A DNA stretch of 64,000 bases from a virus, in IMG/VR virus record IMGVR_UViG_3300036830_000392, positions 4,848 through 68,847 of that record. One strand, given 5' to 3'. Shown here piece by piece: positions 1 through 64,000 of the stretch. The notes under the pieces are model-generated. The model saw only the letters and a program-made list of their open reading frames with translations. It made no database searches and was not told the origin of the DNA. The stretch's first letter is position 1. The number at the start of each line of letters is the position of its first letter. The translations under genes and the position numbers were made by a program.

Positions 1-441
1 GCGGCTTTCCCAGGTGGCGTCCTGAACGGCGGCCAGGTTGCGCACTGGGCTGGCATCGAGAAGGCCCAGACCGGCGCCGGCCATCAGCTCCTGGCCCTTC
101 GTCAGGTGCAGCCGCTGCACCAGCCGGGTGGCGCGGTCAACGGCGGCGTTTCCGTACTTGGCGATGCCGGCGTCGTCCTGCGACGGCCCGCGGAAGAACT
201 GGATGCTGACCACCGCCCGCTTGGGGCCGGTGACCCTTTCGGTACTGGTGTTGTCGAGGTTGTCGACGTTGTCTTCTGATGGCGTACCCACGTCGACGCA
301 GGAGATCACCTTCACGGTGGCGATCTCGATGCCCTGGCCGCCGGCCGGGATGATCTGATCGGCTGGGCGCACCGAGTTCGCCGGCATGCTCATCACGATC
401 CGCACCAGGCCGCGAACGACTTTGTTCAGGTCGTCGATCAC
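1..441 (-). CDS. Neck/tail terminator protein (runs off the window start)
   Basis: Not in the ORF track. GTG at 441 overlaps the upstream TGA, and the frame (MIDDLNKVVRGLVRIVMSMPANSVRPADQ...VSIQFFRG...) is open to position 1. Position follows the head-closure gene. Confidence 0.7.
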   Translation of the reverse strand, partial: MIDDLNKVVRGLVRIVMSMPANSVRPADQIIPAGGQGIEIATVKVISCVDVGTPSEDNVDNLDNTSTERVTGPKRAVVSIQFFRGPSQDDAGIAKYGNAAVDRATRLVQRLHLTKGQELMAGAGLGLLDASPVRNLAAVQDATWESR

Positions 442-791
442 GGGACGAATCCCTCCGCGAACACCCGAAAGTAGCCGTTGTCCGCCCAGGGCTCCGACTT
501 GATGACCCGATACGCCTTCTTGTCGACGGTGATGACGTCGGACTCGGTAGCGTCGCCGTCGGCGGCGAACAGCTCGCAGCCGCACCACACGGAGATGATC
601 TCCTTGAGGCGCGAGCCTTCAGGCAGCAGCTGCAGATCGTTCGGGCGCGCCGGCTGGACGATGCCCTGGAGGTTGAGCGTCTCATACGAATACGACGCCA
701 CTCCCTCGTCAGCGACGGCCAACGTCGGCCGCCGCACGGAGAACCCCCGCACGAAGTCGGGGTCGGTCATCATTTCGGAGACGTCGATCAA
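438..791 (-). CDS. Head-closure / head-tail joining protein
   Basis: MIDVSEMMTDPDF...GIVQPA...LQLLPEG motif typical of this neck gene. Synteny. Confidence 0.75.
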   Translation of the reverse strand: MIDVSEMMTDPDFVRGFSVRRPTLAVADEGVASYSYETLNLQGIVQPARPNDLQLLPEGSRLKEIISVWCGCELFAADGDATESDVITVDKKAYRVIKSEPWADNGYFRVFAEGFVP

Positions 792-1261
792 GTGGCCTCG
801 CCTTCGTTGACGATCTGATAGGTGATCGATTGTCTCAAGGATCCGCTGTCGATGAGCGGTTTGGTCGAGCCCTTCCGCTTGATGGTCGAGGGCGCGAGCG
901 GCGCGAAAGTCCCGTCTGTGATCTCGCGCTGCACCGCCGCCGCCGCCGCGAGCCCCAGCCGGCCCAGCGCTGTGGCCGCCGTGAAACCGCCGCTGGCGAT
1001 CCGCTTGATGTGGTCGGCGTTCAGCGCGATCAACTGCGGCAGCGAGTTCATGATGCCCGCGCGCAGGAACGACCGCTCCGGGATGCCACGCTCGGGCGAG
1101 CCGAACTCGTGCACCGCCGCGATCATCGCGAGCGGCGTGCCGTCGGGCTCGGCCTTACCCGCGGGGACGCCCACCAGCACGCGGCGCTTGTCGTTCGCGA
1201 AACGCCGGTGCAGAGCCGTCAGGCCTGCCAGCCGCGTGTCCTTGATGATGCGCACGCCCAT
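788..1261 (-). CDS. Neck / virion morphogenesis protein (HK97 gp10-like)
   Basis: IAAVHEFG...IPERSFLR...PLAPSTIKRKGSTKPLIDSG motifs. Confidence 0.85.
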   Translation of the reverse strand: MGVRIIKDTRLAGLTALHRRFANDKRRVLVGVPAGKAEPDGTPLAMIAAVHEFGSPERGIPERSFLRAGIMNSLPQLIALNADHIKRIASGGFTAATALGRLGLAAAAAVQREITDGTFAPLAPSTIKRKGSTKPLIDSGSLRQSITYQIVNEGEAT

Positions 1262-1623
1262 CAGACGGCCACGGTTCCCATTCCAACCTCGTCCCGCAGT
1301 TCCGAGTAGCGTTGACCGTAGAGCGTCCCGAAGTAGGAGTTCTTGGTCTGCGCTTCGACGAAGGCAGCGCTTCTGGTCACCCTGACGCTGCCGACCTGTT
1401 TCTCGATGATGCCGGTGGCGCCGGCGTTCTTCAGGGCGCCGCCCTGAGACGGATCCATCGTGATCCGGTGGGCCACGAAGTTCGCCAGGCCCTCGGTGTA
1501 ACGGCCGCCCCAGCGTTCGACGTTGAATTCCTCGTCCGCGGCGTCGAGATGCCTTTGCACCACGCCTGCCGAAACGGCTTCAAACGCTGGGGCGAAATAC
1601 GCCTTGAACTCGGCGACCGTCAT
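1261..1623 (-). CDS. Head-tail adaptor (DUF4054-like)
   Basis: EFKAYF...FVAH...VGSVRV...TLYGQRY pattern, downstream of the capsid gene. Confidence 0.8.
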   Translation of the reverse strand: MTVAEFKAYFAPAFEAVSAGVVQRHLDAADEEFNVERWGGRYTEGLANFVAHRITMDPSQGGALKNAGATGIIEKQVGSVRVTRSAAFVEAQTKNSYFGTLYGQRYSELRDEVGMGTVAV

Positions 1624-1626
1624 GAC

Positions 1627-1917
1627 CTACTTGGCGGGCGGGGGCGGGTCCTTCTGCGGGTCCTTCTGCTCGCCGCCGGCCGGCTTGGCCTTCTGCGGGT
1701 CCTTCTGCTCAGCCGCCTCGACCAGATCGCCGCTGGCGAACAGCCCGGCGCCCCAACTGTCTTTCTTCAGGCCAGCCAAGAATTCGGCCGTCACGGTGGC
1801 CGACCCGTTCCGACGGGTGCCGTTGTCGTCCTTCTGGGCCGGCGGGATCTGCACGGTCCCCTGGCCGAGAACGCTGCAGTCGTACTGACGCTCTGACGTG
1901 TTTTCGATCTTCGGCAT
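1627..1917 (-). CDS. Small virion-associated protein with EQKDPQK repeats
   Basis: Strong RBS (AAGGAG). Directly after the capsid gene. Confidence 0.75.
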   Translation of the reverse strand: MPKIENTSERQYDCSVLGQGTVQIPPAQKDDNGTRRNGSATVTAEFLAGLKKDSWGAGLFASGDLVEAAEQKDPQKAKPAGGEQKDPQKDPPPPAK

Positions 1918-1939
1918 GGTGCCTCTCCTTGCGGTGGTG

Positions 1940-1983
1940 AAAATGAAATCGGGCGCCCGCCCAGCATGCGGACGAGCGCCCGA
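1940..1983 (-). terminator. Intrinsic terminator after the capsid gene
   Basis: Stem TCGGGCGC (1949-1956) / GCGCCCGA (1976-1983) followed by TTTCATTTT on the minus strand. Confidence 0.55.
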
Positions 1984-1991
1984 GTCTCCAG
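1963..1991 (-). promoter_or_regulatory. Phage late-type promoter motif
   Basis: aaatCTGGAG-17-CATGCT. Confidence 0.65.
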
Positions 1992-2010
1992 ATTTCAGCG
2001 GGCGAGCTGC

Positions 2011-3051
2011 CTAGACCGCGTCCATGTAGTAGACGGTCGCCGGGCGGCGGATCTCCAGGCCGGCGTACCGGTACTCGCCCGGCACGTTAGTGGCCAGGTC
2101 GACCTCCTGCGGCGCCCGGAACATCAGCGGCATCGGCAGGTGCAGGACCATGTTGTCGTTCATCGGGTTGAAGAACACGACCCTCTTGGACGAGGAACCG
2201 CCCAGGATGGCCAGCTCGTCCGCGGACTGGATGTCCAGGCCGGGATAGATGCGCTTGATGAACTCCAGCACCGTGATGTCGCTGGCAGACGAGCGCGGGA
2301 TCAGCAGACGGCTGTACGACGAGATCGGCATAACGATCTTCGTCGGGAAATCGGTATCCTTGGTGGCGATCTTCACGTTGGTCAATCCGACCGTGATGTC
2401 GCTGATGATGGTGTCAGCCGTGGCCGCGTCCCACACCGCGCCGCTGGGGCGGTTGGCCGCCGTGACGGACGCGTTGTTGAACAGACCCGTGAAATTCGAG
2501 CCCGCTTCACCCTGGAGCGCGACGAAGTTCATGTGGCGCTGATACATCTCCATCGCGGTGAGCCGTCGGCCCTCGGGCAACGGGCGCTTGAAGAACGCCG
2601 ACGCGCGGAGGTCCTGGGTGGTGTACCCATACTTCACGCCGCCGTGAGCGATCGCGATGCTCTTCCGAGAGGAAGAGACGTCAGCCGTCGGCAGGTTGGT
2701 ACCCGCCGGCGAGACACGCTTTCCCATGCCGACCTGGTCGACGACCTCATACTCGACCGACTCTTTGCCGGGACCAGCCGCATAGCTGATCGTGTTGCCG
2801 ATGAGGTCGATGTACTTCTTCGGCGCATACTTGCGCGCGAAGAGGCCTTCTTCCTCGTAGGCCAACTGCGACACCGCGAAGGCGTGCGCCTCCTGAGCAT
2901 CGTTGGCGGAGGGCTTCCCGAAGTCGTCGCCCGCCCCGAAACCGAGGATGTGCGGGTGCGTCTTCAGGTAGTGGTCGAAGGCGTTGTAGCGATGATCGCT
3001 GACAGTCGCCTCCACCCACCTGTTCATCGCGTCTTTGGCTTTGATCTTCAT
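2011..3051 (-). CDS. Major capsid protein (DUF2184 / HK97 fold)
   Basis: 346 aa. YGYTTQDLRAS, TGLFNN and AGLEIRRPATVYYMD motifs. Follows the protease and decoration genes. Confidence 0.9.
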   Translation of the reverse strand: MKIKAKDAMNRWVEATVSDHRYNAFDHYLKTHPHILGFGAGDDFGKPSANDAQEAHAFAVSQLAYEEEGLFARKYAPKKYIDLIGNTISYAAGPGKESVEYEVVDQVGMGKRVSPAGTNLPTADVSSSRKSIAIAHGGVKYGYTTQDLRASAFFKRPLPEGRRLTAMEMYQRHMNFVALQGEAGSNFTGLFNNASVTAANRPSGAVWDAATADTIISDITVGLTNVKIATKDTDFPTKIVMPISSYSRLLIPRSSASDITVLEFIKRIYPGLDIQSADELAILGGSSSKRVVFFNPMNDNMVLHLPMPLMFRAPQEVDLATNVPGEYRYAGLEIRRPATVYYMDAV

Positions 3052-3102
3052 GGTCGATTCCTTGCGAGAGTTGTTGTTCAGAGCCTTGGGTGTCGCCTTC
3101 GC

Positions 3103-3609
3103 CTAGACGAAGTTGCCGATGCGGATGCGAGCCGGGTTCCCGGCGGTGGCGGTCTCCAGCCACACAGCGCCCGAGAGCGCCATGCGCGAGGTGCCGTTGG
3201 CGGCGCCGGCGGTGGTGCCGGACAACTTGCCCGTCTGCGCGGGCAGAGCGATGACGCCGTCGCCAGCGACCACGTTCTCGAACGGGATCGCCCAGATGAT
3301 CCCCTGCTTCATGACAGGCACCGCCTGGTAGCGGGGGTAGTTGACGGTGTTGTTGCCGTCGGTGCTGGCCACCTGGGTGGCGATGCTCTTGGTGATGCCG
3401 ATCGGGACATCGCCGTTGGTCGCCACCGGCTTGCAGTTCAGCGGCTGACCGGGCGCCACGGCCGCGCCGCGCGCGACGGCGACGCCATAGTCGATGGCGG
3501 CCGCGTTCTCGTTGATCATGCTGTCGGTCTCGATGTCGCGCTCGGTCTGGCCGGCGTAACCCGGGCTCAGCGTGACGCCGCCGTAGGTGCTCAGAGTGGG
3601 AAGTGCCAT
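3103..3609 (-). CDS. Capsid decoration/cement protein
   Basis: GYAGQ...IDYGVAV...VPVMKQGIIW motifs, between protease and capsid genes. Confidence 0.8.
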   Translation of the reverse strand: MALPTLSTYGGVTLSPGYAGQTERDIETDSMINENAAAIDYGVAVARGAAVAPGQPLNCKPVATNGDVPIGITKSIATQVASTDGNNTVNYPRYQAVPVMKQGIIWAIPFENVVAGDGVIALPAQTGKLSGTTAGAANGTSRMALSGAVWLETATAGNPARIRIGNFV

Positions 3610-3657
3610 TGGTCTCTCCTCGTGAAAGTTCTGGTTTGGGTGCTCTGGGCGGCCGAC

Positions 3658-4890
3658 CTACTCGGCGTCGTCCTTTTGAAAGTCCGGGTCCTGCTGGCGT
3701 GCCATCCACAGGTCGCGCCCCGTCAGCTTCGTGACCGCCTGTTCTCCGGCGCCGCCGCCCGCCATCGCCCGATCGGCCGCCCGCGTGGCCGCATCGGTCG
3801 CCGATGCCACGGTCGTTCCCTTGGCGGCCAGCGCCACGTCGAAGGCGATCGCGACCACGGACGCACTTTCCGGCTTGGCCGGATCGGCTCCTTGGAGCGC
3901 GGCCGTCACGAACGGCTTGACCGCCTCGTCGGTGGCCAGCACGTGCGCGACCACTTCCGCGCGAATGACCTCGGGCGCCTTCGACTCGGGTTTGTAGTCG
4001 GGCGCGAGCTTGGCGGCGTCCGCCACCAGCTTGGTCCGCTCGACCACCAGCTCCTGAATCTTCTCGGGTTTGACGACCTTTGCCTCGATCTCGGCCAGCT
4101 TCGCGGCATGGTCGGTCGCGCTCTTGGTCGCGGCTTCCTTCAGGTCGGCCACCTGGGTCTCTGCGGTCGTGGCGCGCGTCTCGGCCGCCGTGGCCGCCGC
4201 CGTCGCGTCGGTCGCCCGCTTGGTGGCATCGTTCACCACCCGCTGGACGATCGTCGCGGTCTGCTCTTCCAGATCAACCGAGAACCCGTCGAGTGCCAGC
4301 TTGATCATTCCCATTGGTCTGTCTCCCTTGCGGTGGTCCGCGATTCGGCACGACGACCCACCCCGGGCCATGTCGACGATCGCTGTGTGATTGCCCCGGA
4401 TCTGTCTCTGGACGCCGTCGTACTTCTCGCCGGCGGGGCTAACGCCAGGCGTGAGGTCCAGTTCAAAGTCGTAGCCATTCGAGAGTTGGGCCTTGCCCTC
4501 GACGACTTTCCTGACCGCCGCGACGTCGCGCACGATCACGGTGCCCGCGAGGCCGCCATCACCCGGCTTGACGCCGTGGACGTCGCCGACGACAACGCCG
4601 GCAGCTGCCATCTCTTTCCAGTTGCCAGCGTGGACGTCGTGCCGCGGGTGATTGTCGGTGATCGGCTTGCCTTCGAAGGAGCGGTATGAGTCCTGGGCGA
4701 AGACCTCTTCGGGTGGGCGGTACAGGCGGATGACCTTGTCCCCGCCGGGCAGGCCCAGCTCGTTGGCGGCGTACTCCTGCACGTTGCCAGCTCGGGAGAT
4801 CATGCCGGGCGCGATTAGGTATCCCTCGTCGGTCACGTGCCTGGAGGTGATCCCCAGCAGATCCTTGACGGAGCACCGGCGAAGGCTCAC
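3658..4890 (-). CDS. Prohead protease-scaffold (DUF2213-like)
   Basis: RPPEEVF, PITDNHP, LSNGY and GNHTAIVDMARGG motifs. Ala-rich coiled C-terminal half. Confidence 0.9.
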   Translation of the reverse strand: MSLRRCSVKDLLGITSRHVTDEGYLIAPGMISRAGNVQEYAANELGLPGGDKVIRLYRPPEEVFAQDSYRSFEGKPITDNHPRHDVHAGNWKEMAAAGVVVGDVHGVKPGDGGLAGTVIVRDVAAVRKVVEGKAQLSNGYDFELDLTPGVSPAGEKYDGVQRQIRGNHTAIVDMARGGSSCRIADHRKGDRPMGMIKLALDGFSVDLEEQTATIVQRVVNDATKRATDATAAATAAETRATTAETQVADLKEAATKSATDHAAKLAEIEAKVVKPEKIQELVVERTKLVADAAKLAPDYKPESKAPEVIRAEVVAHVLATDEAVKPFVTAALQGADPAKPESASVVAIAFDVALAAKGTTVASATDAATRAADRAMAGGGAGEQAVTKLTGRDLWMARQQDPDFQKDDAE

Positions 4891-5825
4891 GCAGCCACCG
4901 CTTCCTGGCCGCCGCCTTCGATTTCATCGAGATCGAAGACAGGTATCGGCACGCACCTGCAGTTGATTGGGTAGCCAGGATTTGCCGGCTCCCCGTCGAC
5001 CATCGGCGGCGCGTCCCAGCGCTGGGTGGTGCCATCGAGCGCGGCATGCGATCGGCGCACGCGCTCATCATGTGCGGTCAACCATGTATAGCGTTCGATC
5101 CCAACCGACCGCTGCCGAACCTCGTTGAACGCGCTGTTGAGCTTGCTCGTCTGGTCGCGGGCGATCAGGCGAGCACGAGAATCGGTAACATCTCCGACGT
5201 GAGCGATGCGCTCCGCCAGCGATTCCCAGCGGATGCCTTGCTCCCAAGACGCCGAGATCTCCTCTTCGAGGCGCTGGAAGTACTGGCGGGGAATGCTGGT
5301 GATGAGATCGACGTTCGCCTGAACCGCCGCACGCAGCGCCGGCCCGATCCGTTCGTCGGCTCGGATCGTGGCCAGAAGGTCGACGCCCACCGACTGCCTG
5401 ATCGCCGCCGCCAGGCGCTGGTCGACCTCGCCCAGGTTCTTGCGGGCGACCAAGTCGGCAAGCCGCTTGGCGACGCCGCCGATATTGCCGAACTTCTCGG
5501 CGGTGCGCTGGAGCAAAGACGGCAAGCCGAGGCGGGTTTCGTCGGCGACGGCGAGTCGCCCTGCTTCATCGGCCAGCTGTTCGCTGGTCAGCCGCCGGAC
5601 TTCTTCGTCCCGAGACTCAACCCTCGGCCACGCAGAACGCAGCCCCTCCCCAACCTCCGCCCCGGCCTGTCTGAGTAGATCGACGATCCCGCCCAGCTCC
5701 GCGCGGTACCAAAGTTCGTTGCGGCGGCTGGCGCGCACAGGGCGCAACGTTCTCTCCCGCCTCTTTCGGAGTGGGTTCGCCCGCGGATGAGTCGCGGCAA
5801 GATGGCGAAGATGAACGAGCAACAC
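4887..5825 (-). CDS. Head morphogenesis protein (SPP1 gp7 / Mu gpF family)
   Basis: RARLIARDQTSKLN, YTWLTAHDERVRRSH and PGYPINCRC motifs. Confidence 0.92.
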   Translation of the reverse strand: MLLVHLRHLAATHPRANPLRKRRERTLRPVRASRRNELWYRAELGGIVDLLRQAGAEVGEGLRSAWPRVESRDEEVRRLTSEQLADEAGRLAVADETRLGLPSLLQRTAEKFGNIGGVAKRLADLVARKNLGEVDQRLAAAIRQSVGVDLLATIRADERIGPALRAAVQANVDLITSIPRQYFQRLEEEISASWEQGIRWESLAERIAHVGDVTDSRARLIARDQTSKLNSAFNEVRQRSVGIERYTWLTAHDERVRRSHAALDGTTQRWDAPPMVDGEPANPGYPINCRCVPIPVFDLDEIEGGGQEAVAA

Positions 5826-5833
5826 GCCTCTTC

Positions 5834-5912
5834 ACGATGGGGCAGGCGGATCGGATCCCAAGTTTTGGCCCGGGCGTTGAATCTGGAGAGAGGCCCATGG
5901 CGCACCCATTCT
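5834..5912. promoter_or_regulatory. Back-to-back late-type promoters for the head operon (-) and portal (+)
   Basis: Minus: aaaaCTTGGG(5862-5857)-17-CATCGT-8-GTG. Plus: gaatCTGGAG(5883-5888)-18-CATTCT-7-ATG. Confidence 0.7.
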
Positions 5913-5919
5913 GTGGGGC

Positions 5920-7428
5920 ATGGCGAACTGGCTCGGGCGGCTCTTTGGCGGCGGCTCAAAGGCTGCTGATTCGGTGGCCCTGGCGATCCCGGCGGGAACC
6001 GATCTTCAGAAAATGGTAACGGACGCCATTCGCGAAGTCGCAGCCGGCATGGACGGTGGACTCCAGAATCTTGCCGCCGGGCTCGGGACCTACCGGGACA
6101 AGAGCTACTACTCCGAGTACGGCGCGGTAACTCGCCTGAACGAAGAAGAGGTCACGCGGATGTACCGGGGCAGCTGGATTCCCCGGAAGATCGTGGACTG
6201 CGTGACCGAAGACATGACCAGAGAATGGGTCACGCTTTCGTTTGGAAGTGGGCAAAAGACAGACCAGGGCGCCGCCCGCGCCGTCGCAGAGACCGAGAAG
6301 AATTTGAACGTGAGGAGAGAGTTCGCCCACGGAATCAGATGGGGTCGCGCCTTCGGCGGCGGCGGGATGGTGATGCGCCTTCGGAATGACGGCGCCGTTC
6401 TTGAGCAGCCGTTAAATCCCGAGAGCATAAAGAAGGGCGATCTCGTCCTGGTTAAGACCTACGATCGCTTCAACCTGGTGGTCGACGGCACGGAGATCGA
6501 CAACGAAACCACGACGGCCGCGGGGAAAACTAACCCGAACTTTGGTCTCCCGAAGTTCTACACCGTCATTGACGTTGGCGGTGGGCAGGTCAACCGAATC
6601 CATGCCAGCCGGGTGATCCGTTTCGGCGGAGCGGTGACGCCGCGCCGAGCTTGGATCTCAAACGGCTACTGGGACGACAGCGTGCTGCTGGCCCCCATGC
6701 AGGCGATAAGGAATTACGACGCGGCGACTGGCGGCATCGCGAGCATGGTCTTTGAAACCAAGCTCGACATCATCAGCGTGGCCGGCCTGACGAACGCGCT
6801 CGCGACCAAAGACGGTGAAGCCAAAATCACCGCACGTTTCTTGGCCGGCGCCATCATGAAATCGCTGAACAAGATCCTGCTGATCGACAAGGACAAGGAG
6901 GCCTTCGCCCAGAAACAGATCACCTTCACCGGTCTCAAAGACGTGCTGGAGGGGATGATGAACGCCCTGAGCGGCGCTGCGGATGTCCCGTTGACGCGAT
7001 TGTTCGGGCAGTCCCCCGGCGGGATGAATGCCACCGGAGATAGCGACATGCGCAATCACTATGACCACATCAAGGGGCGGCAGACTTCAGACGTTCGCCC
7101 GCAGCTTTCGCAGTTTCATGAGGTCGAAATCCGATCGGCGCTGGGCACCATGCCGCCGGAGACCTCGTTCGAATTCAACCCGCTGTGGCAGCAGACCGCG
7201 AAGGAGAAGGCCGACACTGAAAAGGTGCGGGCCGACACGCGCAAGGTCTATTGGGACATCGGCGCGCTGAACGAGGGTGGAGTCGCCCGCGAGTTGCACG
7301 CGGATGGATCGATGAAGACCATGACCGACAGGGACGTGACGCTGGCGGAGGAGTTGGCGCAGCAGCCGGAGCCGGAGCCGCCGGCGTTCACGCCGGCAAA
7401 GACGAACGTTCCGCCCGCTGCCCGTTAG
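5920..7428 (+). CDS. Portal protein (DUF1073 family), inverted relative to neighbours
   Basis: MYRGSWIPRKIVD..EDMTREW, RIHASRVIRF, ADVPLTRLFGQSPGGMNATGDSD and FEFNPLWQ motifs. Confidence 0.93.
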   Translation: MANWLGRLFGGGSKAADSVALAIPAGTDLQKMVTDAIREVAAGMDGGLQNLAAGLGTYRDKSYYSEYGAVTRLNEEEVTRMYRGSWIPRKIVDCVTEDMTREWVTLSFGSGQKTDQGAARAVAETEKNLNVRREFAHGIRWGRAFGGGGMVMRLRNDGAVLEQPLNPESIKKGDLVLVKTYDRFNLVVDGTEIDNETTTAAGKTNPNFGLPKFYTVIDVGGGQVNRIHASRVIRFGGAVTPRRAWISNGYWDDSVLLAPMQAIRNYDAATGGIASMVFETKLDIISVAGLTNALATKDGEAKITARFLAGAIMKSLNKILLIDKDKEAFAQKQITFTGLKDVLEGMMNALSGAADVPLTRLFGQSPGGMNATGDSDMRNHYDHIKGRQTSDVRPQLSQFHEVEIRSALGTMPPETSFEFNPLWQQTAKEKADTEKVRADTRKVYWDIGALNEGGVARELHADGSMKTMTDRDVTLAEELAQQPEPEPPAFTPAKTNVPPAAR

Positions 7429-8792
7429 ACCACGTCCCACATGTTCAGCGCGTTGGCGATCTCCTTGAACGCGCCGGCGCTGGCATCGGGCGCGTCGTCG
7501 TGAACGCCCTTCGCGGGGAAGCCCTCCATCTGCGAGAAGTACTGGGCGTTCCATGGCCCTTTGACCACGTCCACGTTGCCGGCCTGCCACTGCGCTGAGA
7601 AGGGTTCGACGCGCGTCTCTTTGGGGCCCGTCTCCCGCTCGGTCTCGACGTCGAAGCCGGCCAGCATAGATACGTAGCTGTCAGCCTGGTCGACGCCGGC
7701 TTGGCCGGGATCGCGCGGGACAATCACCTTCACCGACGACCCGTCGATGTGCGCGGTGTTCAGCACCAGCTTACGGACGTCGTCTGATCGCTTCCTCGCG
7801 AACTCGACATGCCCGACCACGTAGCGGCCGCTTTCTCTGCGTCCGAGCTTCACGCCGCACGTCCAGTCGGGATCTTTGTTCGTCTCCGACGGCTCGGTGG
7901 CCGCGAGGTCCCAGCGGCGGACCCACGCCACAACATCTTCCGGCACGGCGTCCAGCATCCGCACCTCGTTGCGCTGGAAGTAGTCGCCCGACGAGGCCCG
8001 AACCTTCCAATTTCCCATGAGCAGCCGCGCCCGCTCGACGCGCGACATGGCCATAAGCTTGCCGCGATAGGTCGGGTCCTTCTTGTTGCCGATGATGTTG
8101 TCCTCGATCTTGCCGGGGACGAACGTGATGCTCTGGACGTCGATCCGGGCGAGACCGGGCACCAAGGCCATCACCTCTTCCGCGGTGTCGCCCCAGACGA
8201 TTTCCTCCGAAACGCGGGTGAAGTAGCGCAGCTTTCCGGCGCGCTCTGGGATCGCGAAGCCATAGTTCGGGCTCTGGTCGTCCTGCTCGATCCACCACTC
8301 GATCAGCGTGGCGACCCAAGAGTCCGCGTCGGGGTTGCAGGTGGCGAGGATCCGCGACCGGATGCCACAGGAACCACGGTTGCGGCTGACCATGTACCAG
8401 AATTGCTTGCTCGTGAAGTGCGGCAGCTCGTCGAAGACGATCAGCGGGACCTGGGAGCCCTGCCAATCCTCGACGGTCTTCTCGTACTCCAGGTGGGCCA
8501 TCTTGACCTTGGCCCCCGACGGCCAGTGCCATTCGAGCCCGGTGGGCCACGCTCCCAGCAGCGGGTAGATCTTGGTCGCCTCGTCCCAGAGTCCGCCCGG
8601 GTTGTGCACCTGGGTGGTGGTGCGGCGGAAGAACACCGCGCTGAAGCCCTCGGTGTGCATCCCGCGCGCGGCCTCGAGGAGACAGATGAACGTCTTGCCC
8701 GCGAACGCAGCGCCGCCGCCGATCGTGATGTCGGCCCGGCTGGTGGCGAACTGCTCCTGGAACCCCGCCTGGGGTTTAAGAACCAGAGGCAT
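7425..8792 (-). CDS. terL: Terminase large subunit
   Basis: Walker A-like GGAAFAGKT, Walker B VFDEL, ATCNP, nuclease motifs WDLAAT and HDDAPDA. Start refined to MPLVLKPQ. Confidence 0.93.
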   Translation of the reverse strand: MPLVLKPQAGFQEQFATSRADITIGGGAAFAGKTFICLLEAARGMHTEGFSAVFFRRTTTQVHNPGGLWDEATKIYPLLGAWPTGLEWHWPSGAKVKMAHLEYEKTVEDWQGSQVPLIVFDELPHFTSKQFWYMVSRNRGSCGIRSRILATCNPDADSWVATLIEWWIEQDDQSPNYGFAIPERAGKLRYFTRVSEEIVWGDTAEEVMALVPGLARIDVQSITFVPGKIEDNIIGNKKDPTYRGKLMAMSRVERARLLMGNWKVRASSGDYFQRNEVRMLDAVPEDVVAWVRRWDLAATEPSETNKDPDWTCGVKLGRRESGRYVVGHVEFARKRSDDVRKLVLNTAHIDGSSVKVIVPRDPGQAGVDQADSYVSMLAGFDVETERETGPKETRVEPFSAQWQAGNVDVVKGPWNAQYFSQMEGFPAKGVHDDAPDASAGAFKEIANALNMWDVV

Positions 8793-9546
8793 CGCCGTCC
8801 CCGCCGGGCCCGTTGGTTGCCGACCCGGGGCCCGTGTTGTTGTCGGGCATGTAGAGCACCACCGCCGGCGGCGCCGTGAGCACCTGCTGCATTCCGCCCG
8901 GCGCAATGCTCGACAGCAGGGCCTTCGACAGCGCGGCGTGGTCCTTGGCGGCCGTGGCCAGGCGGGCGGCGGCCGACGCCACCGCAAACGCGCTCACGTG
9001 CTCCTTCAGGATGGTGATGACGTTCCCCTTCTCGTCCCGGCGGGGCTGGCCGGTCTTCGGGTCCAGGTCGGGGACCCGGCGGAACGTCGAGAACGACGCG
9101 TGCGCCGCCGCCGTGGAAAGGCGCTCGGCCAAGCGGGTCAGCGCCTGGGTGGTGCTGGCCGCCGCCGACAGCTGGGCGCGGGCCGCCTCCTCCCACGAGC
9201 CCGCGATGATGGTGGCCACCACCTCGGCCGCTCGGACTTCTGCGTCGTTGACCACCTTCTGCACCGCCTCGGCGACCGCTTCGTCTGTGACCTCGCCGCG
9301 GTCCTTCAGCGCGGGGAGGTTCTTGTCGGGCCAGCCGATGCGCACCGCATGCCGCACCCGGTGGATGCTGGCCTTGACCAGTTTGGCCAGCCGGGCAGGG
9401 CTGCGAGCGCCCATCCGGTACTCCTTCAGCCAGCGGGCATACTCTTCGGGGGTTGGCGGTGTGAGGCCCTTGGTCGGGCTGGACTGATCTACCCCCTCGC
9501 CAGTTGGATCACCCGCTGGATCGCCGGGTGGATCGGGTTCTGCCAT
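8776..9546 (-). CDS. Putative terminase small subunit
   Basis: Directly upstream of and overlapping terL. HTH-like N-terminus, helical middle, C-terminal VLYMPDN. Start 9546 chosen because ATG 9558 overlaps the -10 box. Confidence 0.7.
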   Translation of the reverse strand: MAEPDPPGDPAGDPTGEGVDQSSPTKGLTPPTPEEYARWLKEYRMGARSPARLAKLVKASIHRVRHAVRIGWPDKNLPALKDRGEVTDEAVAEAVQKVVNDAEVRAAEVVATIIAGSWEEAARAQLSAAASTTQALTRLAERLSTAAAHASFSTFRRVPDLDPKTGQPRRDEKGNVITILKEHVSAFAVASAAARLATAAKDHAALSKALLSSIAPGGMQQVLTAPPAVVLYMPDNNTGPGSATNGPGGDGDASGS

Positions 9547-9556
9547 CGCATCACCC

Positions 9557-9585
9557 ATCGTCAGGTAACGCTTGGCGATCTCCAG
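9557..9585 (-). promoter_or_regulatory. Phage late-type promoter motif (terminase)
   Basis: caatCTGGAG-17-GACGAT-10-ATG. Confidence 0.7.
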
Positions 9586-9632
9586 ATTGGCGGGGTGCGA
9601 TCCAATCTTGGATCAGGCCGATGGAACCTGGA

Positions 9633-12053
9633 TCAGGCGTCGTCCGCGGGCGCGTCGACCATGGCCGGCTTGATGCGGAGCTTCTTCCATTCACCGAAGT
9701 TGGGCCAGGTAACGGGCAGCGGACCCGGGAAGGTGGCCTTGAACGCGATCGAATAAAGCCCGGCGGTATCCGTTTCGGTCAGCCAGTCGTGTTGAATGTT
9801 GGGCGAGACAGCCGTCCCGGCGAGCGGCGTGCACGGCAGATCGACCACGGCACCAGAACCGTCGAAGAGTTGCATGCGCATGACCACGGTGGCGCCCGTG
9901 AGGTCCTGGGGGGTCTTGCCATCGGCTTTGTAGAGCGTCGCCAGCAGCGACGGCCCGCGGTCGCCCGCCACCAGGTGGAAGTCAGCACCGCACTGGCCCG
10001 CGAGGCAGAAGCTGCAGTTGGTCATGGTCAATTCGGATGGTTGCACCACCACATCAAGCTCTGAACTTTCGAAGCGGACGTCCAGCGGTGGCCCGCCCAG
10101 GAAGGCAAGGGGCAGGTTCAGGACCCCGAGCGACAGCAGCAGGATCGCCCCGAACTCCTCGTCCGAAACGCCGCCGGCGAAATGGCCCAGGCCCGCGGCC
10201 TGGATCGCGCCGAAGAACTGCTGCTGGGCGAAGCCGGTCATCTGGCTGGTCTGCGACGTGGTGGCCGCGCCGCCGCGCTCCGAACCTGGCAAGCCGGACA
10301 TCGCCAGCGTGATGACGGTCGACAGGACGATCGCGCCGAACAGGTCTTCGCCGCGGGCGCCGGCGGCGGCCAGCGTGCCGGTGAGGGCATGGGTGCCCCC
10401 CGTCTCCGCCGATCGCGCGCCCGCCATCTGGGTGGCCAGCGCCAGCAGCGGCGAGCCTCCGACCTCCGCGCCGGGGTAGCCGGCCATCAAGAGCGAGGTC
10501 AGGCCGTTGAGCAGCTGCGCGGTTCCGCCCTGCTGGCCAGAAAGCGCGCCCACCATCGCCAGGACGGCCGCCAGCGCGGGAGAGCCGCCCGCCTCGGCGC
10601 CGGGGCCGCCCGCCTGCTGAAACGCTGCCAGAACGGTGGCGGCGCCCACCCGCTCGTCGTTGCGGGCCCCGGCCTGGGCGAAGGCGCCCGCCGCCGCCGC
10701 CGCGCCGGCATCAGATGCCATGGGTCCGCCCGCCTGGCTGAGCGTGGCCGACATCGCGCTGGCCCCGCCGCGCTCCTGCGACGAAGCCCCCGCCATCAGC
10801 AGCAAGATCGTCTGCAGCAGCGTGATGGCGCCGCCACGCTCTTCGCTGGTGGCGCCAGCCTGAGCGAGGGTCGCGAGCATGCTGACGACGCCGCCCAGCT
10901 CGGCCGTCTGGGCGCCCGACATCTGGGCGACGACCGAGGCCAGCGGCGCCCCATACCGCTCCTCCGAGAGGCCGCCCGCCATCAGCAGGGTCTGGATCCA
11001 GCCGGATGCCCCGGGCGCTTCGCCGGTTGCGCCGCCAGCTGGCGCGAGCGTTCCCGTCAGCGCTGGCGCGCCCGACGTGGTCTCAGCGCGGGCGCCGGCG
11101 GGCGCGAGGGTGCCGGTGCTGACGGGAGCCCCATAGGCGTCGTACAGCAGCGCGCCCGACTGCGCCAAGGCGCCGAGCACCAGCCCGGCCCCCGGAAGCT
11201 CGCCACCGAACAGGCCGGCATATGAGGCCTGGCCCGTCAGGGCTGGGGCGCCAGCGCGGTCGTCGCTGTAGGCGCCCGCCATCGACAGAAAGGTCGTCGA
11301 CCCGCCCGCGCCGGCGCCGAGCATGTAGTTGGCGCGGCGGTGCTTGCGGGGTACGACGACCGGCGGCGGATCGCCGATGTGAACGGTGCCGGCCGCCACC
11401 TGGAAATCTCGCCCAGGCTGCCCCGAATAGTCGCGGCCACAATCCTGCGGGCCGCCCTGCATCGGGAGGAACGTGTTCAGCTTCTGGCGCCTGACCACGA
11501 TCGGAGAGAACTGCTCAGCGAAGAAGTCGCCGATCTTCAGCGTGGAGTCATCCCAGACCTTCAGCAGCGCGACGTCGCCGAAAAACTGCTCGCCGCCGTC
11601 GTACCCGAACCCCACCTGCATGTTGGCCAGGCCGCTGGTGTCGAACGCGGTGGTCGATACGACCTCGGTCAGCTTTCCACCGCCGGGCGTGCTGACCCAT
11701 CCGGTGACGTCCGTGGTCCCGTTCCCGCGGCCCTGCCAAGCCGCGAAATACCAGGTGTCCGCGATCGGCGAGGCCAGCAGCACCACCGGCGTTGCCGTAT
11801 TCCTCAGGCAAACCTGCCCGGCGTTGTCCACGCTGAGAATCCACCGGATCGAATACGACGCCTGGAAGCTGACGATCTGGGCGAAGTTCGGAATCGAGCT
11901 TCGGAACCTGAACCAGCAGCAGCCCGAGAAATTGGCCGTCGACGGGAGGTTCGTCGTCCTGCTCATGCAGGACATGAAGCCGTCGGTGAAGACCGAGCTT
12001 CTGACCGCCGGGGGCGCCATCGGCAGCCTGGGCCTGGGGCCTCGGTACTGCAC
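9633..12053 (-). CDS. Virion fibre-like protein: LamG-like domain, Ala/Gly quasi-repeats, C-terminal BppU-N-like domain
   Basis: DTWYFAAW...FFGDVALLKVWD (LamG-like). About 19-aa repeats resembling LAQAGA.SEE.GGA. C-terminus GDRGPSL...DLTGATV...TDTAGLY. Confidence 0.65.
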   Translation of the reverse strand: MQYRGPRPRLPMAPPAVRSSVFTDGFMSCMSRTTNLPSTANFSGCCWFRFRSSIPNFAQIVSFQASYSIRWILSVDNAGQVCLRNTATPVVLLASPIADTWYFAAWQGRGNGTTDVTGWVSTPGGGKLTEVVSTTAFDTSGLANMQVGFGYDGGEQFFGDVALLKVWDDSTLKIGDFFAEQFSPIVVRRQKLNTFLPMQGGPQDCGRDYSGQPGRDFQVAAGTVHIGDPPPVVVPRKHRRANYMLGAGAGGSTTFLSMAGAYSDDRAGAPALTGQASYAGLFGGELPGAGLVLGALAQSGALLYDAYGAPVSTGTLAPAGARAETTSGAPALTGTLAPAGGATGEAPGASGWIQTLLMAGGLSEERYGAPLASVVAQMSGAQTAELGGVVSMLATLAQAGATSEERGGAITLLQTILLLMAGASSQERGGASAMSATLSQAGGPMASDAGAAAAAGAFAQAGARNDERVGAATVLAAFQQAGGPGAEAGGSPALAAVLAMVGALSGQQGGTAQLLNGLTSLLMAGYPGAEVGGSPLLALATQMAGARSAETGGTHALTGTLAAAGARGEDLFGAIVLSTVITLAMSGLPGSERGGAATTSQTSQMTGFAQQQFFGAIQAAGLGHFAGGVSDEEFGAILLLSLGVLNLPLAFLGGPPLDVRFESSELDVVVQPSELTMTNCSFCLAGQCGADFHLVAGDRGPSLLATLYKADGKTPQDLTGATVVMRMQLFDGSGAVVDLPCTPLAGTAVSPNIQHDWLTETDTAGLYSIAFKATFPGPLPVTWPNFGEWKKLRIKPAMVDAPADDA

Positions 12054-12056
12054 GCG

Positions 12057-12533
12057 CTACTGCCCTTCTGGATTAATTCCGATCCAACGGATCCAGTGGT
12101 TGCCGCCCGTTGAATTCAGCGCGACGCCAGTGTCCTGGTACACGCCGACACCCCATTCGGGACCGGGGTTGTCGATGATTCCGCTGAACAGGACGACGTC
12201 GCCGGTCGATGGGCTCGCCTGATCGCGACCCTCTTTGATCAGATCGGCGTTCAATCTGGTCCAGGCCTGGTCGCTCGCGCCAGCTCCATCGTCGCGACTC
12301 GGGGTTGTGGCGTCCTTGTCGGAGCTGATCAGGAAGAGGTAGACGGCGCGAGAACCCGTGGGCGAGATGCCCAAGGTGAACTTCGCGTAGATCTTGATCA
12401 TCGCGTATCGGGTCGTGGTGTTGTCGACCAGCGTCGATTGGCGGCCCACCCCGGACGGGGACGACGCGAGGCTCGCCAGCGTGATCGTCAAAGCCGCCGA
12501 CGTCGTGAATTTGTCTTTGATCTCTGACGCCAT
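12057..12533 (-). CDS. Hypothetical virion structural protein
   Basis: Ser/Thr-rich, beta-rich protein within the fibre cluster. Confidence 0.65.
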   Translation of the reverse strand: MASEIKDKFTTSAALTITLASLASSPSGVGRQSTLVDNTTTRYAMIKIYAKFTLGISPTGSRAVYLFLISSDKDATTPSRDDGAGASDQAWTRLNADLIKEGRDQASPSTGDVVLFSGIIDNPGPEWGVGVYQDTGVALNSTGGNHWIRWIGINPEGQ

Positions 12534-12536
12534 GGC

Positions 12537-12971
12537 TTACGTCGCCGTCCCGCGGGCCTGGCCCACGTTCGACTTGGTGATCACCGTGCCGGGCCCGAAG
12601 AGCACCTCGCCGCGCGATGCTGGCCTGTTGACCAGCGCGAGCAGGGCGGTCCGCGTGGCGCCAGCGGCAAAAATTCCGCCGATCGCCGAGCGCACGTTCG
12701 AACTGGTGGTGTCGACCGTTGGCTGCTGAAGGTAGAAGTTCAGCAGGTCCTTGTTGGCCTGCGACAGCACCGTCCATTCGCTGCTGACGATCGCATCGAC
12801 GATCAGGTAGCTCTGCAACGTGCCGGGGTTCACGGTCTCGCTGCTGGCGCCGACTTGGTTTAGCTTGTCGGCCGCGGCTTGGTTTTGGAGTCCCGAATAG
12901 CCGAGCGCCTTGGGGTCGGTGGATAGTTCCGTCCCCAAGGCCGCGAGCTGCGTTGCGCTCAGATCGGGCAC
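12537..12971 (-). CDS. Hypothetical virion structural protein
   Basis: ELSTDPKALGY...SRGEVLFG. Tightly packed in the fibre cluster. Confidence 0.65.
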   Translation of the reverse strand: MPDLSATQLAALGTELSTDPKALGYSGLQNQAAADKLNQVGASSETVNPGTLQSYLIVDAIVSSEWTVLSQANKDLLNFYLQQPTVDTTSSNVRSAIGGIFAAGATRTALLALVNRPASRGEVLFGPGTVITKSNVGQARGTAT

Positions 12972-12983
12972 GCCAGTCCGCCG

Positions 12984-13844
12984 TTAGAGCTTGGCGATCT
13001 TGTTGGCGCCGTTGTCGAACGTGATGCCGTACGCGCCGCCGCCGCCGGTGAACGGGAAGCCAGCGCCGGTCACAACCGCTTCGCCGGTGTGGCCAGCCGC
13101 GATCGCGCCAGAGATGGCCGAGACGGTCAGCTTGCGATCCCCGGCGACCGCGGCGCCGCTCAGGGTTGCGGTGACTCCGTTCGAGAACACCACCGTTTGG
13201 CCGCTGGCGATCGGACCCGCCAGCTTGTTGCACCAGATGGTCGTCGCGCTCGACGCCGCATCGGCGGCCGCCACTACCTGTTGCTTGCCGTCGTTGAAGA
13301 AGATCGGGATGTCGGTCGCGGCAGAGCCGGTCGACTTGTAGATGTACCAAGCGTAGGCGGCACCCGAAACAGCCGCGAAGCTGGGGTCGGCCGCGTCGAG
13401 CACGCCCTTGACCAGGGTCGCGCTCCCCAGTGTGACGGCGGCGGCGGCGTTCTCGGCCGCGTCGATCTGACCGCGGTTGGCTGCGCTGAGGTTGATGACC
13501 TTTCCGCCGGAGGTATAGGCCCCGACGCCAACGCTGTTCAGGCCATCATCGACCGTCTTCAACTCGAAGGTGTTCGTCGCTTGGTTCGCGACCTGCCAGA
13601 CGCCATTGGCGATCGTGTTGCCGCCGACGTCGTAGATCGCGACGATGTCGCCGTTCGCGAATCCATGGGCCGTGCACGTGGCGACAATCGGGGTCGCGGT
13701 CGTGGCGCCGGTGATGGCCTTGACCATGGTGTCGGTGCCGCCGCCGGCACTCAGGTCGAGCAGTGCGATCTTGAAGGTGTCGGTGTTCCAGTCGGCGTCA
13801 TCCGCCAGCTTTTCACGCCCGATGTCGAAGAACCGCATGCTCAT
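12984..13844 (-). CDS. Virion appendage protein with an inserted FCCH-like beta domain
   Basis: WNTDTFKIALL...LDAADPSF scaffold containing ITGATTATPIVAT..HGFANGDIV..ANG.WQV..NTFEL. RBS AAGGAG. Confidence 0.65.
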   Translation of the reverse strand: MSMRFFDIGREKLADDADWNTDTFKIALLDLSAGGGTDTMVKAITGATTATPIVATCTAHGFANGDIVAIYDVGGNTIANGVWQVANQATNTFELKTVDDGLNSVGVGAYTSGGKVINLSAANRGQIDAAENAAAAVTLGSATLVKGVLDAADPSFAAVSGAAYAWYIYKSTGSAATDIPIFFNDGKQQVVAAADAASSATTIWCNKLAGPIASGQTVVFSNGVTATLSGAAVAGDRKLTVSAISGAIAAGHTGEAVVTGAGFPFTGGGGAYGITFDNGANKIAKL

Positions 13845-13901
13845 GGGAAGCTCCTTGCGCCTGTGTCAAAGCCCGAGATGACGTGGTGACGTTCACCAAC
13901 G

Positions 13902-13977
13902 AGTCTCTGTGCGCGGGATCGACTCTCAAGAATCGGAGGGCCGCGTTCCTTGAGAGACGCAGCCAATCGGCGACCTT
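13902..13977. promoter_or_regulatory. Back-to-back late-type promoters
   Basis: Minus: gattCTTGAG(13930-13925)-17-GAGACT. Plus: gttcCTTGAG(13949-13954)-17-GACCTT-6-ATG. The -35 boxes form the inverted repeat CTCTCAAG/CTTGAGAG. Confidence 0.7.
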
Positions 13978-13983
13978 GGGCTC

Positions 13984-14361
13984 ATGAAAAAGCTGATCCT
14001 CCTGATCGTCATCGCTGGTTGCGTCGACGCCACCGGATGCACCCATGCGCCGCCGGTGGTCAACAATGTCGTGTCCGCCGTCATCGACTGCAGCCTGCCG
14101 AAGGTGCATGACCTGGCGCTCCAACTGATCCCAACCGTTGAAACGATCGTCGCCAAGCGCGGCGATGGCTGGGAACAGGACCTGACCGATCTCGTGAAGG
14201 CCGATCTGGAAGACGCGGTGGCGTGCGCGGTGCGCGCGGTGGCCGACGAGGCCTTCCACGCGGCGCAAGCGTCGCCATCGGACGCCCTGTCCGACGTCAA
14301 ATCCAAGCGAGCCACGGCCTGGATGACCCAGCGGGGCTACAAGTTCACCGACGGGCCATGA
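13984..14361 (+). CDS. Putative lipoprotein
   Basis: MKKLILLIVIAGC signal peptide and lipobox. Leaderless start. Confidence 0.7.
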   Translation: MKKLILLIVIAGCVDATGCTHAPPVVNNVVSAVIDCSLPKVHDLALQLIPTVETIVAKRGDGWEQDLTDLVKADLEDAVACAVRAVADEAFHAAQASPSDALSDVKSKRATAWMTQRGYKFTDGP

Positions 14362-14624
14362 AGCTGGCAGCGTTGAACCCACGCTGGATCACCGGCGGCG
14401 TGGGGATGACGTTCGATTGCCCCGGGCCGTGCTGCGCGGGCACCACAGAAAAGCGGCGGCTCTTCGTTCTGTTTGAGGACGACAGCTTGCCGCCGGGTCC
14501 GCCCGACCAGCGGCGCTGGAAGCGCACGGGCACCACGTTCGACATGCTGACGCTGGCGCCATCTATCGACTTCGGCGCCATCGGTCACTGGCATGGGCAC
14601 GTTCAAGCGGGAGAGATCGTCTGA
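14358..14624 (+). CDS. Small Cys/His protein (DUF6527-like)
   Basis: FDCP...W.RTG..F..LTLAPSI...HWHGHV..G motif. ATGA coupling to the upstream gene. Confidence 0.65.
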   Translation: MKLAALNPRWITGGVGMTFDCPGPCCAGTTEKRRLFVLFEDDSLPPGPPDQRRWKRTGTTFDMLTLAPSIDFGAIGHWHGHVQAGEIV

Positions 14625-15286
14625 TGGAAATTGCGGTTCTGGATGCGAGCGCCGAGGCCGATAAGAAAGACGTTCTCTTCGCCGTGGCCGCGGTCGCCAA
14701 GCAGATGCGCGAGCACATCGCGCCGGCCTACGAGGAAGAGCCCTTCATCGTCGTCTACTACCGCGACGTCAAGGACATCCCGCCCGAGGCGTATTACGTC
14801 CTGGTGATCGTCGACGAGGTCCCCGCCGGCGAGCTGGGCGACCACGACGCCCTCAGGACGGCTCGCGTGCTGTTCAAAGGCGATCCCGACTGGGTGTCCG
14901 TGCTGAGCCATGAGATCGCCGAGATGTTCGGCAACATCTCCTGCAACCTCTGGCTGCCGCACCCTGCGCGCCCGGGGTACAAGCTGGCGCGCGAGCTTTC
15001 GGATCCCTGCCAGACCGGGCGGTACCCGATCGACGTGACCATCCTGGGCGAGACGCGCACGCTGGTGGTGTCCGACTTCGTGCTGCCGGCTTACTGGGTG
15101 GCCGGCGCGCCCGCGCCGTACAACTATCTCGACACGATGGAAATCCCGGGCGAGATCTTGCCCGGCGGTTACCAGATCGTCCGGGGGCCGGATGGCGTTG
15201 TTGATGACCTGTGGGCAGCCGGGGAGCGCGGCACGCCGGGCCCGCGCGGCGCGCTGGTGCGGGCCAAGGGCGTCGCCGGCGCCTAA
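14624..15286 (+). CDS. Zincin-like protein with an HExxE motif
   Basis: LGDH...SVLSHEIAEMF...ELSDPC...VSDFVLPAYW. Confidence 0.6.
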   Translation: MEIAVLDASAEADKKDVLFAVAAVAKQMREHIAPAYEEEPFIVVYYRDVKDIPPEAYYVLVIVDEVPAGELGDHDALRTARVLFKGDPDWVSVLSHEIAEMFGNISCNLWLPHPARPGYKLARELSDPCQTGRYPIDVTILGETRTLVVSDFVLPAYWVAGAPAPYNYLDTMEIPGEILPGGYQIVRGPDGVVDDLWAAGERGTPGPRGALVRAKGVAGA

Positions 15287-15630
15287 CGGGCGCCGCGGAC
15301 GGCCGCCAGGTCTTCGTCGGTGAGCACGTTGGGCGCGTAGGGAAGCCGGTGCAGCGCCGTGTGGACGCGGCTGTCGTAGTCCGCCACCAGCGCGGCGGCA
15401 ATGCCCTGCAGGTGCGTCAGCAGCTCGGCGCGGGTGATCTGATCTGCCGCCTTCGCCGGCAGCGGATGGCCCTGGGTCTTCAGGTCTGAATAGACATGCT
15501 TGTACAGCCGGGCGCGCTCCTCAGGCCATGTCTTCGGTCCGTGGATTTCGCCGCGACTATCGGTGGTCGGTTTGAAATCCTGGTTTTCGTCCTGCGGCAG
15601 GTTCGGGAAATCAGAGACGATGATCTTCAT
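15283..15630 (-). CDS. Hypothetical protein
   Basis: GGAG RBS and phage-like codon usage. Confidence 0.65.
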   Translation of the reverse strand: MKIIVSDFPNLPQDENQDFKPTTDSRGEIHGPKTWPEERARLYKHVYSDLKTQGHPLPAKAADQITRAELLTHLQGIAAALVADYDSRVHTALHRLPYAPNVLTDEDLAAVRGAR

Positions 15631-15663
15631 GGTGGGTGTGCTCCGTGCGCGCGATGAATCGGT

Positions 15664-16107
15664 TCAGCTCGCCGTATCCTGTTCCGGGTCCAGCTTGGCC
15701 GCGACGAGCGCATGGGCGGCGGCGATGACCGCCAGGGCCGGCTCGTCGAGGCCCTCGGCGTCATGGTTGATGGGGTTGCCGGGCGCGCCGTAGATGGCCC
15801 TCACCTTGGCCGGATCCTCGGTGATGATGAGGCGAAATAGCACCGCGGCGTCGGCAATTTTTCGGCCGCCGTAGACGGTGGGTGGCCGCTCGACGCCGAC
15901 GACCTCGCGGGCTGCGTCGACGGCCTTGGCCAGCGCGGCACGCTCGTCGTCAAGGTTATCCTGGATCGGCTTGCCGACCTCGAACGCGATCGAGTCGGCG
16001 TGGTCACCGATTCGATAGGTCACCAGGATTTGCTCGGTCGTCTGCCGCTCCCAGTCGATCGTGACGAAGAGCCGTTCTTGGTCATCCGAATGCGAAGCGC
16101 CGTCCAT
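15664..16107 (-). CDS. Hypothetical protein
   Basis: Natural composition. Leaderless after a degenerate late-type promoter. Confidence 0.6.
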   Translation of the reverse strand: MDGASHSDDQERLFVTIDWERQTTEQILVTYRIGDHADSIAFEVGKPIQDNLDDERAALAKAVDAAREVVGVERPPTVYGGRKIADAAVLFRLIITEDPAKVRAIYGAPGNPINHDAEGLDEPALAVIAAAHALVAAKLDPEQDTAS

Positions 16108-16115
16108 GGAGAAAC

Positions 16116-16144
16116 ACCATGAACGGCGCCGACTAGATCTGAAG
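16116..16144 (-). promoter_or_regulatory. Degenerate late-type promoter motif
   Basis: aaaaCTTCAG-17-CATGGT-8-ATG. Confidence 0.45.
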
Positions 16145-16158
16145 TTTTCGGGGTGCGG

Positions 16159-16392
16159 CTACTTGGCGCCGGCGTCGGCCGCGCACCAGTTCGTCCAGAC
16201 CTGCTTTTGCTCGTCGGTCGTGATCTCAGGCGGTGGTCCGCCATCGACAGCCGGGTGCGCGGAGCAGAAGCTGGCTTCCGAGTTGACCAGCTTGTTGTCG
16301 TCTGAACCGCACCCGGCGGCGATACCGGCGACCGCCGCCCCAGCCACTACCACGCGTAGGTGAGAACGAAGCTTTGAAAATCCGAGTTCCAT
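16159..16392 (-). CDS. Small lipoprotein
   Basis: Hydrophobic stretch with lipobox IAAGC-GSDD, and a DAG C-terminus. Confidence 0.6.
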   Translation of the reverse strand: MELGFSKLRSHLRVVVAGAAVAGIAAGCGSDDNKLVNSEASFCSAHPAVDGGPPPEITTDEQKQVWTNWCAADAGAK

Positions 16393-17477
16393 GGTCGGAA
16401 AACGTTAGTGTAATGGCAACTTGAAAACAAGCCGCAACCATAGGTCAGCTCGCCCTTATGGACGCCCACCACCTGCAGAGTGGAAAGGATGAAGACTCCG
16501 CCTCCGCTGTCGCCGCCCCAAGAGTCGTTCGAATATCCTCGAAATATACCGGAGCTGACGGTGTTCCCGTTCCCGATCGAATACCACTCCACCGGAAAGC
16601 CAGAGAGCCCGTTGAACGGATAGCTGTGCCGGCGCAGCTCGGATGTGTATGTACCGGGATAGGTCGCATAGCCAAGCCAGCCGACGGTGCTTCCGATGTC
16701 CTCATCACCGTTTGGATCGACCCGAATGGCGGCGAAGTCGTAGTTCTGATTGCCGCTCATCCATGCGCCTGGCATGTAGACGCTCCAATTCCCCCACGAA
16801 CCGAACGGCGCTGTATCGCTGCATGACGAGCTCCCATCATCCGCAGCGGGCGTGATGGTGTTGTTCGTAATCCACCCCCCGTTGTCATAGAAGCAGTGCG
16901 CAGCGCTGACGACGGTGTGCGGTCCAATGACGACCCCCGAGCAACCTCCATCGAAGAAGACAGCCGTTCGATAGGGGTAGTCGGTTCGATAGCAGTCGAG
17001 CACGTTGCTATTGTTGGCGATGACAAAGGGGCTCTGCTGGGAGCCGAAGGTACCCTTGTCGGCCATCACCTTGTCCACCGATCCTCGAAACGGCTGGGAG
17101 CCAGGCGGATTGGGATTGGCCAAGATCGCTCGAGCCATCTCGAGATCAACGCTGTCAGCTTCGAACTGGTGCCCGTCCTTGGTGAAGGCGACGGGCCGCA
17201 ACTGTTCAGCAAGCTCCTCGGCCGTGGTCGGCGCGGGTGGCAGTGGGGTCGTATCGCTGAGCTTGTCGATCGTGGGTTGTCGCTTCGGCGCGGCAGGAAC
17301 CTTTCTCTTCCAGACGAATCGATGGCCCTGGGCATCGATCCAATCAGCCTGGGGGCCGTCGCCAACCGTCAGAGGGCCTCGAGAAACTGCAACAGAAGGT
17401 GTGTTGTCACAGGCAGCGAAGAGAAGAACGAGAACGAGCAGTGCGATCGGGTTGAGGAACGAGAACAGTCGTCGCAT
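16347..17477 (-). CDS. Trypsin-like (V8/glutamyl endopeptidase-type) serine protease lipoprotein
   Basis: Lipobox LFAAC. Catalytic triad motifs SAAHC, YDFAA and GDSGG. RBS GGAGG before MRRLF. Confidence 0.88.
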   Translation of the reverse strand: MRRLFSFLNPIALLVLVLLFAACDNTPSVAVSRGPLTVGDGPQADWIDAQGHRFVWKRKVPAAPKRQPTIDKLSDTTPLPPAPTTAEELAEQLRPVAFTKDGHQFEADSVDLEMARAILANPNPPGSQPFRGSVDKVMADKGTFGSQQSPFVIANNSNVLDCYRTDYPYRTAVFFDGGCSGVVIGPHTVVSAAHCFYDNGGWITNNTITPAADDGSSSCSDTAPFGSWGNWSVYMPGAWMSGNQNYDFAAIRVDPNGDEDIGSTVGWLGYATYPGTYTSELRRHSYPFNGLSGFPVEWYSIGNGNTVSSGIFRGYSNDSWGGDSGGGVFILSTLQVVGVHKGELTYGCGLFSSCHYTNVFRPWNSDFQSFVLTYAW

Positions 17478-17512
17478 GGAAGCCTCCAATATTGGTGGTC
17501 GCATTCTAGGAC

Positions 17513-17707
17513 CTATGAGGTTTGATTAGAAGATTGATGTTGCTGGACTGCGACTGCCGGCCACAGAACGATGATGCGCCAGCATTCGACGCAAGCCCCA
17601 GTGGACCGATCCAGCGCCACCTGCAGCGTCCCGCACGTGGTGCATGCTTTCGCGCCAGCGTGAAATTCGCTTTCGAACTTCGGCAACGAGGAGATTTCGA
17701 TCAGCAC
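17513..17707 (-). CDS. Small protein with two CxxC pairs
   Basis: CTTC...CVEC. Overlaps the upstream stop. Confidence 0.4.
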   Translation of the reverse strand: MLIEISSLPKFESEFHAGAKACTTCGTLQVALDRSTGACVECWRIIVLWPAVAVQQHQSSNQTS

Positions 17708-17982
17708 GGCCGGTCTCCCATTGCCTTCCGCGCCAGCGCGAGCGCCTTGCCGGCGATCTGCGTCGCCTCCAGGGCGAGCTTCTCGCAGCGCTCAGCGCGC
17801 CCATGCAGGTCGTGCACCTGGTTGATCAGGTCGAGGATCAGAACTTTCTGGGCCAGCACCACATCGACCATGCGCACCGGATCGGCGAGCAGCGCAACCG
17901 CCGCCTCGTCCACTTTGGTGGTGGGCTCGTCGTCCACCGGTGTCGGCACGCTAGTATCCTGATTCGTCTTCATCTGATTCAT
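17701..17982 (-). CDS. Hypothetical coiled-coil protein
   Basis: Continues the operon. Helical composition. Confidence 0.5.
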   Translation of the reverse strand: MNQMKTNQDTSVPTPVDDEPTTKVDEAAVALLADPVRMVDVVLAQKVLILDLINQVHDLHGRAERCEKLALEATQIAGKALALARKAMGDRPC

Positions 17983-19288
17983 CCACCACCCGCTTGTCCT
18001 CGGCGTCCTCATACAGATCGATGTCCTCGCCGATCAGCGCTTCCTTCAAAGACGCCAGGCCATCGATTTCAACCTGCCGCGCCCTCTCCATCGTGACGTT
18101 CATGAAGGTGCCCACGTCTTCCAATTGCGTCTGCCTCTCGCGGCGCTGCGCTCGATCGGCGACGTCCAGCGAGCATGTCTCTGGCATCGCGACGAGCGCA
18201 TCGACCACGTCCATGTGGGGGAAGTTGATCTTGATGCTGCGACCTTTCACGTCGAGGTAGAGGTGCTGTCGGCAGCCCACCCACGGGCAGGGCCTGGGTC
18301 CTTTGCGACAGTCGCCGCGCTGCAAAGGTCTGTCATCCCAGACCGGCAGGCGCATCAGCTCAACTTTCTCAGCCTTGTTCAGGCGCTTGGCCGCCGATGA
18401 TTTTGCCTTGGGGGCGCCGCGCTTCCGGCGACCGTAAAACCGCAGACGTTGCTGATCAGGCTCCTCGCATTGAGCCCGACGGCGGGGACGACGCTTGCGC
18501 CGATCAGTGTGCAGGTGAGGCAGGGCGCAATCGATCTCGCACAGCGCGATGGCTGGGACGGCTTCCGCGTCGGCGATGACGGCCTGAAACGGTCGCGGGC
18601 GAAACGGGGCAAGGAGACGATCGCGGCGCTTCACCCACGCGCGGCGCGTGCGCCACTGACGGCGCGCGATATGGGGGTTCTCGTCGTCACCGGGGATCGG
18701 CGGCTCAGCCATGCGGGCGAACCAAACGGCACGCTTTTTCTCGAGCCGACCCCGCGCCGTCGCTTCTCGCGGCTCCCATTTCGCATCGTGGCGCGCGGTC
18801 CAGCGCGTGCGCTCGGCCGCGCGGGCCGCGCGCAGCGCCTTCATCCGCTTGGTCCATTTGGCGGCCTGGCGAGCAAGCCACGCGGACTTCGCGGCCGCGG
18901 CGCCGGCCTTGTTCTTTCGGCGCCTACCTTTCGCCGCCCGTCGCCTTGCCCACTCCTCGCGTTCCCGCTGTCGCTTGGCGCGGAGACGTTCCTCCTTGGC
19001 GTTCCACTTCGCATCGTGGCGCGCGGTCCAGCGCGTGCGCTCGGCCGCGCGGGCCGCGGCTAGAACCAGGTCAGTCTCGGGTGGTGATTCCAGCCACGCC
19101 GCGCGATCGCGATCGTATTTCGCTCGCCTGGCCGCCTCCTGGAGGTCCCACCGGGCGGCCGCCTCGCTCTGCGAAAGATCGCCGTGGGTCTCAAGGATGG
19201 CGCCGGTCGGCAGGGCAAAGAACGTGGTGCCCCGATCGATCGGCGCGGGATGCACCAAGGTCTGGGCCGCTGGCGGCAGAAACTTCAC
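17951..19288 (-). CDS. Arg/Ala-rich protein with a C-terminal Cys-rich plus sigma70 region-4-like HTH (paralog B)
   Basis: RPLQRGDC..PRPCPWVGCRQHLYLDV...ETCSLDVAD...LEDVGTFMNVTMERARQVE. GTG at 19288 overlaps the upstream TGA. Confidence 0.75.
   Translation of the reverse strand: MKFLPPAAQTLVHPAPIDRGTTFFALPTGAILETHGDLSQSEAAARWDLQEAARRAKYDRDRAAWLESPPETDLVLAAARAAERTRWTARHDAKWNAKEERLRAKRQREREEWARRRAAKGRRRKNKAGAAAAKSAWLARQAAKWTKRMKALRAARAAERTRWTARHDAKWEPREATARGRLEKKRAVWFARMAEPPIPGDDENPHIARRQWRTRRAWVKRRDRLLAPFRPRPFQAVIADAEAVPAIALCEIDCALPHLHTDRRKRRPRRRAQCEEPDQQRLRFYGRRKRGAPKAKSSAAKRLNKAEKVELMRLPVWDDRPLQRGDCRKGPRPCPWVGCRQHLYLDVKGRSIKINFPHMDVVDALVAMPETCSLDVADRAQRRERQTQLEDVGTFMNVTMERARQVEIDGLASLKEALIGEDIDLYEDAEDKRVVDESDEDESGY
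18780..19058. repeat. Perfect 51-bp direct repeat (18780-18830 and 19008-19058)
   Basis: ttcgcatcgtggcgcgcggtccagcgcgtgcgctcggccgcgcgggccgcg occurs twice, within the duplicated peptide AARAAERTRWTARHDAKW. Confidence 0.9.
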
Positions 19289-19746
19289 TTGCGCGCGACC
19301 TCCGGCGGCGACTGGGCCATGCCTGCCGCGCGAAGTACCTCGCGCGCGTACCGGGAATTTCGGCAGCGCCCGCCGTTGTATCGGGAGAGGCCGGCGCGCA
19401 CGTCGCCGCCGCACGCGCAAATCATCTTGGCGAGGTAGGCGCAGCCGAGGTGGATGTTGCGGCGAGGGTGCATCAGGGCGGCGTCAGAGAGGTAGACGCC
19501 AGACGGGATGGCACCGCCGCGAAGCAACTGCATCAGGCCCAGCTCACCGCGCTTGCCGATGGCCGTCTGATTGAACTGGCTTTCGCGTGCGATGATCGCC
19601 GCTACGATGAAGGGGTCGACGCCCGCCCGCGCCGACTCTTCGACGACGACTACCGCGAGCAGCCGCGCGCGGACCGCAGGCGCGCCGGTGGCGTCGGGGT
19701 GGCCCGAGAGACGGAGGATTGCGGCGGCCAGGGCGAGGGTGGTCAT
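19285..19746 (-). CDS. Lytic transglycosylase (SLT domain)
   Basis: AIIARESQF, GLMQL, NIHLGCAYL and SRYNGG motifs. Confidence 0.9.
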   Translation of the reverse strand: MTTLALAAAILRLSGHPDATGAPAVRARLLAVVVVEESARAGVDPFIVAAIIARESQFNQTAIGKRGELGLMQLLRGGAIPSGVYLSDAALMHPRRNIHLGCAYLAKMICACGGDVRAGLSRYNGGRCRNSRYAREVLRAAGMAQSPPEVARK

Positions 19747-20444
19747 GCCGCGAGCCTTGGTGCCCAGATGCCGGTTGTGCAGACGATGTCGCGCTGCCAA
19801 TCCCAAATCTGCACGCGTCCCTCAGCGCCACGGTGAAAGTGGCTGACCATGCAGTCCTTCGGGAATACGTTCTTGCCGTCGAAGCAAAGCCGACCTGAGA
19901 GGAGGTAGGTGTCGGCGCGCCCGGCGATGTGGTCACGGAACCAGTTGGCGATCGCCACGGGGGTCAAAAGCGTGATGTTTGCGCCGTCGGCCATCTCTTT
20001 CAGGCAGCGGGCCGCCCATGGTGGTACGTCTCCGAATTCACAGTTCAGCCAGAGCAAGCCCGGTTCCCCGTCTGGCGCGCTGAATTTCGCCGACAGCTCG
20101 GCCCAAGGGTGAGCGAAGGCGTCCAGGGCATAGGCGGCAGGGTCGAAGGCGGGCGTGCGCTTTTCGAAAAGAGGATCGCCAGCCTTGTTCCGCTTCGGCT
20201 GGGTACGCTTCTTGTCTTTGAACAGCGGGACGAGAACGCCCCGATGGCCATCCATCTGTTCGGCCGTCCCCGTGTGGACGAACTCCTTGGGCGAGAAGTA
20301 GCGGACGTGCTTGGCGTTGCCGGCGTGGGCGGCGAGATCGAATTGGACAGGACCGAACCGTTTCTCGATGGCGGCCATGAAGTCGGCGGGCGTGGAGTAG
20401 TCCTGCTTCGAATCCTCTCCGGATGAAACGCGGGGGCCGGCCAT
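19743..20444 (-). CDS. Phage N6-adenine DNA methyltransferase-like (Dam family) with an atypical catalytic motif
   Basis: QDYSTP, FDLAA..GNAK, DAFAHPW, LWLNCEF (where NPPF/Y is expected) and GRLCFDG. Confidence 0.75.
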   Translation of the reverse strand: MAGPRVSSGEDSKQDYSTPADFMAAIEKRFGPVQFDLAAHAGNAKHVRYFSPKEFVHTGTAEQMDGHRGVLVPLFKDKKRTQPKRNKAGDPLFEKRTPAFDPAAYALDAFAHPWAELSAKFSAPDGEPGLLWLNCEFGDVPPWAARCLKEMADGANITLLTPVAIANWFRDHIAGRADTYLLSGRLCFDGKNVFPKDCMVSHFHRGAEGRVQIWDWQRDIVCTTGIWAPRLAA

Positions 20445-20836
20445 CACGCCACCGCGCTTTCGTCCACACCGTCCGCGCAGTCCGGGCACCTGGTCATCTG
20501 CCCGGGCGCCACGATCGAAGGCACCTCTTTCCCGCCCAGGCAGGTGCCGCATCCACCCGGCGGCAGGGTGACCATTCGGTGCAGGTACTCGGCCATGTGC
20601 GCCCCGCCCAGGCTGACGAAATAGTTCTTTTGGTCGGCGCTGCCTTTCGCCGCGAGCGCTGCTTGTGATGACATCTCGCGCAGCCTCAAGATCTTGGCGG
20701 CGATCTCATGTTCCCTCGCGTCCGCCGCTTCCTGCATCACCCGGCGAACGTCGACGCAGATCGGACTGTGGTCGTCGCCCACGCAACGCACGCTTCGAAC
20801 CGTGTGGGCGACCTCGATCAACTTCTGCTCGTTCAC
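20444..20836 (-). CDS. Hypothetical protein with a C-terminal CxxC...CxxC
   Basis: CGTCLG...CPDC. Translationally coupled. Confidence 0.55.
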   Translation of the reverse strand: MNEQKLIEVAHTVRSVRCVGDDHSPICVDVRRVMQEAADAREHEIAAKILRLREMSSQAALAAKGSADQKNYFVSLGGAHMAEYLHRMVTLPPGGCGTCLGGKEVPSIVAPGQMTRCPDCADGVDESAVA

Positions 20837-21105
20837 AGCTGAGCCTTTCGCTTTCCCGCTGCATCGAGCGCTTCGACCACGCGGAGGTAATCACCGGGCT
20901 CGACAAATTCGGAAGTCCCGACCTCGACGGCGATCAGACTGCTGACCGGCATCTGCAGCGCACGCGCCGCGGCGCCCACCTGGATTCCGTGCCGATGGCG
21001 CGCGGCGCGTACCGCCACGCCGCGCACGCTGGCCGGAGAGACGGCGCGCACGGCGTAGTGGTACCGGCTGGGCGCGAAAGGAACCGCAGCACCTCTCGTA
21101 CTCAT
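20833..21105 (-). CDS. XRE-like HTH protein
   Basis: VRAARHRHGIQVGAAARALQMPVSSLIAVEVG. Confidence 0.6.
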   Translation of the reverse strand: MSTRGAAVPFAPSRYHYAVRAVSPASVRGVAVRAARHRHGIQVGAAARALQMPVSSLIAVEVGTSEFVEPGDYLRVVEALDAAGKRKAQL

Positions 21106-21233
21106 TTCACCACCAGCGCGGCGATGCCGGCGCCAATGCCGGCTGCGACCAGCAGGAAGCTCAAGTAGTCGGCTACGTCCCACCGGGACGGGGAGACGAG
21201 GCAGATGCAAAGGCCACGGCAGCGGCAGCTCAT
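21102..21233 (-). CDS. 43-aa membrane peptide
   Basis: Not in the track. MSCRCRGLCICLVSPSRWDVADYLSFLLVAAGIGAGIAALVVK, with ATGA overlaps at both ends. Confidence 0.5.
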   Translation of the reverse strand: MSCRCRGLCICLVSPSRWDVADYLSFLLVAAGIGAGIAALVVK

Positions 21234-21366
21234 CGGACGACCCCCGATCCGCGGACGGTGCCATCCGGACCCCGCCATAGCCGGACGTCAGTTGCGCCGC
21301 GCGCCTCGAACCAGCTAAGGACCTCGTCGACGTTGGTGGCGAGGTCCGGATACACCAAGAACCGCA

Positions 21367-22284
21367 TCAGAAGGCCGTGCGCTGCTCGGTGTGTTGGTGG
21401 TCGATCTCGCAGGTCGGCGAGCAAAGCTCGGCGGGCGGCGCCGGCGGCGCTTCCTCGCCATCCTTCACGCCGCGGGCGATCTCTTTCCCTTCATCGTTCT
21501 GGACGCTGACGTGCTTCCCTTCGGCGATCGGCTTCGGGCCTCTCGTCGGCCGCTTCAGCGTCGCCTTCTTGGTCTTCTTGCCTTCGGCTTGCTTTTCGGC
21601 GAGCGCGGCGATCTCGGCCAGGCGGGCTTTCTCCTGCGATTCAGTGACGACGTCGTTCCATGTCGGTGGCTGCCGCCAGGAGACGTCGTACTTGCTCACG
21701 TCGTAGATCGCCTCGCCAATTGTGAAATGAAATTCCGACACGGACTCGACGCCGGTCAGGACCCAGTCGTCTCCGACTTTGATTTCAACCTTGACGCCGT
21801 CGAGGGAGCCGGCGCCGCGGATGGACTCGAACGCCCTGGTCGCCTTCTCTTCCTTCAGCCGCGTCTCGCGCAACTGCTCGGCTTCCTCTGGCGACCCGGC
21901 CAGCGCCTGCTCTTCGGTCTTGTTCAGATCCGCCAGTTTGTCTTTCACCGACTGCGAGATGTCACTGCCGGGCATTTTCAGTTGGCGCTCTTCGTCATCC
22001 ATCCGGCGTGACTTGAAAATCTCGTTCGTGTCGAGGCGACGTGTTTTGATCAATCCGGTTTCGAGGTCTTCGAACTCCTCGCACTCGACCTCGGCCTCGA
22101 CGGTCTGCGCCTCGATGCTCAGGTTCAGCTCGTTCATGCGGGCCTTCAGCGGGCTGAGCCGTTTCTTCTGCTCTTCGATGCCGGCGATCTCTTTCAACAC
22201 CTTCGAGATCTCGCGGTGGATCTCCATCTCCTTGGCCTCGTTCATCGGGACAGCGAGCTTCAAAGTCAGTTTCGTGGTTTCCAT
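21367..22284 (-). CDS. Hypothetical Glu/Lys-rich protein
   Basis: AGGAG RBS and a long natural-looking ORF. Confidence 0.75.
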   Translation of the reverse strand: METTKLTLKLAVPMNEAKEMEIHREISKVLKEIAGIEEQKKRLSPLKARMNELNLSIEAQTVEAEVECEEFEDLETGLIKTRRLDTNEIFKSRRMDDEERQLKMPGSDISQSVKDKLADLNKTEEQALAGSPEEAEQLRETRLKEEKATRAFESIRGAGSLDGVKVEIKVGDDWVLTGVESVSEFHFTIGEAIYDVSKYDVSWRQPPTWNDVVTESQEKARLAEIAALAEKQAEGKKTKKATLKRPTRGPKPIAEGKHVSVQNDEGKEIARGVKDGEEAPPAPPAELCSPTCEIDHQHTEQRTAF

Positions 22285-22308
22285 TTGGTGGTGGTCTCCT
22301 GGTGTTGG

Positions 22309-22542
22309 TCAGCCGTGAACGGCGACACGCCGCCGCGGCTTGGTTTCGAGTTCCCTCAGTTCTTTTTGGACGTCAGCGCGAAAGCCGGCGATCCGCGCCC
22401 GCGCCTCTTCAGCCTCATGAGGCGTCATGTCGATGTCGTCGGATGGCCAGTTTTGGATCTCTTCGCGCAGCCGATGTTCCGCGAGATCGAACGCGGCGAC
22501 AGCGTCGCGAAGCTTGGTCACGGTGCCGTTGCGCAGGCTCAT
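22309..22542 (-). CDS. Hypothetical coiled-coil protein
   Basis: ATGA-coupled to dnaB. Confidence 0.55.
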   Translation of the reverse strand: MSLRNGTVTKLRDAVAAFDLAEHRLREEIQNWPSDDIDMTPHEAEEARARIAGFRADVQKELRELETKPRRRVAVHG

Positions 22543-23870
22543 GCGAAACTCCTTTGCTGTGGCTGCTCGAGGTCCTCGCGATCGGCAAACATCGTGTACT
22601 CGGGCAACCAGTCGACCGGGATCTCGGCGGTGGCGCCGTTGCGGTTCTTGGCGACGATCAACGTTGCCGGGTGGCGTCCGTACCTGGGTGATTCGCCCTC
22701 CCACCAAGGGAAGATGATCACGTCGGCGTTTTGCTCGATCTCGCCGCTGCCGCGAAGGTCGCGTGGACCTGGCTTGCGCTTTTCTTTCTCGCTGTCGCGA
22801 TTCAGTTGCGCCGCCAGCACCACCGGGATTTTCAGATCCTTCGCGAGTTGCTTTAGCGCGGCGGTGATCTCACCCAACTCCTTGTTCTCGTTCTCTGCGT
22901 TGCCGCTCTTCTTGACGAGGCCCAGGTAGTCGATCAACACCACCGCCTGCTGGGATGGATTGGCGGCCCGCCAGCGATAGGTCTCGGAGATGATCGCGCG
23001 GTTCGAGAGATTCCGATCGTCGATCCAAATCGTATCGTTCGCGAGCCGAGCCGCTGCGCCCTGGAGGCGAACCCATTCCGGGCCGGACAGGCGACCCGAC
23101 ATGATGGCGCGGCTGTTGACCTCGGCATCGAACGACAGCGATCGGAACGCGACGATCTGTTTGCTGTCTTCTAGCGAGAACAGCAGCGCCGGTATCTTCT
23201 TGCGGGCCGCTCGTTGGGCGAAGTTCCTCAGGAGGGCCGACTTACCTTTCGACGGGCGAGCCGCGATCAGGATCAGCGTCTCCGCGCAGAGGCCGCTGAT
23301 CTCTCTGTCGAATGCCTCGATGTCTGTCAGAACGAAATGCTGCTCAGGGTTGGCCGCTCGTCTCTCAACTTCGGACAGGGTCTCGTCGAGGATGTCGCGC
23401 AGCTGAACCGGGCCGACGGTGCCCGATGGAAGATCCAGCTTCGCCAACCTGCCGCGGGTGTCGTTCAGCAGTTCGGCGACGTCGGCCACATCGCCGTGGC
23501 ACAGAGAACTGACATCCAAGCAGAGCGTGAGCAGCTTGCGTAGCACGGCCTTCTCGGTGACCAGGCGGGCGTAATAGCTGGCCTCCCCGGTGTCGGCGGA
23601 CTTCATCAGCTCGAGGAGGAAGAGCGATCCGTTTGGCAGGCGAGACGCTTCGCCGCTCGTTTCCAGCAGATCCGACAGCGCGATGATCTCGACCTTCTTT
23701 TCTCGCCGATCCAATTCGAGGATCGCCTCGAACACGACCCTGTGCTCGGGCATGAAGAAGTCGTCGACGCGCAGGTCGCTGACCTGGTCGAGCACCACCG
23801 GGCGGACCAGGATAAGCCCCAGCAGGGCCTTCTCGGCGCGCTCGTCGAACGGTAAGGGCCGCTGGTTCAA
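22539..23870 (-). CDS. dnaB: Replicative DNA helicase
   Basis: PFDERAEKALLG, Walker A ARPSKGKS, FSLED, IDYLGL, AQLNR, DLRGSGEIEQNAD and KNRNG. TTG start overlaps the upstream stop. Confidence 0.95.
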   Translation of the reverse strand: MNQRPLPFDERAEKALLGLILVRPVVLDQVSDLRVDDFFMPEHRVVFEAILELDRREKKVEIIALSDLLETSGEASRLPNGSLFLLELMKSADTGEASYYARLVTEKAVLRKLLTLCLDVSSLCHGDVADVAELLNDTRGRLAKLDLPSGTVGPVQLRDILDETLSEVERRAANPEQHFVLTDIEAFDREISGLCAETLILIAARPSKGKSALLRNFAQRAARKKIPALLFSLEDSKQIVAFRSLSFDAEVNSRAIMSGRLSGPEWVRLQGAAARLANDTIWIDDRNLSNRAIISETYRWRAANPSQQAVVLIDYLGLVKKSGNAENENKELGEITAALKQLAKDLKIPVVLAAQLNRDSEKEKRKPGPRDLRGSGEIEQNADVIIFPWWEGESPRYGRHPATLIVAKNRNGATAEIPVDWLPEYTMFADREDLEQPQQRSFA

Positions 23871-24574
23871 GCGCGCTTCCGGAGGCTTGGGTTGTCGAGA
23901 GATTCGAAACGCCCGGTCTCGCGGATGCGATCGACGATCCGCTCCTCGTATCGCAACTTGAACGCTTTCACGTCGATGTTCGTGGTGATCAGAGTGGGGA
24001 GCGCGTCGGAGTAACGAGCGTTGATCACCTCGTCGAGCAGGCTTTTGAAGAAACCCTTTTCGTCGGCGTACTCGACGGCCAGGTCGTCGATCACCAGCCG
24101 GCCCGCGCGGATGATCTCGTCCATCGCCTCCTCGTCGAAGCGGGACATCCGCGACAGCCGCGCGGCGGTGACGAACATCGGCTCGCGCGAGCGCGGCGGC
24201 GTTTGCAGCAGCCACCAGCAGGCGGCGGCGGTCTTGCCACAACCCGCGTGTCCCGACAGGACGATGATGTCGCCCGGGGCGCGGACGGCTGCCATGGCCT
24301 GCGTTTCGTTCAGGTGGGCGGCCGGGTCGCCGACGAATCGATACCGCGCGGGAATTCCGATCGCTTCCATTCGGCGCGCGGTCGCCTCGGCGGCGGCGCG
24401 CTTGATGTCAGCCGCTCGCTTCGCCTCTCCGGCCGCCTTCTCGGCAAGACCAGCCGGCGTCTCCGACCATGCCGCAAGCCGCAGCCCAAACGACGCGAAG
24501 TCTTCGCCTGGCGCTCTGGTGGGGGCGGGGCCGCCTTGTAGGGCGGGCACGATTTTCAGCCTCTCTTCGCTCAC
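23867..24574 (-). CDS. DnaC/IstB-like AAA+ helicase loader
   Basis: GHAGCGKT, LVIDDL, INARY...TLITTN and RIVDRI motifs. Confidence 0.9.
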   Translation of the reverse strand: MSEERLKIVPALQGGPAPTRAPGEDFASFGLRLAAWSETPAGLAEKAAGEAKRAADIKRAAAEATARRMEAIGIPARYRFVGDPAAHLNETQAMAAVRAPGDIIVLSGHAGCGKTAAACWWLLQTPPRSREPMFVTAARLSRMSRFDEEAMDEIIRAGRLVIDDLAVEYADEKGFFKSLLDEVINARYSDALPTLITTNIDVKAFKLRYEERIVDRIRETGRFESLDNPSLRKRA

Positions 24575-25431
24575 AGTTCTTGGACTCCCTTGGGGTAGGT
24601 GGTTTCGGGGCCGGGGGCGGGCACGTAGCCCACGCGAACGTCTTTCGGCTTCCCCGGCGGTCCAATCGCGCGCGGGTCAGCTGGTATGCGCAGGCTGTTC
24701 CAGCGCTGGACGAAGAACGCGAACGGGTGGCGCGCCTTGATCACAGCCGGCGATTCCTCGCCCAGGAACTCGGCGAACATGGCCGGCGCTCGGTCTTGGG
24801 CTGCGAACGCTTCCGGCTCCGGCAGCGCAGCGATGACGTCGGTCAGGTCCCCACAAGCCTTGGGGTCGGACGTGCCGGTGCCGTAGAAATTGCCAGGGTG
24901 GCGCGCCTCCCACGCGATTTTGAATTGGGTCAGCCACTGATAAGCTGTCCACCTCGCGCGCGTTACAGACACAAGGATCGGATCTGGACCCGGACCCGGA
25001 TCCGGACTCGGATCGGATCCGGACCGGACTGCCGGTGCGGTACGATCCTGTTCTGGAGCCAAACGGAGTTGCTCGGGTAATTTCGCGAGCGGTACCGTTT
25101 CAGTCTCGGGCGGCGGTGGGATGGATGAGGCGATCTCGTTCTTGTGGGGGTTCTGGTACTTCTTGAAGTTGCGGATTTGGATGAACTTTCCGCTTCCTGC
25201 CTGGTACCGGATGATGTGCCGCCGGTCGGCCAGCTCGTTCAGGATGGCCTCCATGTCGATGTTGTCAGCCGGCAGGATGGCGAGTTTGAGCATGAAGGCG
25301 CTGTCCTTGAGGCGGCCCTCCTTGTCGGCGTGGCAGGGCAGGTAGGCCCAGACCAGGCGGGCAGCGATCGACATCGTCGCGACGTCCTCGTCGGTCGGCG
25401 CGATCGGGTTGATCGAACGGATGCGAGCCAT
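24571..25431 (-). CDS. Phage replication initiator
   Basis: MARIRSINP...ADKEGR...QIRNFKKYQ N-terminus and an SP/DP linker. Upstream of the loader and helicase. Confidence 0.8.
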   Translation of the reverse strand: MARIRSINPIAPTDEDVATMSIAARLVWAYLPCHADKEGRLKDSAFMLKLAILPADNIDMEAILNELADRRHIIRYQAGSGKFIQIRNFKKYQNPHKNEIASSIPPPPETETVPLAKLPEQLRLAPEQDRTAPAVRSGSDPSPDPGPGPDPILVSVTRARWTAYQWLTQFKIAWEARHPGNFYGTGTSDPKACGDLTDVIAALPEPEAFAAQDRAPAMFAEFLGEESPAVIKARHPFAFFVQRWNSLRIPADPRAIGPPGKPKDVRVGYVPAPGPETTYPKGVQEL

Positions 25432-27279
25432 CTAGGCAGCCTCCCGGCGCACGTCGCGTGCGTTTGCTGCGATGATGGCCTCTGCCACCTGGGGACAGAC
25501 CGAGTTCCCCGCCAACATGACCTGATCGGTCTTGGTCATCGGCTTGCCGTTGTGGAGCGGGCGAATCTCGTAGTCGTCAGGAAATCCCTGCGCCGCGAAG
25601 AGTTCGTGCGGCTGGAGCATCCGCATCCCGACGTCGGCGATCTGGTAGGACTCCCCAGCGATCGTGACGAGGCCGAAGCGCGCCTTCGCCGTCAGCGTGT
25701 GCAGCGGATCGAAGAGGCTCATGTTCTGAGCGCGAGCATCGCCGCCAGCGCTGTAGAACTTGGTCAGGAAGGCGCGGACCTCGGCGATGTGGCCGCCGCC
25801 GCGCTGGCCGCCAGCGGTGACGGTTGGCACCGGCTCCATGGCGCTGGCCCCGACAGCGGTCCCGTAGAATTTCGTCAGGAACGCGGCGGTCAGTGCGTGG
25901 TGGTCGACGGACGTCACCGTGCCGAGCGGGCGGCGGACTCCGTGGCCCACCATGCCGCCGTAGTGCTTGGTCACCAGCGCGCAGGCCAGCGCAAACTCGC
26001 CACGCTTCGACGCGGTCACCGTTCGAAGGGGTAGGCGCGACGAGCGCGGTCCGTTCCCGCCGCCGCCCCAGGACTTCACTGGGATCATGAACGGCTCGAC
26101 GACGGCGAAACGGTTCGATGCATCCACCGTCCGTATCGGATCGTCGACCGCCTGGCCGCGTTCCGCGCCACCAGCGCCGCCGTGGTACTTCACGAGGAAC
26201 GGATCGATCAGCGCCAGCTCGCCGCGGTTGGCGGCGGTAATGGTGCGCACGGGTTCGCCAATCCCGTGGACGCGATCGTCACCCTGGTGGGTGACCGGGA
26301 TGATGAACGGATCGTCGGTCTCGACGACGTAGCGGCGGATGCCGGCGGCGATCCGCCGAAGGGTCGCCTCGGCCAAGGGGCGCCGCCGCTCGAAGATCGA
26401 CGGGCACGGCAGCGACCAGTCGATGATCTCGGCTGCCGCCCGCCACCCACCACCAGGTCGACCGGGACCGTGGCTGGCCGTCGGCCAGACGATCGGCGCG
26501 CCATCGCGCCGGGCGACGAGGAACAGTCGCTTCCGGGTGGTGGGCGTGCCGTAGTCGGCGGCGGTCAGCAGGCGGAACTCGACCTGGTAGCCACAGTCGC
26601 GTAACTGCGCCAGCCAGGCGCGAAAGTCTTCACCGGCGCGCGATCGGTCAGGGCGCCCATCGTCGCCCAGCGGCCCCCATGTCTGAAACTCTTCGACGTT
26701 CTCCAGGACAATCACCCGGGGGCGCACGGCGCGAGCCCAGCGGATCACCACCCACGCGAGGCCGCGGATCTCCTTCTTGAGGGGCTGCGTTCCCTTGGCC
26801 TTCGAGAAGTGGGTGCAGTCGGGCGAGAACCAGGCCACGCCGACGGGCCGATTGCCGCACGCGAGAGATGGGTCGACCTCCCAGATGTTTTCGCAGAAGT
26901 GTTTCGTCTCCGGATGGTTGGCCCTGTGCATCGCGATGGCGGCGGCATTGTGATTGATAGCGATGTCGACGGGCCGGCCCAGGGCGGCCTCTATCCCGGT
27001 CGATGCGCCGCCACCACCAGCGAAGTTGTCGACGACCAATTCGTCGGGCAGCGCGAATGATCCGCGAAAGATCGGCGACCTCAATCCGCCCCTCCCCACC
27101 AAACACGCCGCCTCGACATCAGCATCCGGGCACCCCGCCGCCGTGCACTCAACGCAGAACCCCGTGTTGATCGCCGGCCCGGGGCCGTTCGGATCGTCGG
27201 GGGCGGCGCAGCACCAGCAGAGCGTGTCCGGATGGACGTTGAGGCGGTGGGCGATGATGTCGCGGTCGGCGCCAGTCAT
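25432..27279 (-). CDS. C5-cytosine DNA methyltransferase
   Basis: DNFAGGGG, SPDCTHFS, ENVEEF, RKRLF and AGNSVCP motifs. Confidence 0.93.
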   Translation of the reverse strand: MTGADRDIIAHRLNVHPDTLCWCCAAPDDPNGPGPAINTGFCVECTAAGCPDADVEAACLVGRGGLRSPIFRGSFALPDELVVDNFAGGGGASTGIEAALGRPVDIAINHNAAAIAMHRANHPETKHFCENIWEVDPSLACGNRPVGVAWFSPDCTHFSKAKGTQPLKKEIRGLAWVVIRWARAVRPRVIVLENVEEFQTWGPLGDDGRPDRSRAGEDFRAWLAQLRDCGYQVEFRLLTAADYGTPTTRKRLFLVARRDGAPIVWPTASHGPGRPGGGWRAAAEIIDWSLPCPSIFERRRPLAEATLRRIAAGIRRYVVETDDPFIIPVTHQGDDRVHGIGEPVRTITAANRGELALIDPFLVKYHGGAGGAERGQAVDDPIRTVDASNRFAVVEPFMIPVKSWGGGGNGPRSSRLPLRTVTASKRGEFALACALVTKHYGGMVGHGVRRPLGTVTSVDHHALTAAFLTKFYGTAVGASAMEPVPTVTAGGQRGGGHIAEVRAFLTKFYSAGGDARAQNMSLFDPLHTLTAKARFGLVTIAGESYQIADVGMRMLQPHELFAAQGFPDDYEIRPLHNGKPMTKTDQVMLAGNSVCPQVAEAIIAANARDVRREAA

Positions 27280-27590
27280 TTGCGCGCCGCCTTTTCGAGC
27301 GCTTCGATCGCGCGCTGGAAGTTCGAATAGTTCGAGGCCGCGTCTTCCGTGCCCTCAAACTCCATGCGGCCATGTTCAAGGCCGCTCATCTCGGCGGCAG
27401 TAATCCCGAGAACCGACGCGCCATCACCCAAGGAGAAGCCAAGGGCGATTCGCCGCCTGCGAAGCTCTTCGGCGTGCGGGTTCTTCGGGTAGACCGGCAC
27501 CGCGACGTCTTCCAGGGCGCAACTGTCCGCGCGGGTAACGAATGCCACTGTCTTTCGTAGGCCGATCGGATGGACGGGTTCGACTTTCAT
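27276..27590 (-). CDS. XRE-family HTH regulator
   Basis: ELRRRRIALGFSLGDGASVLGITAAEMSGLEHG. Confidence 0.7.
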   Translation of the reverse strand: MKVEPVHPIGLRKTVAFVTRADSCALEDVAVPVYPKNPHAEELRRRRIALGFSLGDGASVLGITAAEMSGLEHGRMEFEGTEDAASNYSNFQRAIEALEKAARK

Positions 27591-27910
27591 CGCAAATCCT
27601 CAATCAGCCGCTCAACCGCCGCCGCGCCTTCGGGGGTGATGAGGCCGAGGAGGCGTTGGCGGTCGAGCCATGCTTCGGCGTCTTCGATTGTCGAGTCATC
27701 GAATGGGCCAGTGTCGCCGTCCTGCTCGGGCGGCGCGTGCAGGTCTTCCAAATCGCCGAGTAAGCCTTCGACGACAGAAGCAGCGCGGTCGACGTCGCCA
27801 AGGGCATTGGTGATGTCGGTGCGCAGCTTGCGGGCCTTGACCTTGATCAGGCCGGGTGGCGTCAGGTGCGCGCCGGGGAGCGCAGGCTGCTGTGCGTGAG
27901 ACTTCGCCAT
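27587..27910 (-). CDS. Hypothetical protein
   Basis: Coupled start MAKSHAQ. Confidence 0.55.
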   Translation of the reverse strand: MAKSHAQQPALPGAHLTPPGLIKVKARKLRTDITNALGDVDRAASVVEGLLGDLEDLHAPPEQDGDTGPFDDSTIEDAEAWLDRQRLLGLITPEGAAAVERLIEDLR

Positions 27911-28395
27911 TACGCCGCCCTCCCTTCGCCCAGCACCCGCGCGCGCAGTTCCGGTTCCGCCGCAAGCCGCGCTTCGAACTTGCGCACACCAAAGATAACG
28001 GTCGCGTGGTCGCGTCCCCCGAACGCCATCCCGATGACGGGGAAGCTGGCCTTCGTCTCCTGGCGAATCTTCCACATCGCCTCATGGCGCACCGACGAAA
28101 CCAAGGTCAGTCGCGACGGGCCGGTCAGCTCCTTGGCCGCGAGTCCATGCGCGCGGGCCGTTGTCTCGATGAACGGGAGAAGCAACTGCGCCTGCCGGTA
28201 GCGGGACAGCGTCTGCGTCGGGAGCGGCCGCTTCGCGGACTCGACCGCCGCGATTGAAAGCTGCGCCGATGCGCGGGGGTGCCGACGGCGCTCGTCGTCC
28301 ATCGCGAACACGGACCGCAGCGACACGGCGATGCACTTTTCGCGCTGATAGACCTCGCTGAAGACGGAGGCGAGGAGATCGTAGTCGCGCTTCAT
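27910..28395 (-). CDS. DnaA domain-IV-like HTH protein
   Basis: RHEAMW...SFPVIGMAFGGRDHATVIFGVRK. Confidence 0.85.
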   Translation of the reverse strand: MKRDYDLLASVFSEVYQREKCIAVSLRSVFAMDDERRRHPRASAQLSIAAVESAKRPLPTQTLSRYRQAQLLLPFIETTARAHGLAAKELTGPSRLTLVSSVRHEAMWKIRQETKASFPVIGMAFGGRDHATVIFGVRKFEARLAAEPELRARVLGEGRAA

Positions 28396-28673
28396 GACTC
28401 CATCTCCGCCACCACCGACCGCCACCGTTCGACGAACGCCACTGGGTCAGCCGTCGCCGCGGGGTCGCGGAGTTGCTCGACGAAGCTGCGCGCGATGGTG
28501 TCGCGCAGATCGCCCGCGAGGCGGAGGACGACGTGGTCGCCGGGGAGGAAGCCGGCGGCGGTGAGGCCACGGCGGAAGCCGCCGGGCGACTGGCCGGGGA
28601 TGGCGACCGACAACTCACCGGGGACGGAGCGGGAGGGGACGATGGTTAGGGAGAGGGAGGGAGCGCGGGTCAT
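28392..28673 (-). CDS. Hypothetical protein
   Basis: ATGA coupling on both sides. Confidence 0.5.
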   Translation of the reverse strand: MTRAPSLSLTIVPSRSVPGELSVAIPGQSPGGFRRGLTAAGFLPGDHVVLRLAGDLRDTIARSFVEQLRDPAATADPVAFVERWRSVVAEMES

Positions 28674-29131
28674 TGCGTCGCCTCACGAAGCACGCGGCAC
28701 CAGCGCCGTTTCTGATCAGGCCGTTTGGCGGGTGCCCGTCGACGTGATGGGCGGTCATGCTCACCGCCGGCTGTGACGCCTTTGTCGGTGAAGTTCGCCG
28801 CGATCAGCGACGTCCCCGGCTCCTCAGGAAGCGTGTACGTCCACGCCTCGGTGTAACCCAGCGCCTTACCCGCGCGGCAGAGCGCGCCGTAAAGCATGGT
28901 GCAGGCGTTGTGATGGCCGGGGCACACCGCGATTCGCGTGATGACGAAACGTCCAGTACCCTGCCAGACGCGAGCTGGGTTGCCGGCGACGCCGACGCCG
29001 ACCACGGACCGATCGGAGTCGACGACCGATGTCGCGAACAGGCCACCTTGAAGTTTCGGCAGATGCCGATGGGTCGCGGCGACGAAGCGTGCGGCGGCCT
29101 TTACGGTGCAGGGCCAGACCGAGAGCGTCAT
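28670..29131 (-). CDS. XF1762-like (GNAT/Mom-like) protein
   Basis: FVAATHRH, GVGVAGNP.R, NACTMLYGA..RAGKALGY and YTLPEEPGTSL motifs. Confidence 0.75.
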   Translation of the reverse strand: MTLSVWPCTVKAAARFVAATHRHLPKLQGGLFATSVVDSDRSVVGVGVAGNPARVWQGTGRFVITRIAVCPGHHNACTMLYGALCRAGKALGYTEAWTYTLPEEPGTSLIAANFTDKGVTAGGEHDRPSRRRAPAKRPDQKRRWCRVLREATQ

Positions 29132-29421
29132 CTGACACCCGCCCGCGCGAACTCCCGAATCAGGTCGAGGCGCAGGCGCACGCGGACCAGATCCAGGTCG
29201 ACGACGGTTCGCGCGCGGCGAAAGCGGGGGCGGTAGACGGCGGAGAGGCGCCGCTGGATGCGCTCGATGGCGGCGCGCTCGGCGGTAGACCCGGGGCGTA
29301 GGCGGGGAGGTCGCCCTTTTCCGGAGCTGTGCTTGGGGGTGGTTTTTCGGAGGGGCGAGTAATCCGCGGACCTACGATCCGCCGGACTGACCGTCTGGCT
29401 AAGTCCCGTGGCAATCGACAT
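29128..29421 (-). CDS. Hypothetical basic protein
   Basis: AGGAG RBS before MSIAT. Confidence 0.5.
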   Translation of the reverse strand: MSIATGLSQTVSPADRRSADYSPLRKTTPKHSSGKGRPPRLRPGSTAERAAIERIQRRLSAVYRPRFRRARTVVDLDLVRVRLRLDLIREFARAGVR

Positions 29422-29613
29422 CGTAACTCCTACGGTTCCGAAAATCCTCGACGAACCCAGTCCCACCCGAAAACGTCGAATCGGCCAGATTTGCCAACCA
29501 TGACGGGCTCGAGAGCTTTCGGGGAGGCTGCGGTCGTCGAGAATGATCGCTTGATCATGGTTGGCCCGCGTACAGTCGCACGGCCGAAAACATGGCGTCA
29601 AGACGAAATAGAG

Positions 29614-30708
29614 TCATCCCTCATTGTTTTTCGCTCGACGGGTACTAAATTCCCGCGCCGCTCGGGCGGGTGGTCGTCGCGGGCCCGCCGCGATCGCCTC
29701 GTCGTTCTTCGCCTTCATGAGATCGAGATCCGTCTCGTCGACGTGCATGTAGCGGCTGGCCTGGCTGAGGGTCACGTGGCCAGACGCACGCATCACCACC
29801 ACCATCGGGTTCCCATTCTGAATCGAGCGCGTGATGTGCGTGTGGCGGGTGTCGTGATAGTGGACGTTCCCGTCTCCCTCGGCAGCTTCGAGTTTCGCAT
29901 CTGCGCAGGCGCTGCGGAACAGATCCCAAAAGTACGTCTTGCCGAACGGCAGCCCGGTGTCCGAATTGGCAAAAACGTACTGGCTGAAGACCGAGCGCGG
30001 CAGTTCGTCGATGGCGTCGAGGGCGCGTTCGCTGAGCCGGGCAGATCGACTGCGCTTTGTCTTGGCGACGGTCCATGAGATCCGCACCCGACCGCTGTCC
30101 TCGATCTGCGACCACTTCAGATTGCGGACCTCGCTCTTACGCATGCCGCTGTCGATCGCGATCAGGATGAACGCGCGTAGCAAGACGTTCGAAAACGACA
30201 GCAGCTTCTCCAGCCCCTCGTCGCCGATCACCGTCTCGCGAGCCGGCCGCCCACGTTCTTTCTTCACCCGAGCGAGAGGGTTCGCGTCGATCAGTTCCTG
30301 ATCGACTGCCCAGTTCAGCATCGTCTTGAAGCGGACCAATTCCATGTTGCGGGTCGTGACGCTGGGGGCGGCGCCCAGGCGCGTGATCCGCTTGCGGCAG
30401 ATCTGGTCCCGGTAGAACGCCCAGTCGGAACGGCGCATCTCGGTGACTTCCCGGTCGGCGAAGTGCTTCAGCGCCCATTTCATCAGGTCACGGACAGACG
30501 TGGCCCACGTCTCAGCCTCGAACGTCGGGTAGTAGAGCGCCCAGAGCCGGGATACCAAGAGGGGCTGCCTCGGCCGGGTTGGAATCGCCGCTGTGGCCCC
30601 CTGCGGCCCCATCCGTCCCACCATCTCGGTGAGCACCCGATTCTGCTCAGTCAGGGCGGCAATCTGCGCTTGAAACCCAAGCAGCAGTTGTTTTACGTCT
30701 TCGTCCAT
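29614..30708 (-). CDS. Tyrosine recombinase / integrase
   Basis: SGMRKSE (R), KTK (K), HDTRH (HxxR), GH and RY catalytic residues. Confidence 0.93.
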   Translation of the reverse strand: MDEDVKQLLLGFQAQIAALTEQNRVLTEMVGRMGPQGATAAIPTRPRQPLLVSRLWALYYPTFEAETWATSVRDLMKWALKHFADREVTEMRRSDWAFYRDQICRKRITRLGAAPSVTTRNMELVRFKTMLNWAVDQELIDANPLARVKKERGRPARETVIGDEGLEKLLSFSNVLLRAFILIAIDSGMRKSEVRNLKWSQIEDSGRVRISWTVAKTKRSRSARLSERALDAIDELPRSVFSQYVFANSDTGLPFGKTYFWDLFRSACADAKLEAAEGDGNVHYHDTRHTHITRSIQNGNPMVVVMRASGHVTLSQASRYMHVDETDLDLMKAKNDEAIAAGPRRPPARAAREFSTRRAKNNEG

Positions 30709-30896
30709 ACAGTCGGGCGTGTGAGTGTCCCGCAGGACAAAAGCACTTGGAACAGTCTGGAATTTCGGACAGTGGCGTAACTTATTGTCCTTCGCGCACT
30801 GTCATTTTCGACACCGTCACGAACCTGACGACGGCATCCTGGAGCGGCCACTTGGGGGCGAAAGAGCACCGCGGCGAAGGAGTGAAACCGGTTTCA

Positions 30897-31151
30897 TCAC
30901 CGCAACTTGTTTCGGGCGCCGCTGCGCGTCCGAGTTTTCGCGGCGCTCTTCTTCGGCCTCATCCGCATGCGGGCGCCGCGCTCGGTGATCCCGTCCCAGT
31001 GCCATGCATGGCCGTGTTGATCGACGAGAACGGCGTTCAGGACCGTTGGAGCCTTACCGGTGCCCTTGTATCGCGGATCGGACACTGCGACGACGGCGAC
31101 GGCGACGAACTTAATGGTCCGCTGCGGGTGGGCGACGGGGGCGATCGGCAT
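30897..31151 (-). CDS. Hypothetical protein
   Basis: Own sigma70-like promoter TTGACC-16-TACCAT. Confidence 0.5.
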   Translation of the reverse strand: MPIAPVAHPQRTIKFVAVAVVAVSDPRYKGTGKAPTVLNAVLVDQHGHAWHWDGITERGARMRMRPKKSAAKTRTRSGARNKLR

Positions 31152-31188
31152 GTTCCCTACATGGTACAGATGTGGGGAACACGGTCAA
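31151..31188 (-). promoter_or_regulatory. sigma70-like promoter overlapped by a 31-bp imperfect palindrome
   Basis: TTGACC(31188-31183)-16-TACCAT. Palindrome tgttccctacat-N7-atgtggggaaca. Confidence 0.55.
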
Positions 31189-31203
31189 CCTACATCTGGC
31201 GAC

Positions 31204-31575
31204 CTACGGCCTGTCGCGCCAGACGCGCCGGGGCACACCGTAGGCCGCGAGGGTGCGGCGCCATTCGGCGCGGGCCGGGCGGAAGTGATCGCCGCCGGCC
31301 CAAGCCTTCTTGATCTGGTCCGGCGAGGTCTTGCAGATGCTGGCGGCCGACGCGACTGTCAGACCGGCCATGAGGATGGCTTTGTGCGCGGGGTCCGGGT
31401 TGTCGCCCAGCTTGGTCAGCGCGATCCGCAGCGCCCGAATGTCGATCCCCGCGCTCGCCTCCGCCGCCGCCGCCGCCAATACCGCCGCGTCTGCCTTTTG
31501 GCGCAGACGTCGGGCGAGGCGCAGCGCCTTGGGATCCACGCCGGCACGGTAACGCCGGGGATCCAGCACCGCCAA
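31204..31575 (-). CDS. Hypothetical protein
   Basis: Follows the zinc-knuckle gene after 3 nt. Confidence 0.55.
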
Positions 31576-31578
31576 TTT

Positions 31579-32982
31579 TTACAGGGCGACGGCGCCGCCC
31601 AGCGGGGAGTCGCGGTGCTCGGGCGGGTCTTCAACGTCGAGCGCGGCGGCCGACTCCTTCGCGCCCACCAGGCCACGCACCTCGATTTGGCGGATGCGCT
31701 CGCGGGTCAGGTTCAGCGTCTGTGCGACAGCCTCCAACGTGATCCCCCCGCGGTCGGCCACGTCCAGGGTGCAGCTTTCGCGCATCTGCCCGACCTCTGC
31801 GTAATTGAATTTGATCGCCCCGCTGTTCTCGTCGACGTCGAGGAATAGGTTGTGGCGACAGCTGATGAACGGGCACGGGCGGATGCCGTTATTCTGGCAG
31901 TCGCCTCTGGTGCGCGGGCGAGCTGGCAGATCGCCAGGCTCCTCGTCGGGCTGGATGACACGCAGCGCCCGGCGGATCTCGCGGCGCATCTTGGCCGGGC
32001 TCTCGGTGAAGGGGCGGAAATCGCCATCAAACGCCGATTTATGCGATTCCTCGACGTCGTTATGCGCCTCGGCCTCTATAAAATCCACGGGAGGCTCGTC
32101 GGCAACCAAGTCGGTCAGATCCGCCTCTTCGTCGCGGTCGACGAACACGGGCGGCGGCAGCGCCCGACGGTGGGACAGTTCGCCGGGGGCACGCTTCGGC
32201 TCACCGCCGAGCTGCGGGCACGTCTGGCGGCGGTGGCCGGGCTTGCGGCAGACCGAGCAGCAGCGCTGGCCAGGCGCGGCCTTCTCGTTTTCGGCCCTCA
32301 CTTGAGGCGGCAAAACGGGAACGGCTGGCGGCGCCGGAGCCGCCAGGCATGCGTCGTAGACGTCTTCCGGCGCGCCGGCGTCCGCCACCACCGGCGCCGC
32401 CACCAGGTCGACCAGTTCCGTCTCCACCGGCCGCAGCGGGCAGGTTTCCCGGCGGTGCCCAGGCTCGCGGCAGATGCCGCACCGGATCTGCGCCGGGCGC
32501 TTCGGCTTGATCGCCGGCGGTGGGACCCCGGGCCGGTCGGCCTTGAACTTGGCGCAGGTGACGATCTGATGGCCGGGTTCCTTGCACCACCCGCAGTGGC
32601 GGCCGCCCGGCGCCGGCTTCTCTGGACACTCTGGCATCCGATGGCCGAGGCGGCGGCAGCGCCGGCAGAGATCGGCGCGGGCGCGCATCGACGCTTCGCC
32701 GGGGTCGACGTCCGTCGGGCGAGCCGGACAGAGCCGCGCCACGTGACCGACCTCGCGGCACCATGCGCAGCGCTTCGGCTGGCGCTCGACCTCAGGACAG
32801 TTGCGCCGATCGTGGCCGGCGACACCGCAGCCGGTGCACGCGCGCGGGCTCGGCGGCAGCTCGACACGAAGGACTTCTGGATCCTCCGCGATCGTCGCTC
32901 CGGCCGACAGCCATGGGAACTTCTTGCGGAGCCATTCGATGCGACGGCTATCTGACGCAGGCGCGGCGCCATCGGCGGACAT
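31579..32982 (-). CDS. Six CCHC zinc knuckles fused to a Cys-rich plus sigma70 region-4-like HTH (paralog A)
   Basis: Six CX2CX4HX4C units. C-terminus [24 protein letters not shown]...[33 protein letters not shown]. Confidence 0.85.
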
Positions 32983-32990
32983 CGATCGGC

Positions 32991-33019
32991 ACCCTACGCG
33001 CGAGGGGAGCGGACTCCAG
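32991..33019 (-). promoter_or_regulatory. Phage late-type promoter motif upstream of the zinc-knuckle/sigma4 gene
   Basis: gaatCTGGAG-17-TAGGGT-8-ATG. Confidence 0.7.
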
Positions 33020-33037
33020 ATTCAGACGCCGGCAAGA

Positions 33038-33301
33038 TCAGGGCGGGGATTCAATTCCATCGATCAGAATGTAAAGCCCCGTCGGAATCGGCCCTCGTCG
33101 CGGAATCGGTGGCACGGCCCCGTGGACTACTTTGACATCCCGAGTCCCGAGTCGTTCGGCGATGGCATCCAGATTTTCAAGAGAGATGTGGTCGACGTTC
33201 TTCGAAAGACAAACGTACATTCGTCCGTGATCGGATCGCGTGAAATGATGGATCGCTGAATCCGGAAGAACCTCCCGCACGCCTCGCTCGGCTTCGCTCA
33301 T
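33038..33301 (-). CDS. Hypothetical protein
   Basis: MSEAERGV start with ATGA overlap. Confidence 0.5.
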   Translation of the reverse strand: MSEAERGVREVLPDSAIHHFTRSDHGRMYVCLSKNVDHISLENLDAIAERLGTRDVKVVHGAVPPIPRRGPIPTGLYILIDGIESPP

Positions 33302-33712
33302 CGCTTCGGCTTCCCTGGCCCGCCCAGGTCGAAGTCCATCGCGAGCCCGTCCGGGCCGGGCGCGTAGTGGCCGAAGGCGCGCTCTTGTGTGCCGAGCCTT
33401 GGATCGTCGATCGGGAACTCGTCGCTGTCGGCGATCAGGCGTCCCCTCACCATCGGTAGGCAGTCGACGATCTCGACCGTCCCCAACACCGCGCCGACCG
33501 GCAGATCGGCCGGCGTGTTGAATCCGAGGCGCGCGAGGGGCGCTGGCGAAAGGCTGGGTGAAACAAAGGTGCCGTTCGTCGATGTTCATCTTCGCGCTGG
33601 CGTGCACCGCGAGCGGGCCGCGGTGGGGCGTCGACCAGCTGCGCGTCTCGATGATCTTGGCGCCGGCGACGAAAAGGGAGGCCCATGGCTGGCGGAGCGT
33701 GATGCATTTCAT
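33298..33712 (-). pseudogene. Frameshifted ASCH-domain gene
   Basis: LRQPWASL..GAKIIETRSW...GPLAVHAS in one frame and LPVGAVLGTVEIVDC...ERAFGHY in another. One extra base in the GGGG run at 33537-33540. Confidence 0.7.
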
Positions 33713-33981
33713 GGCTGCCGCTCCCAGTTGGAAAGTTCATCGACATCGACACGGTGATCGTAGTGGCTCCTCGATCCGAACTCCCGCAGCCAAACATCGC
33801 CCAGTCGCGACGCACCCGAGCAGAAGAATCGCCGCCCGCGCCAGGTCACGATCGGCATGTGCGACTCCAGCCATCGGTGGTCCTTGTCGAGCGCCGGCCG
33901 CCTGGCGTGTTCCAGGAATTCCTTCGCGATCGGGTCGGCGCGTTCGCTGTCCAGGTAGTCGTCGACGTGGGTCATGCGCAC
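33709..33981 (-). CDS. Hypothetical phage protein
   Basis: THVDDYL...GASRLGDVWL...RVDVDELSNW. Confidence 0.65.
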   Translation of the reverse strand: MRMTHVDDYLDSERADPIAKEFLEHARRPALDKDHRWLESHMPIVTWRGRRFFCSGASRLGDVWLREFGSRSHYDHRVDVDELSNWERQP

Positions 33982-34196
33982 TCCGAGTCATCATGGCCGT
34001 CGTGGCCGTGGTCGTTATAGAAAGGGTCATCGTCTTCCTCGTCGCAGCCGCAGATGGCCTCGTCCTGCATCGAGTAGCCGTTGCCCGAGCAAAAATCGCA
34101 GGGACCCAGGACGTCGCGTCCGCTGGTGTTGCAGAAGAAGCATTCGACTTCTTCTGGCACAAACCTGATCTCCTCCTTGCAGTCGCCACAGATCAT
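33972..34196 (-). CDS. Small DnaJ-type zinc-finger protein
   Basis: CFFCNTSG...CDFCSGNG. Confidence 0.55.
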   Translation of the reverse strand: MICGDCKEEIRFVPEEVECFFCNTSGRDVLGPCDFCSGNGYSMQDEAICGCDEEDDDPFYNDHGHDGHDDSECA

Positions 34197-34218
34197 TCGC
34201 CCACTCCGCGGTTGCTCT

Positions 34219-34485
34219 TCACCCGAACAAGCTCGCGCCGGGGGTTTGCCGATAGAGCGCTTCCAGGTCGCGGACCGCCGCAAGATGGGCGTCGGCGATC
34301 TGATCCCAACCGTCGATCCGGGCCTGCTGCGCTCGGCGGTTCAGCGCAGAGACCGCTTCAAGAAAGGCGGCGTTCCAGCCCTCGGCGGCGCCGGCGGCGC
34401 GCATCTGACGATCTCGCGCTTCGATCTTCGCGGCGTCGGCCTCGGGCGCCATCAGCTCGTGGGCGAATTCCAGTGCGGTGGTCAT
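34219..34485 (-). CDS. Hypothetical protein
   Basis: Coupled ORF. Confidence 0.5.
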   Translation of the reverse strand: MTTALEFAHELMAPEADAAKIEARDRQMRAAGAAEGWNAAFLEAVSALNRRAQQARIDGWDQIADAHLAAVRDLEALYRQTPGASLFG

Positions 34486-35702
34486 CGGGGGAACTCCCTC
34501 GGCCAGTCGCCTGGTATCTCGGATAGGTCTCCGCCCTTGCGATCGCGGAGTATCAATGGGTGATAAGCCGCGCGCAAAACGGCTGCCAACGCCTCGGCCT
34601 TGGCCTGCTCGATCGTCGGCTCAGTGTCGTTCTCGCCTCCGACGCCATTGCGATCCCATGTGTGCCATGTCCCATTCGGCCAAACCGTTGCGGCGTGGCC
34701 TCCATCAGGGGCTTTCAAATGGAGTTCTCGCCTCCCCCGAATGTCGGTGAGACACGTCTCGGTCCAAGTGAATTGCTGGCCGTCGATGGGGCGGGACCCA
34801 TACTGCTTCATGAACACGGACACGCCCGCCGCCTTGCACTGCTCAATGACCGACCGCGCCCATGCCAGGTTAAACGGGCGCGCGCCGGGGCCCGACTCGC
34901 CGCCGATTACCAGCCAGTCCAGGTATGGACCCCGCGATGGAGAGCCCTGCGCCCAAGCAAAACATTGAGGGCAGGCCTTGCCGCCACCAGGGACCTCAAC
35001 CGATCCAGTTCCGTCGCAGCGTCTACACCCGAGGTATGCACGAATATCTAGCGCGGCCAGCGCAGGCTCGTAACTCACCCACCGCACCGCAGCTGGCGTC
35101 TCCAGCAGCAGCGGGATCCGCTCGTCGGCGGTCGCCTGGTTTTCGACGGAGACGCCCAGATTGACGTTGGGCAGCGGCCAGGGTGGTGTCGGCTGCTGGT
35201 TCGCGGCGAGCATCTCCTTGATGAGCCCGCGTCGGTTCGCGTGGATCATGCATCCCGCGACGGCGTCGCATGGGGCCACGGTTCGATCTGGACCGACGAG
35301 GCCGCCGATCCACCCAAACCAATCCCGCATCCGCTGCGCCCGCTTCGTTAGCACCTGGAACGTGTGTTGCGGTGCCGCCGCCATCACGCCGAAGACCGCC
35401 GCGATATCCTGATTGGTCAGCCCATCGTGAAAAAGGTCCGACATTGAGTTGACGAAAATGCGCCGCGGTTTCTTCCAGCGCAGCGGGTCCGCCAGGTGTT
35501 CCGGGACCATCCGAACCTCGCCGGTCCAGCGCGCTCCGTTCTTCCCGATGCGCGCCAATCCTTCGTAGGGCAACCCGGGTCCGCTGAAGCGCGCCGCTAC
35601 CTTCTCGGCGTAGCAGTTTTCGCACCCGGCCGAGACGCGCGTGCACCCGCGCACCGGGTTCCAGGTGGCGTCGGTCCATTCGATCGACGTGTCGTTACCC
35701 AC
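34482..35702 (-). CDS. Phage gp37/gp68 (DUF5131) radical-SAM-like protein
   Basis: IEWTDATWNPVRGCTRVSAGCENCYAE, FVNSMSDLFH, QVLTKR and IGGESG motifs. Confidence 0.92.
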   Translation of the reverse strand: MGNDTSIEWTDATWNPVRGCTRVSAGCENCYAEKVAARFSGPGLPYEGLARIGKNGARWTGEVRMVPEHLADPLRWKKPRRIFVNSMSDLFHDGLTNQDIAAVFGVMAAAPQHTFQVLTKRAQRMRDWFGWIGGLVGPDRTVAPCDAVAGCMIHANRRGLIKEMLAANQQPTPPWPLPNVNLGVSVENQATADERIPLLLETPAAVRWVSYEPALAALDIRAYLGCRRCDGTGSVEVPGGGKACPQCFAWAQGSPSRGPYLDWLVIGGESGPGARPFNLAWARSVIEQCKAAGVSVFMKQYGSRPIDGQQFTWTETCLTDIRGRRELHLKAPDGGHAATVWPNGTWHTWDRNGVGGENDTEPTIEQAKAEALAAVLRAAYHPLILRDRKGGDLSEIPGDWPREFPR

Positions 35703-35892
35703 GGGTCGCCTCCACGATGCTATTCCAGTCGATGGCCTCGTCCTGGATTAGGGCTATGAAGTGATGCTCGCCATACTGAACTTGCATCCCGACATGCAGG
35801 GCCTTGGCGTTGTCCGCTTGCATCGCCATCGCGCGGATCATCGCGCGCGCAACGGCGGCGTTTACTCTTGCAGCTTTCAATTCCTCACCCAT
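35695..35892 (-). CDS. Hypothetical protein
   Basis: GGAGG RBS. Coupled. Confidence 0.5.
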   Translation of the reverse strand: MGEELKAARVNAAVARAMIRAMAMQADNAKALHVGMQVQYGEHHFIALIQDEAIDWNSIVEATRG

Positions 35893-37705
35893 GGGTCGCC
35901 TCCGCCTTCGCCTGCGTCGGTCGGCCTGATCCGCTGAAGAGGTCGTGGGCAGCGCGGATGTCGTCGCCGATGTCCTCCACCAGCTCCAGCCCGCGCAGCT
36001 TGCTCAGGTTATTGCGGATGCTCGAGCCGCCCGGCGGATAGCCGGTCAGCTCTGCCAGCCGGTCCCGAGTTACCACCTTGGGATAGGCGCCGATGCAGGC
36101 GGTGAGGATCTTCGTCGACGCCTCTGGCAGTTCGCGCATCCAGTAATCGATCAGGGCGCGGCCGGTGGGCAGCGGCGTGAAGGTGCCGAGGGCCTTCCGC
36201 CCGGAGGCCGTGATCTCGATGTCGTCGCCGATGTCCGCGATCCAGCTGGAGCCGCGGCACACCGACAGGTTGTTTCGGATGCTGCTGCCGCCCGGCGGGT
36301 AGCCCGTCAGAATCGACAGCTTCCGCCTGGTGAGACGGGGGCCGCATTGCGCGAGCGCCGTGAGGATCCGCCGTGTGGCCTGCGGCATCTCGGAAGGAGA
36401 CTTGCGTTGACCGCCGTCAGGCGCGGGCTGGCGCATTTTCTCGCTGAACCCTCCTTTTGGGGTTGGATCGTGACCGTCTTGTGACCGCCGAATGGCACCG
36501 GCGCTGACGGGCAGGATAGGTGGCGGATCTGTGATTTTGATGCGCGCGCCAAAACGGATGGGCAGCCCCGTGAAGTCGTCGAACGCCTTCTCAACCGCTT
36601 CGATCAGCCGATCGACATTGGCCGCCACCTGGCGGAGCGTCTCCAATTCACCCGCAGCCTTCGCAGAGACCTCGATGTGCTGGGCGAGCTGCTCGCGCAG
36701 TTGATCGCGCTCCCGCAACACCTCGCGCGCCACTGGGCCCGACATCCCGCCCACACTGGCGCCGGCCAGCTCGGCGCGCAGTCGAGCTATCTCGGCGCGC
36801 AGCACCTTCGGGTCGTTGGCCTTGATCTCCTCGATCGTCGCCGCCATTGCCGTCCGCACCATCCCGAGATCGATCGACGGCAACGCTTGGGCGGCAGCGC
36901 GATCACCTTGCTCGGGGGTCTTGCTGGCGTCGAAGGTGCGCTTGGGGAAGAAGCGCACCTCGCGTGCGCCGTCTGGCAGCCAGGCGATCAGATTGCCCTT
37001 GGCCAGGGTGGGCAGAAGCGCGAGCGGACCGGCGTCCCGATCCTGGTCAGCCGCCCAACCCTGGATCGCCTTCCGATCCTGCGGGCCCTTCAACTTCCCG
37101 GTGAACAGCATCTCCGAAAGATTCAAGGCGCCTTTGTTCACCTCGGCCGCGCGCTGCGAGACGAGCGAACCACCGATCCCGAAATTGCGCCCCAGCTTCC
37201 ACAGCCGCTTGACCGCGCCGACCATCATGGTGGCGCCGGCCTCCACCTGCTGGGGCAGAAACTCGTGGGCCTCCTCCAAGACGATGTGCACCGGGCTCCG
37301 ATTGCGTTTCTTCAGGTCGAACAGATCGCGGGCGAAGTCGGTAACGAAACGGCGCTGCGCGGCCTCGGAAGGGAACTCCGACACGTCGAGCACCACCGAC
37401 AGACCGCGCTCTGCCACCAGCTGGGCGCAGAGACTGCCGGCGGTCGGCTCCAGTGGGACGTCGCCGTGCCAGCCGCCGAACACCGGAATCCCGATGCCGG
37501 GCCCGCGCCCGTCGGCCGCGAGACGCAACCCCCACCAGACCCCCACGGGATCGACGATCACCACCTGGGCGCCGGCGGCGTGGAACTCTTCCACCATCTT
37601 GCCGGCGCCGTAGGTCTTGCCCGATCCCCGCGTGCCGAGAAAGCCATAGGTCTCGGTGATGGCGTTGTCGGGCAGTTCCAGATTCGTGGCGAGGCGAAAC
37701 GTCAT
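35885..37705 (-). CDS. HerA/DUF87-like ATPase with tandem C-terminal winged helices
   Basis: GTRGSGKT, VDPVG, LEEAH, GRNFG and SQR. Duplicated L..LTGYPPGGSSIRNNLS. Confidence 0.85.
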   Translation of the reverse strand: MTFRLATNLELPDNAITETYGFLGTRGSGKTYGAGKMVEEFHAAGAQVVIVDPVGVWWGLRLAADGRGPGIGIPVFGGWHGDVPLEPTAGSLCAQLVAERGLSVVLDVSEFPSEAAQRRFVTDFARDLFDLKKRNRSPVHIVLEEAHEFLPQQVEAGATMMVGAVKRLWKLGRNFGIGGSLVSQRAAEVNKGALNLSEMLFTGKLKGPQDRKAIQGWAADQDRDAGPLALLPTLAKGNLIAWLPDGAREVRFFPKRTFDASKTPEQGDRAAAQALPSIDLGMVRTAMAATIEEIKANDPKVLRAEIARLRAELAGASVGGMSGPVAREVLRERDQLREQLAQHIEVSAKAAGELETLRQVAANVDRLIEAVEKAFDDFTGLPIRFGARIKITDPPPILPVSAGAIRRSQDGHDPTPKGGFSEKMRQPAPDGGQRKSPSEMPQATRRILTALAQCGPRLTRRKLSILTGYPPGGSSIRNNLSVCRGSSWIADIGDDIEITASGRKALGTFTPLPTGRALIDYWMRELPEASTKILTACIGAYPKVVTRDRLAELTGYPPGGSSIRNNLSKLRGLELVEDIGDDIRAAHDLFSGSGRPTQAKAEATHG

Positions 37706-37871
37706 GGCTTCACGTTCCCGCCCAGGAGATCCAACTGCCCAGGCAGGGGCTTTCTCGGGTCCACGGGCGCCTGGCGTAACGGGCACCAGATCAGGTGATC
37801 CTCCGGGAGCGCTGTCTTCTCCCATTCTTCGGTGTGCCCGCACGCGCACAGTTCAGCCTCCACGAACGGCA

Positions 37872-38489
37872 TCACCCCGCCTTTCGCGCGGGCTCATCGG
37901 TCTCGATCGCCTCGACCACCAGCTCGCCGGCGGCCACGAGAGGCAGATGGGACCAGGATTTTCCCGCCAGGATCAGTCGAATATTCCAGCGGCTGACGCC
38001 AAACGCTTTCGACAGCGCGTTCTTCGCTTCGCCCTTGGCGTGCCGATTGATTATCTCTCTCACGTTTGCCTCCGTGAGCTTGACCATTGGATGGTCCTCT
38101 CCGCGCGCACACCGCTCCGGGAGACGCTTGGTCCAGTGGCGATCTCCCGTCAGGAGATTCAATGGCACGCATTTGGATCCTCGTGCCTGTCTGCCCTTGG
38201 CCTGCCTGTCGGCTGTGTTTTCCTGCTGCGTGCCGAGGAAGAAATGATCACCACGCACGCATCGCGGGTTGTCGCATTTGTGGCACACACAGAGCCCAAC
38301 TGGAATTGGACCGCACTGAAGCTCGAAGCCGACGCGATTGACCCGCAAGTTCTTTCGGTTATTCGCGATCTGGCCGTACTTGTTGCGATAGGAACCGATC
38401 CACTCCCAGCACCGTCCGTGAATCGGATGAACCGGGCCATTGATCTTGTCGACCTTTGCCCAAAACCGAACGTCCAGCGGTGGCTTCAT
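37872..38489 (-). CDS. HNH homing endonuclease
   Basis: RFWAKVDK, CWEWIG, VCHKCDNPRCVRGDH and GTQQEN motifs. Lower GC than flanks. Confidence 0.9.
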   Translation of the reverse strand: MKPPLDVRFWAKVDKINGPVHPIHGRCWEWIGSYRNKYGQIANNRKNLRVNRVGFELQCGPIPVGLCVCHKCDNPRCVRGDHFFLGTQQENTADRQAKGRQARGSKCVPLNLLTGDRHWTKRLPERCARGEDHPMVKLTEANVREIINRHAKGEAKNALSKAFGVSRWNIRLILAGKSWSHLPLVAAGELVVEAIETDEPARKAG

Positions 38490-40027
38490 GGGTTCCCTCC
38501 TTCGTCGGGTTCGATCGCTTCCAAGACAAGATCGCCTTCGGAGACCCGTGTTCCTAAGAGCTGAAACCCGTCACGCGTGGCGAATTGGACGAATTCCTCC
38601 ATCGCCTTCTTGTCGAGGCGCTCCAGCCCATCGACCACCAGGATCTTCGCCTTCGCGTTCGCCCGGCGCGCCAGGTCGATCGCGAACTGCATCTGTTCCG
38701 CGCCCGAAAGGTTGTCGATCGAAACGCCGTCCAGGGTGATCCCGGCTTCGGTCAGCGCGAGCCCCGGGATCAGATCGGCGCGCCCGGCCAGCTCGCGCGG
38801 GGCGACGTTGGTCAGCGTGTCGACGATCTTGTCGTACGCCGCAGCGTCGGCCGCCTTTTCCTTCGCCTCGCCTTCGGCCTCCTCGGCCGCCAGCCGGGCG
38901 AGATCGGCAAGCCCGGCTGCGTGCGCGCGGACCACGTTCTCCTTGGCCGCCTGGACCGCCTTCTCGACGGCCGCGATCTGATCGGGCGTGGCGACCAGGG
39001 CGCCGACGCTTGCGAGGGAGGCCTCCAGCGAGTCGGCCTGTTCCTCGAACCCCGCCGCCTTCTCGCAGCATTCATTGAAGGTATTCAGTCGATCCGTGAA
39101 GCCGTCACAAATCGCGATCGCCCGTCGTTCCTCCAATTCGGCCGCCGCCAGTTCAAGCCGAAGGTTCAGGCATTTTGCTTCGGCTGTGGCTCGCTTCGTT
39201 TCTGCCTCGGCGATCTCGTCCGGCGTCGGAACGAGGCCGGCGTCGGAACGCAGGTCTCGAGCGGTGGCCCTCAGTTTCTCGATCTTCTCGCGCGTGGCCG
39301 CGCTCGCCCTGTGCGCCCGCTCAGCCGCCGCCGCCCGCCCTTTGATCTCGTTCAGCTCACTGACGACGGCATTCAATTCCGACTCGGCTTGCGCCTTGTC
39401 GGGCGCGCCATCCAGCGCGGATGCCTGGCGGGCCGCCTCTTCGGCGGCGGTCTTCGCCTTCGCCGCGGTCTCTTTGGCGGTCTTGTTCGCGTCGGCCCGC
39501 CACGAGTAGTAGGTCTTGCGGAGCCGCTCCAACTCCTCGAGGCCGTGACCATCGTAGGCGGTGGCTACGTCAGAATCGGGTACGAACCCGGTCCAGCGTT
39601 CGACATCCTGGGCGGTGATCTTGAGCGGCATCGCCTCCAAGATCTGCCGGCGCCGTTCTTTCGGATCGGCCAGGAAGAACGCCAGCGGGTCCAGCGGCGC
39701 AGCGCCAAAGAGTTCGGTCAGATACGTCTGCGGCTTGGCCTTGTTGTCGCCGTCGGTGGTCTTCACCGTCAGCGACGTCCCCTTGGCGCTGATCGACCGA
39801 CGGACCTTCAGAGCGTCCAAGTCGATCAGGATCTCGGCCTGGGTCTCGCCGACATGGATCGCGTCCGCCCCGATGCCCTGCGCGCCCAATGCGGCGCCGA
39901 TGGCCTTGAGGATCGACGTCTTCCCGCGGGCGTTGCCGCCGCCGATGATGGCGCCGCCCGGCGGGACCTCGACGCTCAGATCGCGCAGGCCCCTGTAGTT
40001 CTTGATCGCAAGGCGCGTGATCTTCAT
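38486..40027 (-). CDS. SMC/RecF-like ABC ATPase
   Basis: GGNARGKT, long coiled coil, LSGAE signature and VVDGLE. Confidence 0.88.
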   Translation of the reverse strand: MKITRLAIKNYRGLRDLSVEVPPGGAIIGGGNARGKTSILKAIGAALGAQGIGADAIHVGETQAEILIDLDALKVRRSISAKGTSLTVKTTDGDNKAKPQTYLTELFGAAPLDPLAFFLADPKERRRQILEAMPLKITAQDVERWTGFVPDSDVATAYDGHGLEELERLRKTYYSWRADANKTAKETAAKAKTAAEEAARQASALDGAPDKAQAESELNAVVSELNEIKGRAAAAERAHRASAATREKIEKLRATARDLRSDAGLVPTPDEIAEAETKRATAEAKCLNLRLELAAAELEERRAIAICDGFTDRLNTFNECCEKAAGFEEQADSLEASLASVGALVATPDQIAAVEKAVQAAKENVVRAHAAGLADLARLAAEEAEGEAKEKAADAAAYDKIVDTLTNVAPRELAGRADLIPGLALTEAGITLDGVSIDNLSGAEQMQFAIDLARRANAKAKILVVDGLERLDKKAMEEFVQFATRDGFQLLGTRVSEGDLVLEAIEPDEGGNP

Positions 40028-40029
40028 GG

Positions 40030-40794
40030 TCAGACCTTCCCTTCCAGCTGAGGGAAGCGCTTGATCAGGTCCTTGGCCGGCGAGAGGCCGAGCACCCAAT
40101 CGAGCACGAGCCAGCCATCGCCGGGGCCGATCGCGTCCCGCGCTGCCTCCAGCTTCTTCGCGCCCGGCCGGACCAGTGTCGTGCGGGCCTTGCGCGCCTT
40201 CGGCGGGGCGTCCGGGTCCAGCTTCAGCAGCCGCGAGATCGAAGACAGCGGGACGCCGAGGTCCTCGGCGATTTCTTCGTGCGAGACCCCTAGCGCGTCG
40301 AGGCGTTGGGCATTGAAGGCGTTCTCCTGGGGCGTGACGGCCCGCCGGTGAGCGTTCTCGGCGCCCATCACCTTGCGCACCTTGGCGGCGCCGCCGGCGG
40401 GCGCGAGCGGGCGCACCGTCAGCCGGATGCCTTTGGCGCCGACCAGCTCGATGATGCGCTTGCCGAGGTCGCTGTTCCGGTGCCGATCGATTGCGTCGAC
40501 GACCGGGGCGATCTTCCCCTTGTACAGGTGGGCGCCGACCAGGTGGTCGATGACCGTCGCCGCCTTCCAGCGCTGTTTGCCGAAGACCACGATCGGTGTC
40601 CCGTTCCGATCCTGGGCCTTGAGGTCCTGCAGCACGCCGTGGGTGGCGATCGAAAGCAAGAACGAGTCGGCGATCAGGTCGTGGATGCTCCGGTCGTAGA
40701 GCGGATCCTTCGGGTCGGTGATGACGGTCAGTTCGTGCGCGTGCGCGGCGAAGGCGACGGTGCGCTGCAGGTCGAGTGCTTGGGTGCCGGCCAT
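40030..40794 (-). CDS. ParB-like protein with an HTH
   Basis: SIATHGVLQ, VFGKQRWKA, ENAHR and GVSHEEIAEDLG motifs. Confidence 0.7.
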   Translation of the reverse strand: MAGTQALDLQRTVAFAAHAHELTVITDPKDPLYDRSIHDLIADSFLLSIATHGVLQDLKAQDRNGTPIVVFGKQRWKAATVIDHLVGAHLYKGKIAPVVDAIDRHRNSDLGKRIIELVGAKGIRLTVRPLAPAGGAAKVRKVMGAENAHRRAVTPQENAFNAQRLDALGVSHEEIAEDLGVPLSSISRLLKLDPDAPPKARKARTTLVRPGAKKLEAARDAIGPGDGWLVLDWVLGLSPAKDLIKRFPQLEGKV

Positions 40795-40869
40795 GGTAAA
40801 TCCTTAAGAAAGGGTGCGCCCGCCGCCCGCGCCGGCACCATTACCGACGGGGCGGCGGGCAGGAAATCG

Positions 40870-42033
40870 CTAACGGCCCTTCGCCATCTCGTCGGCGGTG
40901 GGCGCGGCGGCAGCCCGGTTGGCTGCGTCTTCGTCGCCGTCGTCACCCGGCTCGCGGGCGGCGGGGACGGGCTTGCTGATGTTGTCCTCCGGCTTGGCGG
41001 CCGCCTCTCGCTTTGCCTTCGCGTCCTTCGCGACGTCGTTGACGGTCGGCTTGCTCTTGGCGGCCGGCGGCGTCCCGCCCGTGGTAGTTTTGGAGGCGTC
41101 TCGTTTTGCCTTCTCGGCCTCGAAGTCGCGTCTGTGCTCGGCGACGTCAGCCCATGTGGCCTCGCCCTCCTTGATGGCCGAATAGATGGCGCGCAGATGC
41201 TGGAGTTCCTGCGGCGTCAGGGCGCCGAGATCGTGGCCGACGTATTCCGTGAGATGGTTCGGCAACACGCCGACCTCCGCGAATGAATCAATCATCGCCT
41301 TGCGCGCCCCCTGCGGATCGGCGGCATCTTTCTTCGCCTGGATCTCAACGATTTCCTGCTTGGCCTCCTCTTGGATATCGCTCGGCAGCAGCATCAGGAT
41401 CTTGTCGCGCAGGGCCTTTGACGTCAGCGCGCCGGCCTTTACCAGCAGATCGTCGTCGGTTGCCTCGACGATGTAGACAGCGTCGCCGTACGAGTTCACC
41501 CGCTGCGAGATAGCGGTCTGGCCCTTTTTCAGCTTCGAGCGTTCAACGGTCTTCTCGACGTTGATGTCCTTAAAGTGGACGGTGTTGGTCTCCATGTCGG
41601 TGACCGAGATGCGGATGATTCGGCGGCGCGGGTCATCGTAGACGATGAGCGATTCGGTCATCGCGTTGCCCAGCGCCCTGATCGCTTCCTCGGCAAACCT
41701 GATGCTCAATCCGGTAACGAACTGTTCCTCCCATTTCCCGGTGTCCTCGTTGTACTTCCTGCCGACTGGCTTTTTGTACAGGGCGCCCTTGGCGAACAGG
41801 GGCCGTTTGCAGGCGCCAAGGATCTTCACCCGCGCCAAGTCAATGTCCCGCGGGCGCTGCAGGGCCATCACGAAGCGCGCCTGCACCGCAGCGGCAGCCT
41901 GTGCAGCCAGTGCGTTGGCCGCGGTCTCCGCTTTGCGGTCGTGAACGATGGCGCCGAATTCAGTGCGTGTCGTCAGGCCGGATTCTGCGGCGGGTGGCTG
42001 CGGAACGGTCACGGTCTTTGGCTCGCTGCTCAT
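40870..42033 (-). CDS. Putative single-strand annealing protein
   Basis: Coupled to YqaJ. MALQRPRD..LYKKP..GLSIRFAE core and a disordered C-terminus. Confidence 0.55.
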   Translation of the reverse strand: MSSEPKTVTVPQPPAAESGLTTRTEFGAIVHDRKAETAANALAAQAAAAVQARFVMALQRPRDIDLARVKILGACKRPLFAKGALYKKPVGRKYNEDTGKWEEQFVTGLSIRFAEEAIRALGNAMTESLIVYDDPRRRIIRISVTDMETNTVHFKDINVEKTVERSKLKKGQTAISQRVNSYGDAVYIVEATDDDLLVKAGALTSKALRDKILMLLPSDIQEEAKQEIVEIQAKKDAADPQGARKAMIDSFAEVGVLPNHLTEYVGHDLGALTPQELQHLRAIYSAIKEGEATWADVAEHRRDFEAEKAKRDASKTTTGGTPPAAKSKPTVNDVAKDAKAKREAAAKPEDNISKPVPAAREPGDDGDEDAANRAAAAPTADEMAKGR

Positions 42034-42983
42034 GGTCGTTTCCCCTTTTCGAGTTTCAGGCTGCGGTAAGTCGTTGGATCAACAGCGAAGCCGCTGCGGG
42101 CTGTCGTCTTCAGCGAAAGGCGGCGCCCGTCAGGCAAGCGGCCGAAAGTGGCCGACCCGATCAGCGCGCGCAGCTTCGCGTCGGCGTCCTTCTTGCGCTT
42201 CTCGGCGGCGGACAACGAAGCGCGGATTTCTGTCAGTTCCTCCCAAATCGCGATCGCCTCTGACGGCAAAGGAACCTCCGTGCCGTCGTCGGCCGGATGC
42301 AGGCGCGCCAGCGTTTCGAGTGCTCGCCCGTCGATCTCGTCGAGCGAAGGTGGACTGCCGGTCTCGACCAGCCGCCAGAACGCCACGGCCTGGGCCTCAA
42401 GCTCGGCGATGAACTCCGGGTTGCGCTCGACCTCGAAGTGCCGAAAGCGGTTACCGCCGATCAGGACGGCGACGCTCGACCACTCCAGGCCGAGCACCGA
42501 CATTTCGTGCTGGACTTGAATCTGAACGTGGACCGGCGGTCCTTCCTCCCAGTCATGCGACTTGAATGCGGCGGCGTTCTTGATCTGCAGCGTCCCGCGA
42601 GTGGCGCGGCCCGGCGACGAGATGACCATGCGGTCGGGCGTGGCCAGCAGGATCGGGATCGTCGAGTGGCGCGCGATGCAGAACGGAGAACCCTGCCAGA
42701 TCGTTGAGCCAGTGACGGCGGCGTACCGGTCGGCGATCAGCGGCTCCAGCAGGTTGCCCCAGTCGAGCCATTCGCCGTCGCCGCCCTCGTGCTGCAGGCG
42801 CCCGGTCTTCTCGGCCCAGAGCGACAACTTGGTATGCCAGGGCGACTGACCGAAGAGCGCGGACGAATCGCTGGCGCCGATGCCCTTGGTGCGGGCGGCC
42901 AGCCACCGGTCGCGGGTCTCGTAGTCGGTGAGCTGGAGGGTGGGCAGCGGATCGGGGAGTGCCTGTGCGATTGCGGTGCTCAT
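42030..42983 (-). CDS. YqaJ-like (lambda-type) exonuclease
   Basis: WLAARTKGIGASD, WGNLLEP, ATPDR, LQIK and QVQHEM motifs. Confidence 0.92.
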   Translation of the reverse strand: MSTAIAQALPDPLPTLQLTDYETRDRWLAARTKGIGASDSSALFGQSPWHTKLSLWAEKTGRLQHEGGDGEWLDWGNLLEPLIADRYAAVTGSTIWQGSPFCIARHSTIPILLATPDRMVISSPGRATRGTLQIKNAAAFKSHDWEEGPPVHVQIQVQHEMSVLGLEWSSVAVLIGGNRFRHFEVERNPEFIAELEAQAVAFWRLVETGSPPSLDEIDGRALETLARLHPADDGTEVPLPSEAIAIWEELTEIRASLSAAEKRKKDADAKLRALIGSATFGRLPDGRRLSLKTTARSGFAVDPTTYRSLKLEKGKRP

Positions 42984-43008
42984 CGTGATCTCCTTTTGAG
43001 GAAGGAAA

Positions 43009-43063
43009 ACGTTAACAGTCTGTTCACACTGCGGTCAACACAAAACGTGAACGCTTCGTTTAC
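43009..43063 (-). promoter_or_regulatory. sigma70-like promoter of the recombination operon with two operator boxes
   Basis: TTGACC-18-TAACGT. GTNNAC-N5-GTNNAC at 43011-43027 and 43047-43063. Confidence 0.65.
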
Positions 43064-43075
43064 GGACGACGACGA

Positions 43076-43549
43076 TCAGGCTTTGGTGGCGCGGATGCCG
43101 CCCGGCCAGTTCGCCTTCGTCGCTCGATAACCGATCAGCTTCTCGACGGCGCCGGCAACTTCTTCGGAGATTCGGCGCTCACCCGCGAGGGCCATGGAAA
43201 CAGCAGGCGGCGTGACCTTATGGCCCTTCGCGCGCAGTTCGGCGCACAGCCCCCTGATCGACATGCGGTGAGCGTCGGCAGCCTTCTGGAGACGGGCCAG
43301 CGCCGAATGCGGATCCTTCACGTTACCCGCGCTCCTGTTGAGCGCGGCTGCTGATGCCGGAGGTGTTAACACTCCGTTCACGGTACCGACCGATCGGCGC
43401 GCGGGCAAGCCAAATTCTTTCTCCATCCGCCGCCCCGACTCCTCGACCAGCCCCCGAATCCGCTCGTTTAGCGCGTCGATCTGAGCCTGCAGCGCCGCCC
43501 GCTCGCCGACGAGCTGGCCGATCTTCCGCCGCCGGGTCTCGTCGTCCAC
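43076..43549 (-). CDS. HTH regulator (possible internal start at 43372)
   Basis: MSIRGLCAEL...VTPPAVSMALAGERRIS HTH-like segment. Confidence 0.65.
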   Translation of the reverse strand: MDDETRRRKIGQLVGERAALQAQIDALNERIRGLVEESGRRMEKEFGLPARRSVGTVNGVLTPPASAAALNRSAGNVKDPHSALARLQKAADAHRMSIRGLCAELRAKGHKVTPPAVSMALAGERRISEEVAGAVEKLIGYRATKANWPGGIRATKA

Positions 43550-43561
43550 ACGGCGTGTCTA

Positions 43562-43972
43562 TCACTGCGTGCGAAGGAATGTCCACGAAGCCATGTAGGT
43601 ATGGCTGTCGTCCTGGATGCCGAAGAACATCCGGCTGCCGTCGGCGGTGGCGAATCCGTAGCAGTGGCGGGGGACGCCGTTGACGACGATCGGGTCGTTG
43701 AAGTGCCTGCCGTCGAGGTCGACGGTGCCGGTCACGACGTAGGTTGGCTGGGTCGGGTTGGCGGCGTCGGAGATGACCATCGAAAAGCCTTGGCCGGAGA
43801 CGGCGACATTGGCGCGGACCTGGGCCGGCGTGGATCCGTTCGCGCTGAACCAGGTCCCGACGACCGGCGACGTCAGCGCGGCGGACTTCATCTGCGCCGG
43901 ATCGTCGTCTCCCAGGCAGGCGGTCAAGGGAAGGCAGAGCAGGGCGAGCACGAGCAGCTTGGACGTCTTCAT
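43562..43972 (-). CDS. Lipoprotein
   Basis: MKTSKLLVLALLCLPLTAC lipobox. AAGGAG RBS. Confidence 0.75.
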   Translation of the reverse strand: MKTSKLLVLALLCLPLTACLGDDDPAQMKSAALTSPVVGTWFSANGSTPAQVRANVAVSGQGFSMVISDAANPTQPTYVVTGTVDLDGRHFNDPIVVNGVPRHCYGFATADGSRMFFGIQDDSHTYMASWTFLRTQ

Positions 43973-43974
43973 GG

Positions 43975-44220
43975 TCAGTCTCCTTTGTCGGTGATTTCGT
44001 AGTTGCCGATGATTCCGGCGACGATGTTGGCGGCGCGCTCAGCGATCTGAAGTTCGGTGAGGTCGGCATCTCCGCGCGTCACCAGGACGCGGATGCCGTC
44101 AGAGACGTCTTTGACGAGCTTCCGTGTCAGCGCTTCGCGGCGCTCGCGGCAGTAGTCGAGCAAGCGCGACGTCTCGGGACCGAGCGGTGCGATCTCTTCG
44201 GTGATCAGCGGGACTTTCAC
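43975..44220 (-). CDS. Hypothetical protein
   Basis: GGAGG RBS and GTGA coupling. Confidence 0.55.
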   Translation of the reverse strand: MKVPLITEEIAPLGPETSRLLDYCRERREALTRKLVKDVSDGIRVLVTRGDADLTELQIAERAANIVAGIIGNYEITDKGD

Positions 44221-45050
44221 GGCCGTGCCTCCGCGCTGACCGGCTTGAGACGAGCTCCGCCGGCGATGGCGTTCAGCTTCGCCACCAGGTCCATGCGCCG
44301 AAAGCGGAGGTGCATGTTCCCGTTCTTGAAGCCCTTGAACTCGAACAGCTCGGTGGCGCCGATGCAGGGCTGACCGTTCGGGATCGACTTGATCCGCGTC
44401 GCGATGGCGCTGTAGTAGCCGTCTTCCGGCCGGGCCTCGCCGGCCACCATGTAGAAGACGTTCTCCAACGCTGTCAGGTACTGATCGCGATAGTGGCAGG
44501 TGTCCCAATTGCGGCCGAACCCGCGGGAGACAACGCTCGTCAACACCACGCGCTCCCCGATCTCGAACTGGCTGTTGGTCTTGTACCGGTCGCCCCGCGG
44601 GCGCAGCCAGTCGAAGACTTCGTCCACCGCCGCCTTGAGCATGGCGGGGATGTCCTCGCGGAACTGTTCCACCATGCTGGTCAGGTTCTCGGCGTTGATC
44701 TCGGGTGGGTCTTCGCTTTCGACCTCCTTCTGAAGCTTCTCCCAGGCCGCGATCGACATCGCGCGGCGGATCTGCATCCGCTCGATCAGCGCCTGCCAGA
44801 CGTCCCGGCGCAGGTGCACCAGGTGCTCGTCGGGCTCGCGAAAGTGGGGCATGGCCTCCCGGCTGAAGCGACTTCGGAGGTGAAGGTTCTCTTTGCCGAG
44901 CGCGATCGTGTTGTTGAGGCTGTCGGTCGCCCCGACGATCAGGGCGAAGCCGGCGCGGATGTCCGCTTCGGCCTTCTGGTAGATCCGCACCAGTTCCTCG
45001 ACGGTGTTGTGCTCGGTGAGCGTCCCGTCCTCTGGCGCCGCCCAGGTCAC
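44217..45050 (-). CDS. DUF4942-like protein
   Basis: EVFDWLRP...YKTN and GFKNGNMHLRF..DLVAKLNAIAGG motifs. Confidence 0.75.
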   Translation of the reverse strand: MTWAAPEDGTLTEHNTVEELVRIYQKAEADIRAGFALIVGATDSLNNTIALGKENLHLRSRFSREAMPHFREPDEHLVHLRRDVWQALIERMQIRRAMSIAAWEKLQKEVESEDPPEINAENLTSMVEQFREDIPAMLKAAVDEVFDWLRPRGDRYKTNSQFEIGERVVLTSVVSRGFGRNWDTCHYRDQYLTALENVFYMVAGEARPEDGYYSAIATRIKSIPNGQPCIGATELFEFKGFKNGNMHLRFRRMDLVAKLNAIAGGARLKPVSAEARP

Positions 45051-45141
45051 AGCCACCTCCCCGCTACGACGCGCATGATGATGGCGCCAATGGCGATGTA
45101 GCCGGCGACGACCGCGAAGGCCACGAAGGCTTGGCGGCGGG

Positions 45142-45720
45142 TCATGTTCGAACCACCGCGGCGATGACCACGGACACGCCCTCGCCGACGAACCCGACGC
45201 ACTCCGGGCAGTCCTCCCACGGGCGCCCGTTCTCGTCGTCATGGTCGGCGCGCGTGCTGATCCAGTGCTGCGAGCAGCAGTCGCAGAATCTGCAGATGCA
45301 TCCGCTTTCGGTCATGGCCCGTCCGCAGGTGCCGCACTGCCGGTGCCACGGGATGCCGGTGTTGACCATTGCTGCGTCGAGGTACTCGACGACGATCTTG
45401 ATCGCCGCGCCCGGCTGCCGGCCACGCAGAACCCAATACGCCTTTTCCGATAGCCGAAGTTCGCGGTGGGTCAGCGTGCGGTCCTCGGGCTCGAGAATCT
45501 CCAGTGGCACCTCACCGCGCAGCAGGTTGTCGCCCCACATGAACAGCGCGCACGGCTTGCACACCCGCCCTGCCAGCGGGTAGCCGACGAGCAGGCAGGT
45601 GTCTTCGTCGTGAGCGGCTTTGCGGCGCTCGCCGTGGCAGGTGATGCAGAGCTGGCGCTCGAAATCCGCCTGCTCTTCGTCGCTAGCCACGCGGTACCCG
45701 CTTTGGGTGAAAGCGCTCAA
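45142..45720 (-). CDS. Cys-rich hypothetical protein
   Basis: Multiple CxxC. Coupled TTG start. Confidence 0.55.
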   Translation of the reverse strand: MSAFTQSGYRVASDEEQADFERQLCITCHGERRKAAHDEDTCLLVGYPLAGRVCKPCALFMWGDNLLRGEVPLEILEPEDRTLTHRELRLSEKAYWVLRGRQPGAAIKIVVEYLDAAMVNTGIPWHRQCGTCGRAMTESGCICRFCDCCSQHWISTRADHDDENGRPWEDCPECVGFVGEGVSVVIAAVVRT

Positions 45721-46199
45721 GACAGCGCCTCCAGGCACTTAGGGCAGTTCTGGCCGAGCTTCATTCGCTCGCGGTGGTTGCGGCAGGTCCAGGTCGAGAG
45801 TTCGATCCGCAACTGGACGCCGGCCAAGAAGCCTTCGCCGTAACGGCGCTTGGCGGTCGAAGTCATCCAGCGTTCGGACGGCGGTTCGCCGGCCAGCCCG
45901 TCCGCCAGTCCTTCGGCTACCGCGACGCAGGAGTTCAGCGCGATAGCCGCGGCGTCGGGCAGCTCGGGAACGTCGGGCTGCTGCTGGAGGATGGCCGCCC
46001 CGATCGGGTCGATGACTGCGTCGGGGCCGCTGCGCGCCCACCGCGGGTGTTGCTCCGAGATGCACTGCACCCGCGGGGCGGAGGGCCGAACGATGATGCG
46101 CATGGCCCGGGCCCAGCCGATCGCAGAACGGAGGCGGGCCAGCTCGGGGATCTCCTGGGGAGGGAAGCCGGGGGCCGGGGGCGTAACGGTTGCGGACAT
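45717..46199 (-). CDS. Hypothetical protein with a C-terminal zinc ribbon
   Basis: CRNH...CPKC. Confidence 0.55.
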   Translation of the reverse strand: MSATVTPPAPGFPPQEIPELARLRSAIGWARAMRIIVRPSAPRVQCISEQHPRWARSGPDAVIDPIGAAILQQQPDVPELPDAAAIALNSCVAVAEGLADGLAGEPPSERWMTSTAKRRYGEGFLAGVQLRIELSTWTCRNHRERMKLGQNCPKCLEALS

Positions 46200-46276
46200 G
46201 GGGTTGACCTTTCCGGCCGTGCTCACCCAAAATCCGCGTGCGGGCGCGGGACCTGTGTGAGCAGGGCCTTCGTTCG

Positions 46277-46320
46277 GGCCCCCTGTCTGTTGACGCAGAT
46301 GGGGGGCCGTTTTTAGTTTT
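46277..46320 (+). terminator. Intrinsic terminator oriented against the local genes
   Basis: ggccccctgtctg / cagatggggggcc stem followed by gtttttagtttt on the + strand. Confidence 0.6.
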
Positions 46321-46368
46321 CAGACTGAGGCGCTGCGGAGGCCCGCCGTGACGGGCTACCGTAGGGGC

Positions 46369-46650
46369 TCAGACGGCCGGGCGGCGGATGACGAGGTTGC
46401 GGAAAGCGGCGGCCTCGCTGGCGAATGCCCATGCGTCCGCCCGGGTCAGGCTGCCCTCCTGGCCGCTATAGATGGTGTCCGCATCCTGGGTCAATTTGAC
46501 GGCCCGCTGGGTCTCGCCGCTTGCCCACAGGCGGGCGGCCAGGTCCATAGCAGCTTCCCAGCGGGCCCGGCGCGCATCGTTTTCGGCCTTCATCTCAGCG
46601 CGGACGTTGGCGGCCCAGTTGGCGGCGGTCTCGGTGGTGTTGGTTTCCAT
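46369..46650 (-). CDS. Early hypothetical protein
   Basis: GGAGG RBS. Confidence 0.65.
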   Translation of the reverse strand: METNTTETAANWAANVRAEMKAENDARRARWEAAMDLAARLWASGETQRAVKLTQDADTIYSGQEGSLTRADAWAFASEAAAFRNLVIRRPAV

Positions 46651-46653
46651 GGT

Positions 46654-46980
46654 CTACAGACCTCCAAAGGCGTCAGAGAAAAGGCCGTCGGTGATTCGCA
46701 CCAGGTCCTCGGCGTAAACGTCAGAGGCTTCGCCCTTCACCGTAAAGTCGAACTTGCGCAGGCGACCCACCTGGACGGTGTAGGTGTCGCTGGGGTCCAA
46801 GGTGACGATGATCTTGATGCCGCGGTTGCAGTTCATCATCAGGCCGTTCTCGGTGCCCAGCAGCTGCTTGACGCCCCAGCGGGCGCGGGCCCAGAAGTCG
46901 AGGGCGTTGATTTGGCCCAAGATGATGTTGGCGACGGAGGGCTCGGTCTCGGCGGCGGTCTCGGTGTTCGTCGTGTTCAT
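46654..46980 (-). CDS. Early hypothetical protein (leaderless)
   Basis: MNTTNTE...IVTLDPSDTYTV...DVY. ATG 7 nt after TATACT. The longer track ORF runs through the promoter region. Confidence 0.7.
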   Translation of the reverse strand: MNTTNTETAAETEPSVANIILGQINALDFWARARWGVKQLLGTENGLMMNCNRGIKIIVTLDPSDTYTVQVGRLRKFDFTVKGEASDVYAEDLVRITDGLFSDAFGGL

Positions 46981-46987
46981 GAGAATC

Positions 46988-47102
46988 AGTATATTCATTA
47001 TGATTGCGAGTGCAAGCATAAAAAAGCGAACGCTGCGATTTATTCTGTTCTGGCCATACGCGCATGTTTCGCTTGACTTTGCAGGTGCTCCCACCGCAGG
47101 CT
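46988..47102. promoter_or_regulatory. Divergent early sigma70-like promoters
   Basis: Minus: TTGCAC-16-TATACT-7-ATG. Plus: TTGACT-18-CAGGCT-7-ATG. AT-rich spacer. Confidence 0.75.
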
Positions 47103-47109
47103 TGCGTCG

Positions 47110-47472
47110 ATGGCAAAGAAGGCTGAAGAGGACGCGGTGGCCGTGACGGTTCGGCTCGCCCCCGCTGTTTACAAGGACTTGGCCGACCGTGTTCGAATAG
47201 AGGAACGAACACAGAACGCTGTTGTGAGCCGGGCGATCCGGCTGTATGCCGCGGCTGCTGAGCGATCGATCGCGATCGACGAAGACTTCCTCGCCAATCT
47301 CAAGGCTTCTGCGGAGCGGACAGAATGCACGTGCACGCCGCCGAGCAAGTCGGCGCACTTCAATGGCTGCCCACGAATCCCGGTGATTCTGGCGATCATC
47401 GCGCTCGAACAATTCCTGCCGCGAGAAGATCGAAATCTACAGGGATTGGTGATCAAGAAGGGCGTGCGCTGA
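47110..47472 (+). CDS. Ribbon-helix-helix (Arc-like) regulator
   Basis: AVTVRLAPAVYKDLADRVRIEERTQNAVVSRAIRLY. Confidence 0.7.
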   Translation: MAKKAEEDAVAVTVRLAPAVYKDLADRVRIEERTQNAVVSRAIRLYAAAAERSIAIDEDFLANLKASAERTECTCTPPSKSAHFNGCPRIPVILAIIALEQFLPREDRNLQGLVIKKGVR

Positions 47473-47741
47473 TGCCAAGCCCGACGAAAGGCTGGGTCCG
47501 GTCTACCGCCGGCGCTTCGGCAGGACCTAGCGACTATGTCGCGCCCGACTTCGCCCAGATTAAGGTGGCGCGACAACGGGAAACGGATCGCGAAGCCAAC
47601 CGCGACAAGGCCATCGAACTGCTGCGCAAGGTGACGGCCGAGCTGCGGCACTGGGTTGACATCGAAAGGATCGAGGAAGCGTCACCTAGCGTGCTCGAAG
47701 CCGAGGCGCTGCTGAAGCGGATCGACGAAGGGGGAGGTTGA
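47472..47741 (+). CDS. Hypothetical protein
   Basis: TGATG coupling. Confidence 0.55.
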   Translation: MPSPTKGWVRSTAGASAGPSDYVAPDFAQIKVARQRETDREANRDKAIELLRKVTAELRHWVDIERIEEASPSVLEAEALLKRIDEGGG

Positions 47742-47992
47742 TGGCAAAGATAACGTTCGACGCGCCGCCGGGATCGTACCTCCGCGGCCATACCGTAGAT
47801 TGGCCGGTCGTTCCGCGAGTGGGCGAATTCATCGACATGCAGGATCCGGAAGGGGAAGACCCCGGGGCCGCGTCTTCCGGGGTCGTCAAATCGGTGGTCT
47901 GGTGGCGGGATGGAAGTTGCCGAGTGGTTGTCGGCGTGAACCATGAAATGCTGCTGGCGCAGCTCGACCGCGATACCAGGGATCCAGAGTGA
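47741..47992 (+). CDS. Hypothetical protein
   Basis: GGAGG RBS. VVPRVGEFI motif. Confidence 0.55.
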   Translation: MAKITFDAPPGSYLRGHTVDWPVVPRVGEFIDMQDPEGEDPGAASSGVVKSVVWWRDGSCRVVVGVNHEMLLAQLDRDTRDPE

Positions 47993-48438
47993 CGACCGCC
48001 GACCATTGCCTGCGCTGCGGGCTCGCGTTCTCTGTGCGAGGTTGCTCGCCCGAGGCGTGCAACAACCCCGCGGGCGCGGCCGAGGTCGAGCGGCTGCGCG
48101 CGGAACAGGCGGCGATGGTGGAACGGCCGTGGGAGCGGGCAGTTGATCTATCAACGCTCATTCCACCCGACGCCCCAGCCGCCGAGGTGCGGCCGGCAGT
48201 AGCCCCTTGCCCGCGCTGTGGTCTCTACGGCCTCAACCACCGGGTATTCTGCGGCCCCTCCGACCTCGAAACGCTGCAGGAGATGCTGGAGCGGGCGGGG
48301 ATCAAACTCGCGGTCGACGAGAAGGGATGGACAGATAGTTACGTATCTTTGCGGTTCGCGCCGGACGGCACCCTCAAAGAGATGTGCGATCCCAATGATG
48401 GGCACGAAGGCGGCACATGCCCGTACTGTGGGCTGTGA
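47989..48438 (+). CDS. Cys-rich hypothetical protein
   Basis: CLRC, CPRC and CPYC. Confidence 0.55.
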   Translation: MTTADHCLRCGLAFSVRGCSPEACNNPAGAAEVERLRAEQAAMVERPWERAVDLSTLIPPDAPAAEVRPAVAPCPRCGLYGLNHRVFCGPSDLETLQEMLERAGIKLAVDEKGWTDSYVSLRFAPDGTLKEMCDPNDGHEGGTCPYCGL

Positions 48439-48442
48439 CGAA

Positions 48443-48709
48443 ATGGGCAAACGCCACAACAACCGCACCGGCCGCGAGGCGAAGCGGCGGCGCCGCAGGC
48501 ATGAACGGCGGACGGCTTGGTCTTTTGAACGCGCGGGCCGGACGACGAGCGCCGCGCTGATCGACTGGCCGCCCTTAACGTTCGCTGGATTGCAGGAGGC
48601 GATCGACGAGATCGATCGTCTCGCTCGCAGCCATGAGGATGGGTACGTGTTTCGCTGTTACGGGCTGAGTTTCATCCCGCCCGCCGCACGCTACCTCATC
48701 AAAATCTAG
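48443..48709 (+). CDS. Basic hypothetical protein
   Basis: MGKRHNNR start. Confidence 0.45.
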   Translation: MGKRHNNRTGREAKRRRRRHERRTAWSFERAGRTTSAALIDWPPLTFAGLQEAIDEIDRLARSHEDGYVFRCYGLSFIPPAARYLIKI

Positions 48710-48735
48710 AGCCCGCCCCCGCCCCGCCGCACTCT
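48706..48735 (+). promoter_or_regulatory. Phage late-type promoter motif (endolysin)
   Basis: aaatCTAGAG-18-CACTCT-6-ATG. Confidence 0.7.
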
Positions 48736-48741
48736 GCGGGC

Positions 48742-49251
48742 ATGCCCCGCGACACGGACTTCGTCAGCAAGCTCCTCGACATCGCCGCCTGTGAGGTTGG
48801 CGTCCGCGAGACCGCGCCGAACCGCGGCCAGCGCGTCGACGAGTACCACCGATACGCCGGGCGCGACCCCGCCGCCGCCGACAGCTGGTGCGCCCAGTTC
48901 GTCGGCTTTTGTTCCGGTCACGCCGCCGAGGCGCTCGACCTACCGAACCCGCTTCCGAAGGCGTCGAGCGTATGGGGCCTCTGGCAGCGTGCGCCGCTGT
49001 CGATGCGCGTGGCCGACCCGCGGCCGGGCGACGTCTTCCTCATCGACCACGGTGACGGCAAGGGCCACTGCGGGATCGTCACGGGGCAAGCGTTCGGCGA
49101 GGGCATGCTGACGACGTGCGAAGGCAACACCTCGGTGACCGGCTCGCGCAACGGGGACGGCGTCTACAACCGGACGCGCGGGATCGCCGAGATCACGATC
49201 GGGTTCCTGCGGCCGGCGCTGGCGTTCGTGGATGGGCCGGCGGTGGCGTAG
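48742..49251 (+). CDS. CHAP-domain endolysin
   Basis: EVGVRE..NRG, WCAQFV, PGDVF, GHCGIV and EGNT motifs. Confidence 0.9.
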   Translation: MPRDTDFVSKLLDIAACEVGVRETAPNRGQRVDEYHRYAGRDPAAADSWCAQFVGFCSGHAAEALDLPNPLPKASSVWGLWQRAPLSMRVADPRPGDVFLIDHGDGKGHCGIVTGQAFGEGMLTTCEGNTSVTGSRNGDGVYNRTRGIAEITIGFLRPALAFVDGPAVA

Positions 49252-49388
49252 GAATAATTCCCGCGCCGTTTTACACACCGCCAGCAAGCATGACGCGATA
49301 ATCCGGCGTCATTGCCGTTAGTTACCTAATGGTGGTGGTCGCTGGTGCGCGCTCGGTTGGCAAGATTCAGGAAAGATCCGTGTGCGGG

Positions 49389-49883
49389 TTACAGCAACGC
49401 CGCCCGCGGCACCGCGCCCGCAGTCCGCAGTCGCGCCGCCACCAGTTCCCGCCGCGCGACGTGCGCGGCCAGCCCAATTGCATCGCACTGATCTTCCCCT
49501 GCCGTCACCCCGTACGTCGCCCGCACCCACAGCGCCGCGGCCTTCTTCGTTCCGCCCTTGGTGAGCATGCCCAGGACGCCTCGCTGCCAGATGTTCGGCA
49601 TCACGATTTCGGTGGGCACGCCGCGCACGGCGAAGGCGAGTTGCCAGGCGCCGACGATGCGGCTGAGCACCTTCATCACGTTCGGGTTGGCCTTCTTCCC
49701 GCGCATGACGAAGTTGTCCTCGATCACCACCAGGTCAGGCCGAGCGCCCGCGCAGGCGGAACGCGCAAAGGCGTCGAGGCGCAGCAGATCGCCGGCTTCG
49801 ACGGTGCCGTGGGCGATCAAGCGCTCGCCGTCGAGGCGGGCCCAGCCTGAGCACGTCGCGCTATCAATGGCCAGTAGCCTCAC
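49389..49883 (-). CDS. RuvC-like Holliday junction resolvase
   Basis: LLAID...GWA, VVIED and DQCDAIGLA motifs. Confidence 0.85.
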   Translation of the reverse strand: MRLLAIDSATCSGWARLDGERLIAHGTVEAGDLLRLDAFARSACAGARPDLVVIEDNFVMRGKKANPNVMKVLSRIVGAWQLAFAVRGVPTEIVMPNIWQRGVLGMLTKGGTKKAAALWVRATYGVTAGEDQCDAIGLAAHVARRELVAARLRTAGAVPRAALL

Positions 49884-49922
49884 TGCTCGACTGTGGCAGA
49901 CGGCGCGCGGGAGGGGAAGCGG

Positions 49923-50165
49923 TCATTTCCCGACGGGGCGCTTCTCCAGTCCCTTTTCGGCGAGGATCGCGGCCAGGTCGTCGACGTGCAGAGCATCGAC
50001 CATGCAGACGCCAGTCTGCGCCGGAATTGGCGCGAGACTGCCATTGCAGTAGTCGTTCCCCGGCGTGGCGCCGTGCAAGATGCCGTGCCCAAGGATCTTC
50101 CCCTCATGGTCCAACTGCACGATCCGATCACCGTTCTTTGCTTCTCGGCCATTACGGTAATGCAT
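49923..50165 (-). CDS. Conserved phage hypothetical protein
   Basis: MHYRNGREAKNGD..PGNDYCNG..LHVDD. GAGGAG RBS. Confidence 0.7.
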   Translation of the reverse strand: MHYRNGREAKNGDRIVQLDHEGKILGHGILHGATPGNDYCNGSLAPIPAQTGVCMVDALHVDDLAAILAEKGLEKRPVGK

Positions 50166-50179
50166 GATGATCTCCTCGT

Positions 50180-50410
50180 TTACGGTTTCGCGAGCGCGGC
50201 GCGCACGGCCGCGTCTTTGGATTCAAGCAGCTTTCTCAGCGCCACCGTCCGCTCCGGGTTGCGCGGCAGGTTCAGCAGCTGATCGGCCATCACGAAGAAT
50301 GGCCGCGACACCTCCTGCAGGTGTGGCGGTAGATGCTGGTACGCGAAGAACTGCATGATGTGCTCGGGCAGGGCGGGCGTCGTGCTGCCGGGCGCCGCGG
50401 GTTGGCTCAA
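50180..50410 (-). CDS. Small helical-hairpin phage protein
   Basis: QFFAYQHLPPHLQEVSRPF...PERTVALRKLLESKDAAVRA. Coupled TTG start. Confidence 0.75.
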   Translation of the reverse strand: MSQPAAPGSTTPALPEHIMQFFAYQHLPPHLQEVSRPFFVMADQLLNLPRNPERTVALRKLLESKDAAVRAALAKP

Positions 50411-50577
50411 GGCTTCACCGCCGGCGCCGCCCCGTTGCCCTTCGGCATCGCGAGCCCGAGCGCCCCGCCGATGATCATGCCGGCGATCGGGGTCAATTCG
50501 TTCATGTGATTCGTGAGGGCGCCGACTACCGCGACCGCGGCGCCGACAACCAACGCTCCAAAGTGCCACTTGTCCAT
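50407..50577 (-). CDS. Holin-like 56-aa two-TM protein
   Basis: Not in the track. MDKWHFGALVVGAAVAVVGALTNHMNELTPIAGMIIGGALGLAMPKGNGAAPAVKP with AGGAG RBS. Confidence 0.6.
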   Translation of the reverse strand: MDKWHFGALVVGAAVAVVGALTNHMNELTPIAGMIIGGALGLAMPKGNGAAPAVKP

Positions 50578-50584
50578 GGGACTC

Positions 50585-50857
50585 CTATTTCGAAAAGACC
50601 GCTTCGCCCGCCTGCCCGACCTGGGCCAGCCCCTTGAACGTGTCGCGGAGCGCGTCCCTGAAGTCGCGCCCGATCGGCTCGCGCGCCACCCGCACCTCGT
50701 GCAGCGCCCGCTGGAGGTTGTCGTTCAGCGCCGAGAGCTGGCTGCAGACGTTGGCCAGCACCAGGACGTAAGGCCGGTGGTAATCCAGCGTAGCCTCAGG
50801 CGTCTCGTTCGGCGTCGCGTTGGGGTCGAAGTCGTCGGAGCCGTTGCCTGCCACCAT
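50585..50857 (-). CDS. Hypothetical protein
   Basis: GAGG RBS before MVAGNG. Confidence 0.55.
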   Translation of the reverse strand: MVAGNGSDDFDPNATPNETPEATLDYHRPYVLVLANVCSQLSALNDNLQRALHEVRVAREPIGRDFRDALRDTFKGLAQVGQAGEAVFSK

Positions 50858-50859
50858 GG

Positions 50860-51150
50860 TTACTTCCTCCGCTGCATCAGGAGTTGCTTGAGGTCGGTCT
50901 TGATCGAGCCGACGTCGTCGCGCAGGCCCTTGACGTTCTCCTGCGTGAGCGACTGGCCAATCCGAATCTCGACGATGTCGCTCTGGGCCTTCTTGAACTC
51001 CGCCGGGTCGGGCGAGCGCGCCGCCCACCAGATGCCGCCGCCGATGACACTGGCGATGGCCAGGATCGGGCCGATGATCGAGAACCACGGCGTCGGGGGA
51101 CGCAGGTATCGACTGATCTCCTGCTCGGAGAGTTCGTCGAGACGCCTCAT
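50860..51150 (-). CDS. Single-TM coiled-coil membrane protein (possibly lysis-related)
   Basis: WFSIIGPILAIASVIGGGIWW followed by a coiled coil. Confidence 0.6.
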   Translation of the reverse strand: MRRLDELSEQEISRYLRPPTPWFSIIGPILAIASVIGGGIWWAARSPDPAEFKKAQSDIVEIRIGQSLTQENVKGLRDDVGSIKTDLKQLLMQRRK

Positions 51151-51266
51151 TACGCCGGCGCCTTCTCCGGTTCGGGCTCGGCCTGCGACAGGGCCGGCTT
51201 CGCCCCGCGACGCATCTCGCGCACCTTTCGGCGTCGCTCCTTGCGTGCGCGCTTCTTTCCGCTCAT
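51150..51266 (-). CDS. 38-aa basic leaderless peptide
   Basis: MSGKKRARKERRRKVREMRRGAKPALSQAEPEPEKAPA. 6 nt after the -10 box. TAATG-coupled to the next gene. Confidence 0.55.
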   Translation of the reverse strand: MSGKKRARKERRRKVREMRRGAKPALSQAEPEPEKAPA

Positions 51267-51272
51267 GAGCCA

Positions 51273-51301
51273 ATCCTAGACGTCGGAGGGACGGCCTCCA
51301 G
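51273..51301 (-). promoter_or_regulatory. Phage late-type promoter motif
   Basis: gattCTGGAG-17-TAGGAT-6-ATG. Confidence 0.7.
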
Positions 51302-51304
51302 AAT

Positions 51305-51793
51305 CTAGGGCGTCGCGTCCTCGGCGGCCGGCGCCTCGATGGTCTTCACGGCGGCCTTGGACTGGGCCTCGGCGTCCTGGACGGACGGCGCCTTGTACTG
51401 TTTGTCCTGCATCCGGTCGCGGACCTCGCCGATGTAGTCGATCCAGCCGCCTGGAACTTCGCCATTTTCCGTGGTCTTCACGAAATACTCGATGACGTCG
51501 GCGCTGGTCTCGTACTCGACAAGCTCCGCCGAGAACTGCGCGATCCGGGTCGGCTTCGCCGCTCGGTTCTTCTCCTCGGCTTCGGCTTCGGCTTTGGCTT
51601 CCGATTCGTCGATCATTCGGGACATTGCACGCAGCGCGAAGTTCTTGAAGAGCCGTCGGTGGCTAGCCTGATCGCCGCCCTTCGGTCGGACGAAGTTCGA
51701 GAAGAACCACAGTATGGCCGTGCGCTCTTGCTCGCTGGCCTCAATCCATTTGCCGACCGATTCGGACCTCGCTCGCTGCTTGGATTCACTCAT
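51305..51793 (-). CDS. Hypothetical protein (possible fibre chaperone)
   Basis: Directly downstream of the large fibre gene. Leaderless. Confidence 0.6.
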   Translation of the reverse strand: MSESKQRARSESVGKWIEASEQERTAILWFFSNFVRPKGGDQASHRRLFKNFALRAMSRMIDESEAKAEAEAEEKNRAAKPTRIAQFSAELVEYETSADVIEYFVKTTENGEVPGGWIDYIGEVRDRMQDKQYKAPSVQDAEAQSKAAVKTIEAPAAEDATP

Positions 51794-51799
51794 GAGGCG

Positions 51800-51828
51800 A
51801 TAGTGCGGCGCGGATCTAGATCCTCAAG
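51800..51828 (-). promoter_or_regulatory. Phage late-type promoter motif
   Basis: ttttCTTGAG-17-CACTAT-6-ATG. Confidence 0.7.
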
Positions 51829-51840
51829 AAAAGTGTCTGC

Positions 51841-54800
51841 CTAAGAGAACGACAGGTCTTGCAAGAGGATGTACTTGAGTCCCACTCCGGTTACTTTCAC
51901 GGGGATGTACTCGTTCGAATTCGAGAAGCTGGTTGGCGCCGGGGTGAAGTGAGGGGTTTCAAAGACCTGGGTGCCGTCGCCATCGAAGCGCGCGAGGCCG
52001 AAATCGCAGAAGATGGAATAGCGGTTGGTGGTCGTAAGTCCACCGCCGCCATTCAATGGTGCTCCGTCGATATAGAGAGACGCGAGAGATGTGATAGTCG
52101 CCGACCCGGATGACATCTGAAACGTTCCCTGGGTGATTGCGGCCGTCGCCCAGATCGTTCCCGTGACACCGTTTGAAATATTGGTCGTAGCCGCCTGCTG
52201 CAACTCAAATCCATAGCGGTTCGACGGCGAGGTCGTGATGGCGGTGCCCCAGAGCTTATGGGTCCAATACCCATCGGTCGTAACGCGGGCGCGCTCCGTT
52301 CGGCTGGTGGTGGTTGCGAAAACCATGTCGCCAGTGCTGTTCGCGCTGATGACCATATTCGATGCGATGCTCGGAGCGTGCTCGATAAGACCAACCTGCG
52401 GACCCAGAAGTCCGCTGGTGGTCCAGTTGGTACCCAGCATCGCCATCACCATCGTTTTGCCAGAGTCGGTGTTGGCGTTCAGGCCGGCCACGAACCACGC
52501 GCCAGCTGCGCCACCTGTATTGGCGTTGGTGTTCAGAACTTCCGTGAACGAGTTCTGGGAAACATTGATCGCGATCGTAGCGGTGCTGGCTGGCGTTGTG
52601 GTGCCCAACCAGAACTGCCCCGTCGATTCGCTGAATCCATTGGAGGTCGAGCCGAGAAGGATCTTCCCGTCGTTGCTGGTGTTTGAACGCAGGGTCAGGG
52701 CGTTGCCCGACACGGTGCCGCCGGTCGCCGTCTGGCCGCCCGAGACGCCGGTGGTGATGTTGGCGGTAATGGTATTCGTCGCTCGCGTCAGGCCTATGCT
52801 GAACGTCAGCGGGAACTCATAGTCAGTCCCGCCGGTTGCCGTTGCGATCGTCGAGACGCCCGCCGAAACGGTTTGCTTCAGGATGCCGGTCGTCAGAGCG
52901 CCAAGGTTTTGTGACGACGCTGGGGCGTTGGTCGAATTGCCGACGAAGAATTTCGAGTTGGCGAGCGTCGACTTATCGGCCGAGGACAGGAAACCGGCGG
53001 TGCCGGTGGTTGCCGCAGCGTGGATGCCGCCGCCGCCCCGGTTTCCGTGCTGGGCATCGGTGGCGAGAACGCCCACCTGGATGTCGTCTGGGTTCGCCAG
53101 GATCGAGCCGTCGGCGTTGCCGATAACGTTGAAGGTGCGGCTCGCCGACGTATCACCGCCGCCCGTCAGGCCGGTGCCGGCGGTCAGCGTGATGATACCG
53201 GTGTAGTCGGTGCCGGCCGTGCCGACCGAAACCGTGCCGCTCGTCGCCTTCAGCATGCCGGTCAACGACTGAATGACGACGGTGTTGCCGAACGTGTGGG
53301 ACGCCCCGACGTACGAGACCGCCCGCACCGTACCGGTGCCCGCCGCCTGGGCGCCGACCTTCACCGTGTTGGCGGTCGTGGTCCAGTCGATCGTGTAACG
53401 CTCATAATTCGAGCCATCGGTGCGGGTATTGAAAACGGAGAAACCCTGCGCGGTCGTGGCGGTGGTTCCGACGACATCGAGATAAGGACCGCCCGATGCA
53501 TAGCCACCGATGCCCACGCCTTTGGTCGACGATCCTTGGCCATAGTCAATTAGCGCGCCGTTGTTCATGTGGATGCCGTCGCTCTGGAAATAGAGCAACG
53601 TCGACTCGTTGACGACGACGCGAAGCAAGTCGGTTCCGCTCGCATTCTGGTACGCAAAGCCGGCGCCAGTCGACCCAGTGAATTCGATCCCCGGCGCGGT
53701 GGAGAAGTTGCCGGCCGGCACGAAGATCTGCGCGGCCTTCAATGTAATGGCGCCCGTCGGGCTGGTGGCGAACGTTTGGATCGTCAGCGGGTCGGACGCG
53801 CTAGTGCCTGACGTCCACACCTGCCCGCCGGCCTTGCCGGTGATGTAGTCGCCGGTCACAGCGTTGCTGGCGCGCGTGACGCCCTGGCTGAAGGTCAGCG
53901 GGTTCTCGAAATCGGTTCCGCCCGTGGCGACCGAAATGGTCGAGACGCCGCCAGAGACGGTTTGCTTCAGGATGCCGCTGGCCAGGGCGCCCAGGTTCTG
54001 AGCCGAGGCTGGGGCGTTGGTGCTGTTGCCGACGAAGAACTTCGAGTTGGCCAGCGTGCTCTTATCGGCCGCCGCCAAGAAGCCGGCCGTGCTAGTGGTG
54101 GCGGTGGTGTGCAGCGAGCCGTTCCCGCGGTTGCCATGCTGGGCATCGGTCGCCAGCACGCCCACCTGGATGTCGTCGGCGTTGACGGCGATCGATCCGT
54201 CGGCGTTCGCACCGACGTTGAAGGTTCGGTTGGCGGAAAGGTCGCCGCCTCCGGTGAGGCCAGTGCCGGCGGTCAAGGTGGTGGTGGGCGCGACATAGTC
54301 CGTGCCGCCGGTGCCCACCGAAACCGTGCCGCTGGTTGCCTTCAGCATGCCGGTCAGCGTGCTGATGATGACCGTTCCGGCCAGGCGCGTGGTGCCGGCC
54401 TGTACGTTCAGCGCGTAGGGGTTAGTGATCGTTGCGGTGCCGCTGGGCGCGCCCAGAATGGTGACGGTGGCGGCGTTGTTGATCGTGGTGCTGGTGGCGT
54501 TGATGGTCGGCGCCGCGAACACGACCTGGTTGAAGCCGGCCGCCGTCGAGATCGTCCCGGTGCCGCCGGTCAGGGTGGTGGTGGATGGGTCGAAATAGAC
54601 GGCGTCGAGCGTGGCCGAGCTGCTGAACGCCACCGACTGGGCGGCGTGAACCTGGAACCGGTGGGCGCCCGACGGGAGAACGTTGACGCCCAGCGCGCCG
54701 GCGGCGTTGACGCTGACAGCGCCGGTGCCGCCGTTCGTTCCGAGGAAAGTATTCCCGCCGTTGATGTTTTGAAGAAAGAAGTCGCCGGTTCCAGATTTGT

Positions 54801-55521
54801 AGATCGTCTGGTCAAACAGGCCGTCGAGGAAGTTGAACTGTCCGCCAAGGAATGCGTTTCCCCTGAACGAGACGGCGCCCCCTGCCCAGATCGCCCAGCT
54901 GTCACTGGTATCGTCCCAGCCAGCCAGAGACGGCTCGCCTTCAATCCACAGCGTTGCTACCGGGCCTTGCTGGCCGTTGGGCGTGAGGTCGTTATCGCCT
55001 TCAACGTTGTTGAAGGTCGGCGAGTAAATCGAAACGTATGCCACATGATCGGCCGTGTTGTAATTCTGGTCGGCGGTGAAATCGACGGACCCGTGGATTT
55101 TGAAGAAGTCCGTCGTGACATCGGTCTGCGCGAAGGACTGCGTCAGGTCGACGTCGACCATCGTCGGAGCGACCGCGTCGGCATTGAAGCCCCAGCCACT
55201 GGCGTTGAAGCGCATCGGCCCTTTGGCGGCGTCCTTCGATGCGTCGATGGTCAGGCCGTCGCCGGGGTTGAGGCCACCCGACCAGGTGTTGCCGCCGGCG
55301 TGGCCGGTGATGTAGTCGCCGTGGACGGTATGGCCGTCGATGTCGAGGGTCAGACCGTCGGTGAACGTGTATGAGGCGCCGGCGCCCGGCGGGATTGCGG
55401 CGATGGCGGCCTCGAGATCGTCGAGGCGGACGAGATCATCGGGCGCGATGGCGTGACGTGAGCCGTACGCGCGCCGGTTCTTGAAGTTCCAATCCCGCTC
55501 GGCGTTGTCGCGCAGACTCAT
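51841..55521 (-). CDS. Large tail/side fibre protein
   Basis: 1226 aa, Thr/Gly/Ser-rich. TAGTGLTGGGDLSANRT fibre motif and an internal duplication. Confidence 0.8.
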   Translation of the reverse strand: MSLRDNAERDWNFKNRRAYGSRHAIAPDDLVRLDDLEAAIAAIPPGAGASYTFTDGLTLDIDGHTVHGDYITGHAGGNTWSGGLNPGDGLTIDASKDAAKGPMRFNASGWGFNADAVAPTMVDVDLTQSFAQTDVTTDFFKIHGSVDFTADQNYNTADHVAYVSIYSPTFNNVEGDNDLTPNGQQGPVATLWIEGEPSLAGWDDTSDSWAIWAGGAVSFRGNAFLGGQFNFLDGLFDQTIYKSGTGDFFLQNINGGNTFLGTNGGTGAVSVNAAGALGVNVLPSGAHRFQVHAAQSVAFSSSATLDAVYFDPSTTTLTGGTGTISTAAGFNQVVFAAPTINATSTTINNAATVTILGAPSGTATITNPYALNVQAGTTRLAGTVIISTLTGMLKATSGTVSVGTGGTDYVAPTTTLTAGTGLTGGGDLSANRTFNVGANADGSIAVNADDIQVGVLATDAQHGNRGNGSLHTTATTSTAGFLAAADKSTLANSKFFVGNSTNAPASAQNLGALASGILKQTVSGGVSTISVATGGTDFENPLTFSQGVTRASNAVTGDYITGKAGGQVWTSGTSASDPLTIQTFATSPTGAITLKAAQIFVPAGNFSTAPGIEFTGSTGAGFAYQNASGTDLLRVVVNESTLLYFQSDGIHMNNGALIDYGQGSSTKGVGIGGYASGGPYLDVVGTTATTAQGFSVFNTRTDGSNYERYTIDWTTTANTVKVGAQAAGTGTVRAVSYVGASHTFGNTVVIQSLTGMLKATSGTVSVGTAGTDYTGIITLTAGTGLTGGGDTSASRTFNVIGNADGSILANPDDIQVGVLATDAQHGNRGGGGIHAAATTGTAGFLSSADKSTLANSKFFVGNSTNAPASSQNLGALTTGILKQTVSAGVSTIATATGGTDYEFPLTFSIGLTRATNTITANITTGVSGGQTATGGTVSGNALTLRSNTSNDGKILLGSTSNGFSESTGQFWLGTTTPASTATIAINVSQNSFTEVLNTNANTGGAAGAWFVAGLNANTDSGKTMVMAMLGTNWTTSGLLGPQVGLIEHAPSIASNMVISANSTGDMVFATTTSRTERARVTTDGYWTHKLWGTAITTSPSNRYGFELQQAATTNISNGVTGTIWATAAITQGTFQMSSGSATITSLASLYIDGAPLNGGGGLTTTNRYSIFCDFGLARFDGDGTQVFETPHFTPAPTSFSNSNEYIPVKVTGVGLKYILLQDLSFS
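52718..54373 (-). repeat. Diverged internal duplication of about 185 codons (approx. 53807-54373 and 52718-53280)
   Basis: LTGMLKATSGTVSVG...DDIQVGVLATDAQHGNRG...DKSTLANSKFFVGNSTNAPAS occurs twice. Confidence 0.85.
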
Positions 55522-55533
55522 AGCCCCAGATCG

Positions 55534-55562
55534 AGGCTACAGGCTGGGCGAACGGTCTCTAG
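55534..55562 (-). promoter_or_regulatory. Phage late-type promoter motif (large fibre)
   Basis: ctttCTAGAG-17-TAGCCT-12-ATG. Confidence 0.7.
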
Positions 55563-55577
55563 AAAGGCCAGGGGCCG

Positions 55578-56087
55578 CTACGAATTGGCCTTCTTCTCGC
55601 CGTCCTCTTCGAGTTCCTTCGGGACAGGTGCGCCACGAATGAAGGCAGTCACGATTGTGACAAGGGATCCGATGCCGAGAATGCTCCCGCCGACCTCGTG
55701 GCCAGTTTTCATCGCAAGCGCGGAGCAGCCGAGGCCGGCCATGGTTATCACGAAGGCCATCCATTGGCCTCGGCCCCGATACCGGATTTGAGCCTTGAAT
55801 CCTTCCCTGCCTACAAGGCCGTCTTCCTTTTCCATCTCTCGACGGTGCTGTCCTTCGGCTTCGAGATTGGCGATTAGCCTCTGAGCTGATCCGGGGACGA
55901 TCTGCTCGAACTGAGCAAGCGTCGTTGGATGAGGGAGCGGACCGTTGTAGTGCTCGGTGTAGGTTCGTTCCACGCGGACGGACTGAGGGCCTTGGGCGTT
56001 TCGAGCAACATCGCTCTGGGCCTGTCGGCGGACGATTTCCTGCCGGTGGAGCTTACGACGCCGCTTGCTGCTCACGCTCGCGCTCAA
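55578..56087 (-). CDS. DUF2335-family membrane protein (moron)
   Basis: YNGPLPHP..L.QFEQIVPGSAQR...HRR..E...RGQ and two TM helices. Confidence 0.85.
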   Translation of the reverse strand: MSASVSSKRRRKLHRQEIVRRQAQSDVARNAQGPQSVRVERTYTEHYNGPLPHPTTLAQFEQIVPGSAQRLIANLEAEGQHRREMEKEDGLVGREGFKAQIRYRGRGQWMAFVITMAGLGCSALAMKTGHEVGGSILGIGSLVTIVTAFIRGAPVPKELEEDGEKKANS

Positions 56088-56283
56088 TCACCCGGTCGAA
56101 GTCGGATCCGATCTTTTTGCAGTCCGAACGGAGCGCGGCCAGGTCGGAGACTTCGCGGCGATGAGCATCGAGCATTCGGACCAGCGGGTAAGTGCCCCAG
56201 ATGTCCAAGACGCTTCCTGCGCCAGCCAAGTATGCTCCCAAGCGAGAGCTGTACGAGATGAAGCAGCGTTTTACGGCGGACAT
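56053..56283 (-). CDS. Small partner gene upstream of the DUF2335 gene
   Basis: GAGSVLDIWG...SDLAALRSD..KIGSDF. Confidence 0.6.
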   Translation of the reverse strand: MSAVKRCFISYSSRLGAYLAGAGSVLDIWGTYPLVRMLDAHRREVSDLAALRSDCKKIGSDFDRVIEREREQQAAS

Positions 56284-56585
56284 GTGCTCACCATGGATCG
56301 CGAATTCGGGTTGTCAAACTCAGCGGCCAATGAGGTACGCACATATTCATGGTCGGTAGATCTAACGTCAAGACTTAAGCCTCTTCCTGGTGCGCAAGCG
56401 TTACACATGTGTGTGACATCTGTGTCATATCTGTGGCTGCGCCTCCGTTCAGTTGCGCGCCTTTGCGATTCGCGGGACGCTTGGTGTGGGCAGGCCGATT
56501 CGGCGACTGATCATCGCCGGGTGGCGCTGGCGCTCCCAGCGCTGGGCCTGCCTCTAAAAATGGGAGCGCGGTGAAGGAGCACACC

Positions 56586-57125
56586 ATGAAGCGTTTTGGT
56601 CTTTTGGCGGCCCTGCTGGGGTTCGCGGCCTGCGGGAACGTCACGGCTAGCAGCGTCGAGGAAGATGCCGGCGACGGCAGCGGCGGCGCGGCGGCGATGA
56701 TGGGCGACGCTGGCGGGTCGGCAGCCGGCGGCGCGATGGCGGACGCTGGCACCGGCGGCGCCCAGGCGGCGAATGACGCGGGCACGGGCGGAACGGCCAC
56801 GGGCACCGGGGGCGCGGGCACGGGCGGAATCCAGGGCTCGGGCGGGATGCAGGGGACGGGTGGCGCTGGTAGCGGCGGCGCTCAGGGAACGGGCGGCGCG
56901 CCGGTGGCGACCTACCGGACGTGCATGGCGGTCAACGGATGGGAGCCCGACGCCGCACGCAATCAGATCTGCGTGAACAATGAAGGCAACGTGCTTTACC
57001 TCGGCGGCCTCAGCGGGGCCCGGTGTCTCACCTGCATTCCCACGCCCTTCATACTCCACAGCGAGGAGTGCAGTATTCCAATGGGCCTCTGCGTGAAGGC
57101 ATGCAGCGAATGTGCGGCGCCATAA
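56586..57125 (+). CDS. Gly/Thr-rich lipoprotein with a Cys-rich C-terminus (moron)
   Basis: Lipobox FAAC, DAG and GTGG repeats, AAGGAG RBS. Confidence 0.8.
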   Translation: MKRFGLLAALLGFAACGNVTASSVEEDAGDGSGGAAAMMGDAGGSAAGGAMADAGTGGAQAANDAGTGGTATGTGGAGTGGIQGSGGMQGTGGAGSGGAQGTGGAPVATYRTCMAVNGWEPDAARNQICVNNEGNVLYLGGLSGARCLTCIPTPFILHSEECSIPMGLCVKACSECAAP

Positions 57126-57126
57126 A

Positions 57127-57498
57127 ATGACCCTTGGCATCTATTTCGCTGTCCTGGTGGCCGTCATCCTGGGCGTCCACCTGTTCGACTTCGTGAGGGA
57201 ACTAAGGGCGACAGGCAAAGACTCCGGAGATTTGCTGGCGGACCTCGGGAGAAAGCTGAAGAACTTTCAGATCAAGCTGGAGTACGGTCCGATCAACGAA
57301 GCAATGATCTGTCCGCACTGCCAAACAAAGGGCAATGTACGAACTAAGGCTGTGGAACGGAAAGACGGAATCAGCGGCGGGAAGGCTGCGGCGGCGATTC
57401 TGCTGAGTCCTCTTACCCTTCTTGCGACCGGCCTGTCGCGAATGAAAAAGGCGACCCAGGCGTACTGCGACAACTGCAAGTCGACCTGGGATTTCTGA
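57127..57498 (+). CDS. Membrane protein with a split zinc ribbon (moron)
   Basis: N-terminal TM, CPHC...hydrophobic segment...CDNC..TW. Confidence 0.7.
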   Translation: MTLGIYFAVLVAVILGVHLFDFVRELRATGKDSGDLLADLGRKLKNFQIKLEYGPINEAMICPHCQTKGNVRTKAVERKDGISGGKAAAAILLSPLTLLATGLSRMKKATQAYCDNCKSTWDF

Positions 57499-57522
57499 TC
57501 GTCCAGGGAGTGTACCTCTCAG

Positions 57523-58725
57523 CTAGCTCAGTACGATCTCGGCGAACTTCCCGGCCGATCCCGCTGTCCCAGGATTGCCTGCTATGGTTCCACCCGGCCC
57601 GCCGGCGCCGAATGTCCCAGCCGCCACGCACGCGCTAGTCAGCGCCGGTCCGGTCTTCGTTCCAGAGACCAGCAGAACGCATCCGCCGCCTCCGCCGCCA
57701 CCGCCGCCACCGCCGCTGGCGACGCCGCCATCTGCGCCAGCAGCTCCGTTCCCGCCAAACGAACGCAACGCCGTCGCCGAGGCGATGACGACGGTCCGGG
57801 CGATGACGATCAGGACATCGCCACCAGCGCCACCACCGCCGCCAGCGACGAACTGCGCACCGCCGCCGCCGCCGCCCCCGGTGCCGCCACGCAGGCCGAA
57901 GCCGTTCCACCAGCCCGCCTGGCCGCAGAGAAACTGCCGCAGGTTGCTGTTGGCTGGGAACGACTGAGAGCCGGCGCTTCCTCCCGAGTGTGGCGCGCCG
58001 CTGAGTCCGCCCGATCCGCCCGTGCCACCGCCGGAAGGATTGGAGGTGCTGCCCGAGTTGCTACCGTCGGCGCCACCGGCCCCGCCGTCGCCGCCAGCTG
58101 AGCCGCACATCCAAGCGTCGGTCACGCCAGTGCCGCCGGATGCGCCGCTTGCGTTTAAGGCCGACGCGACACGCGGCTGGATGTAACCGCCCGACGCGAT
58201 GCTAAGCAGGCCACGGACGCGAAGGATTCGGCGATTGGTGGTCAGAACGCCCGACGCGCCGATGGTCAGGTTGTTCAGGTGCGTTTCTTCGCCGGGGTTT
58301 CCGGCCGCCAGCGAGCTCGCGCCAGATACCGTCAGATCACCGTCGCTGCCGTCTCCGAAGGCGAGGCCAGTTCCGTTTCCGGCCGCGTTCCAGAGAAAAC
58401 GCCAGTTGGCCGGATCGTTGGCTGGCGCCAGGCCAGTCGATGCCGTTCCAGTCAGCATGTAGACGCCGCCATCGGGTCCACGAACGACGGCGCCCGTGAC
58501 GTACAGGGTCTCGCTGGTGTTCCAGCCGATGATGCCGTTCGTGCACAGGTACCGGATGCCGTTCGAACAGAAATGCAGGAGCCAGTTGAAGAACCCGCGG
58601 CTCGGCGGAATGGACGTCAGCGGCCAGCCAGTCTGGATGAAGCCGTCGCTGGGTCGAACGATGTCAGGAGACCCAGATGCTGTCTCACCCCATGGGGGCG
58701 CGATTTCCGGCGTGGTGATCGACAT
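57523..58725 (-). CDS. Tail fibre with a glycine-rich C-terminal domain
   Basis: Follows the baseplate wedge genes. GW...PPSRGFFNW N-terminus, FGDGSDG and poly-Gly tracts. Confidence 0.8.
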   Translation of the reverse strand: MSITTPEIAPPWGETASGSPDIVRPSDGFIQTGWPLTSIPPSRGFFNWLLHFCSNGIRYLCTNGIIGWNTSETLYVTGAVVRGPDGGVYMLTGTASTGLAPANDPANWRFLWNAAGNGTGLAFGDGSDGDLTVSGASSLAAGNPGEETHLNNLTIGASGVLTTNRRILRVRGLLSIASGGYIQPRVASALNASGASGGTGVTDAWMCGSAGGDGGAGGADGSNSGSTSNPSGGGTGGSGGLSGAPHSGGSAGSQSFPANSNLRQFLCGQAGWWNGFGLRGGTGGGGGGGAQFVAGGGGGAGGDVLIVIARTVVIASATALRSFGGNGAAGADGGVASGGGGGGGGGGGCVLLVSGTKTGPALTSACVAAGTFGAGGPGGTIAGNPGTAGSAGKFAEIVLS

Positions 58726-58755
58726 CGACCACCAGATTGACGGCCCGGTGGCGAA

Positions 58756-59361
58756 TCAGAAGATTTCTGAGAACGGACCGCCGGGCGGAGCTGGCAGATT
58801 CAGTTCGCCGAACGTCTTTGCGCCAGGCGTGTCGTCGAAGCCGAAGTAGTCGCCGGTGGCGTCGAAAAACTGCTGCGTGACGAAGACGCCCATCGGCCGC
58901 GCCAAGATCGTTCCGCCGGCGCCGCTGTTGAGAATGGCCTTCTCGTCGGCGGTGACCGTGCGCCCAATCGCGTACCCAATGGCCATCCCGCCGTAATCGG
59001 CGAAGATCACCGGCGCGGCAAAGACCGCAGCCAGGATTTTAATGATGTCAGGGCCCGTGGCGTGCGAGGTGTTGCGGGTGATGCGCGCCTTGGCGAGGAT
59101 GCGCAATTCTGCGTCGAGAGCGGAACTGCCGTTGATCAGATCGCGGATCTGGCCGACCAGCTCGGCGGTGACGCCCAGGTTGACGCCGGTGGCGATGTCG
59201 AGATCGTCGAGCTGCGGGATCGAACGAAGCGTGTCGTCGATGTTCTGGACCGGCGCCATCAGCGCATCGATGAAGGCCAGCAGCTTCGTGCTCTGCTTGT
59301 ACTGCAGCAGGATGCGGCTATGCGCTTGCCCGCCGTAGTCCTTTGCGTCTTCCTCGCCCAT
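58756..59361 (-). CDS. Baseplate wedge protein (DUF2612-like)
   Basis: QYKQSTKL, DLDIATGVNL, KARITRN, RPMGV and YFGFD motifs. Confidence 0.85.
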   Translation of the reverse strand: MGEEDAKDYGGQAHSRILLQYKQSTKLLAFIDALMAPVQNIDDTLRSIPQLDDLDIATGVNLGVTAELVGQIRDLINGSSALDAELRILAKARITRNTSHATGPDIIKILAAVFAAPVIFADYGGMAIGYAIGRTVTADEKAILNSGAGGTILARPMGVFVTQQFFDATGDYFGFDDTPGAKTFGELNLPAPPGGPFSEIF

Positions 59362-59364
59362 GGC

Positions 59365-60516
59365 TCAGAGGTTCTGGATCACGATGCGCACCGAGTCCCA
59401 GGTGGCGAGCGAGTTGAACGGGATCGGCAGGTTGACGGATCCACTGGGATCTTCGGCCAGTCCGATGAACAGGTTCACCACGTCGAGCCCGGGCACGGTG
59501 TTGATCGGAATGAACAGTTGCGACCAGATCACCGTCTTGCCGATGTCGCCGTTCGCTTCGCCCCACGCGACGATGGCGTCCTTGATGATGTCCTGAGTTG
59601 GCGTCGACGGAACCTCAGTCATCACAACCTTCACCCATACGGGCGCATCGATCGGGCGGTCGAACTGCATTCGATGCGTGATCCCCTGATCGTCAGTGAC
59701 GTCGTGGACCACGGATCCGACCTGCGTGACCCCGACCGACTTCTTCAGCCAGATCGCATTGGCGATCTCTGCTTCGTCACCGCCCTCGACGATGACCTGG
59801 ATCGAGTGGCGCGGCAGGCCGTTGTCGTCGACGACGTCGGTCGGGTTCTCATAGACCTTCGCATGGGTGACGTTCGTGATCTGGAGAAGAGCCGCGAAGA
59901 GGCCATCGATGATCCCTTGGCTGGGCAACGCCACCGACGCCTGCCTGCGCAGGCGCAGGGCTGCGTCTGATTCGGCGGCGGCCCCTACCGATGCGTCGCT
60001 GCCGTTGATCGCCGTGTTCCAGCCACTGATCACAGTCGTGACCTGCGTCAGCGTGCCGGCGCTCGCGTGCACCGGGCCCGACTGCCTGGCGACCATCGAG
60101 GCGACGATCGATCCGCCGCCGCCGATCGTGACATCCGCTGTGGTCTTGAAGACCACCGTTGAATCGATCGAGCTGGTCACGAGAGAGCCAGCGGGGATCA
60201 GCGTGCCGGGAAGTCCGCCGAGCGTGCATGACACGGTACTGAACTGCGCCGGATTCCAGGTGAGGCCATTCAGCTTCACCAGGCGATGGAGGCCTGCGCC
60301 ACGCGCGCCGGCGGGAGACCGGCCGTTGTATACCGCCTCGGCCAGGTCGTCGAGGTCGGCGATCGCCTCTGCGAACACGCCCAGCAACTGCCCGTCGGGT
60401 GTCTCAGGAGAGAGGTCTGCGTCTACACCGAAGATCGCCTGCACCGCGGCCGTGAGCGTGGCCAGGCGCTCATCGAGCCGCGTCTTGACGAACCCCTCGT
60501 CGGTGATCGAACTCAT
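59365..60516 (-). CDS. Baseplate J/gp47 protein
   Basis: SPETPDGQLLG, ESDAALRLR, VYEN and PRHSI.VIVEGG motifs. Confidence 0.92.
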   Translation of the reverse strand: MSSITDEGFVKTRLDERLATLTAAVQAIFGVDADLSPETPDGQLLGVFAEAIADLDDLAEAVYNGRSPAGARGAGLHRLVKLNGLTWNPAQFSTVSCTLGGLPGTLIPAGSLVTSSIDSTVVFKTTADVTIGGGGSIVASMVARQSGPVHASAGTLTQVTTVISGWNTAINGSDASVGAAAESDAALRLRRQASVALPSQGIIDGLFAALLQITNVTHAKVYENPTDVVDDNGLPRHSIQVIVEGGDEAEIANAIWLKKSVGVTQVGSVVHDVTDDQGITHRMQFDRPIDAPVWVKVVMTEVPSTPTQDIIKDAIVAWGEANGDIGKTVIWSQLFIPINTVPGLDVVNLFIGLAEDPSGSVNLPIPFNSLATWDSVRIVIQNL

Positions 60517-60905
60517 GGGCCGACCTGGACGATGTTGAAGTCATCGCCGTCGACGGTCGTCCCAGACGCCGAGACAGTCAGATTTCGGGTGGTGCCGTTG
60601 AACGACATCGAGAACGATTCTAGGGTCGCAACGCCATCGGTCCCAAGGATTGCGGTCTTCAGGACGGCCTCGGCATACTGCAGATTGCGCGAGGCGCCCA
60701 TGATCGGCTGCACGCCGTTTCCCTCTGGCTGCCACCATGGAACGCCCGCGCTGGTGTCGAGGAACCATTCACCCTGGATCATCAGCAGCCGACAACGCAG
60801 GCGCTGCGCGGTCCCCTCGGCCCCGCCGGCGATGTTGCGGAGACCTCCGCCGAACGTCATGTCGTGGTTCTTGTCGAGCCGGCGGACACGGAGCGTGCCC
60901 ATCAA
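60513..60905 (-). CDS. Baseplate wedge / sheath initiator (gp25-like)
   Basis: RRLDKNHDMTFG...GEWFLDTSAGVPW...ILGTDGV. Confidence 0.8.
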   Translation of the reverse strand: MMGTLRVRRLDKNHDMTFGGGLRNIAGGAEGTAQRLRCRLLMIQGEWFLDTSAGVPWWQPEGNGVQPIMGASRNLQYAEAVLKTAILGTDGVATLESFSMSFNGTTRNLTVSASGTTVDGDDFNIVQVGP

Positions 60906-61651
60906 AGCACCTTCGCTTTCGCGGCAAGGGCGGCGCCGGCGGCGGTATTGAAGGCGGTGATCGCCGAGAGTAATGCCGGGGTCGCCGCGTGCGATGGATC
61001 GGCGGTGCCCTGGATCGCGGCGGCATAAGTGCTGAGCGCCGTCAGCAGCGTCGACATGGCGCTGTTGTACGCGGCGCCCTTGATGGCCGGCTGCGCGCCG
61101 GCCGTGCCGCCGACGAAGACGCTCACTGCATCGAGCACGATCTTGTCGTTTTCGATGCGAAGGACGACGGACCCATCGCGCGTGCGCAGTTCGGCGGCGC
61201 TGGTGTTGAAAGAAGTGATCGGATCGGGACGACCCTTCGATGAGAAACCAACGAATGCGAAGGCGTCTGAAAGATCGTGCATCCGATATTCGGCCGGAAG
61301 CTGCACACCGCCACGATCGAACCAGAAGTCAATCGCCCTTTCGGAGAAGACAAGCAGGCACTCGTCCTTCACTTTCACCGGAAACGTCAGGACGAAGTTG
61401 CCTCCCGCCGGGAAATGCACAGGCACGTCCACGCACAACGGAAGATTCACCGGTCCCTTGTCGATGTAGATGCACTGGATGGCAGGCTGAACCGTCGCCG
61501 TCTGCGTTTTCTCGTTGAACTTCTGGACGATCCCCGGCAAGCAGGTGTGCACCTCTTTCATCCGCGCGTCGATCGCCGCTTGGATCGCGGCCTCCAGGCT
61601 CGCCTCCTGCTGCTCGTCCTCCTGGATCTTCCCGGCCTCAGCAGCGTCCAT
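60902..61651 (-). CDS. Gp138-family central spike
   Basis: HTCLPGIV, VQP, DVPVHFP and DECLLVFSERAID..RMHDLSDA motifs. Confidence 0.88.
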   Translation of the reverse strand: MDAAEAGKIQEDEQQEASLEAAIQAAIDARMKEVHTCLPGIVQKFNEKTQTATVQPAIQCIYIDKGPVNLPLCVDVPVHFPAGGNFVLTFPVKVKDECLLVFSERAIDFWFDRGGVQLPAEYRMHDLSDAFAFVGFSSKGRPDPITSFNTSAAELRTRDGSVVLRIENDKIVLDAVSVFVGGTAGAQPAIKGAAYNSAMSTLLTALSTYAAAIQGTADPSHAATPALLSAITAFNTAAGAALAAKAKVL

Positions 61652-61776
61652 CAGGAAGTTTCCCCGGCCATTTGACGGGCATTGAGGCCCGTGTTCTTCT
61701 GATCTCGTCGACTGCCCAGAAGGCCGTCGATGTCGCGTGCCCTGCCAGGGGCACGGACCACTCTCGGAGAACGATC

Positions 61777-61998
61777 ATGAACAAGAGCGATCCGTTTACG
61801 CCATCGGCGGTCATCAGGGTATTCGACGAGCTTTTTAGGTATTTTCGGCTCGTCGAAAAGTTTCTCAATTTCGGCTTGATGCCTACCGACAGTCCTCGGT
61901 CGTCCCTTGACTGGCGTAACCGATTCGGCCCCGTCGAGACCAAGCCCCGGATCGATCGAATGTTCGCACCAGAGCCGCAGTCGCTGAGCGTGAACTAA
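61777..61998 (+). CDS. Small gene antisense to the baseplate operon
   Basis: GGAG RBS before MNKSDPF. Fills a 350-bp gap between hub and spike genes. Confidence 0.5.
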   Translation: MNKSDPFTPSAVIRVFDELFRYFRLVEKFLNFGLMPTDSPRSSLDWRNRFGPVETKPRIDRMFAPEPQSLSVN

Positions 61999-62003
61999 GC
62001 GGA

Positions 62004-62936
62004 TCACGCCGCCGCCTTCCCTGTCGGAATGGGCCGATCGAGCCCAACGCAGAACACCTGCGTGGACCAGGTGGTGTCGCGGTTGTCGCCTTCGTGCACG
62101 AGCTTGTAGACCTTGTAGACGCCATCGGGGTCGAGCCGCGCCAATTCTCCGCGGTGCTTCTTGACCTTCACTTTCTTCGCGCCCGGCTTGGTCTCCAGTT
62201 CCTTGGCGATCTTGGCCTTCAGGTCGTTGTTGTTGAGCCAGACCTTGCCGTTGCACTGGATGCGCGGGTTCAATAGACAGGTGGCCTTGATGCCCTTGTT
62301 GTCGATCTCGGGCGCGCCAAGGAGACCCGTGTCCGAGCGGAGGACCGTCGCCTCGGTAGGCGTGGTCGATCCGCGCGGCACGATCTGCAGGATGCCGTCC
62401 TGGATCGACCAGTGCGCATCGCTCTGCGCGGCGATGGTGTCGAGCACCTGCTTGACGCTGCCGCTCATCACGCGCCCGCGCAGGCGATTGGTATCCTTCA
62501 GCACGACATAGCCCTTCGTCACCGTCGAAAACTGGCTGACGATGTAGTCGACGATCTGCATGGAGCTGGAGTTGGCGGCGAGCGTGATGTGGATTCGCGA
62601 CTTCAGCAGATCCTTGTCGCCGTCGGCTGCGTCGATTTCGGTGATGTGGTCGTTCCCATCGCGGTACCCGAACGTGTGGCGGATGGTGCCGCGGAAGATC
62701 TGCGCAACCCCGTCCTGATAGCCGGCGTTCACGACGATCTCGTCGAACTCGCCTTTGATCTGGCTCTCGTGGTCCTGGGTCAGGTTGTAGATCTTGACCA
62801 AGGCCGTGTTGGGCGTGCGACCGATGGTCTTGTTCACCTCGAACGAGATGCGCAGATCTTTCACGGACAGACCCTTGCCGGCCTTGCCGATGATCACCTC
62901 GCACTGTCGCTTCCACTGCAGGATGCTGGCGCTCAT
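62004..62936 (-). CDS. Baseplate hub protein
   Basis: LRISFEV.K..PNTA.VKIYNL, AGYQDG, WSIQDG, TGLLGAPE and LLNPRI motifs. Confidence 0.85.
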   Translation of the reverse strand: MSASILQWKRQCEVIIGKAGKGLSVKDLRISFEVNKTIGRTPNTALVKIYNLTQDHESQIKGEFDEIVVNAGYQDGVAQIFRGTIRHTFGYRDGNDHITEIDAADGDKDLLKSRIHITLAANSSSMQIVDYIVSQFSTVTKGYVVLKDTNRLRGRVMSGSVKQVLDTIAAQSDAHWSIQDGILQIVPRGSTTPTEATVLRSDTGLLGAPEIDNKGIKATCLLNPRIQCNGKVWLNNNDLKAKIAKELETKPGAKKVKVKKHRGELARLDPDGVYKVYKLVHEGDNRDTTWSTQVFCVGLDRPIPTGKAAA

Positions 62937-63706
62937 CCGAGCACGCCCGTCAGATCGTCTTGTAGCGCGTCGATACCGACGCCGCTCGACTGCATGGTGA
63001 TTTTCACCGGCACCATGCCGCCGGGGTTCGGGATCGTGCCGTTGATGCGGATCGCGAAGAAGGCAGATCCGGTGCGCGTGGCCGTTCCTACCGGTGTCCC
63101 GTCGATAACGCCGGTCGTACCGCCGATATAGGCCCGGTAGGTGGCGGTGCCGCCTTGGGATGCCGCCAGGAAAGCGATGTTCAGCGTGATGGTGGTGCCG
63201 GTCATGGGGGTCAGGTCGGCGGTGAACTGCGACGTGAGCACCTCATTGCCGCTGTCATCGCCGTGCTGCTGGATGTCCACCAGCGGCACTAGGGGGATGC
63301 CGACAGCCGGCGATCCACCTGTATCACCGCCGCTGCCGCCACCAGCATCGCCACCGGTGGTGCTCAGCCCCTGCACGCCTACCAGGCCAAGCGCGATCAG
63401 CTCGTCGTTGCTCAGCCAGACGACGATCACTCGGTCGCCGAGGTCATCGGGCCCGGCGTCCGTGTCGGTGCCCCCGAGATCTGCGGCGACCAATCCGCCA
63501 ATTAGCAGCGAATATGGCGCCAGCATGTCTCCGCCCAGCAGCAATGGAACGCCGGTCACCAGTGTGACCTGATCCGCGTCCCTCACGATGTCGAACGTCC
63601 ATGACTCGGAGCGATCGTTGTAGCGCGCCTCGATCGTATGCTTCTCGTCGCCGAGCTGGGTGGTGAAGCTCCGCGCTGGGTCGGACGTAAATGGGAGGAC
63701 CAGCAT
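62933..63706 (-). CDS. Baseplate plug-like protein with an extra C-terminal domain
   Basis: RYNDRSESWTFDI...GVPLLLG.DML, then a Gly linker and a beta-rich domain. Confidence 0.7.
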   Translation of the reverse strand: MLVLPFTSDPARSFTTQLGDEKHTIEARYNDRSESWTFDIVRDADQVTLVTGVPLLLGGDMLAPYSLLIGGLVAADLGGTDTDAGPDDLGDRVIVVWLSNDELIALGLVGVQGLSTTGGDAGGGSGGDTGGSPAVGIPLVPLVDIQQHGDDSGNEVLTSQFTADLTPMTGTTITLNIAFLAASQGGTATYRAYIGGTTGVIDGTPVGTATRTGSAFFAIRINGTIPNPGGMVPVKITMQSSGVGIDALQDDLTGVLG

Positions 63707-64000
63707 CAGCCGCCCCCAGTAAGCATGCCGTGAATGTCACCGAGGCTCTTCCTCAGTATCGTCTGCTGTTTCGCCGGATCGGTTACCGGATTGCCGTTCC
63801 TTTCGCCGCCGACGATCAGTTTGCTCGCCTGATGCGTCGTCTTGCCCTGCGCGCGTGGCGTGTACGTCTTGGTCTCCGTGCTCACCCGGATCACCTCGCG
63901 CAAGGAGGCATGGAAGGACAAGATGCTCGCGCTGTCCTTGTCCTGTTCGGCCTCCAGGTTCGTGAACACCATGTTCTCGTAGAGCTTCAGGCCGGTTTGA
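63706..64000 (-). CDS. Dit-like baseplate/tube-initiator protein (5' end outside the window)
   Basis: TGLKLYENMVFTNL..QDK.S..L.F.ASLREV motif. Confidence 0.7.
   Translation of the reverse strand, partial: QTGLKLYENMVFTNLEAEQDKDSASILSFHASLREVIRVSTETKTYTPRAQGKTTHQASKLIVGGERNGNPVTDPAKQQTILRKSLGDIHGMLTGGG

Follow-up and report, generated by a model that had tools for sequence, protein, structure and literature searches.

A sharply defined box in the -35 region precedes the late genes of an uncultured temperate tailed phage and points to a phage-specific promoter class

In the genome of an uncultured temperate tailed phage, one and the same short promoter-like element stands ahead of all units with head, packaging, appendage, fibre or lysis genes; it occurs on both strands and supports the earlier proposal, made from the sequence alone, that the late genes form a dispersed regulon. 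One regulator-like gene also carries the element. Its anatomy is a box WWTCTnGAGa, a spacer of 17-18 nt, a minimal -10 element nAnnnT and then a G-rich stretch. The analysed window is a 64-kb stretch of a 68.8-kb genome, and the likely host phylum is Myxococcota, as the host looks myxobacterial rather than alphaproteobacterial. From these data we infer that the sites act as promoters, where and when transcription starts, and which protein reads the box. The best explanation, which we hold to be somewhat probable, is that the sites form a late promoter class that is specific to the phage and has sigma-70-type geometry: the host's primary sigma factor, within its RNA polymerase, would open the -10 element, a phage protein would be needed to use the box, and the late genes, as about 12 separate units distributed over the two strands, would be turned on at the same time. 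The best candidate for the reader of the box is one of two paralogs, A and B, with a zinc-bound, sigma-region-4-like domain.

The sequence-only reading had listed 12 sites under the pattern WWYCTDGAG-N17/18-NANNNT. All 12 sequences are present at the positions and on the strands given below, and their geometry was recomputed. The full pattern occurs 11 times in 64 kb compared with about 0.24 expected (17-nt spacer, 8 matches against 0.14 expected; 18-nt spacer, 3 against 0.10), and none of the 100 shuffles of the 64-kb sequence that served as background for pattern counts reached 8 or 3 matches, respectively. Ten of these 11 matches are listed sites and the eleventh lies at 810-842 on the minus strand. 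The 9-mer WWYCTDGAG alone was found 15 times (4.53 expected), and NANNNT stands at 17/18 nt beside 11 of the 15, which is support independent of how the 12 sites had been selected. The looser box WWWCTNGAG was weakly enriched (13 against 6.28 expected; 2 of 100 shuffles reach 13). The proposed consensus holds for 10 of the 12 sites, but those at 5862 (AAACTTGGG) and 16144 (AAACTTCAG) fall outside it. The A and T of the -10 element are present in 12/12 by construction, because the sites had been chosen on those bases.

The motif was also recovered by two unbiased checks. TCTGGAG is the top enriched 7-mer in non-coding DNA (6 vs 4 counts, Fisher 1.4e-5, uncorrected), and de novo expectation maximization (EM) over 41 upstream 80-mers, with all 2887 10-mers as seeds, converged on AATCTGGAGA or ATCTGAAGAC. 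Placement was measured against our own annotation, whose gene calls rest on codon and GC3 signals rather than a standard gene finder. Boxes lie 36-52 nt before called starts in 7 of 16 cases genome-wide, compared with 17 of 1074 for controls (477 permuted hexamers of the same composition). These counts and checks establish the motif and its placement. The sites and associated features, each written as box, spacer, -10 element, distance to the start codon and start, are as follows.

1963..1994, minus strand: P1991, box AATCTGGAG (1986-1994), 17 nt, CATGCT (1963-1968), then a 45-nt leader with AAGGAG and ATG 1917; neck, tail and baseplate operon
1949..1983, minus strand: terminator-like hairpin of 15 pairs, 11 of them G-C, followed by TTTCATTTT
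5823..5865, minus strand: P5862, AAACTTGGG-17-CATCGT-8-GTG 5825, off consensus; operon of Mu-F-like, scaffold, cement and major capsid genes
5880..5922, plus strand: P5883, AATCTGGAG-18-CATTCT-7-ATG 5920; portal
9544..9588, minus strand: P9585, AATCTGGAG-17-GACGAT-10-ATG 9546; 260-aa protein, then large terminase
13902..13933, minus strand: P13930, ATTCTTGAG-17-GAGACT, then a 57-nt leader with AAGGAG and ATG 13844; appendage cluster
13946..13986, plus strand: P13949, TTCCTTGAG-17-GACCTT-6-ATG 13984
16105..16147, minus strand: P16144, AAACTTCAG-17-CATGGT-8-ATG 16107, off consensus
32980..33022, minus strand: P33019, AATCTGGAG-17-TAGGGT-8-ATG 32982; before paralog A
48703..48744, plus strand: P48706, AATCTAGAG-18-CACTCT-6-ATG 48742; CHAP endolysin
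51264..51304, minus strand: P51301, ATTCTGGAG-17-TAGGAT-6-ATG 51266
51150..51266, minus strand: very basic 38-aa ORF, opened by the leaderless ATG 51266
51791..51831, minus strand: P51828, TTTCTTGAG-17-CACTAT-6-ATG 51793; 162-aa protein
55519..55565, minus strand: P55562, TTTCTAGAG-17-TAGCCT-12-ATG 55521; 1226-aa fibre-like protein
58723..58765, minus strand: possible 13th site, AATCTTCTG-17-CAATCT-8-ATG 58725, score 8.0
810..842, minus strand: extra full-pattern match, ATCCTTGAG-18-GATCGT, 18 nt before TTG 791

The WWT prefix of the box is kept in 11-12 of the 12 sites, the first base of the -10 element is T in only three (T at -12 is mostly absent), and G follows the -10 hexamer in 8, 7 and 6 of the 12. 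GATC was seen near the box in five of the 12 sites, with about 1.7 expected, which is suggestive only.

The description of the late genes as mostly leaderless agrees with 10 of the 12 sites, where a start codon follows the -10 element by 6-12 nt (GTG after P5862), but P1991 and P13930 have leaders. At these ten sites the predicted transcription start falls at or next to the start codon, so their mRNAs would be leaderless. A ribosome-binding 4-mer at -18..-5 is absent from nine of them and present in 48 of 83 other genes; the sole hit among the ten, at 51266, is the -10 element TAGGAT itself. The -10 element of P9585 is overlapped by a further ATG, at 9558, that is in frame.

Some individual sites are less certain. 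The terminator-like hairpin at 1949..1983 lies directly 3' of the major capsid gene (stop 2011), and the "-10" of P1991 forms the loop of this 15-pair structure; because of this overlap, P1991 may be chance plus a terminator. The site at 58723..58765, before a gene for a 400-aa protein and after the baseplate genes, is a weak possibility and could be chance, and the match at 810..842, inside the end of a gene, is either an internal promoter or chance. P51301 had been assigned to a holin/RuvC unit. The unit does continue to a RuvC-like gene (49389-49883), but its first start opens only the 38-aa ORF. The stop of this ORF overlaps the start, ATG 51150, of a protein of 96 aa, which on visual inspection looks membrane-spanning.

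Units of the early type had been said to carry a different -35 element, and this was borne out for the lysogeny and recombination units, with two clear examples only, both with TTGACC.

31161..31188, minus strand: canonical-type promoter of the lysogeny region, TTGACC-16-TACCAT-9-ATG 31151, leaderless too
43009..43038, minus strand: canonical-type -35 element TTGACC with TAACGT before the YqaJ-type recombination operon, with a leader containing AAGGAG

The first of these, TTGACC-16-TACCAT-9-ATG, serves as an internal calibrator since its geometry is the same as that of the late sites, and gene 31151 likewise has no ribosome-binding 4-mer at -18..-5. An E. coli-style promoter scan of three stretches returned 0, 1 and 1 canonical promoters, and shuffles gave as many.

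Calling the late box a non-canonical -35 element was an overstatement. Shifting the register by one base gives TnGAGA, which matches TTGACA at 3-5 of 6 positions, with T-35 in 12, G-33 in 11 and A-32 in 11 of the 12 sites and -34 free. In this hexamer register the spacer is 16 or 17 nt at all 12 sites, in place of the 17 or 18 nt counted originally, and the consistent departures from TTGACA are G for C at -31 (12/12) and the free -34. With so many positions matched, the host holoenzyme alone might use the box. This raises a rival explanation that we regard as rather unlikely, namely that the primary sigma holoenzyme reads TnGAGA and nAnnnT unaided, the shared letters reflecting common descent or a preference for moderately weak promoters, and late timing coming from something else, such as repressor release, genome copy number or DNA modification. 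The conserved T-35, G-33 and A-32 with a 16-17-nt spacer are in its favour, as is the G-rich stretch after the -10 element, a kind of feature that helps primary sigma factors on weak promoters. It is also consistent with the failure to find a phage sigma factor: Sigma70_r2 had no match in the 81 phage proteins scanned or, at E up to 0.5, in 20 candidate proteins, and tblastn of a FliA-like module (residues 215-420 of P0243, described below) against the 68.8-kb genome gave nothing below E 1. However, TTGACC and TAnnnT are what the phage itself has in its lysogeny and recombination promoters, and G-31 at all 12 sites together with the WWT prefix at 11-12 exceeds what mere weakness of a promoter would require.

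The pattern is specific to the phage. Five Myxococcota genomes contain 0.09-0.74 matches per 64 kb compared with 11 here, which makes it 15-120 times denser in the phage; 107 other loci (1.15 Mb) contain 27 matches. This rarity argues against unaided reading by the primary sigma factor, although the consensus of the actual host may differ from that of the five genomes. It also counts against the reading that a host alternative sigma factor, for example one for stress or development, is exploited for late expression, which we judge to be quite improbable. The likely host phylum is rich in alternative sigma factors, and the box is asymmetric and single-copy with fixed spacing, as in sigma-type recognition. 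Yet the box does not resemble the consensus sequences known for ECF (GAAC-type), sigma-28 and sigma-54 factors, the sigma-54 GG is missing in six of the 12 sites, and what the -10 element retains is just the A and T characteristic of group 1-2 sigma factors. A sigma-54 reading was rejected because the GG is not conserved. Control by CtrA or GcrA/GANTC was also rejected, as GANTC occurs in some sites only and the host does not look alphaproteobacterial.

Relatives for comparison were scarce. DNA and protein searches of a phage collection found no close phage (best capsid match, 40%), the portal has relatives at only 35% and 26% in IMG/VR, and a search of genome contigs with this single protein query returned no match. 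The portal matched 8 of 401 sampled Myxococcota genomes with a best identity of 31%, and thus no close prophage exists among those searched. One locus, L028, encodes a portal that is 80% identical over residues 1-248. L028 keeps both divergent head promoters. Five other phage records had no pattern match. Those five carry homologs of paralog A, which says nothing about paralog B. The L028 promoters are as follows.

L028 counterpart of P5862: AAATTTGGG-17-CAGCGT-8-GTG
L028 counterpart of P5883: TTTCTGTAG-18-GACGGT-6-ATG

In both, the box, spacer length, -10 element and start are kept and the spacer letters have diverged. The portal box, CTGTAG, has T where 11 of the 12 sites have G, and the other box begins with TTT; letters that seem invariant in our phage thus do vary in the single relative at hand. 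The conserved position of the box in L028 weighs against a third rival, in which the 9-mer is an operator for a phage repressor or architectural protein and merely overlaps unrelated weak promoters. Several other helix-turn-helix proteins are encoded as possible binding proteins: a DnaA-C-type protein lies at 27910-28425, and HTH_31 is matched weakly at 20833-21264 and at 27276-27590. However, the box has no dyad or direct repeat, unlike most operators, and stands at a fixed 17-18 nt from the -10 element and, at ten sites, at a fixed distance from the start codon. We consider an operator very unlikely, slightly more so than a host alternative sigma factor.

Under the preferred explanation, that of a phage-specific late promoter class, the candidate readers are the two paralogs.

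31579..32982, minus strand: paralog A (P0001, 467 aa), six CCHC zinc knuckles and a C-terminal Cys4 domain
17951..19288, minus strand: paralog B (P0389), Arg-rich N-terminal part and a C-terminal domain as in A

The C-terminal domain of A contains a sigma-4.2-like helix-turn-helix that aligns to sigma-A/RpoS region 4.2, including TRERIRQIE. It matches Pfam PF04545 (sigma region 4) with 27.2 bits (cut-off 24.1) over profile positions 20-45 only, and PF27939 is listed among its precomputed Pfam matches. The coding signal of B begins at about 19288. B is 42% identical to A over 106 aa (E 4e-20), and its match to Pfam Sigma70_r4 is under the cut-off (E 0.0066, 16.4 bits). The sigma-region-4-like protein had no match in the phage collection, and an IMG/VR search with the N-terminal part of A and the C-terminal part of B found none either. 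An initial model of this C-terminal domain could not be used (pLDDT 53.6); in a second (pLDDT 81) the Cys4 part precedes the helix-turn-helix. Foldseek with the second model found no match at E up to 0.001, its weak top rows being mostly sigma region 4, and a wide fold search found nothing at Z 5 or above. The domain belongs to a family with 4028 cluster representatives at E up to 1e-10, and myxobacterial names stand on 60 of the best 80 genome loci; no description of the family was found in literature searches, which were not aimed at it by name. P0243, a relative with 52% identity, has a FliA/WhiG-type sigma factor inserted between the knuckles and the C-terminal domain, which ties this type of protein to transcription initiation. 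Conversely, cellular members precede purH-purD in 3 of the 4 Myxococcota loci examined, so the family need not act on promoters.

Of the two, paralog B is favoured as the candidate reader. Its recognition helix, VTMERARQVE, has Met at the position of sigma-70 R584. In published work, R584 is the residue that reads -31, and the preference is altered or loosened by R584A or R584C (PMC2613000, PMC12262734). Position -31 is also the one changed from C to G in the late box, and B is favoured because Met replaces the reader of the very position that the box changes. At the equivalent position, 143 of the 145 family representatives carry Arg and not one carries Met, a rarity measured on a biased set, since the 145 are those nearest to A. 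B lies in an earlier operon, and A stands under a late box of its own, from which it would rise together with the late genes.

The two paralogs might also act jointly, a proposal that we consider tentative and rather improbable as a whole. In it, B would read the late box as a stand-alone, zinc-stabilised sigma region 4 with Met for Arg, handing host polymerase to about 12 leaderless promoters. A, which keeps the helix of a primary sigma factor, would be made late and, fused to six nucleic-acid-binding zinc knuckles, would block canonical TTGAC boxes and so shut down early or host transcription.

Known systems offer partial parallels. At T4 middle promoters, MotA and AsiA carry out "sigma appropriation", in which a host-type -10 element is combined with a phage-specific box that replaces the -35 element. 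The likeness lies in the many dispersed units and in a phage protein that, as proposed here, takes over recognition of the -35 region. Unlike in T4, the box here occupies the usual -35 register and partly resembles TTGACA, sigma region 4 is the model for the candidate reader itself, whose domain is like it, and the targets are late rather than middle genes. No Pfam or PHROG match to the MotA or AsiA families was found in the scanned phage proteins, where distant homologs are possible, and none to the RinA, ArpU or Ogr families. The sites of Ogr and Mu C are dyads further upstream. [quoted passage not shown] In contrast to RinA/ArpU, we find about 12 promoters on both strands, and the candidate readers are encoded at 17.9-19.3 kb and 31.6-33.0 kb, away from the terminase at 7.4-9.6 kb.

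T4 gp55 and the SPO1 sigmas are phage-encoded sigma factors (PMC3152322). Their regulons share with ours a short phage-specific promoter repeated before virion genes, here often abutting the start codon; unlike them, no sigma region 2 was found here and the late box is not sigma-28-like. For the Caulobacter gene transfer agent, a study describes a degenerate -35 element and an activator, GafY/GafZ, that works through sigma-70 domains 3-4; GafY depends on IHF and has its binding site far upstream, GafZ has a palindromic element that lies between -35 and -10, and control includes anti-termination of one long cluster (PMC11150451). The likeness is in the phage-derived late-type genes, and our phage has a separate DnaA-C-type helix-turn-helix protein. 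The gp39 protein of Thermus phage P23-45 reportedly binds sigma region 4 and the flap and favours promoters without a -35 element, unlike the present case, in which a conserved -35-region box is present. This phage protein re-aims the host holoenzyme from host to phage promoters (PMC3950348).

Even if the hypothesis on the reader fails, a clean map of this uncultured phage's late transcription units remains. Phage-specific late promoters are common and the strategy is familiar among phages; the sequence is new and the candidate reader unusual. What is distinctive is a sharply defined -35-region box within normal sigma-70 geometry, yet with no sigma factor of the phage's own found. Also distinctive is that the sole clear difference between the recognition helices of the paralogs matches the sole consistent difference between the late and canonical -35 elements, a match that reduces to one residue and one base pair. 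If the joint action of A and B proves true, it would be sigma appropriation by mimicry rather than remodelling, and a domain family that in Myxococcota is a core gene beside purH would gain its first known function.

The record is 68,847 bases long, and the window covers its bases 4848-68847. Its initial 161 bases are repeated at its end (63840-64000 of the window), so by its sequence the record represents a genome of about 68.7 kb that is complete or circularly permuted. This direct overlap of the termini corresponds to a closed circle or a short terminal repeat, and the neck-tail-baseplate operon spans the junction. The G+C content of the window is 60-71%. Genes and starts were called from codon usage and GC3, and products were assigned through Pfam and PHROGs scans.

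Principal genes and features
Head and packaging: portal, Mu-F-like protein, DUF2213, cement protein, major capsid, large terminase
Tail: neck, tail, E217/Pam3-type baseplate
Lysis and fibre: 1226-aa fibre-like protein, CHAP endolysin, RuvC-like resolvase
Early and lysogeny: integrase, DnaB and DnaC-like replication, YqaJ-type recombination module, several DNA methylases
31579-32982, minus: protein A, zinc-knuckle protein with a sigma-4-like C-terminal domain
17951-19288, minus: protein B, second copy of that domain
16347-17504, minus: 385-aa protein encoded between early and late regions, with a serine protease domain of trypsin type (Pfam Trypsin, 37 bits)
27910-28425, minus: 171-aa DnaA domain-IV helix-turn-helix protein (Pfam, 53.3 bits), near the integrase
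47110-47472, plus: 120-aa ORF in the AT-rich divergent region 46980-47110

The phage is temperate and myovirus-like, and no close cultured relative was found. The DnaA-type protein is possibly another regulator or an origin-binding protein, and the 120-aa ORF looks by eye like a small ribbon-helix-helix-type regulator, possibly in an immunity switch.

The sequence-only reading had placed the pattern WWYCTDGAG-N17/18-NANNNT at twelve sites before mostly leaderless late genes. The twelve quoted sequences all read as written; ten fit the consensus, whereas sites 5862 (AAACTTGGG) and 16144 (AAACTTCAG) do not. The full pattern occurs 8 times with a 17-nt spacer and 3 times with an 18-nt spacer, where shuffled sequence would give 0.14 and 0.10; ten of these matches are the claimed sites and one extra lies at 810-842 on the minus strand. 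By itself the 9-mer box WWYCTDGAG has 15 matches against 4.5 expected, 11 of which carry NANNNT at the right distance (about 1 expected from base composition), and a looser version of the box is only weakly enriched. Three further checks were independent of the original choice of sites. The most enriched 7-mer in non-coding DNA is TCTGGAG, followed by AATCTGG. Expectation maximization seeded with every 10-mer over 41 upstream regions returned AATCTGGAGA or a near variant from most of the 12 best seeds, so that unbiased discovery recovered the motif. Genome-wide, 7 of 16 boxes lie 36-52 nt upstream of an annotated start (9 if the starts at 9546 and 51266 are used), compared with 17 of 1074 in a control set of 477 permuted, composition-matched hexamers. 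The pattern is rare elsewhere, with 27 matches in 107 fetched loci (1.15 Mb), 16-105 per 5-13 Mb in five Myxococcota genomes (0.09-0.74 per 64 kb) and zero in five IMG/VR phage records.

One related contig, L028 (metagenome, 2569 nt), encodes a portal that is 80% identical over residues 1-248. Its divergent intergenic region carries TTTCTGTAG-18-GACGGT-6-ATG before the portal and AAATTTGGG-17-CAGCGT-8-GTG in the opposite direction, keeping positions, spacer lengths and start codons while the spacer letters have diverged, which argues for function of the divergent head promoters, in a comparison that rests on this one short relative. Two box letters differ there, with T for a G found in 11 of 12 sites in this phage and T for the "invariant" C.

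Aligned over the twelve sites, the box reads W (12), W (12), T (9), C (12), T (12), N, G (11), A (11), G (12), A (8), and the -10 element is C (6), G (3) or T (3), then A, three free bases and T, with G at the next three positions in 8, 7 and 6 sites. Leaderless starts are predicted for ten sites, where a start codon lies 6-12 nt past the -10 (GTG after 5862; after 51301 an ATG that begins a basic ORF of 38 aa with coupling to the gene behind it), and not for 1991 and 13930, which have leaders of 45 and 57 nt with AAGGAG. A ribosome-binding 4-mer at -18 to -5 is absent from nine close-start sites and from the canonical leaderless gene at 31151, and the only one among close-start sites, at 51266, is the -10 TAGGAT itself; 48 of 83 other genes have one. 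At 1991 the "-10" coincides with the loop of a strong hairpin that resembles a terminator and lies directly 3' of the capsid gene; either transcription starts within this hairpin and so escapes termination, or the site is no promoter. A weak thirteenth candidate precedes ATG 58725.

Across the whole genome TCTAGA is confined to non-coding DNA (3 palindromic sites, or 6 counts, vs 0 in coding DNA), and some copies overlap late boxes (48706, 55562) or come just after them (16144, 51828). At five of the twelve sites (5862, 9585, 13930, 16144, 51828; about 1.7 expected) a GATC stands no more than 14 nt past the box. Phage genes include those for a Dam-type methylase (19743-20552), a C5 methylase (25432-27279), a DUF4942 protein and a Mom-like protein (28670-29131).

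Early units had been said to show TTGAC/TTGCA-type -35 boxes. Two clear examples were found, and only these: TTGACC-16-TACCAT in the lysogeny region, followed after 9 nt by ATG 31151, and TTGACC with TAACGT at the recombination operon. The phage thus uses canonical boxes elsewhere, and the leaderless case at 31151 calibrates the geometry of the late sites. Shifted by one base, the late box reads T-n-G-A-G-A with a spacer of 16-17 nt; relative to TTGACA it keeps T-35, G-33 and A-32, leaves -34 free and changes C to G at -31. Because these three bases are retained, "non-canonical" was too strong a term, and from its letters the late box looks like a specific variant of the sigma-70 -35 element with a WWTC prefix.

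No sigma region 2 was found among the phage-encoded proteins. Protein A combines six CCHC knuckles with a C-terminal domain that has four invariant cysteines. The helix-turn-helix of this domain can be aligned with primary-sigma region 4.2 and retains an intact recognition helix (TRERIRQIE); fold searches with the domain were uninformative. The knuckles (CX2CX4HX4C, residues ~48-260) have LIN-28 and retroviral nucleocapsid knuckles as best PDB sequence matches, and the N-terminal part is common to only two other proteins among 5.8 billion searched. Protein B, found by tblastn with a relative, shares 42% identity with A across 106 residues (E 4e-20), and its recognition helix is TMERARQVE. Its N-terminal part is Arg/Ala-rich, with a near-exact internal repeat, AAERTRWTARHDAKW, twice at residues ~120-215. 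The Arg missing from B, replaced by Met, is the equivalent of sigma-70 R584; among the 145 representatives nearest to A, 143 have Arg at this position and none has Met. According to two reports, R584 makes contact with the template-strand G of position -31, where the substitutions R584A and R584C alter or relax specificity (PMC2613000, PMC12262734). Position -31 is also where the late box departs from the canonical one, a correlation and not a demonstration. The gene for A is preceded by a late box and that for B, which overlaps a transglycosylase stop codon, is part of an upstream operon, so it is plausible that B would be made first and A afterwards. In P0243, a metagenome protein 52% identical to A, the zinc knuckles are separated from the C-terminal zinc/sigma-4-like domain by an inserted, complete FliA/WhiG-type sigma (184.8 bits; cut-off 189.6), which links proteins of this type to transcription initiation.

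The domain family is very large (603 matches in one search, 4028 representatives at E <= 1e-10 in another) and occurs in phages and, above all, Myxococcota; the best 80 genome loci comprise 60 myxobacterial names, 11 labelled delta-proteobacterial and 9 other labels. This distribution hints at a myxobacterial host and is not proof of one. A cellular homolog of ~165-235 aa lies directly upstream of purH-purD, outside any prophage context, in three of four Myxococcota genomes examined (Nannocystis, L180; Myxococcus xanthus, L125; Anaeromyxobacter, L158). It looks like a core gene in Myxococcota. A MerR-type gene lies upstream of the homolog in two loci.

T4 middle promoters combine a phage box with a host -10, and the late sites follow the same logic. 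They also resemble late promoters that depend on an activator, for example RinA, a protein noted to be similar to sigma region 4 in its C-terminal half (PMC3152322), and, only loosely, the GafYZ system (PMC11150451). No MotA, AsiA, RinA, ArpU or Ogr family protein is among the Pfam/PHROGs matches of the phage proteins scanned. Late promoter boxes are of a familiar kind; what differs here is that they come without a phage sigma and with candidate readers that carry region 4 only.

Follow-up and report, generated by a model that had tools for sequence, protein, structure and literature searches.

Six CCHC zinc knuckles fused to an AsgB-like, sigma region 4.2-type module in a protein of a temperate myxobacterial phage

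The window, meaning the whole stretch of 64,000 nt of viral DNA analysed here, encodes on its minus strand a protein of 467 aa (P0001) in which a zinc-knuckle array typical of retroviruses and eukaryotes is fused, in a phage, to a bacterial helix of the promoter-reading type. P0001 is most likely a phage transcription regulator. The original prediction, made from the letters of the DNA and its translated reading frames, had proposed six knuckles, an acidic linker, a four-cysteine domain and a helix-turn-helix (HTH), and all four were confirmed; the interpretation put forward with them is partly supported. A single ORF (GC3 0.83) occupies the locus, its first available start being the ATG at 32982, after an in-frame TGA; a CTGGAG at 33014-33019, upstream of the gene, accounts for the end coordinate of 33019 given in that prediction. 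The domain composition was established as follows.

31579..32982, minus strand: whole gene for P0001, 467 aa, comprising a conserved N-terminal 45 aa, six knuckles, acidic linker, Cys4+HTH module and C-terminal tail
32218..32838, minus strand: six CX2CX4HX4C zinc knuckles, from a pattern count with shuffles, zf-CCHC and PF27939
32047..32142, minus strand: acidic linker with EADLTDL (residue 286), from motif counts and alignment
31669..31917, minus strand: AsgB-like module, residues 356-438, from invariant columns, 52% identity to a Polyangium aurulentum protein and an AF2 model
31681..31740, minus strand: sigma region-4.2-type HTH, residues 415-434, with recognition helix TRERIRQIE, from Pfam, a PDB profile search and alignment to 1tty
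31582..31629, minus strand: C-terminal tail with the phage-type motif PE[RH]xxSPLGxA, from alignment and motif counts

The phage context is established from the complete 68.8-kb record (68,847 nt), which is that of a temperate phage of myxobacteria whose host probably belongs to Polyangia. Its phage genes include an integrase (29614-30708), portal, large terminase, major head protein, protease, DnaB-like helicase and methyltransferases. The completeness of the record was estimated by CheckV at 73%; its first and last 161 nt are, however, equal except for one mismatch, and this terminal repeat argues that the record is nearly whole. In the window, scans for Rfam families and tRNAs gave no match.

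The knuckles lie at residues 49-62, 72-85, 106-119, 130-143, 168-181 and 242-255 (minus-strand coordinates 32797-32838, 32728-32769, 32626-32667, 32554-32595, 32440-32481 and 32218-32259, respectively). All six have the exact pattern and the sequences predicted, whereas 20,000 shuffles of P0001 gave a mean of 0.0014 CX2CX4HX4C units and a maximum of one. The Pfam model zf-CCHC (PF00098) matches at 23.7 bits (cut-off 20.8), the precomputed PF27939, named DUF8363 in the Atlas, falls on the array, and a six-frame zf-CCHC search of the whole record returned three matches, one of them above the cut-off. Arrays of CCHC knuckles are characteristic of retroviruses, of retrotransposons and of RNA-binding proteins in eukaryotes, and in retroviral nucleocapsid and CNBP-like proteins the CX2CX4HX4C spacing binds single-stranded nucleic acid. 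Such knuckles are rare in prokaryotes, as had been supposed of this spacing in bacteria: zf-CCHC exceeds its cut-off in four of 101 Myxococcota genomes and in none of 14 control genomes.

Between the array and the module, the acidic linker spans about residues 281-312, and a sequence similar to its EADLTDL, ETELVDL, follows knuckle 5. The EADLTDL motif was counted in 11 of 66 long relatives, in one of 52 IMG/VR copies and in none of 80 cellular copies. The tail motif likewise marks long forms (15/66, vs 1/80 for cellular copies), and residues S459, P460 and L461 within it are unchanged in all five aligned sequences.

The C-terminal module combines a four-cysteine segment with the HTH. Cysteines C362, C370, C375 and C404, which bear out the four-Cys domain proposed earlier, are invariant in 56 of 56 aligned relatives and in 45 of 45 sequences of a second alignment, in which R427, E428, R429, R431 and Q432 are also unchanged (45/45). 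Sigma70_r4 matches residues 413-438 at 27.2 bits (cut-off 24.1), which upholds the region 4.2-like HTH of the original prediction within a limited span, profile positions 20-45 of 50. The match corresponds to the HTH of region 4.2; region 4.1 has no match, and the Cys-rich segment stands in its place. In a residue-by-residue alignment, a 10-residue stretch of the recognition helix is identical to that of the primary sigma region 4 of 1tty, every PDB chain matched by a profile of the 56 relatives is a sigma region 4 (best E 1.9e-11), and the HTH is closest to region 4.2 of group-1 and group-2 sigma factors. Sigma region 2 is absent, as had been stated from the sequence, both from P0001 in Pfam and, at E ≤ 1 for Sigma70_r2, from the 68,847-nt record; all NCBIfam sigma models fall far under their cut-offs against P0001 (best 23.9 bits vs 800). 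The AF2 model of the module is of moderate quality (mean pLDDT 76.4, pTM 0.49). With that model, Foldseek against the PDB and a BFVD search of viral folds each gave no match at E ≤ 0.001, and the best VIA-align wide hit (Z 3.8) covered the HTH part only; the Cys-rich part before the HTH has no solved or viral fold detectable in these structure searches.

The last 100 or so residues of P0001 are homologous to a small, mostly single-copy cellular protein of Myxococcota, named by NCBI "sigma factor-like helix-turn-helix DNA-binding protein". Homology is established by 52% identity over 112 aa between residues 332-438 and WP_136918845.1 of Polyangium aurulentum (BLASTP 2e-32), and by two alignments in which P0001 has the family core RPCP..SC.HHL..DV....G.IK.N......SC.LDVA, followed by TRER.RQ.E, and the four cysteines. 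A search of a genome collection yielded at least 597 relatives (597 of the 600 matched stretches listed), and the labels of the best 80 of these at least 597 matches are all myxobacterial or less specific (delta-/Proteobacteria, Pseudomonadota, bacterium). The module was matched in 76 of 121 Myxococcota genomes, exactly once in 70 of them. Among genomes at least 98% complete it was found in 165 of 195, with two or three matches in 22, so that the resemblance to a small conserved myxobacterial protein, which the original prediction had named, was right. One Myxococcota class has the module in all 37 genomes, and 30 of the 195 near-complete genomes are without it; the matches in genomes that lack the module were to sigma factors only. 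Named members come from Polyangium, Sorangium, Pendulispora, Kofleriaceae, Haliangiales, Sandaracinaceae, Persicimonas, Microvenator and Lujinxingia, with no Myxococcus member among the 28 translated proteins looked up by name. The cellular proteins measure about 140-260 aa and end in a sigma-A-like tail (e.g. ...LRDYVDE, ...LQDFLSF), and none of the best 80 among the matches listed has knuckles. Their genes have housekeeping neighbours (purH, purD, TldD/PmbA, DksA). An identification of the cellular homologs as TerS genes beside a large terminase was rejected, the conserved neighbours being the genes just named and a murein peptidase.

One Atlas cluster has been given, automatically, the label "DNA-binding protein AsgB family". 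The passages on AsgB in PMC3986340 and PMC4320627 describe a DNA-binding protein of 163 aa whose C-terminal part is like sigma-70 region 4 and whose mutants mis-express many genes. That description, of about 163 aa with a C-terminal sigma-4-like HTH, agrees with the cellular family, and the two are matched here by description. The cellular family is thus probably the AsgB family, on the strength of the automatic label and the published descriptions, with MXAN_2913 compared by description only. P0001 itself, which is 467 aa long, encoded by a phage and joined to a knuckle array, is a phage derivative of this family and not an ortholog. A tree of the module built on 203 rows and 91 columns lacked the resolution to tell donor from recipient.

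A survey of the domain architecture showed the fusion of knuckle array and module to be extremely rare: at E ≤ 1e-30, P0001 matched five of 1.84 billion representatives, and four of these, the query included, have several knuckles. PHROGs held no family for P0001, tblastn against 50,697 deposited phage records gave no match, and no relative turned up in IMG/VR when the N-terminal half of the protein was used as query. The module is joined in phages to many different N-terminal parts; knuckles, repeats of an ECF-type HTH, entire sigma factors and another copy of the module itself all occur as partners. Recurring "GFRW" units in some relatives were considered as AP2-like domains, a proposal that was dropped, as Pfam finds no family there. 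Three relatives (P0003, P0005 and P0015) contain a complete sigma factor: they combine Sigma70_r2 (48.5, 48.2 and 34.4 bits, respectively; cut-off 24), a full region 4 and the module in one polypeptide, and P0003 aligns with P0001 on either side of its sigma insert. These proteins, with sigma regions 2 to 4 alongside the module, are consistent with docking of the P0001 module on core RNAP or a host sigma, at the beta flap or in the place of sigma-A region 4, where it would act as a surrogate of region 4 and steer the polymerase to phage promoters, for example those bearing AATCTGGAG; the knuckles would then hold the non-template strand or nascent RNA, and P0001 would be a sigma-less remnant or a partner of the sigma-containing relatives. 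The kinship of the HTH with group-1 and group-2 sigma factors agrees with such docking, as does the lack of Sigma70_r2 from the record, from which it follows that the phage must use a host sigma, and the acidic DLTDL and SPLG tail of the long phage-type forms, missing from the cellular protein, could be docking peptides. However, region 4.1, which in sigma factors helps to hold the flap-tip helix of RNAP, is the part without a match, and at 73% completeness a sigma gene could lie outside the record, although the terminal repeat argues against much being missing. Such an RNAP-bound surrogate seems unlikely.

Upstream of the P0001 gene lies a 9-nt motif that it has in common with genes of the head-and-packaging region; its copies are these.

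33014..33022, minus strand: AATCTGGAG, 31 nt before the P0001 ATG and conserved upstream of the ortholog in the syntenic relative L196
5880..5888, plus strand: AATCTGGAG, 31 nt before the ATG (5920) of the portal gene
9580..9588, minus strand: AATCTGGAG, 21 nt ahead of the ATG (9558) of an ORF of 260 aa that lies immediately upstream of the gene for the large terminase
1986..1994, minus strand: AATCTGGAG, in the gap separating the major head protein gene (2011-3051) from the following ORF of the head region (start 1917)

The upstream motif that the original prediction took for a promoter proved real as a sequence motif in this form: the exact 9-mer has four matches against 0.30 expected, a count reached in none of 100 shuffles, and it is also conserved upstream of the P0001 ortholog in the only syntenic relative. 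Each copy precedes an ORF, and three are in the head-and-packaging region, where the 260-aa ORF has no PHROGs family. Longer and shorter versions were less informative, as the 12-mer CTGAATCTGGAG with up to two mismatches was not clearly enriched (eight matches vs 4.56 expected; 5 of 100 shuffles reach eight) and the 8-mer TCTGGAGT showed no enrichment. Because the same motif stands upstream of all four, the P0001 gene is probably co-regulated with the portal gene and the two other head-and-packaging ORFs. AATCTGGAG is unlike TTGACA, and autoregulation is therefore not indicated. The presence of the motif before the portal gene, the ORF preceding the large terminase and the head-region ORF would also fit a nucleocapsid-like virion protein, made late with the head genes, which would bind the phage genome through its knuckles and HTH, be packaged and reach the next cell together with the DNA, ready to act there at once. 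Knuckles of the retroviral nucleocapsid/CNBP type accord with that role. However, P0001 belongs to no PHROG structural family and its gene sits far away from the structural genes, in a region given to replication and lysogeny; a virion function appears very improbable.

Relative to the integrase, the P0001 gene sits three ORFs upstream, and the order of knuckle-module gene, small conserved ORF and integrase is kept in L196, the sole syntenic relative, whose 86-aa ORF is 65% identical to the 84-aa ORF of the window. Across 30600-33800 a single sigma-70-like promoter was matched (TTGACC, 16 nt, TACCAT at 31188-31161, minus strand), just before the 84-aa ORF. With the conserved order and a -35-like hexamer nearby, P0001 might be a DNA-binding accessory of the CII, Cox or Xis type that sets the expression or directionality of the 84-aa ORF and the integrase. 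This order, however, has been seen in one syntenic relative only, none of the ORFs called in L196 corresponds to the intervening 123-aa ORF, and AATCTGGAG links P0001 to head-and-packaging genes and not to the integrase, so that control of lysogeny or excision is a doubtful explanation.

The preferred explanation, which as a whole we regard as evenly balanced between right and wrong, is that P0001, a phage copy of the AsgB-like module with added knuckles, is a modular regulator that would bind nucleic acid and re-programme transcription, its binding, targets and timing being putative. The four-cysteine metal site would hold the HTH, whose recognition helix TRERIRQIE is as in primary sigma region 4.2, and the module could bind duplex DNA at -35-like (TTGACA-like) hexamers. 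There it may occupy, or compete for, the sites of the host AsgB-like factor or of sigma-A region 4, and in this way could re-programme how host or phage genes are transcribed. The six knuckles may add affinity for single-stranded nucleic acid, be it the melted DNA of a promoter, nascent RNA or ssDNA of the phage, a role proposed by analogy with the same fold in eukaryotes and retroviruses. A bolder version, which we consider improbable, is a split, phage-made promoter-recognition device, in which the module would replace sigma-A region 4 on RNAP or sit beside it on the DNA, the knuckles would hold on to the melted non-template strand or to the first RNA nucleotides, and the host enzyme would be switched to the head-and-packaging promoters marked by AATCTGGAG; the sigma-containing relatives would be the unsplit form.

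The module of P0001 is a copy of a small protein that is single-copy beside housekeeping genes in most Polyangia and related myxobacteria, and the variety of its partners in phages suggests that phages imitate or hijack a global regulator of the host. The phage fusions are natural variants for dissecting how the module works. The original prediction had passed over the temperate nature of the phage, the module's counterpart among host housekeeping genes with its varied phage fusions, and the complete sigma factor in three relatives. To our knowledge, the mechanism of the AsgB-like protein has never been worked out, what is known of AsgB coming from genetics alone, which marks it as regulating early development and phase variation. 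If the split device were real, it would be the first use of CCHC knuckles in transcription initiation in a bacterium or phage, and it would give a handle on the function of the widespread myxobacterial AsgB-like protein.

Compared with known systems, the knuckles of P0001 are like those of retroviral nucleocapsid and CNBP proteins in their exact CX2CX4HX4C pattern and in the G-H dipeptide present in all six units. The nearest Atlas clusters by features are also multi-knuckle proteins, at scores of at most 0.87 that serve as a lead only. Unlike the retroviral and CNBP knuckles, only two of the six units (W74, W132) have an aromatic residue between the first two cysteines, the spacers between units are long and proline-rich, and the protein is phage-encoded and joined to a bacterial HTH. 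The HTH is like that of region 4.2 in primary and group-2 sigma factors: the recognition helix is identical, and Sigma70_r4 matches over its cut-off; unlike sigma factors, P0001 is without regions 1.2 to 3, region 2 included, and has a four-Cys segment where region 4.1 would be expected. WhiB-like proteins and T4 AsiA/MotA, small four-Cys or sigma-region-4-directed factors that change promoter choice, offer an analogy, no relation in sequence or fold to P0001 having been found; those factors bind sigma region 4, whereas P0001 itself has a region 4.2-like HTH. A further comparison is with AsgB (MXAN_2913) and the cellular family, with which P0001 has in common a C-terminal part resembling sigma-70 region 4, as the passages on AsgB in PMC3986340 and PMC4320627 describe it. 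P0001 keeps the four cysteines and the recognition helix of that family, and differs from it in having knuckles and a phage-type SPLG tail where the cellular copies have a sigma-A-like one.

The target ORF (window 31579-32982, minus strand) encodes a protein of 467 aa with a GC3 of 0.83, in which the following features were located.

Residues 49, 72, 106, 130, 168 and 242 of the target: six exact CX2CX4HX4C units, by pattern match
Window 32047-32142, within the target: segment with the acidic motif
Window 31582-31629, within the target: C-terminal tail motif

The six zinc knuckles of the original prediction were recovered exactly, compared with a mean of 0.0014 and a maximum of one unit in 20,000 shuffles of the protein's own residues, and the Pfam model zf-CCHC scored above its curated cut-off (23.7 vs 20.8 bits). 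Sigma70_r4 also passed its curated cut-off (27.2 vs 24.1 bits), with an alignment that spans only positions 20-45 of the 50 in the profile; these make up the region 4.2 helix-turn-helix (HTH), at residues 413-438, and an HTH of this kind had been read from the sequence. Sigma region 2, expected to be missing, was found by Pfam neither in the target nor anywhere in the 68,847-nt record; every NCBIfam sigma model scored far under its cut-off on the target, and no PHROGs family matched it. The Pfam, shuffle and region 2 results therefore make the earlier description of the target accurate; that observation is confirmed, and its interpretation is partly supported.

A word-indexed search yielded 66 long relatives including the target (256-818 aa), whose similarity is confined to the last ~100 residues, hereafter the module. 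Four cysteines (C362, C370, C375, and C404, target numbering) are invariant in 56 aligned relatives, together with R368-P369, L406-D407, A409, and R429 and Q432 of the HTH; the module's invariant columns were seen again in a second alignment of 45 rows. In the PDB, the profile of the 56 relatives had no matches other than sigma region 4 chains (best E 1.9e-11), and in a 24-residue alignment the recognition helix of the target is identical to that of 1tty_A, which we take to be region 4 of Thermotoga maritima sigma-A. The helix-equivalent residues R584, E585, R588, and Q589 of E. coli sigma-70 contact the -35 element in structures of region 4 with -35 DNA. An AF2 model of the module was of moderate confidence (mean pLDDT 76.4), and for its Cys-rich half nothing comparable was detected among solved structures or predicted structures of viral proteins.

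At least 597 stretches in the genome collection (597 of the 600 matches listed) encode relatives of the module. The best 80 of these all came from MAGs, labelled Myxococcales, Myxococcota, Polyangia, Nannocystaceae, Labilithrix, Haliangium, or more broadly (delta-/Proteobacteria, Pseudomonadota, bacterium), with small ORFs of 150-388 aa, an overestimate counted from the first possible start, and with zinc knuckles in none of the 80 loci. Recurrent neighbours, surveyed in the 64 of 80 loci where a simple gene caller recovered the module gene, were a co-directional ORF of ~199 aa, purH, TldD/PmbA, purD, DksA, and a murein peptidase. At E<=1e-20 the module was matched in 76 of 121 sampled Myxococcota genomes, exactly once in 70 of them; at E<=1e-15 it was matched in 165 of 195 genomes with a completeness of 98% or more (two or three times in 22), in keeping with the proposed likeness to a small protein conserved in myxobacteria. 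All 37 genomes of one class carried it, and it was absent from 30 of the 195; eleven module-less genomes, re-searched with all candidates scored (up to 150 per genome), gave sigma factors only. Many module-less genomes, which include G299-G308, G186, G226, G010, G017, and G035, are numbered side by side, which suggests a whole lineage without the module. Source names for the cellular family are “sigma factor-like helix-turn-helix DNA-binding protein” or “DNA-binding protein”, and its named members belong to Polyangium, Sorangium, Pendulispora, Kofleriaceae, Haliangiales, Sandaracinaceae, Persicimonas, Microvenator, and Lujinxingia, the Polyangium aurulentum member being 52% identical to the target over 112 residues. 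The cellular proteins (e.g., those of loci L084, L103, and L305) run on past the HTH with a tail that by eye resembles the extreme C-terminus of sigma-A (...ALRDYVDE and ...LGLQDFLSF, vs ...QLKSFIDN of an rpoD fragment in locus L291). On that resemblance, the cellular family has the appearance of a primary sigma's final ~60 residues with a Cys4 domain attached. The module of the target is homologous to this host gene and is read as a copy of it. The reading we put first, with about even confidence, is that the target regulates transcription for the phage and has a copy of a host AsgB-like factor at its core: through the helix identical to sigma region 4.2, the module would bind to -35-like hexamers in duplex DNA, in competition with the host factor or sigma-A, and the knuckles would contribute affinity for single-stranded nucleic acid.

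Several long relatives are linked to transcription by their own composition. P0003, a knuckle-bearing relative, aligns with the target in two blocks, one running from the N-terminus up to and including knuckle 5, the other from the acidic DLTDL motif onward to the end, and the insert between the aligned blocks is a complete sigma factor. In P0003, P0005 (also knuckle-bearing), and P0015, Sigma70_r2, r3, and a full-length region 4 (Pfam: r2, r4) stand beside the AsgB-like module in one polypeptide, giving two region-4-type HTHs per protein, and ECF-type region-4 repeats occur in other relatives. These relatives with sigma parts point to a probable role in transcription, within which the target could instead stand in for sigma region 4 on RNAP and redirect the enzyme; with an HTH that aligns to only part of the region 4 profile, we consider this unlikely, though the first of the alternatives. 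The acidic motif [DE]xDL[TS][DE]L was found in 11 of 66 long forms vs 0 of 80 cellular ones, and the tail ...PE[RH]xxSPLGxA in 15 of 66 vs 1 of 80; both may be docking or degradation signals.

The fusion itself proved rare. At least one exact knuckle occurs in 14 of the 66 long relatives, at least one loose CCH[CH] unit in 19, and five or more knuckles in P0001-P0004 only, the target being P0001; among IMG/VR module ORFs, knuckles were present in 3 of 52 (parsed by pattern from 80 loci, 28 of which were left out). An exhaustive phmmer search of 1.84 billion representatives with the whole target returned 6603 proteins at E<=0.001, of which 4028 reached E<=1e-10 and only five E<=1e-30, which bears out a rare architecture: the target, P0002 (its ortholog in L196, a syntenic metagenome locus), P0003, P0399 (a further multi-knuckle form), and P0400 (267 aa, with two AsgB-like Cys4-HTH modules in tandem). 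The anticipated scarcity of such knuckles in bacteria also held, with zf-CCHC above its cut-off in 4 of 101 Myxococcota genomes vs 0 of 14 control genomes. One Myxococcota MAG (G011) has four strong zf-CCHC matches on very short contigs (C424, C476, C662, and C761), three stored as loci of 697-2103 nt and the fourth lying 134-184 nt into its contig; these contigs may have entered the bin as eukaryotic or retroelement contaminants. The module tree (203 rows, 91 columns) was poorly resolved; in it, knuckle-bearing rows were scattered, and cellular rows were clustered without forming one clade (14 changes vs 67 with shuffled labels). The open-access literature searched yielded no paper dealing with a fusion of this type, with AsgB copies in phages, or with the cellular family; the two domain types are known and their combination is previously undescribed there, and the cellular parent of the module is itself barely understood.

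The window belongs to an IMG/VR virus record of 68,847 nt, the first and last 161 nt of which differ at a single position (127). Such ends suggest that the genome is almost whole and either terminally redundant or assembled as a circle; in IMG/VR it is listed as linear, and its CheckV completeness is 73%. It encodes virion proteins (portal, large terminase, head protease, major head protein, and baseplate wedge protein), a DnaB-like helicase, methyltransferases, a YqaJ-type recombinase, and a tyrosine integrase, and because of these virion, replication, and integrase genes it is a temperate phage. Its host is inferred to be a myxobacterium, since the closest of the module relatives listed are myxobacterial or less specifically labelled and the G+C content is 65%. 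The target sits within a long minus-strand gene run in the order DUF5131, ASCH, small ORF, target, 123-aa ORF, 84-aa ORF, and integrase. This position bears on a second alternative, that the target controls lysogeny or excision through the adjacent small ORF and integrase, which we find still less probable and which is partly a special case of the phage-transcription-regulator reading. The ASCH gene (window 33298-33712, minus strand) is apparently frameshift-split, its N-terminal half in the frame of ORF 33038-33712 (Pfam ASCH, residues 4-39; phrog_3193) and its C-terminal half in ORF 33298-33489 (67% identical to its ASCH-like match in L196); the gene may be truly broken, or the sequence may contain an error. 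Between 30600 and 33800 a single sigma-70-like promoter was matched (TTGACC, 16 nt, TACCAT; window 31161-31188, minus strand), directly before the conserved 84-aa ORF ahead of the integrase, and no terminator-like sites were found in that region. Two further, sub-threshold Sigma70_r4 or r4_2 matches occur at window 18041-18145 and 40222-40287 (both minus strand), in ORFs 17951-19420 (489 aa) and 40030-40794 (254 aa), neither with a Pfam family.

The late-type promoter motif CTGGAG proposed upstream of the target is part of AATCTGGAG, copies of which lie as follows.

31 nt ahead of the target ATG
31 nt ahead of the portal ATG
21 nt ahead of the ATG of an ORF of 260 aa that lies just upstream of the gene for the large terminase
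In the gap separating the major head gene from the head-region ORF that follows

The four copies in the window compare with 0.30 expected (four were reached in 0 of 100 shuffles), and all four are intergenic and on the same strand as the next ORF. In L196, the only syntenic relative (DUF5131, ASCH, ..., P0002, 86-aa ORF, integrase, ..., methyltransferase), AATCTGGAG is conserved, along with the CCGCYCC that comes after it, 29 nt upstream of the P0002 ATG, despite only 50% identity between P0002 and the target; this copy is the only one in 571 kb of related metagenome loci. Because it is enriched, intergenic before ORFs, and kept in L196, the motif stands up as a real regulatory signal that the target shares with head-and-packaging genes and a putative promoter element, which fits no sigma-70 consensus and, by reading, no sigma-54 consensus. 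Company of this kind could also suit a late, virion-associated nucleocapsid-like protein, an account that we think very improbable, and a phage transcription regulator remains our preferred reading.

The name AsgB entered through the ESM Atlas, where one of the three nearest clusters is automatically named “DNA-binding protein AsgB family protein”; no Myxococcus member was among the named cellular-family proteins found. AsgB was reportedly proposed by Plamann and colleagues in 1994 to bind -35-like sequences. The AsgB label, based on the automatic cluster name and on descriptions and not on alignment with MXAN_2913 (AsgB of Myxococcus xanthus), is a well-founded lead. AsgB is described as a DNA-binding protein of 163 aa whose C-terminal part is like sigma-70 region 4 (PMC3986340, PMC4320627). 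Its mutants mis-express many genes, some more than 1000-fold (PMC3986340), and it is also described as a likely transcription factor, apparently essential for growth (PMC4320627, PMC2129111, and a 2026 preprint). The published description of AsgB fits the cellular family.
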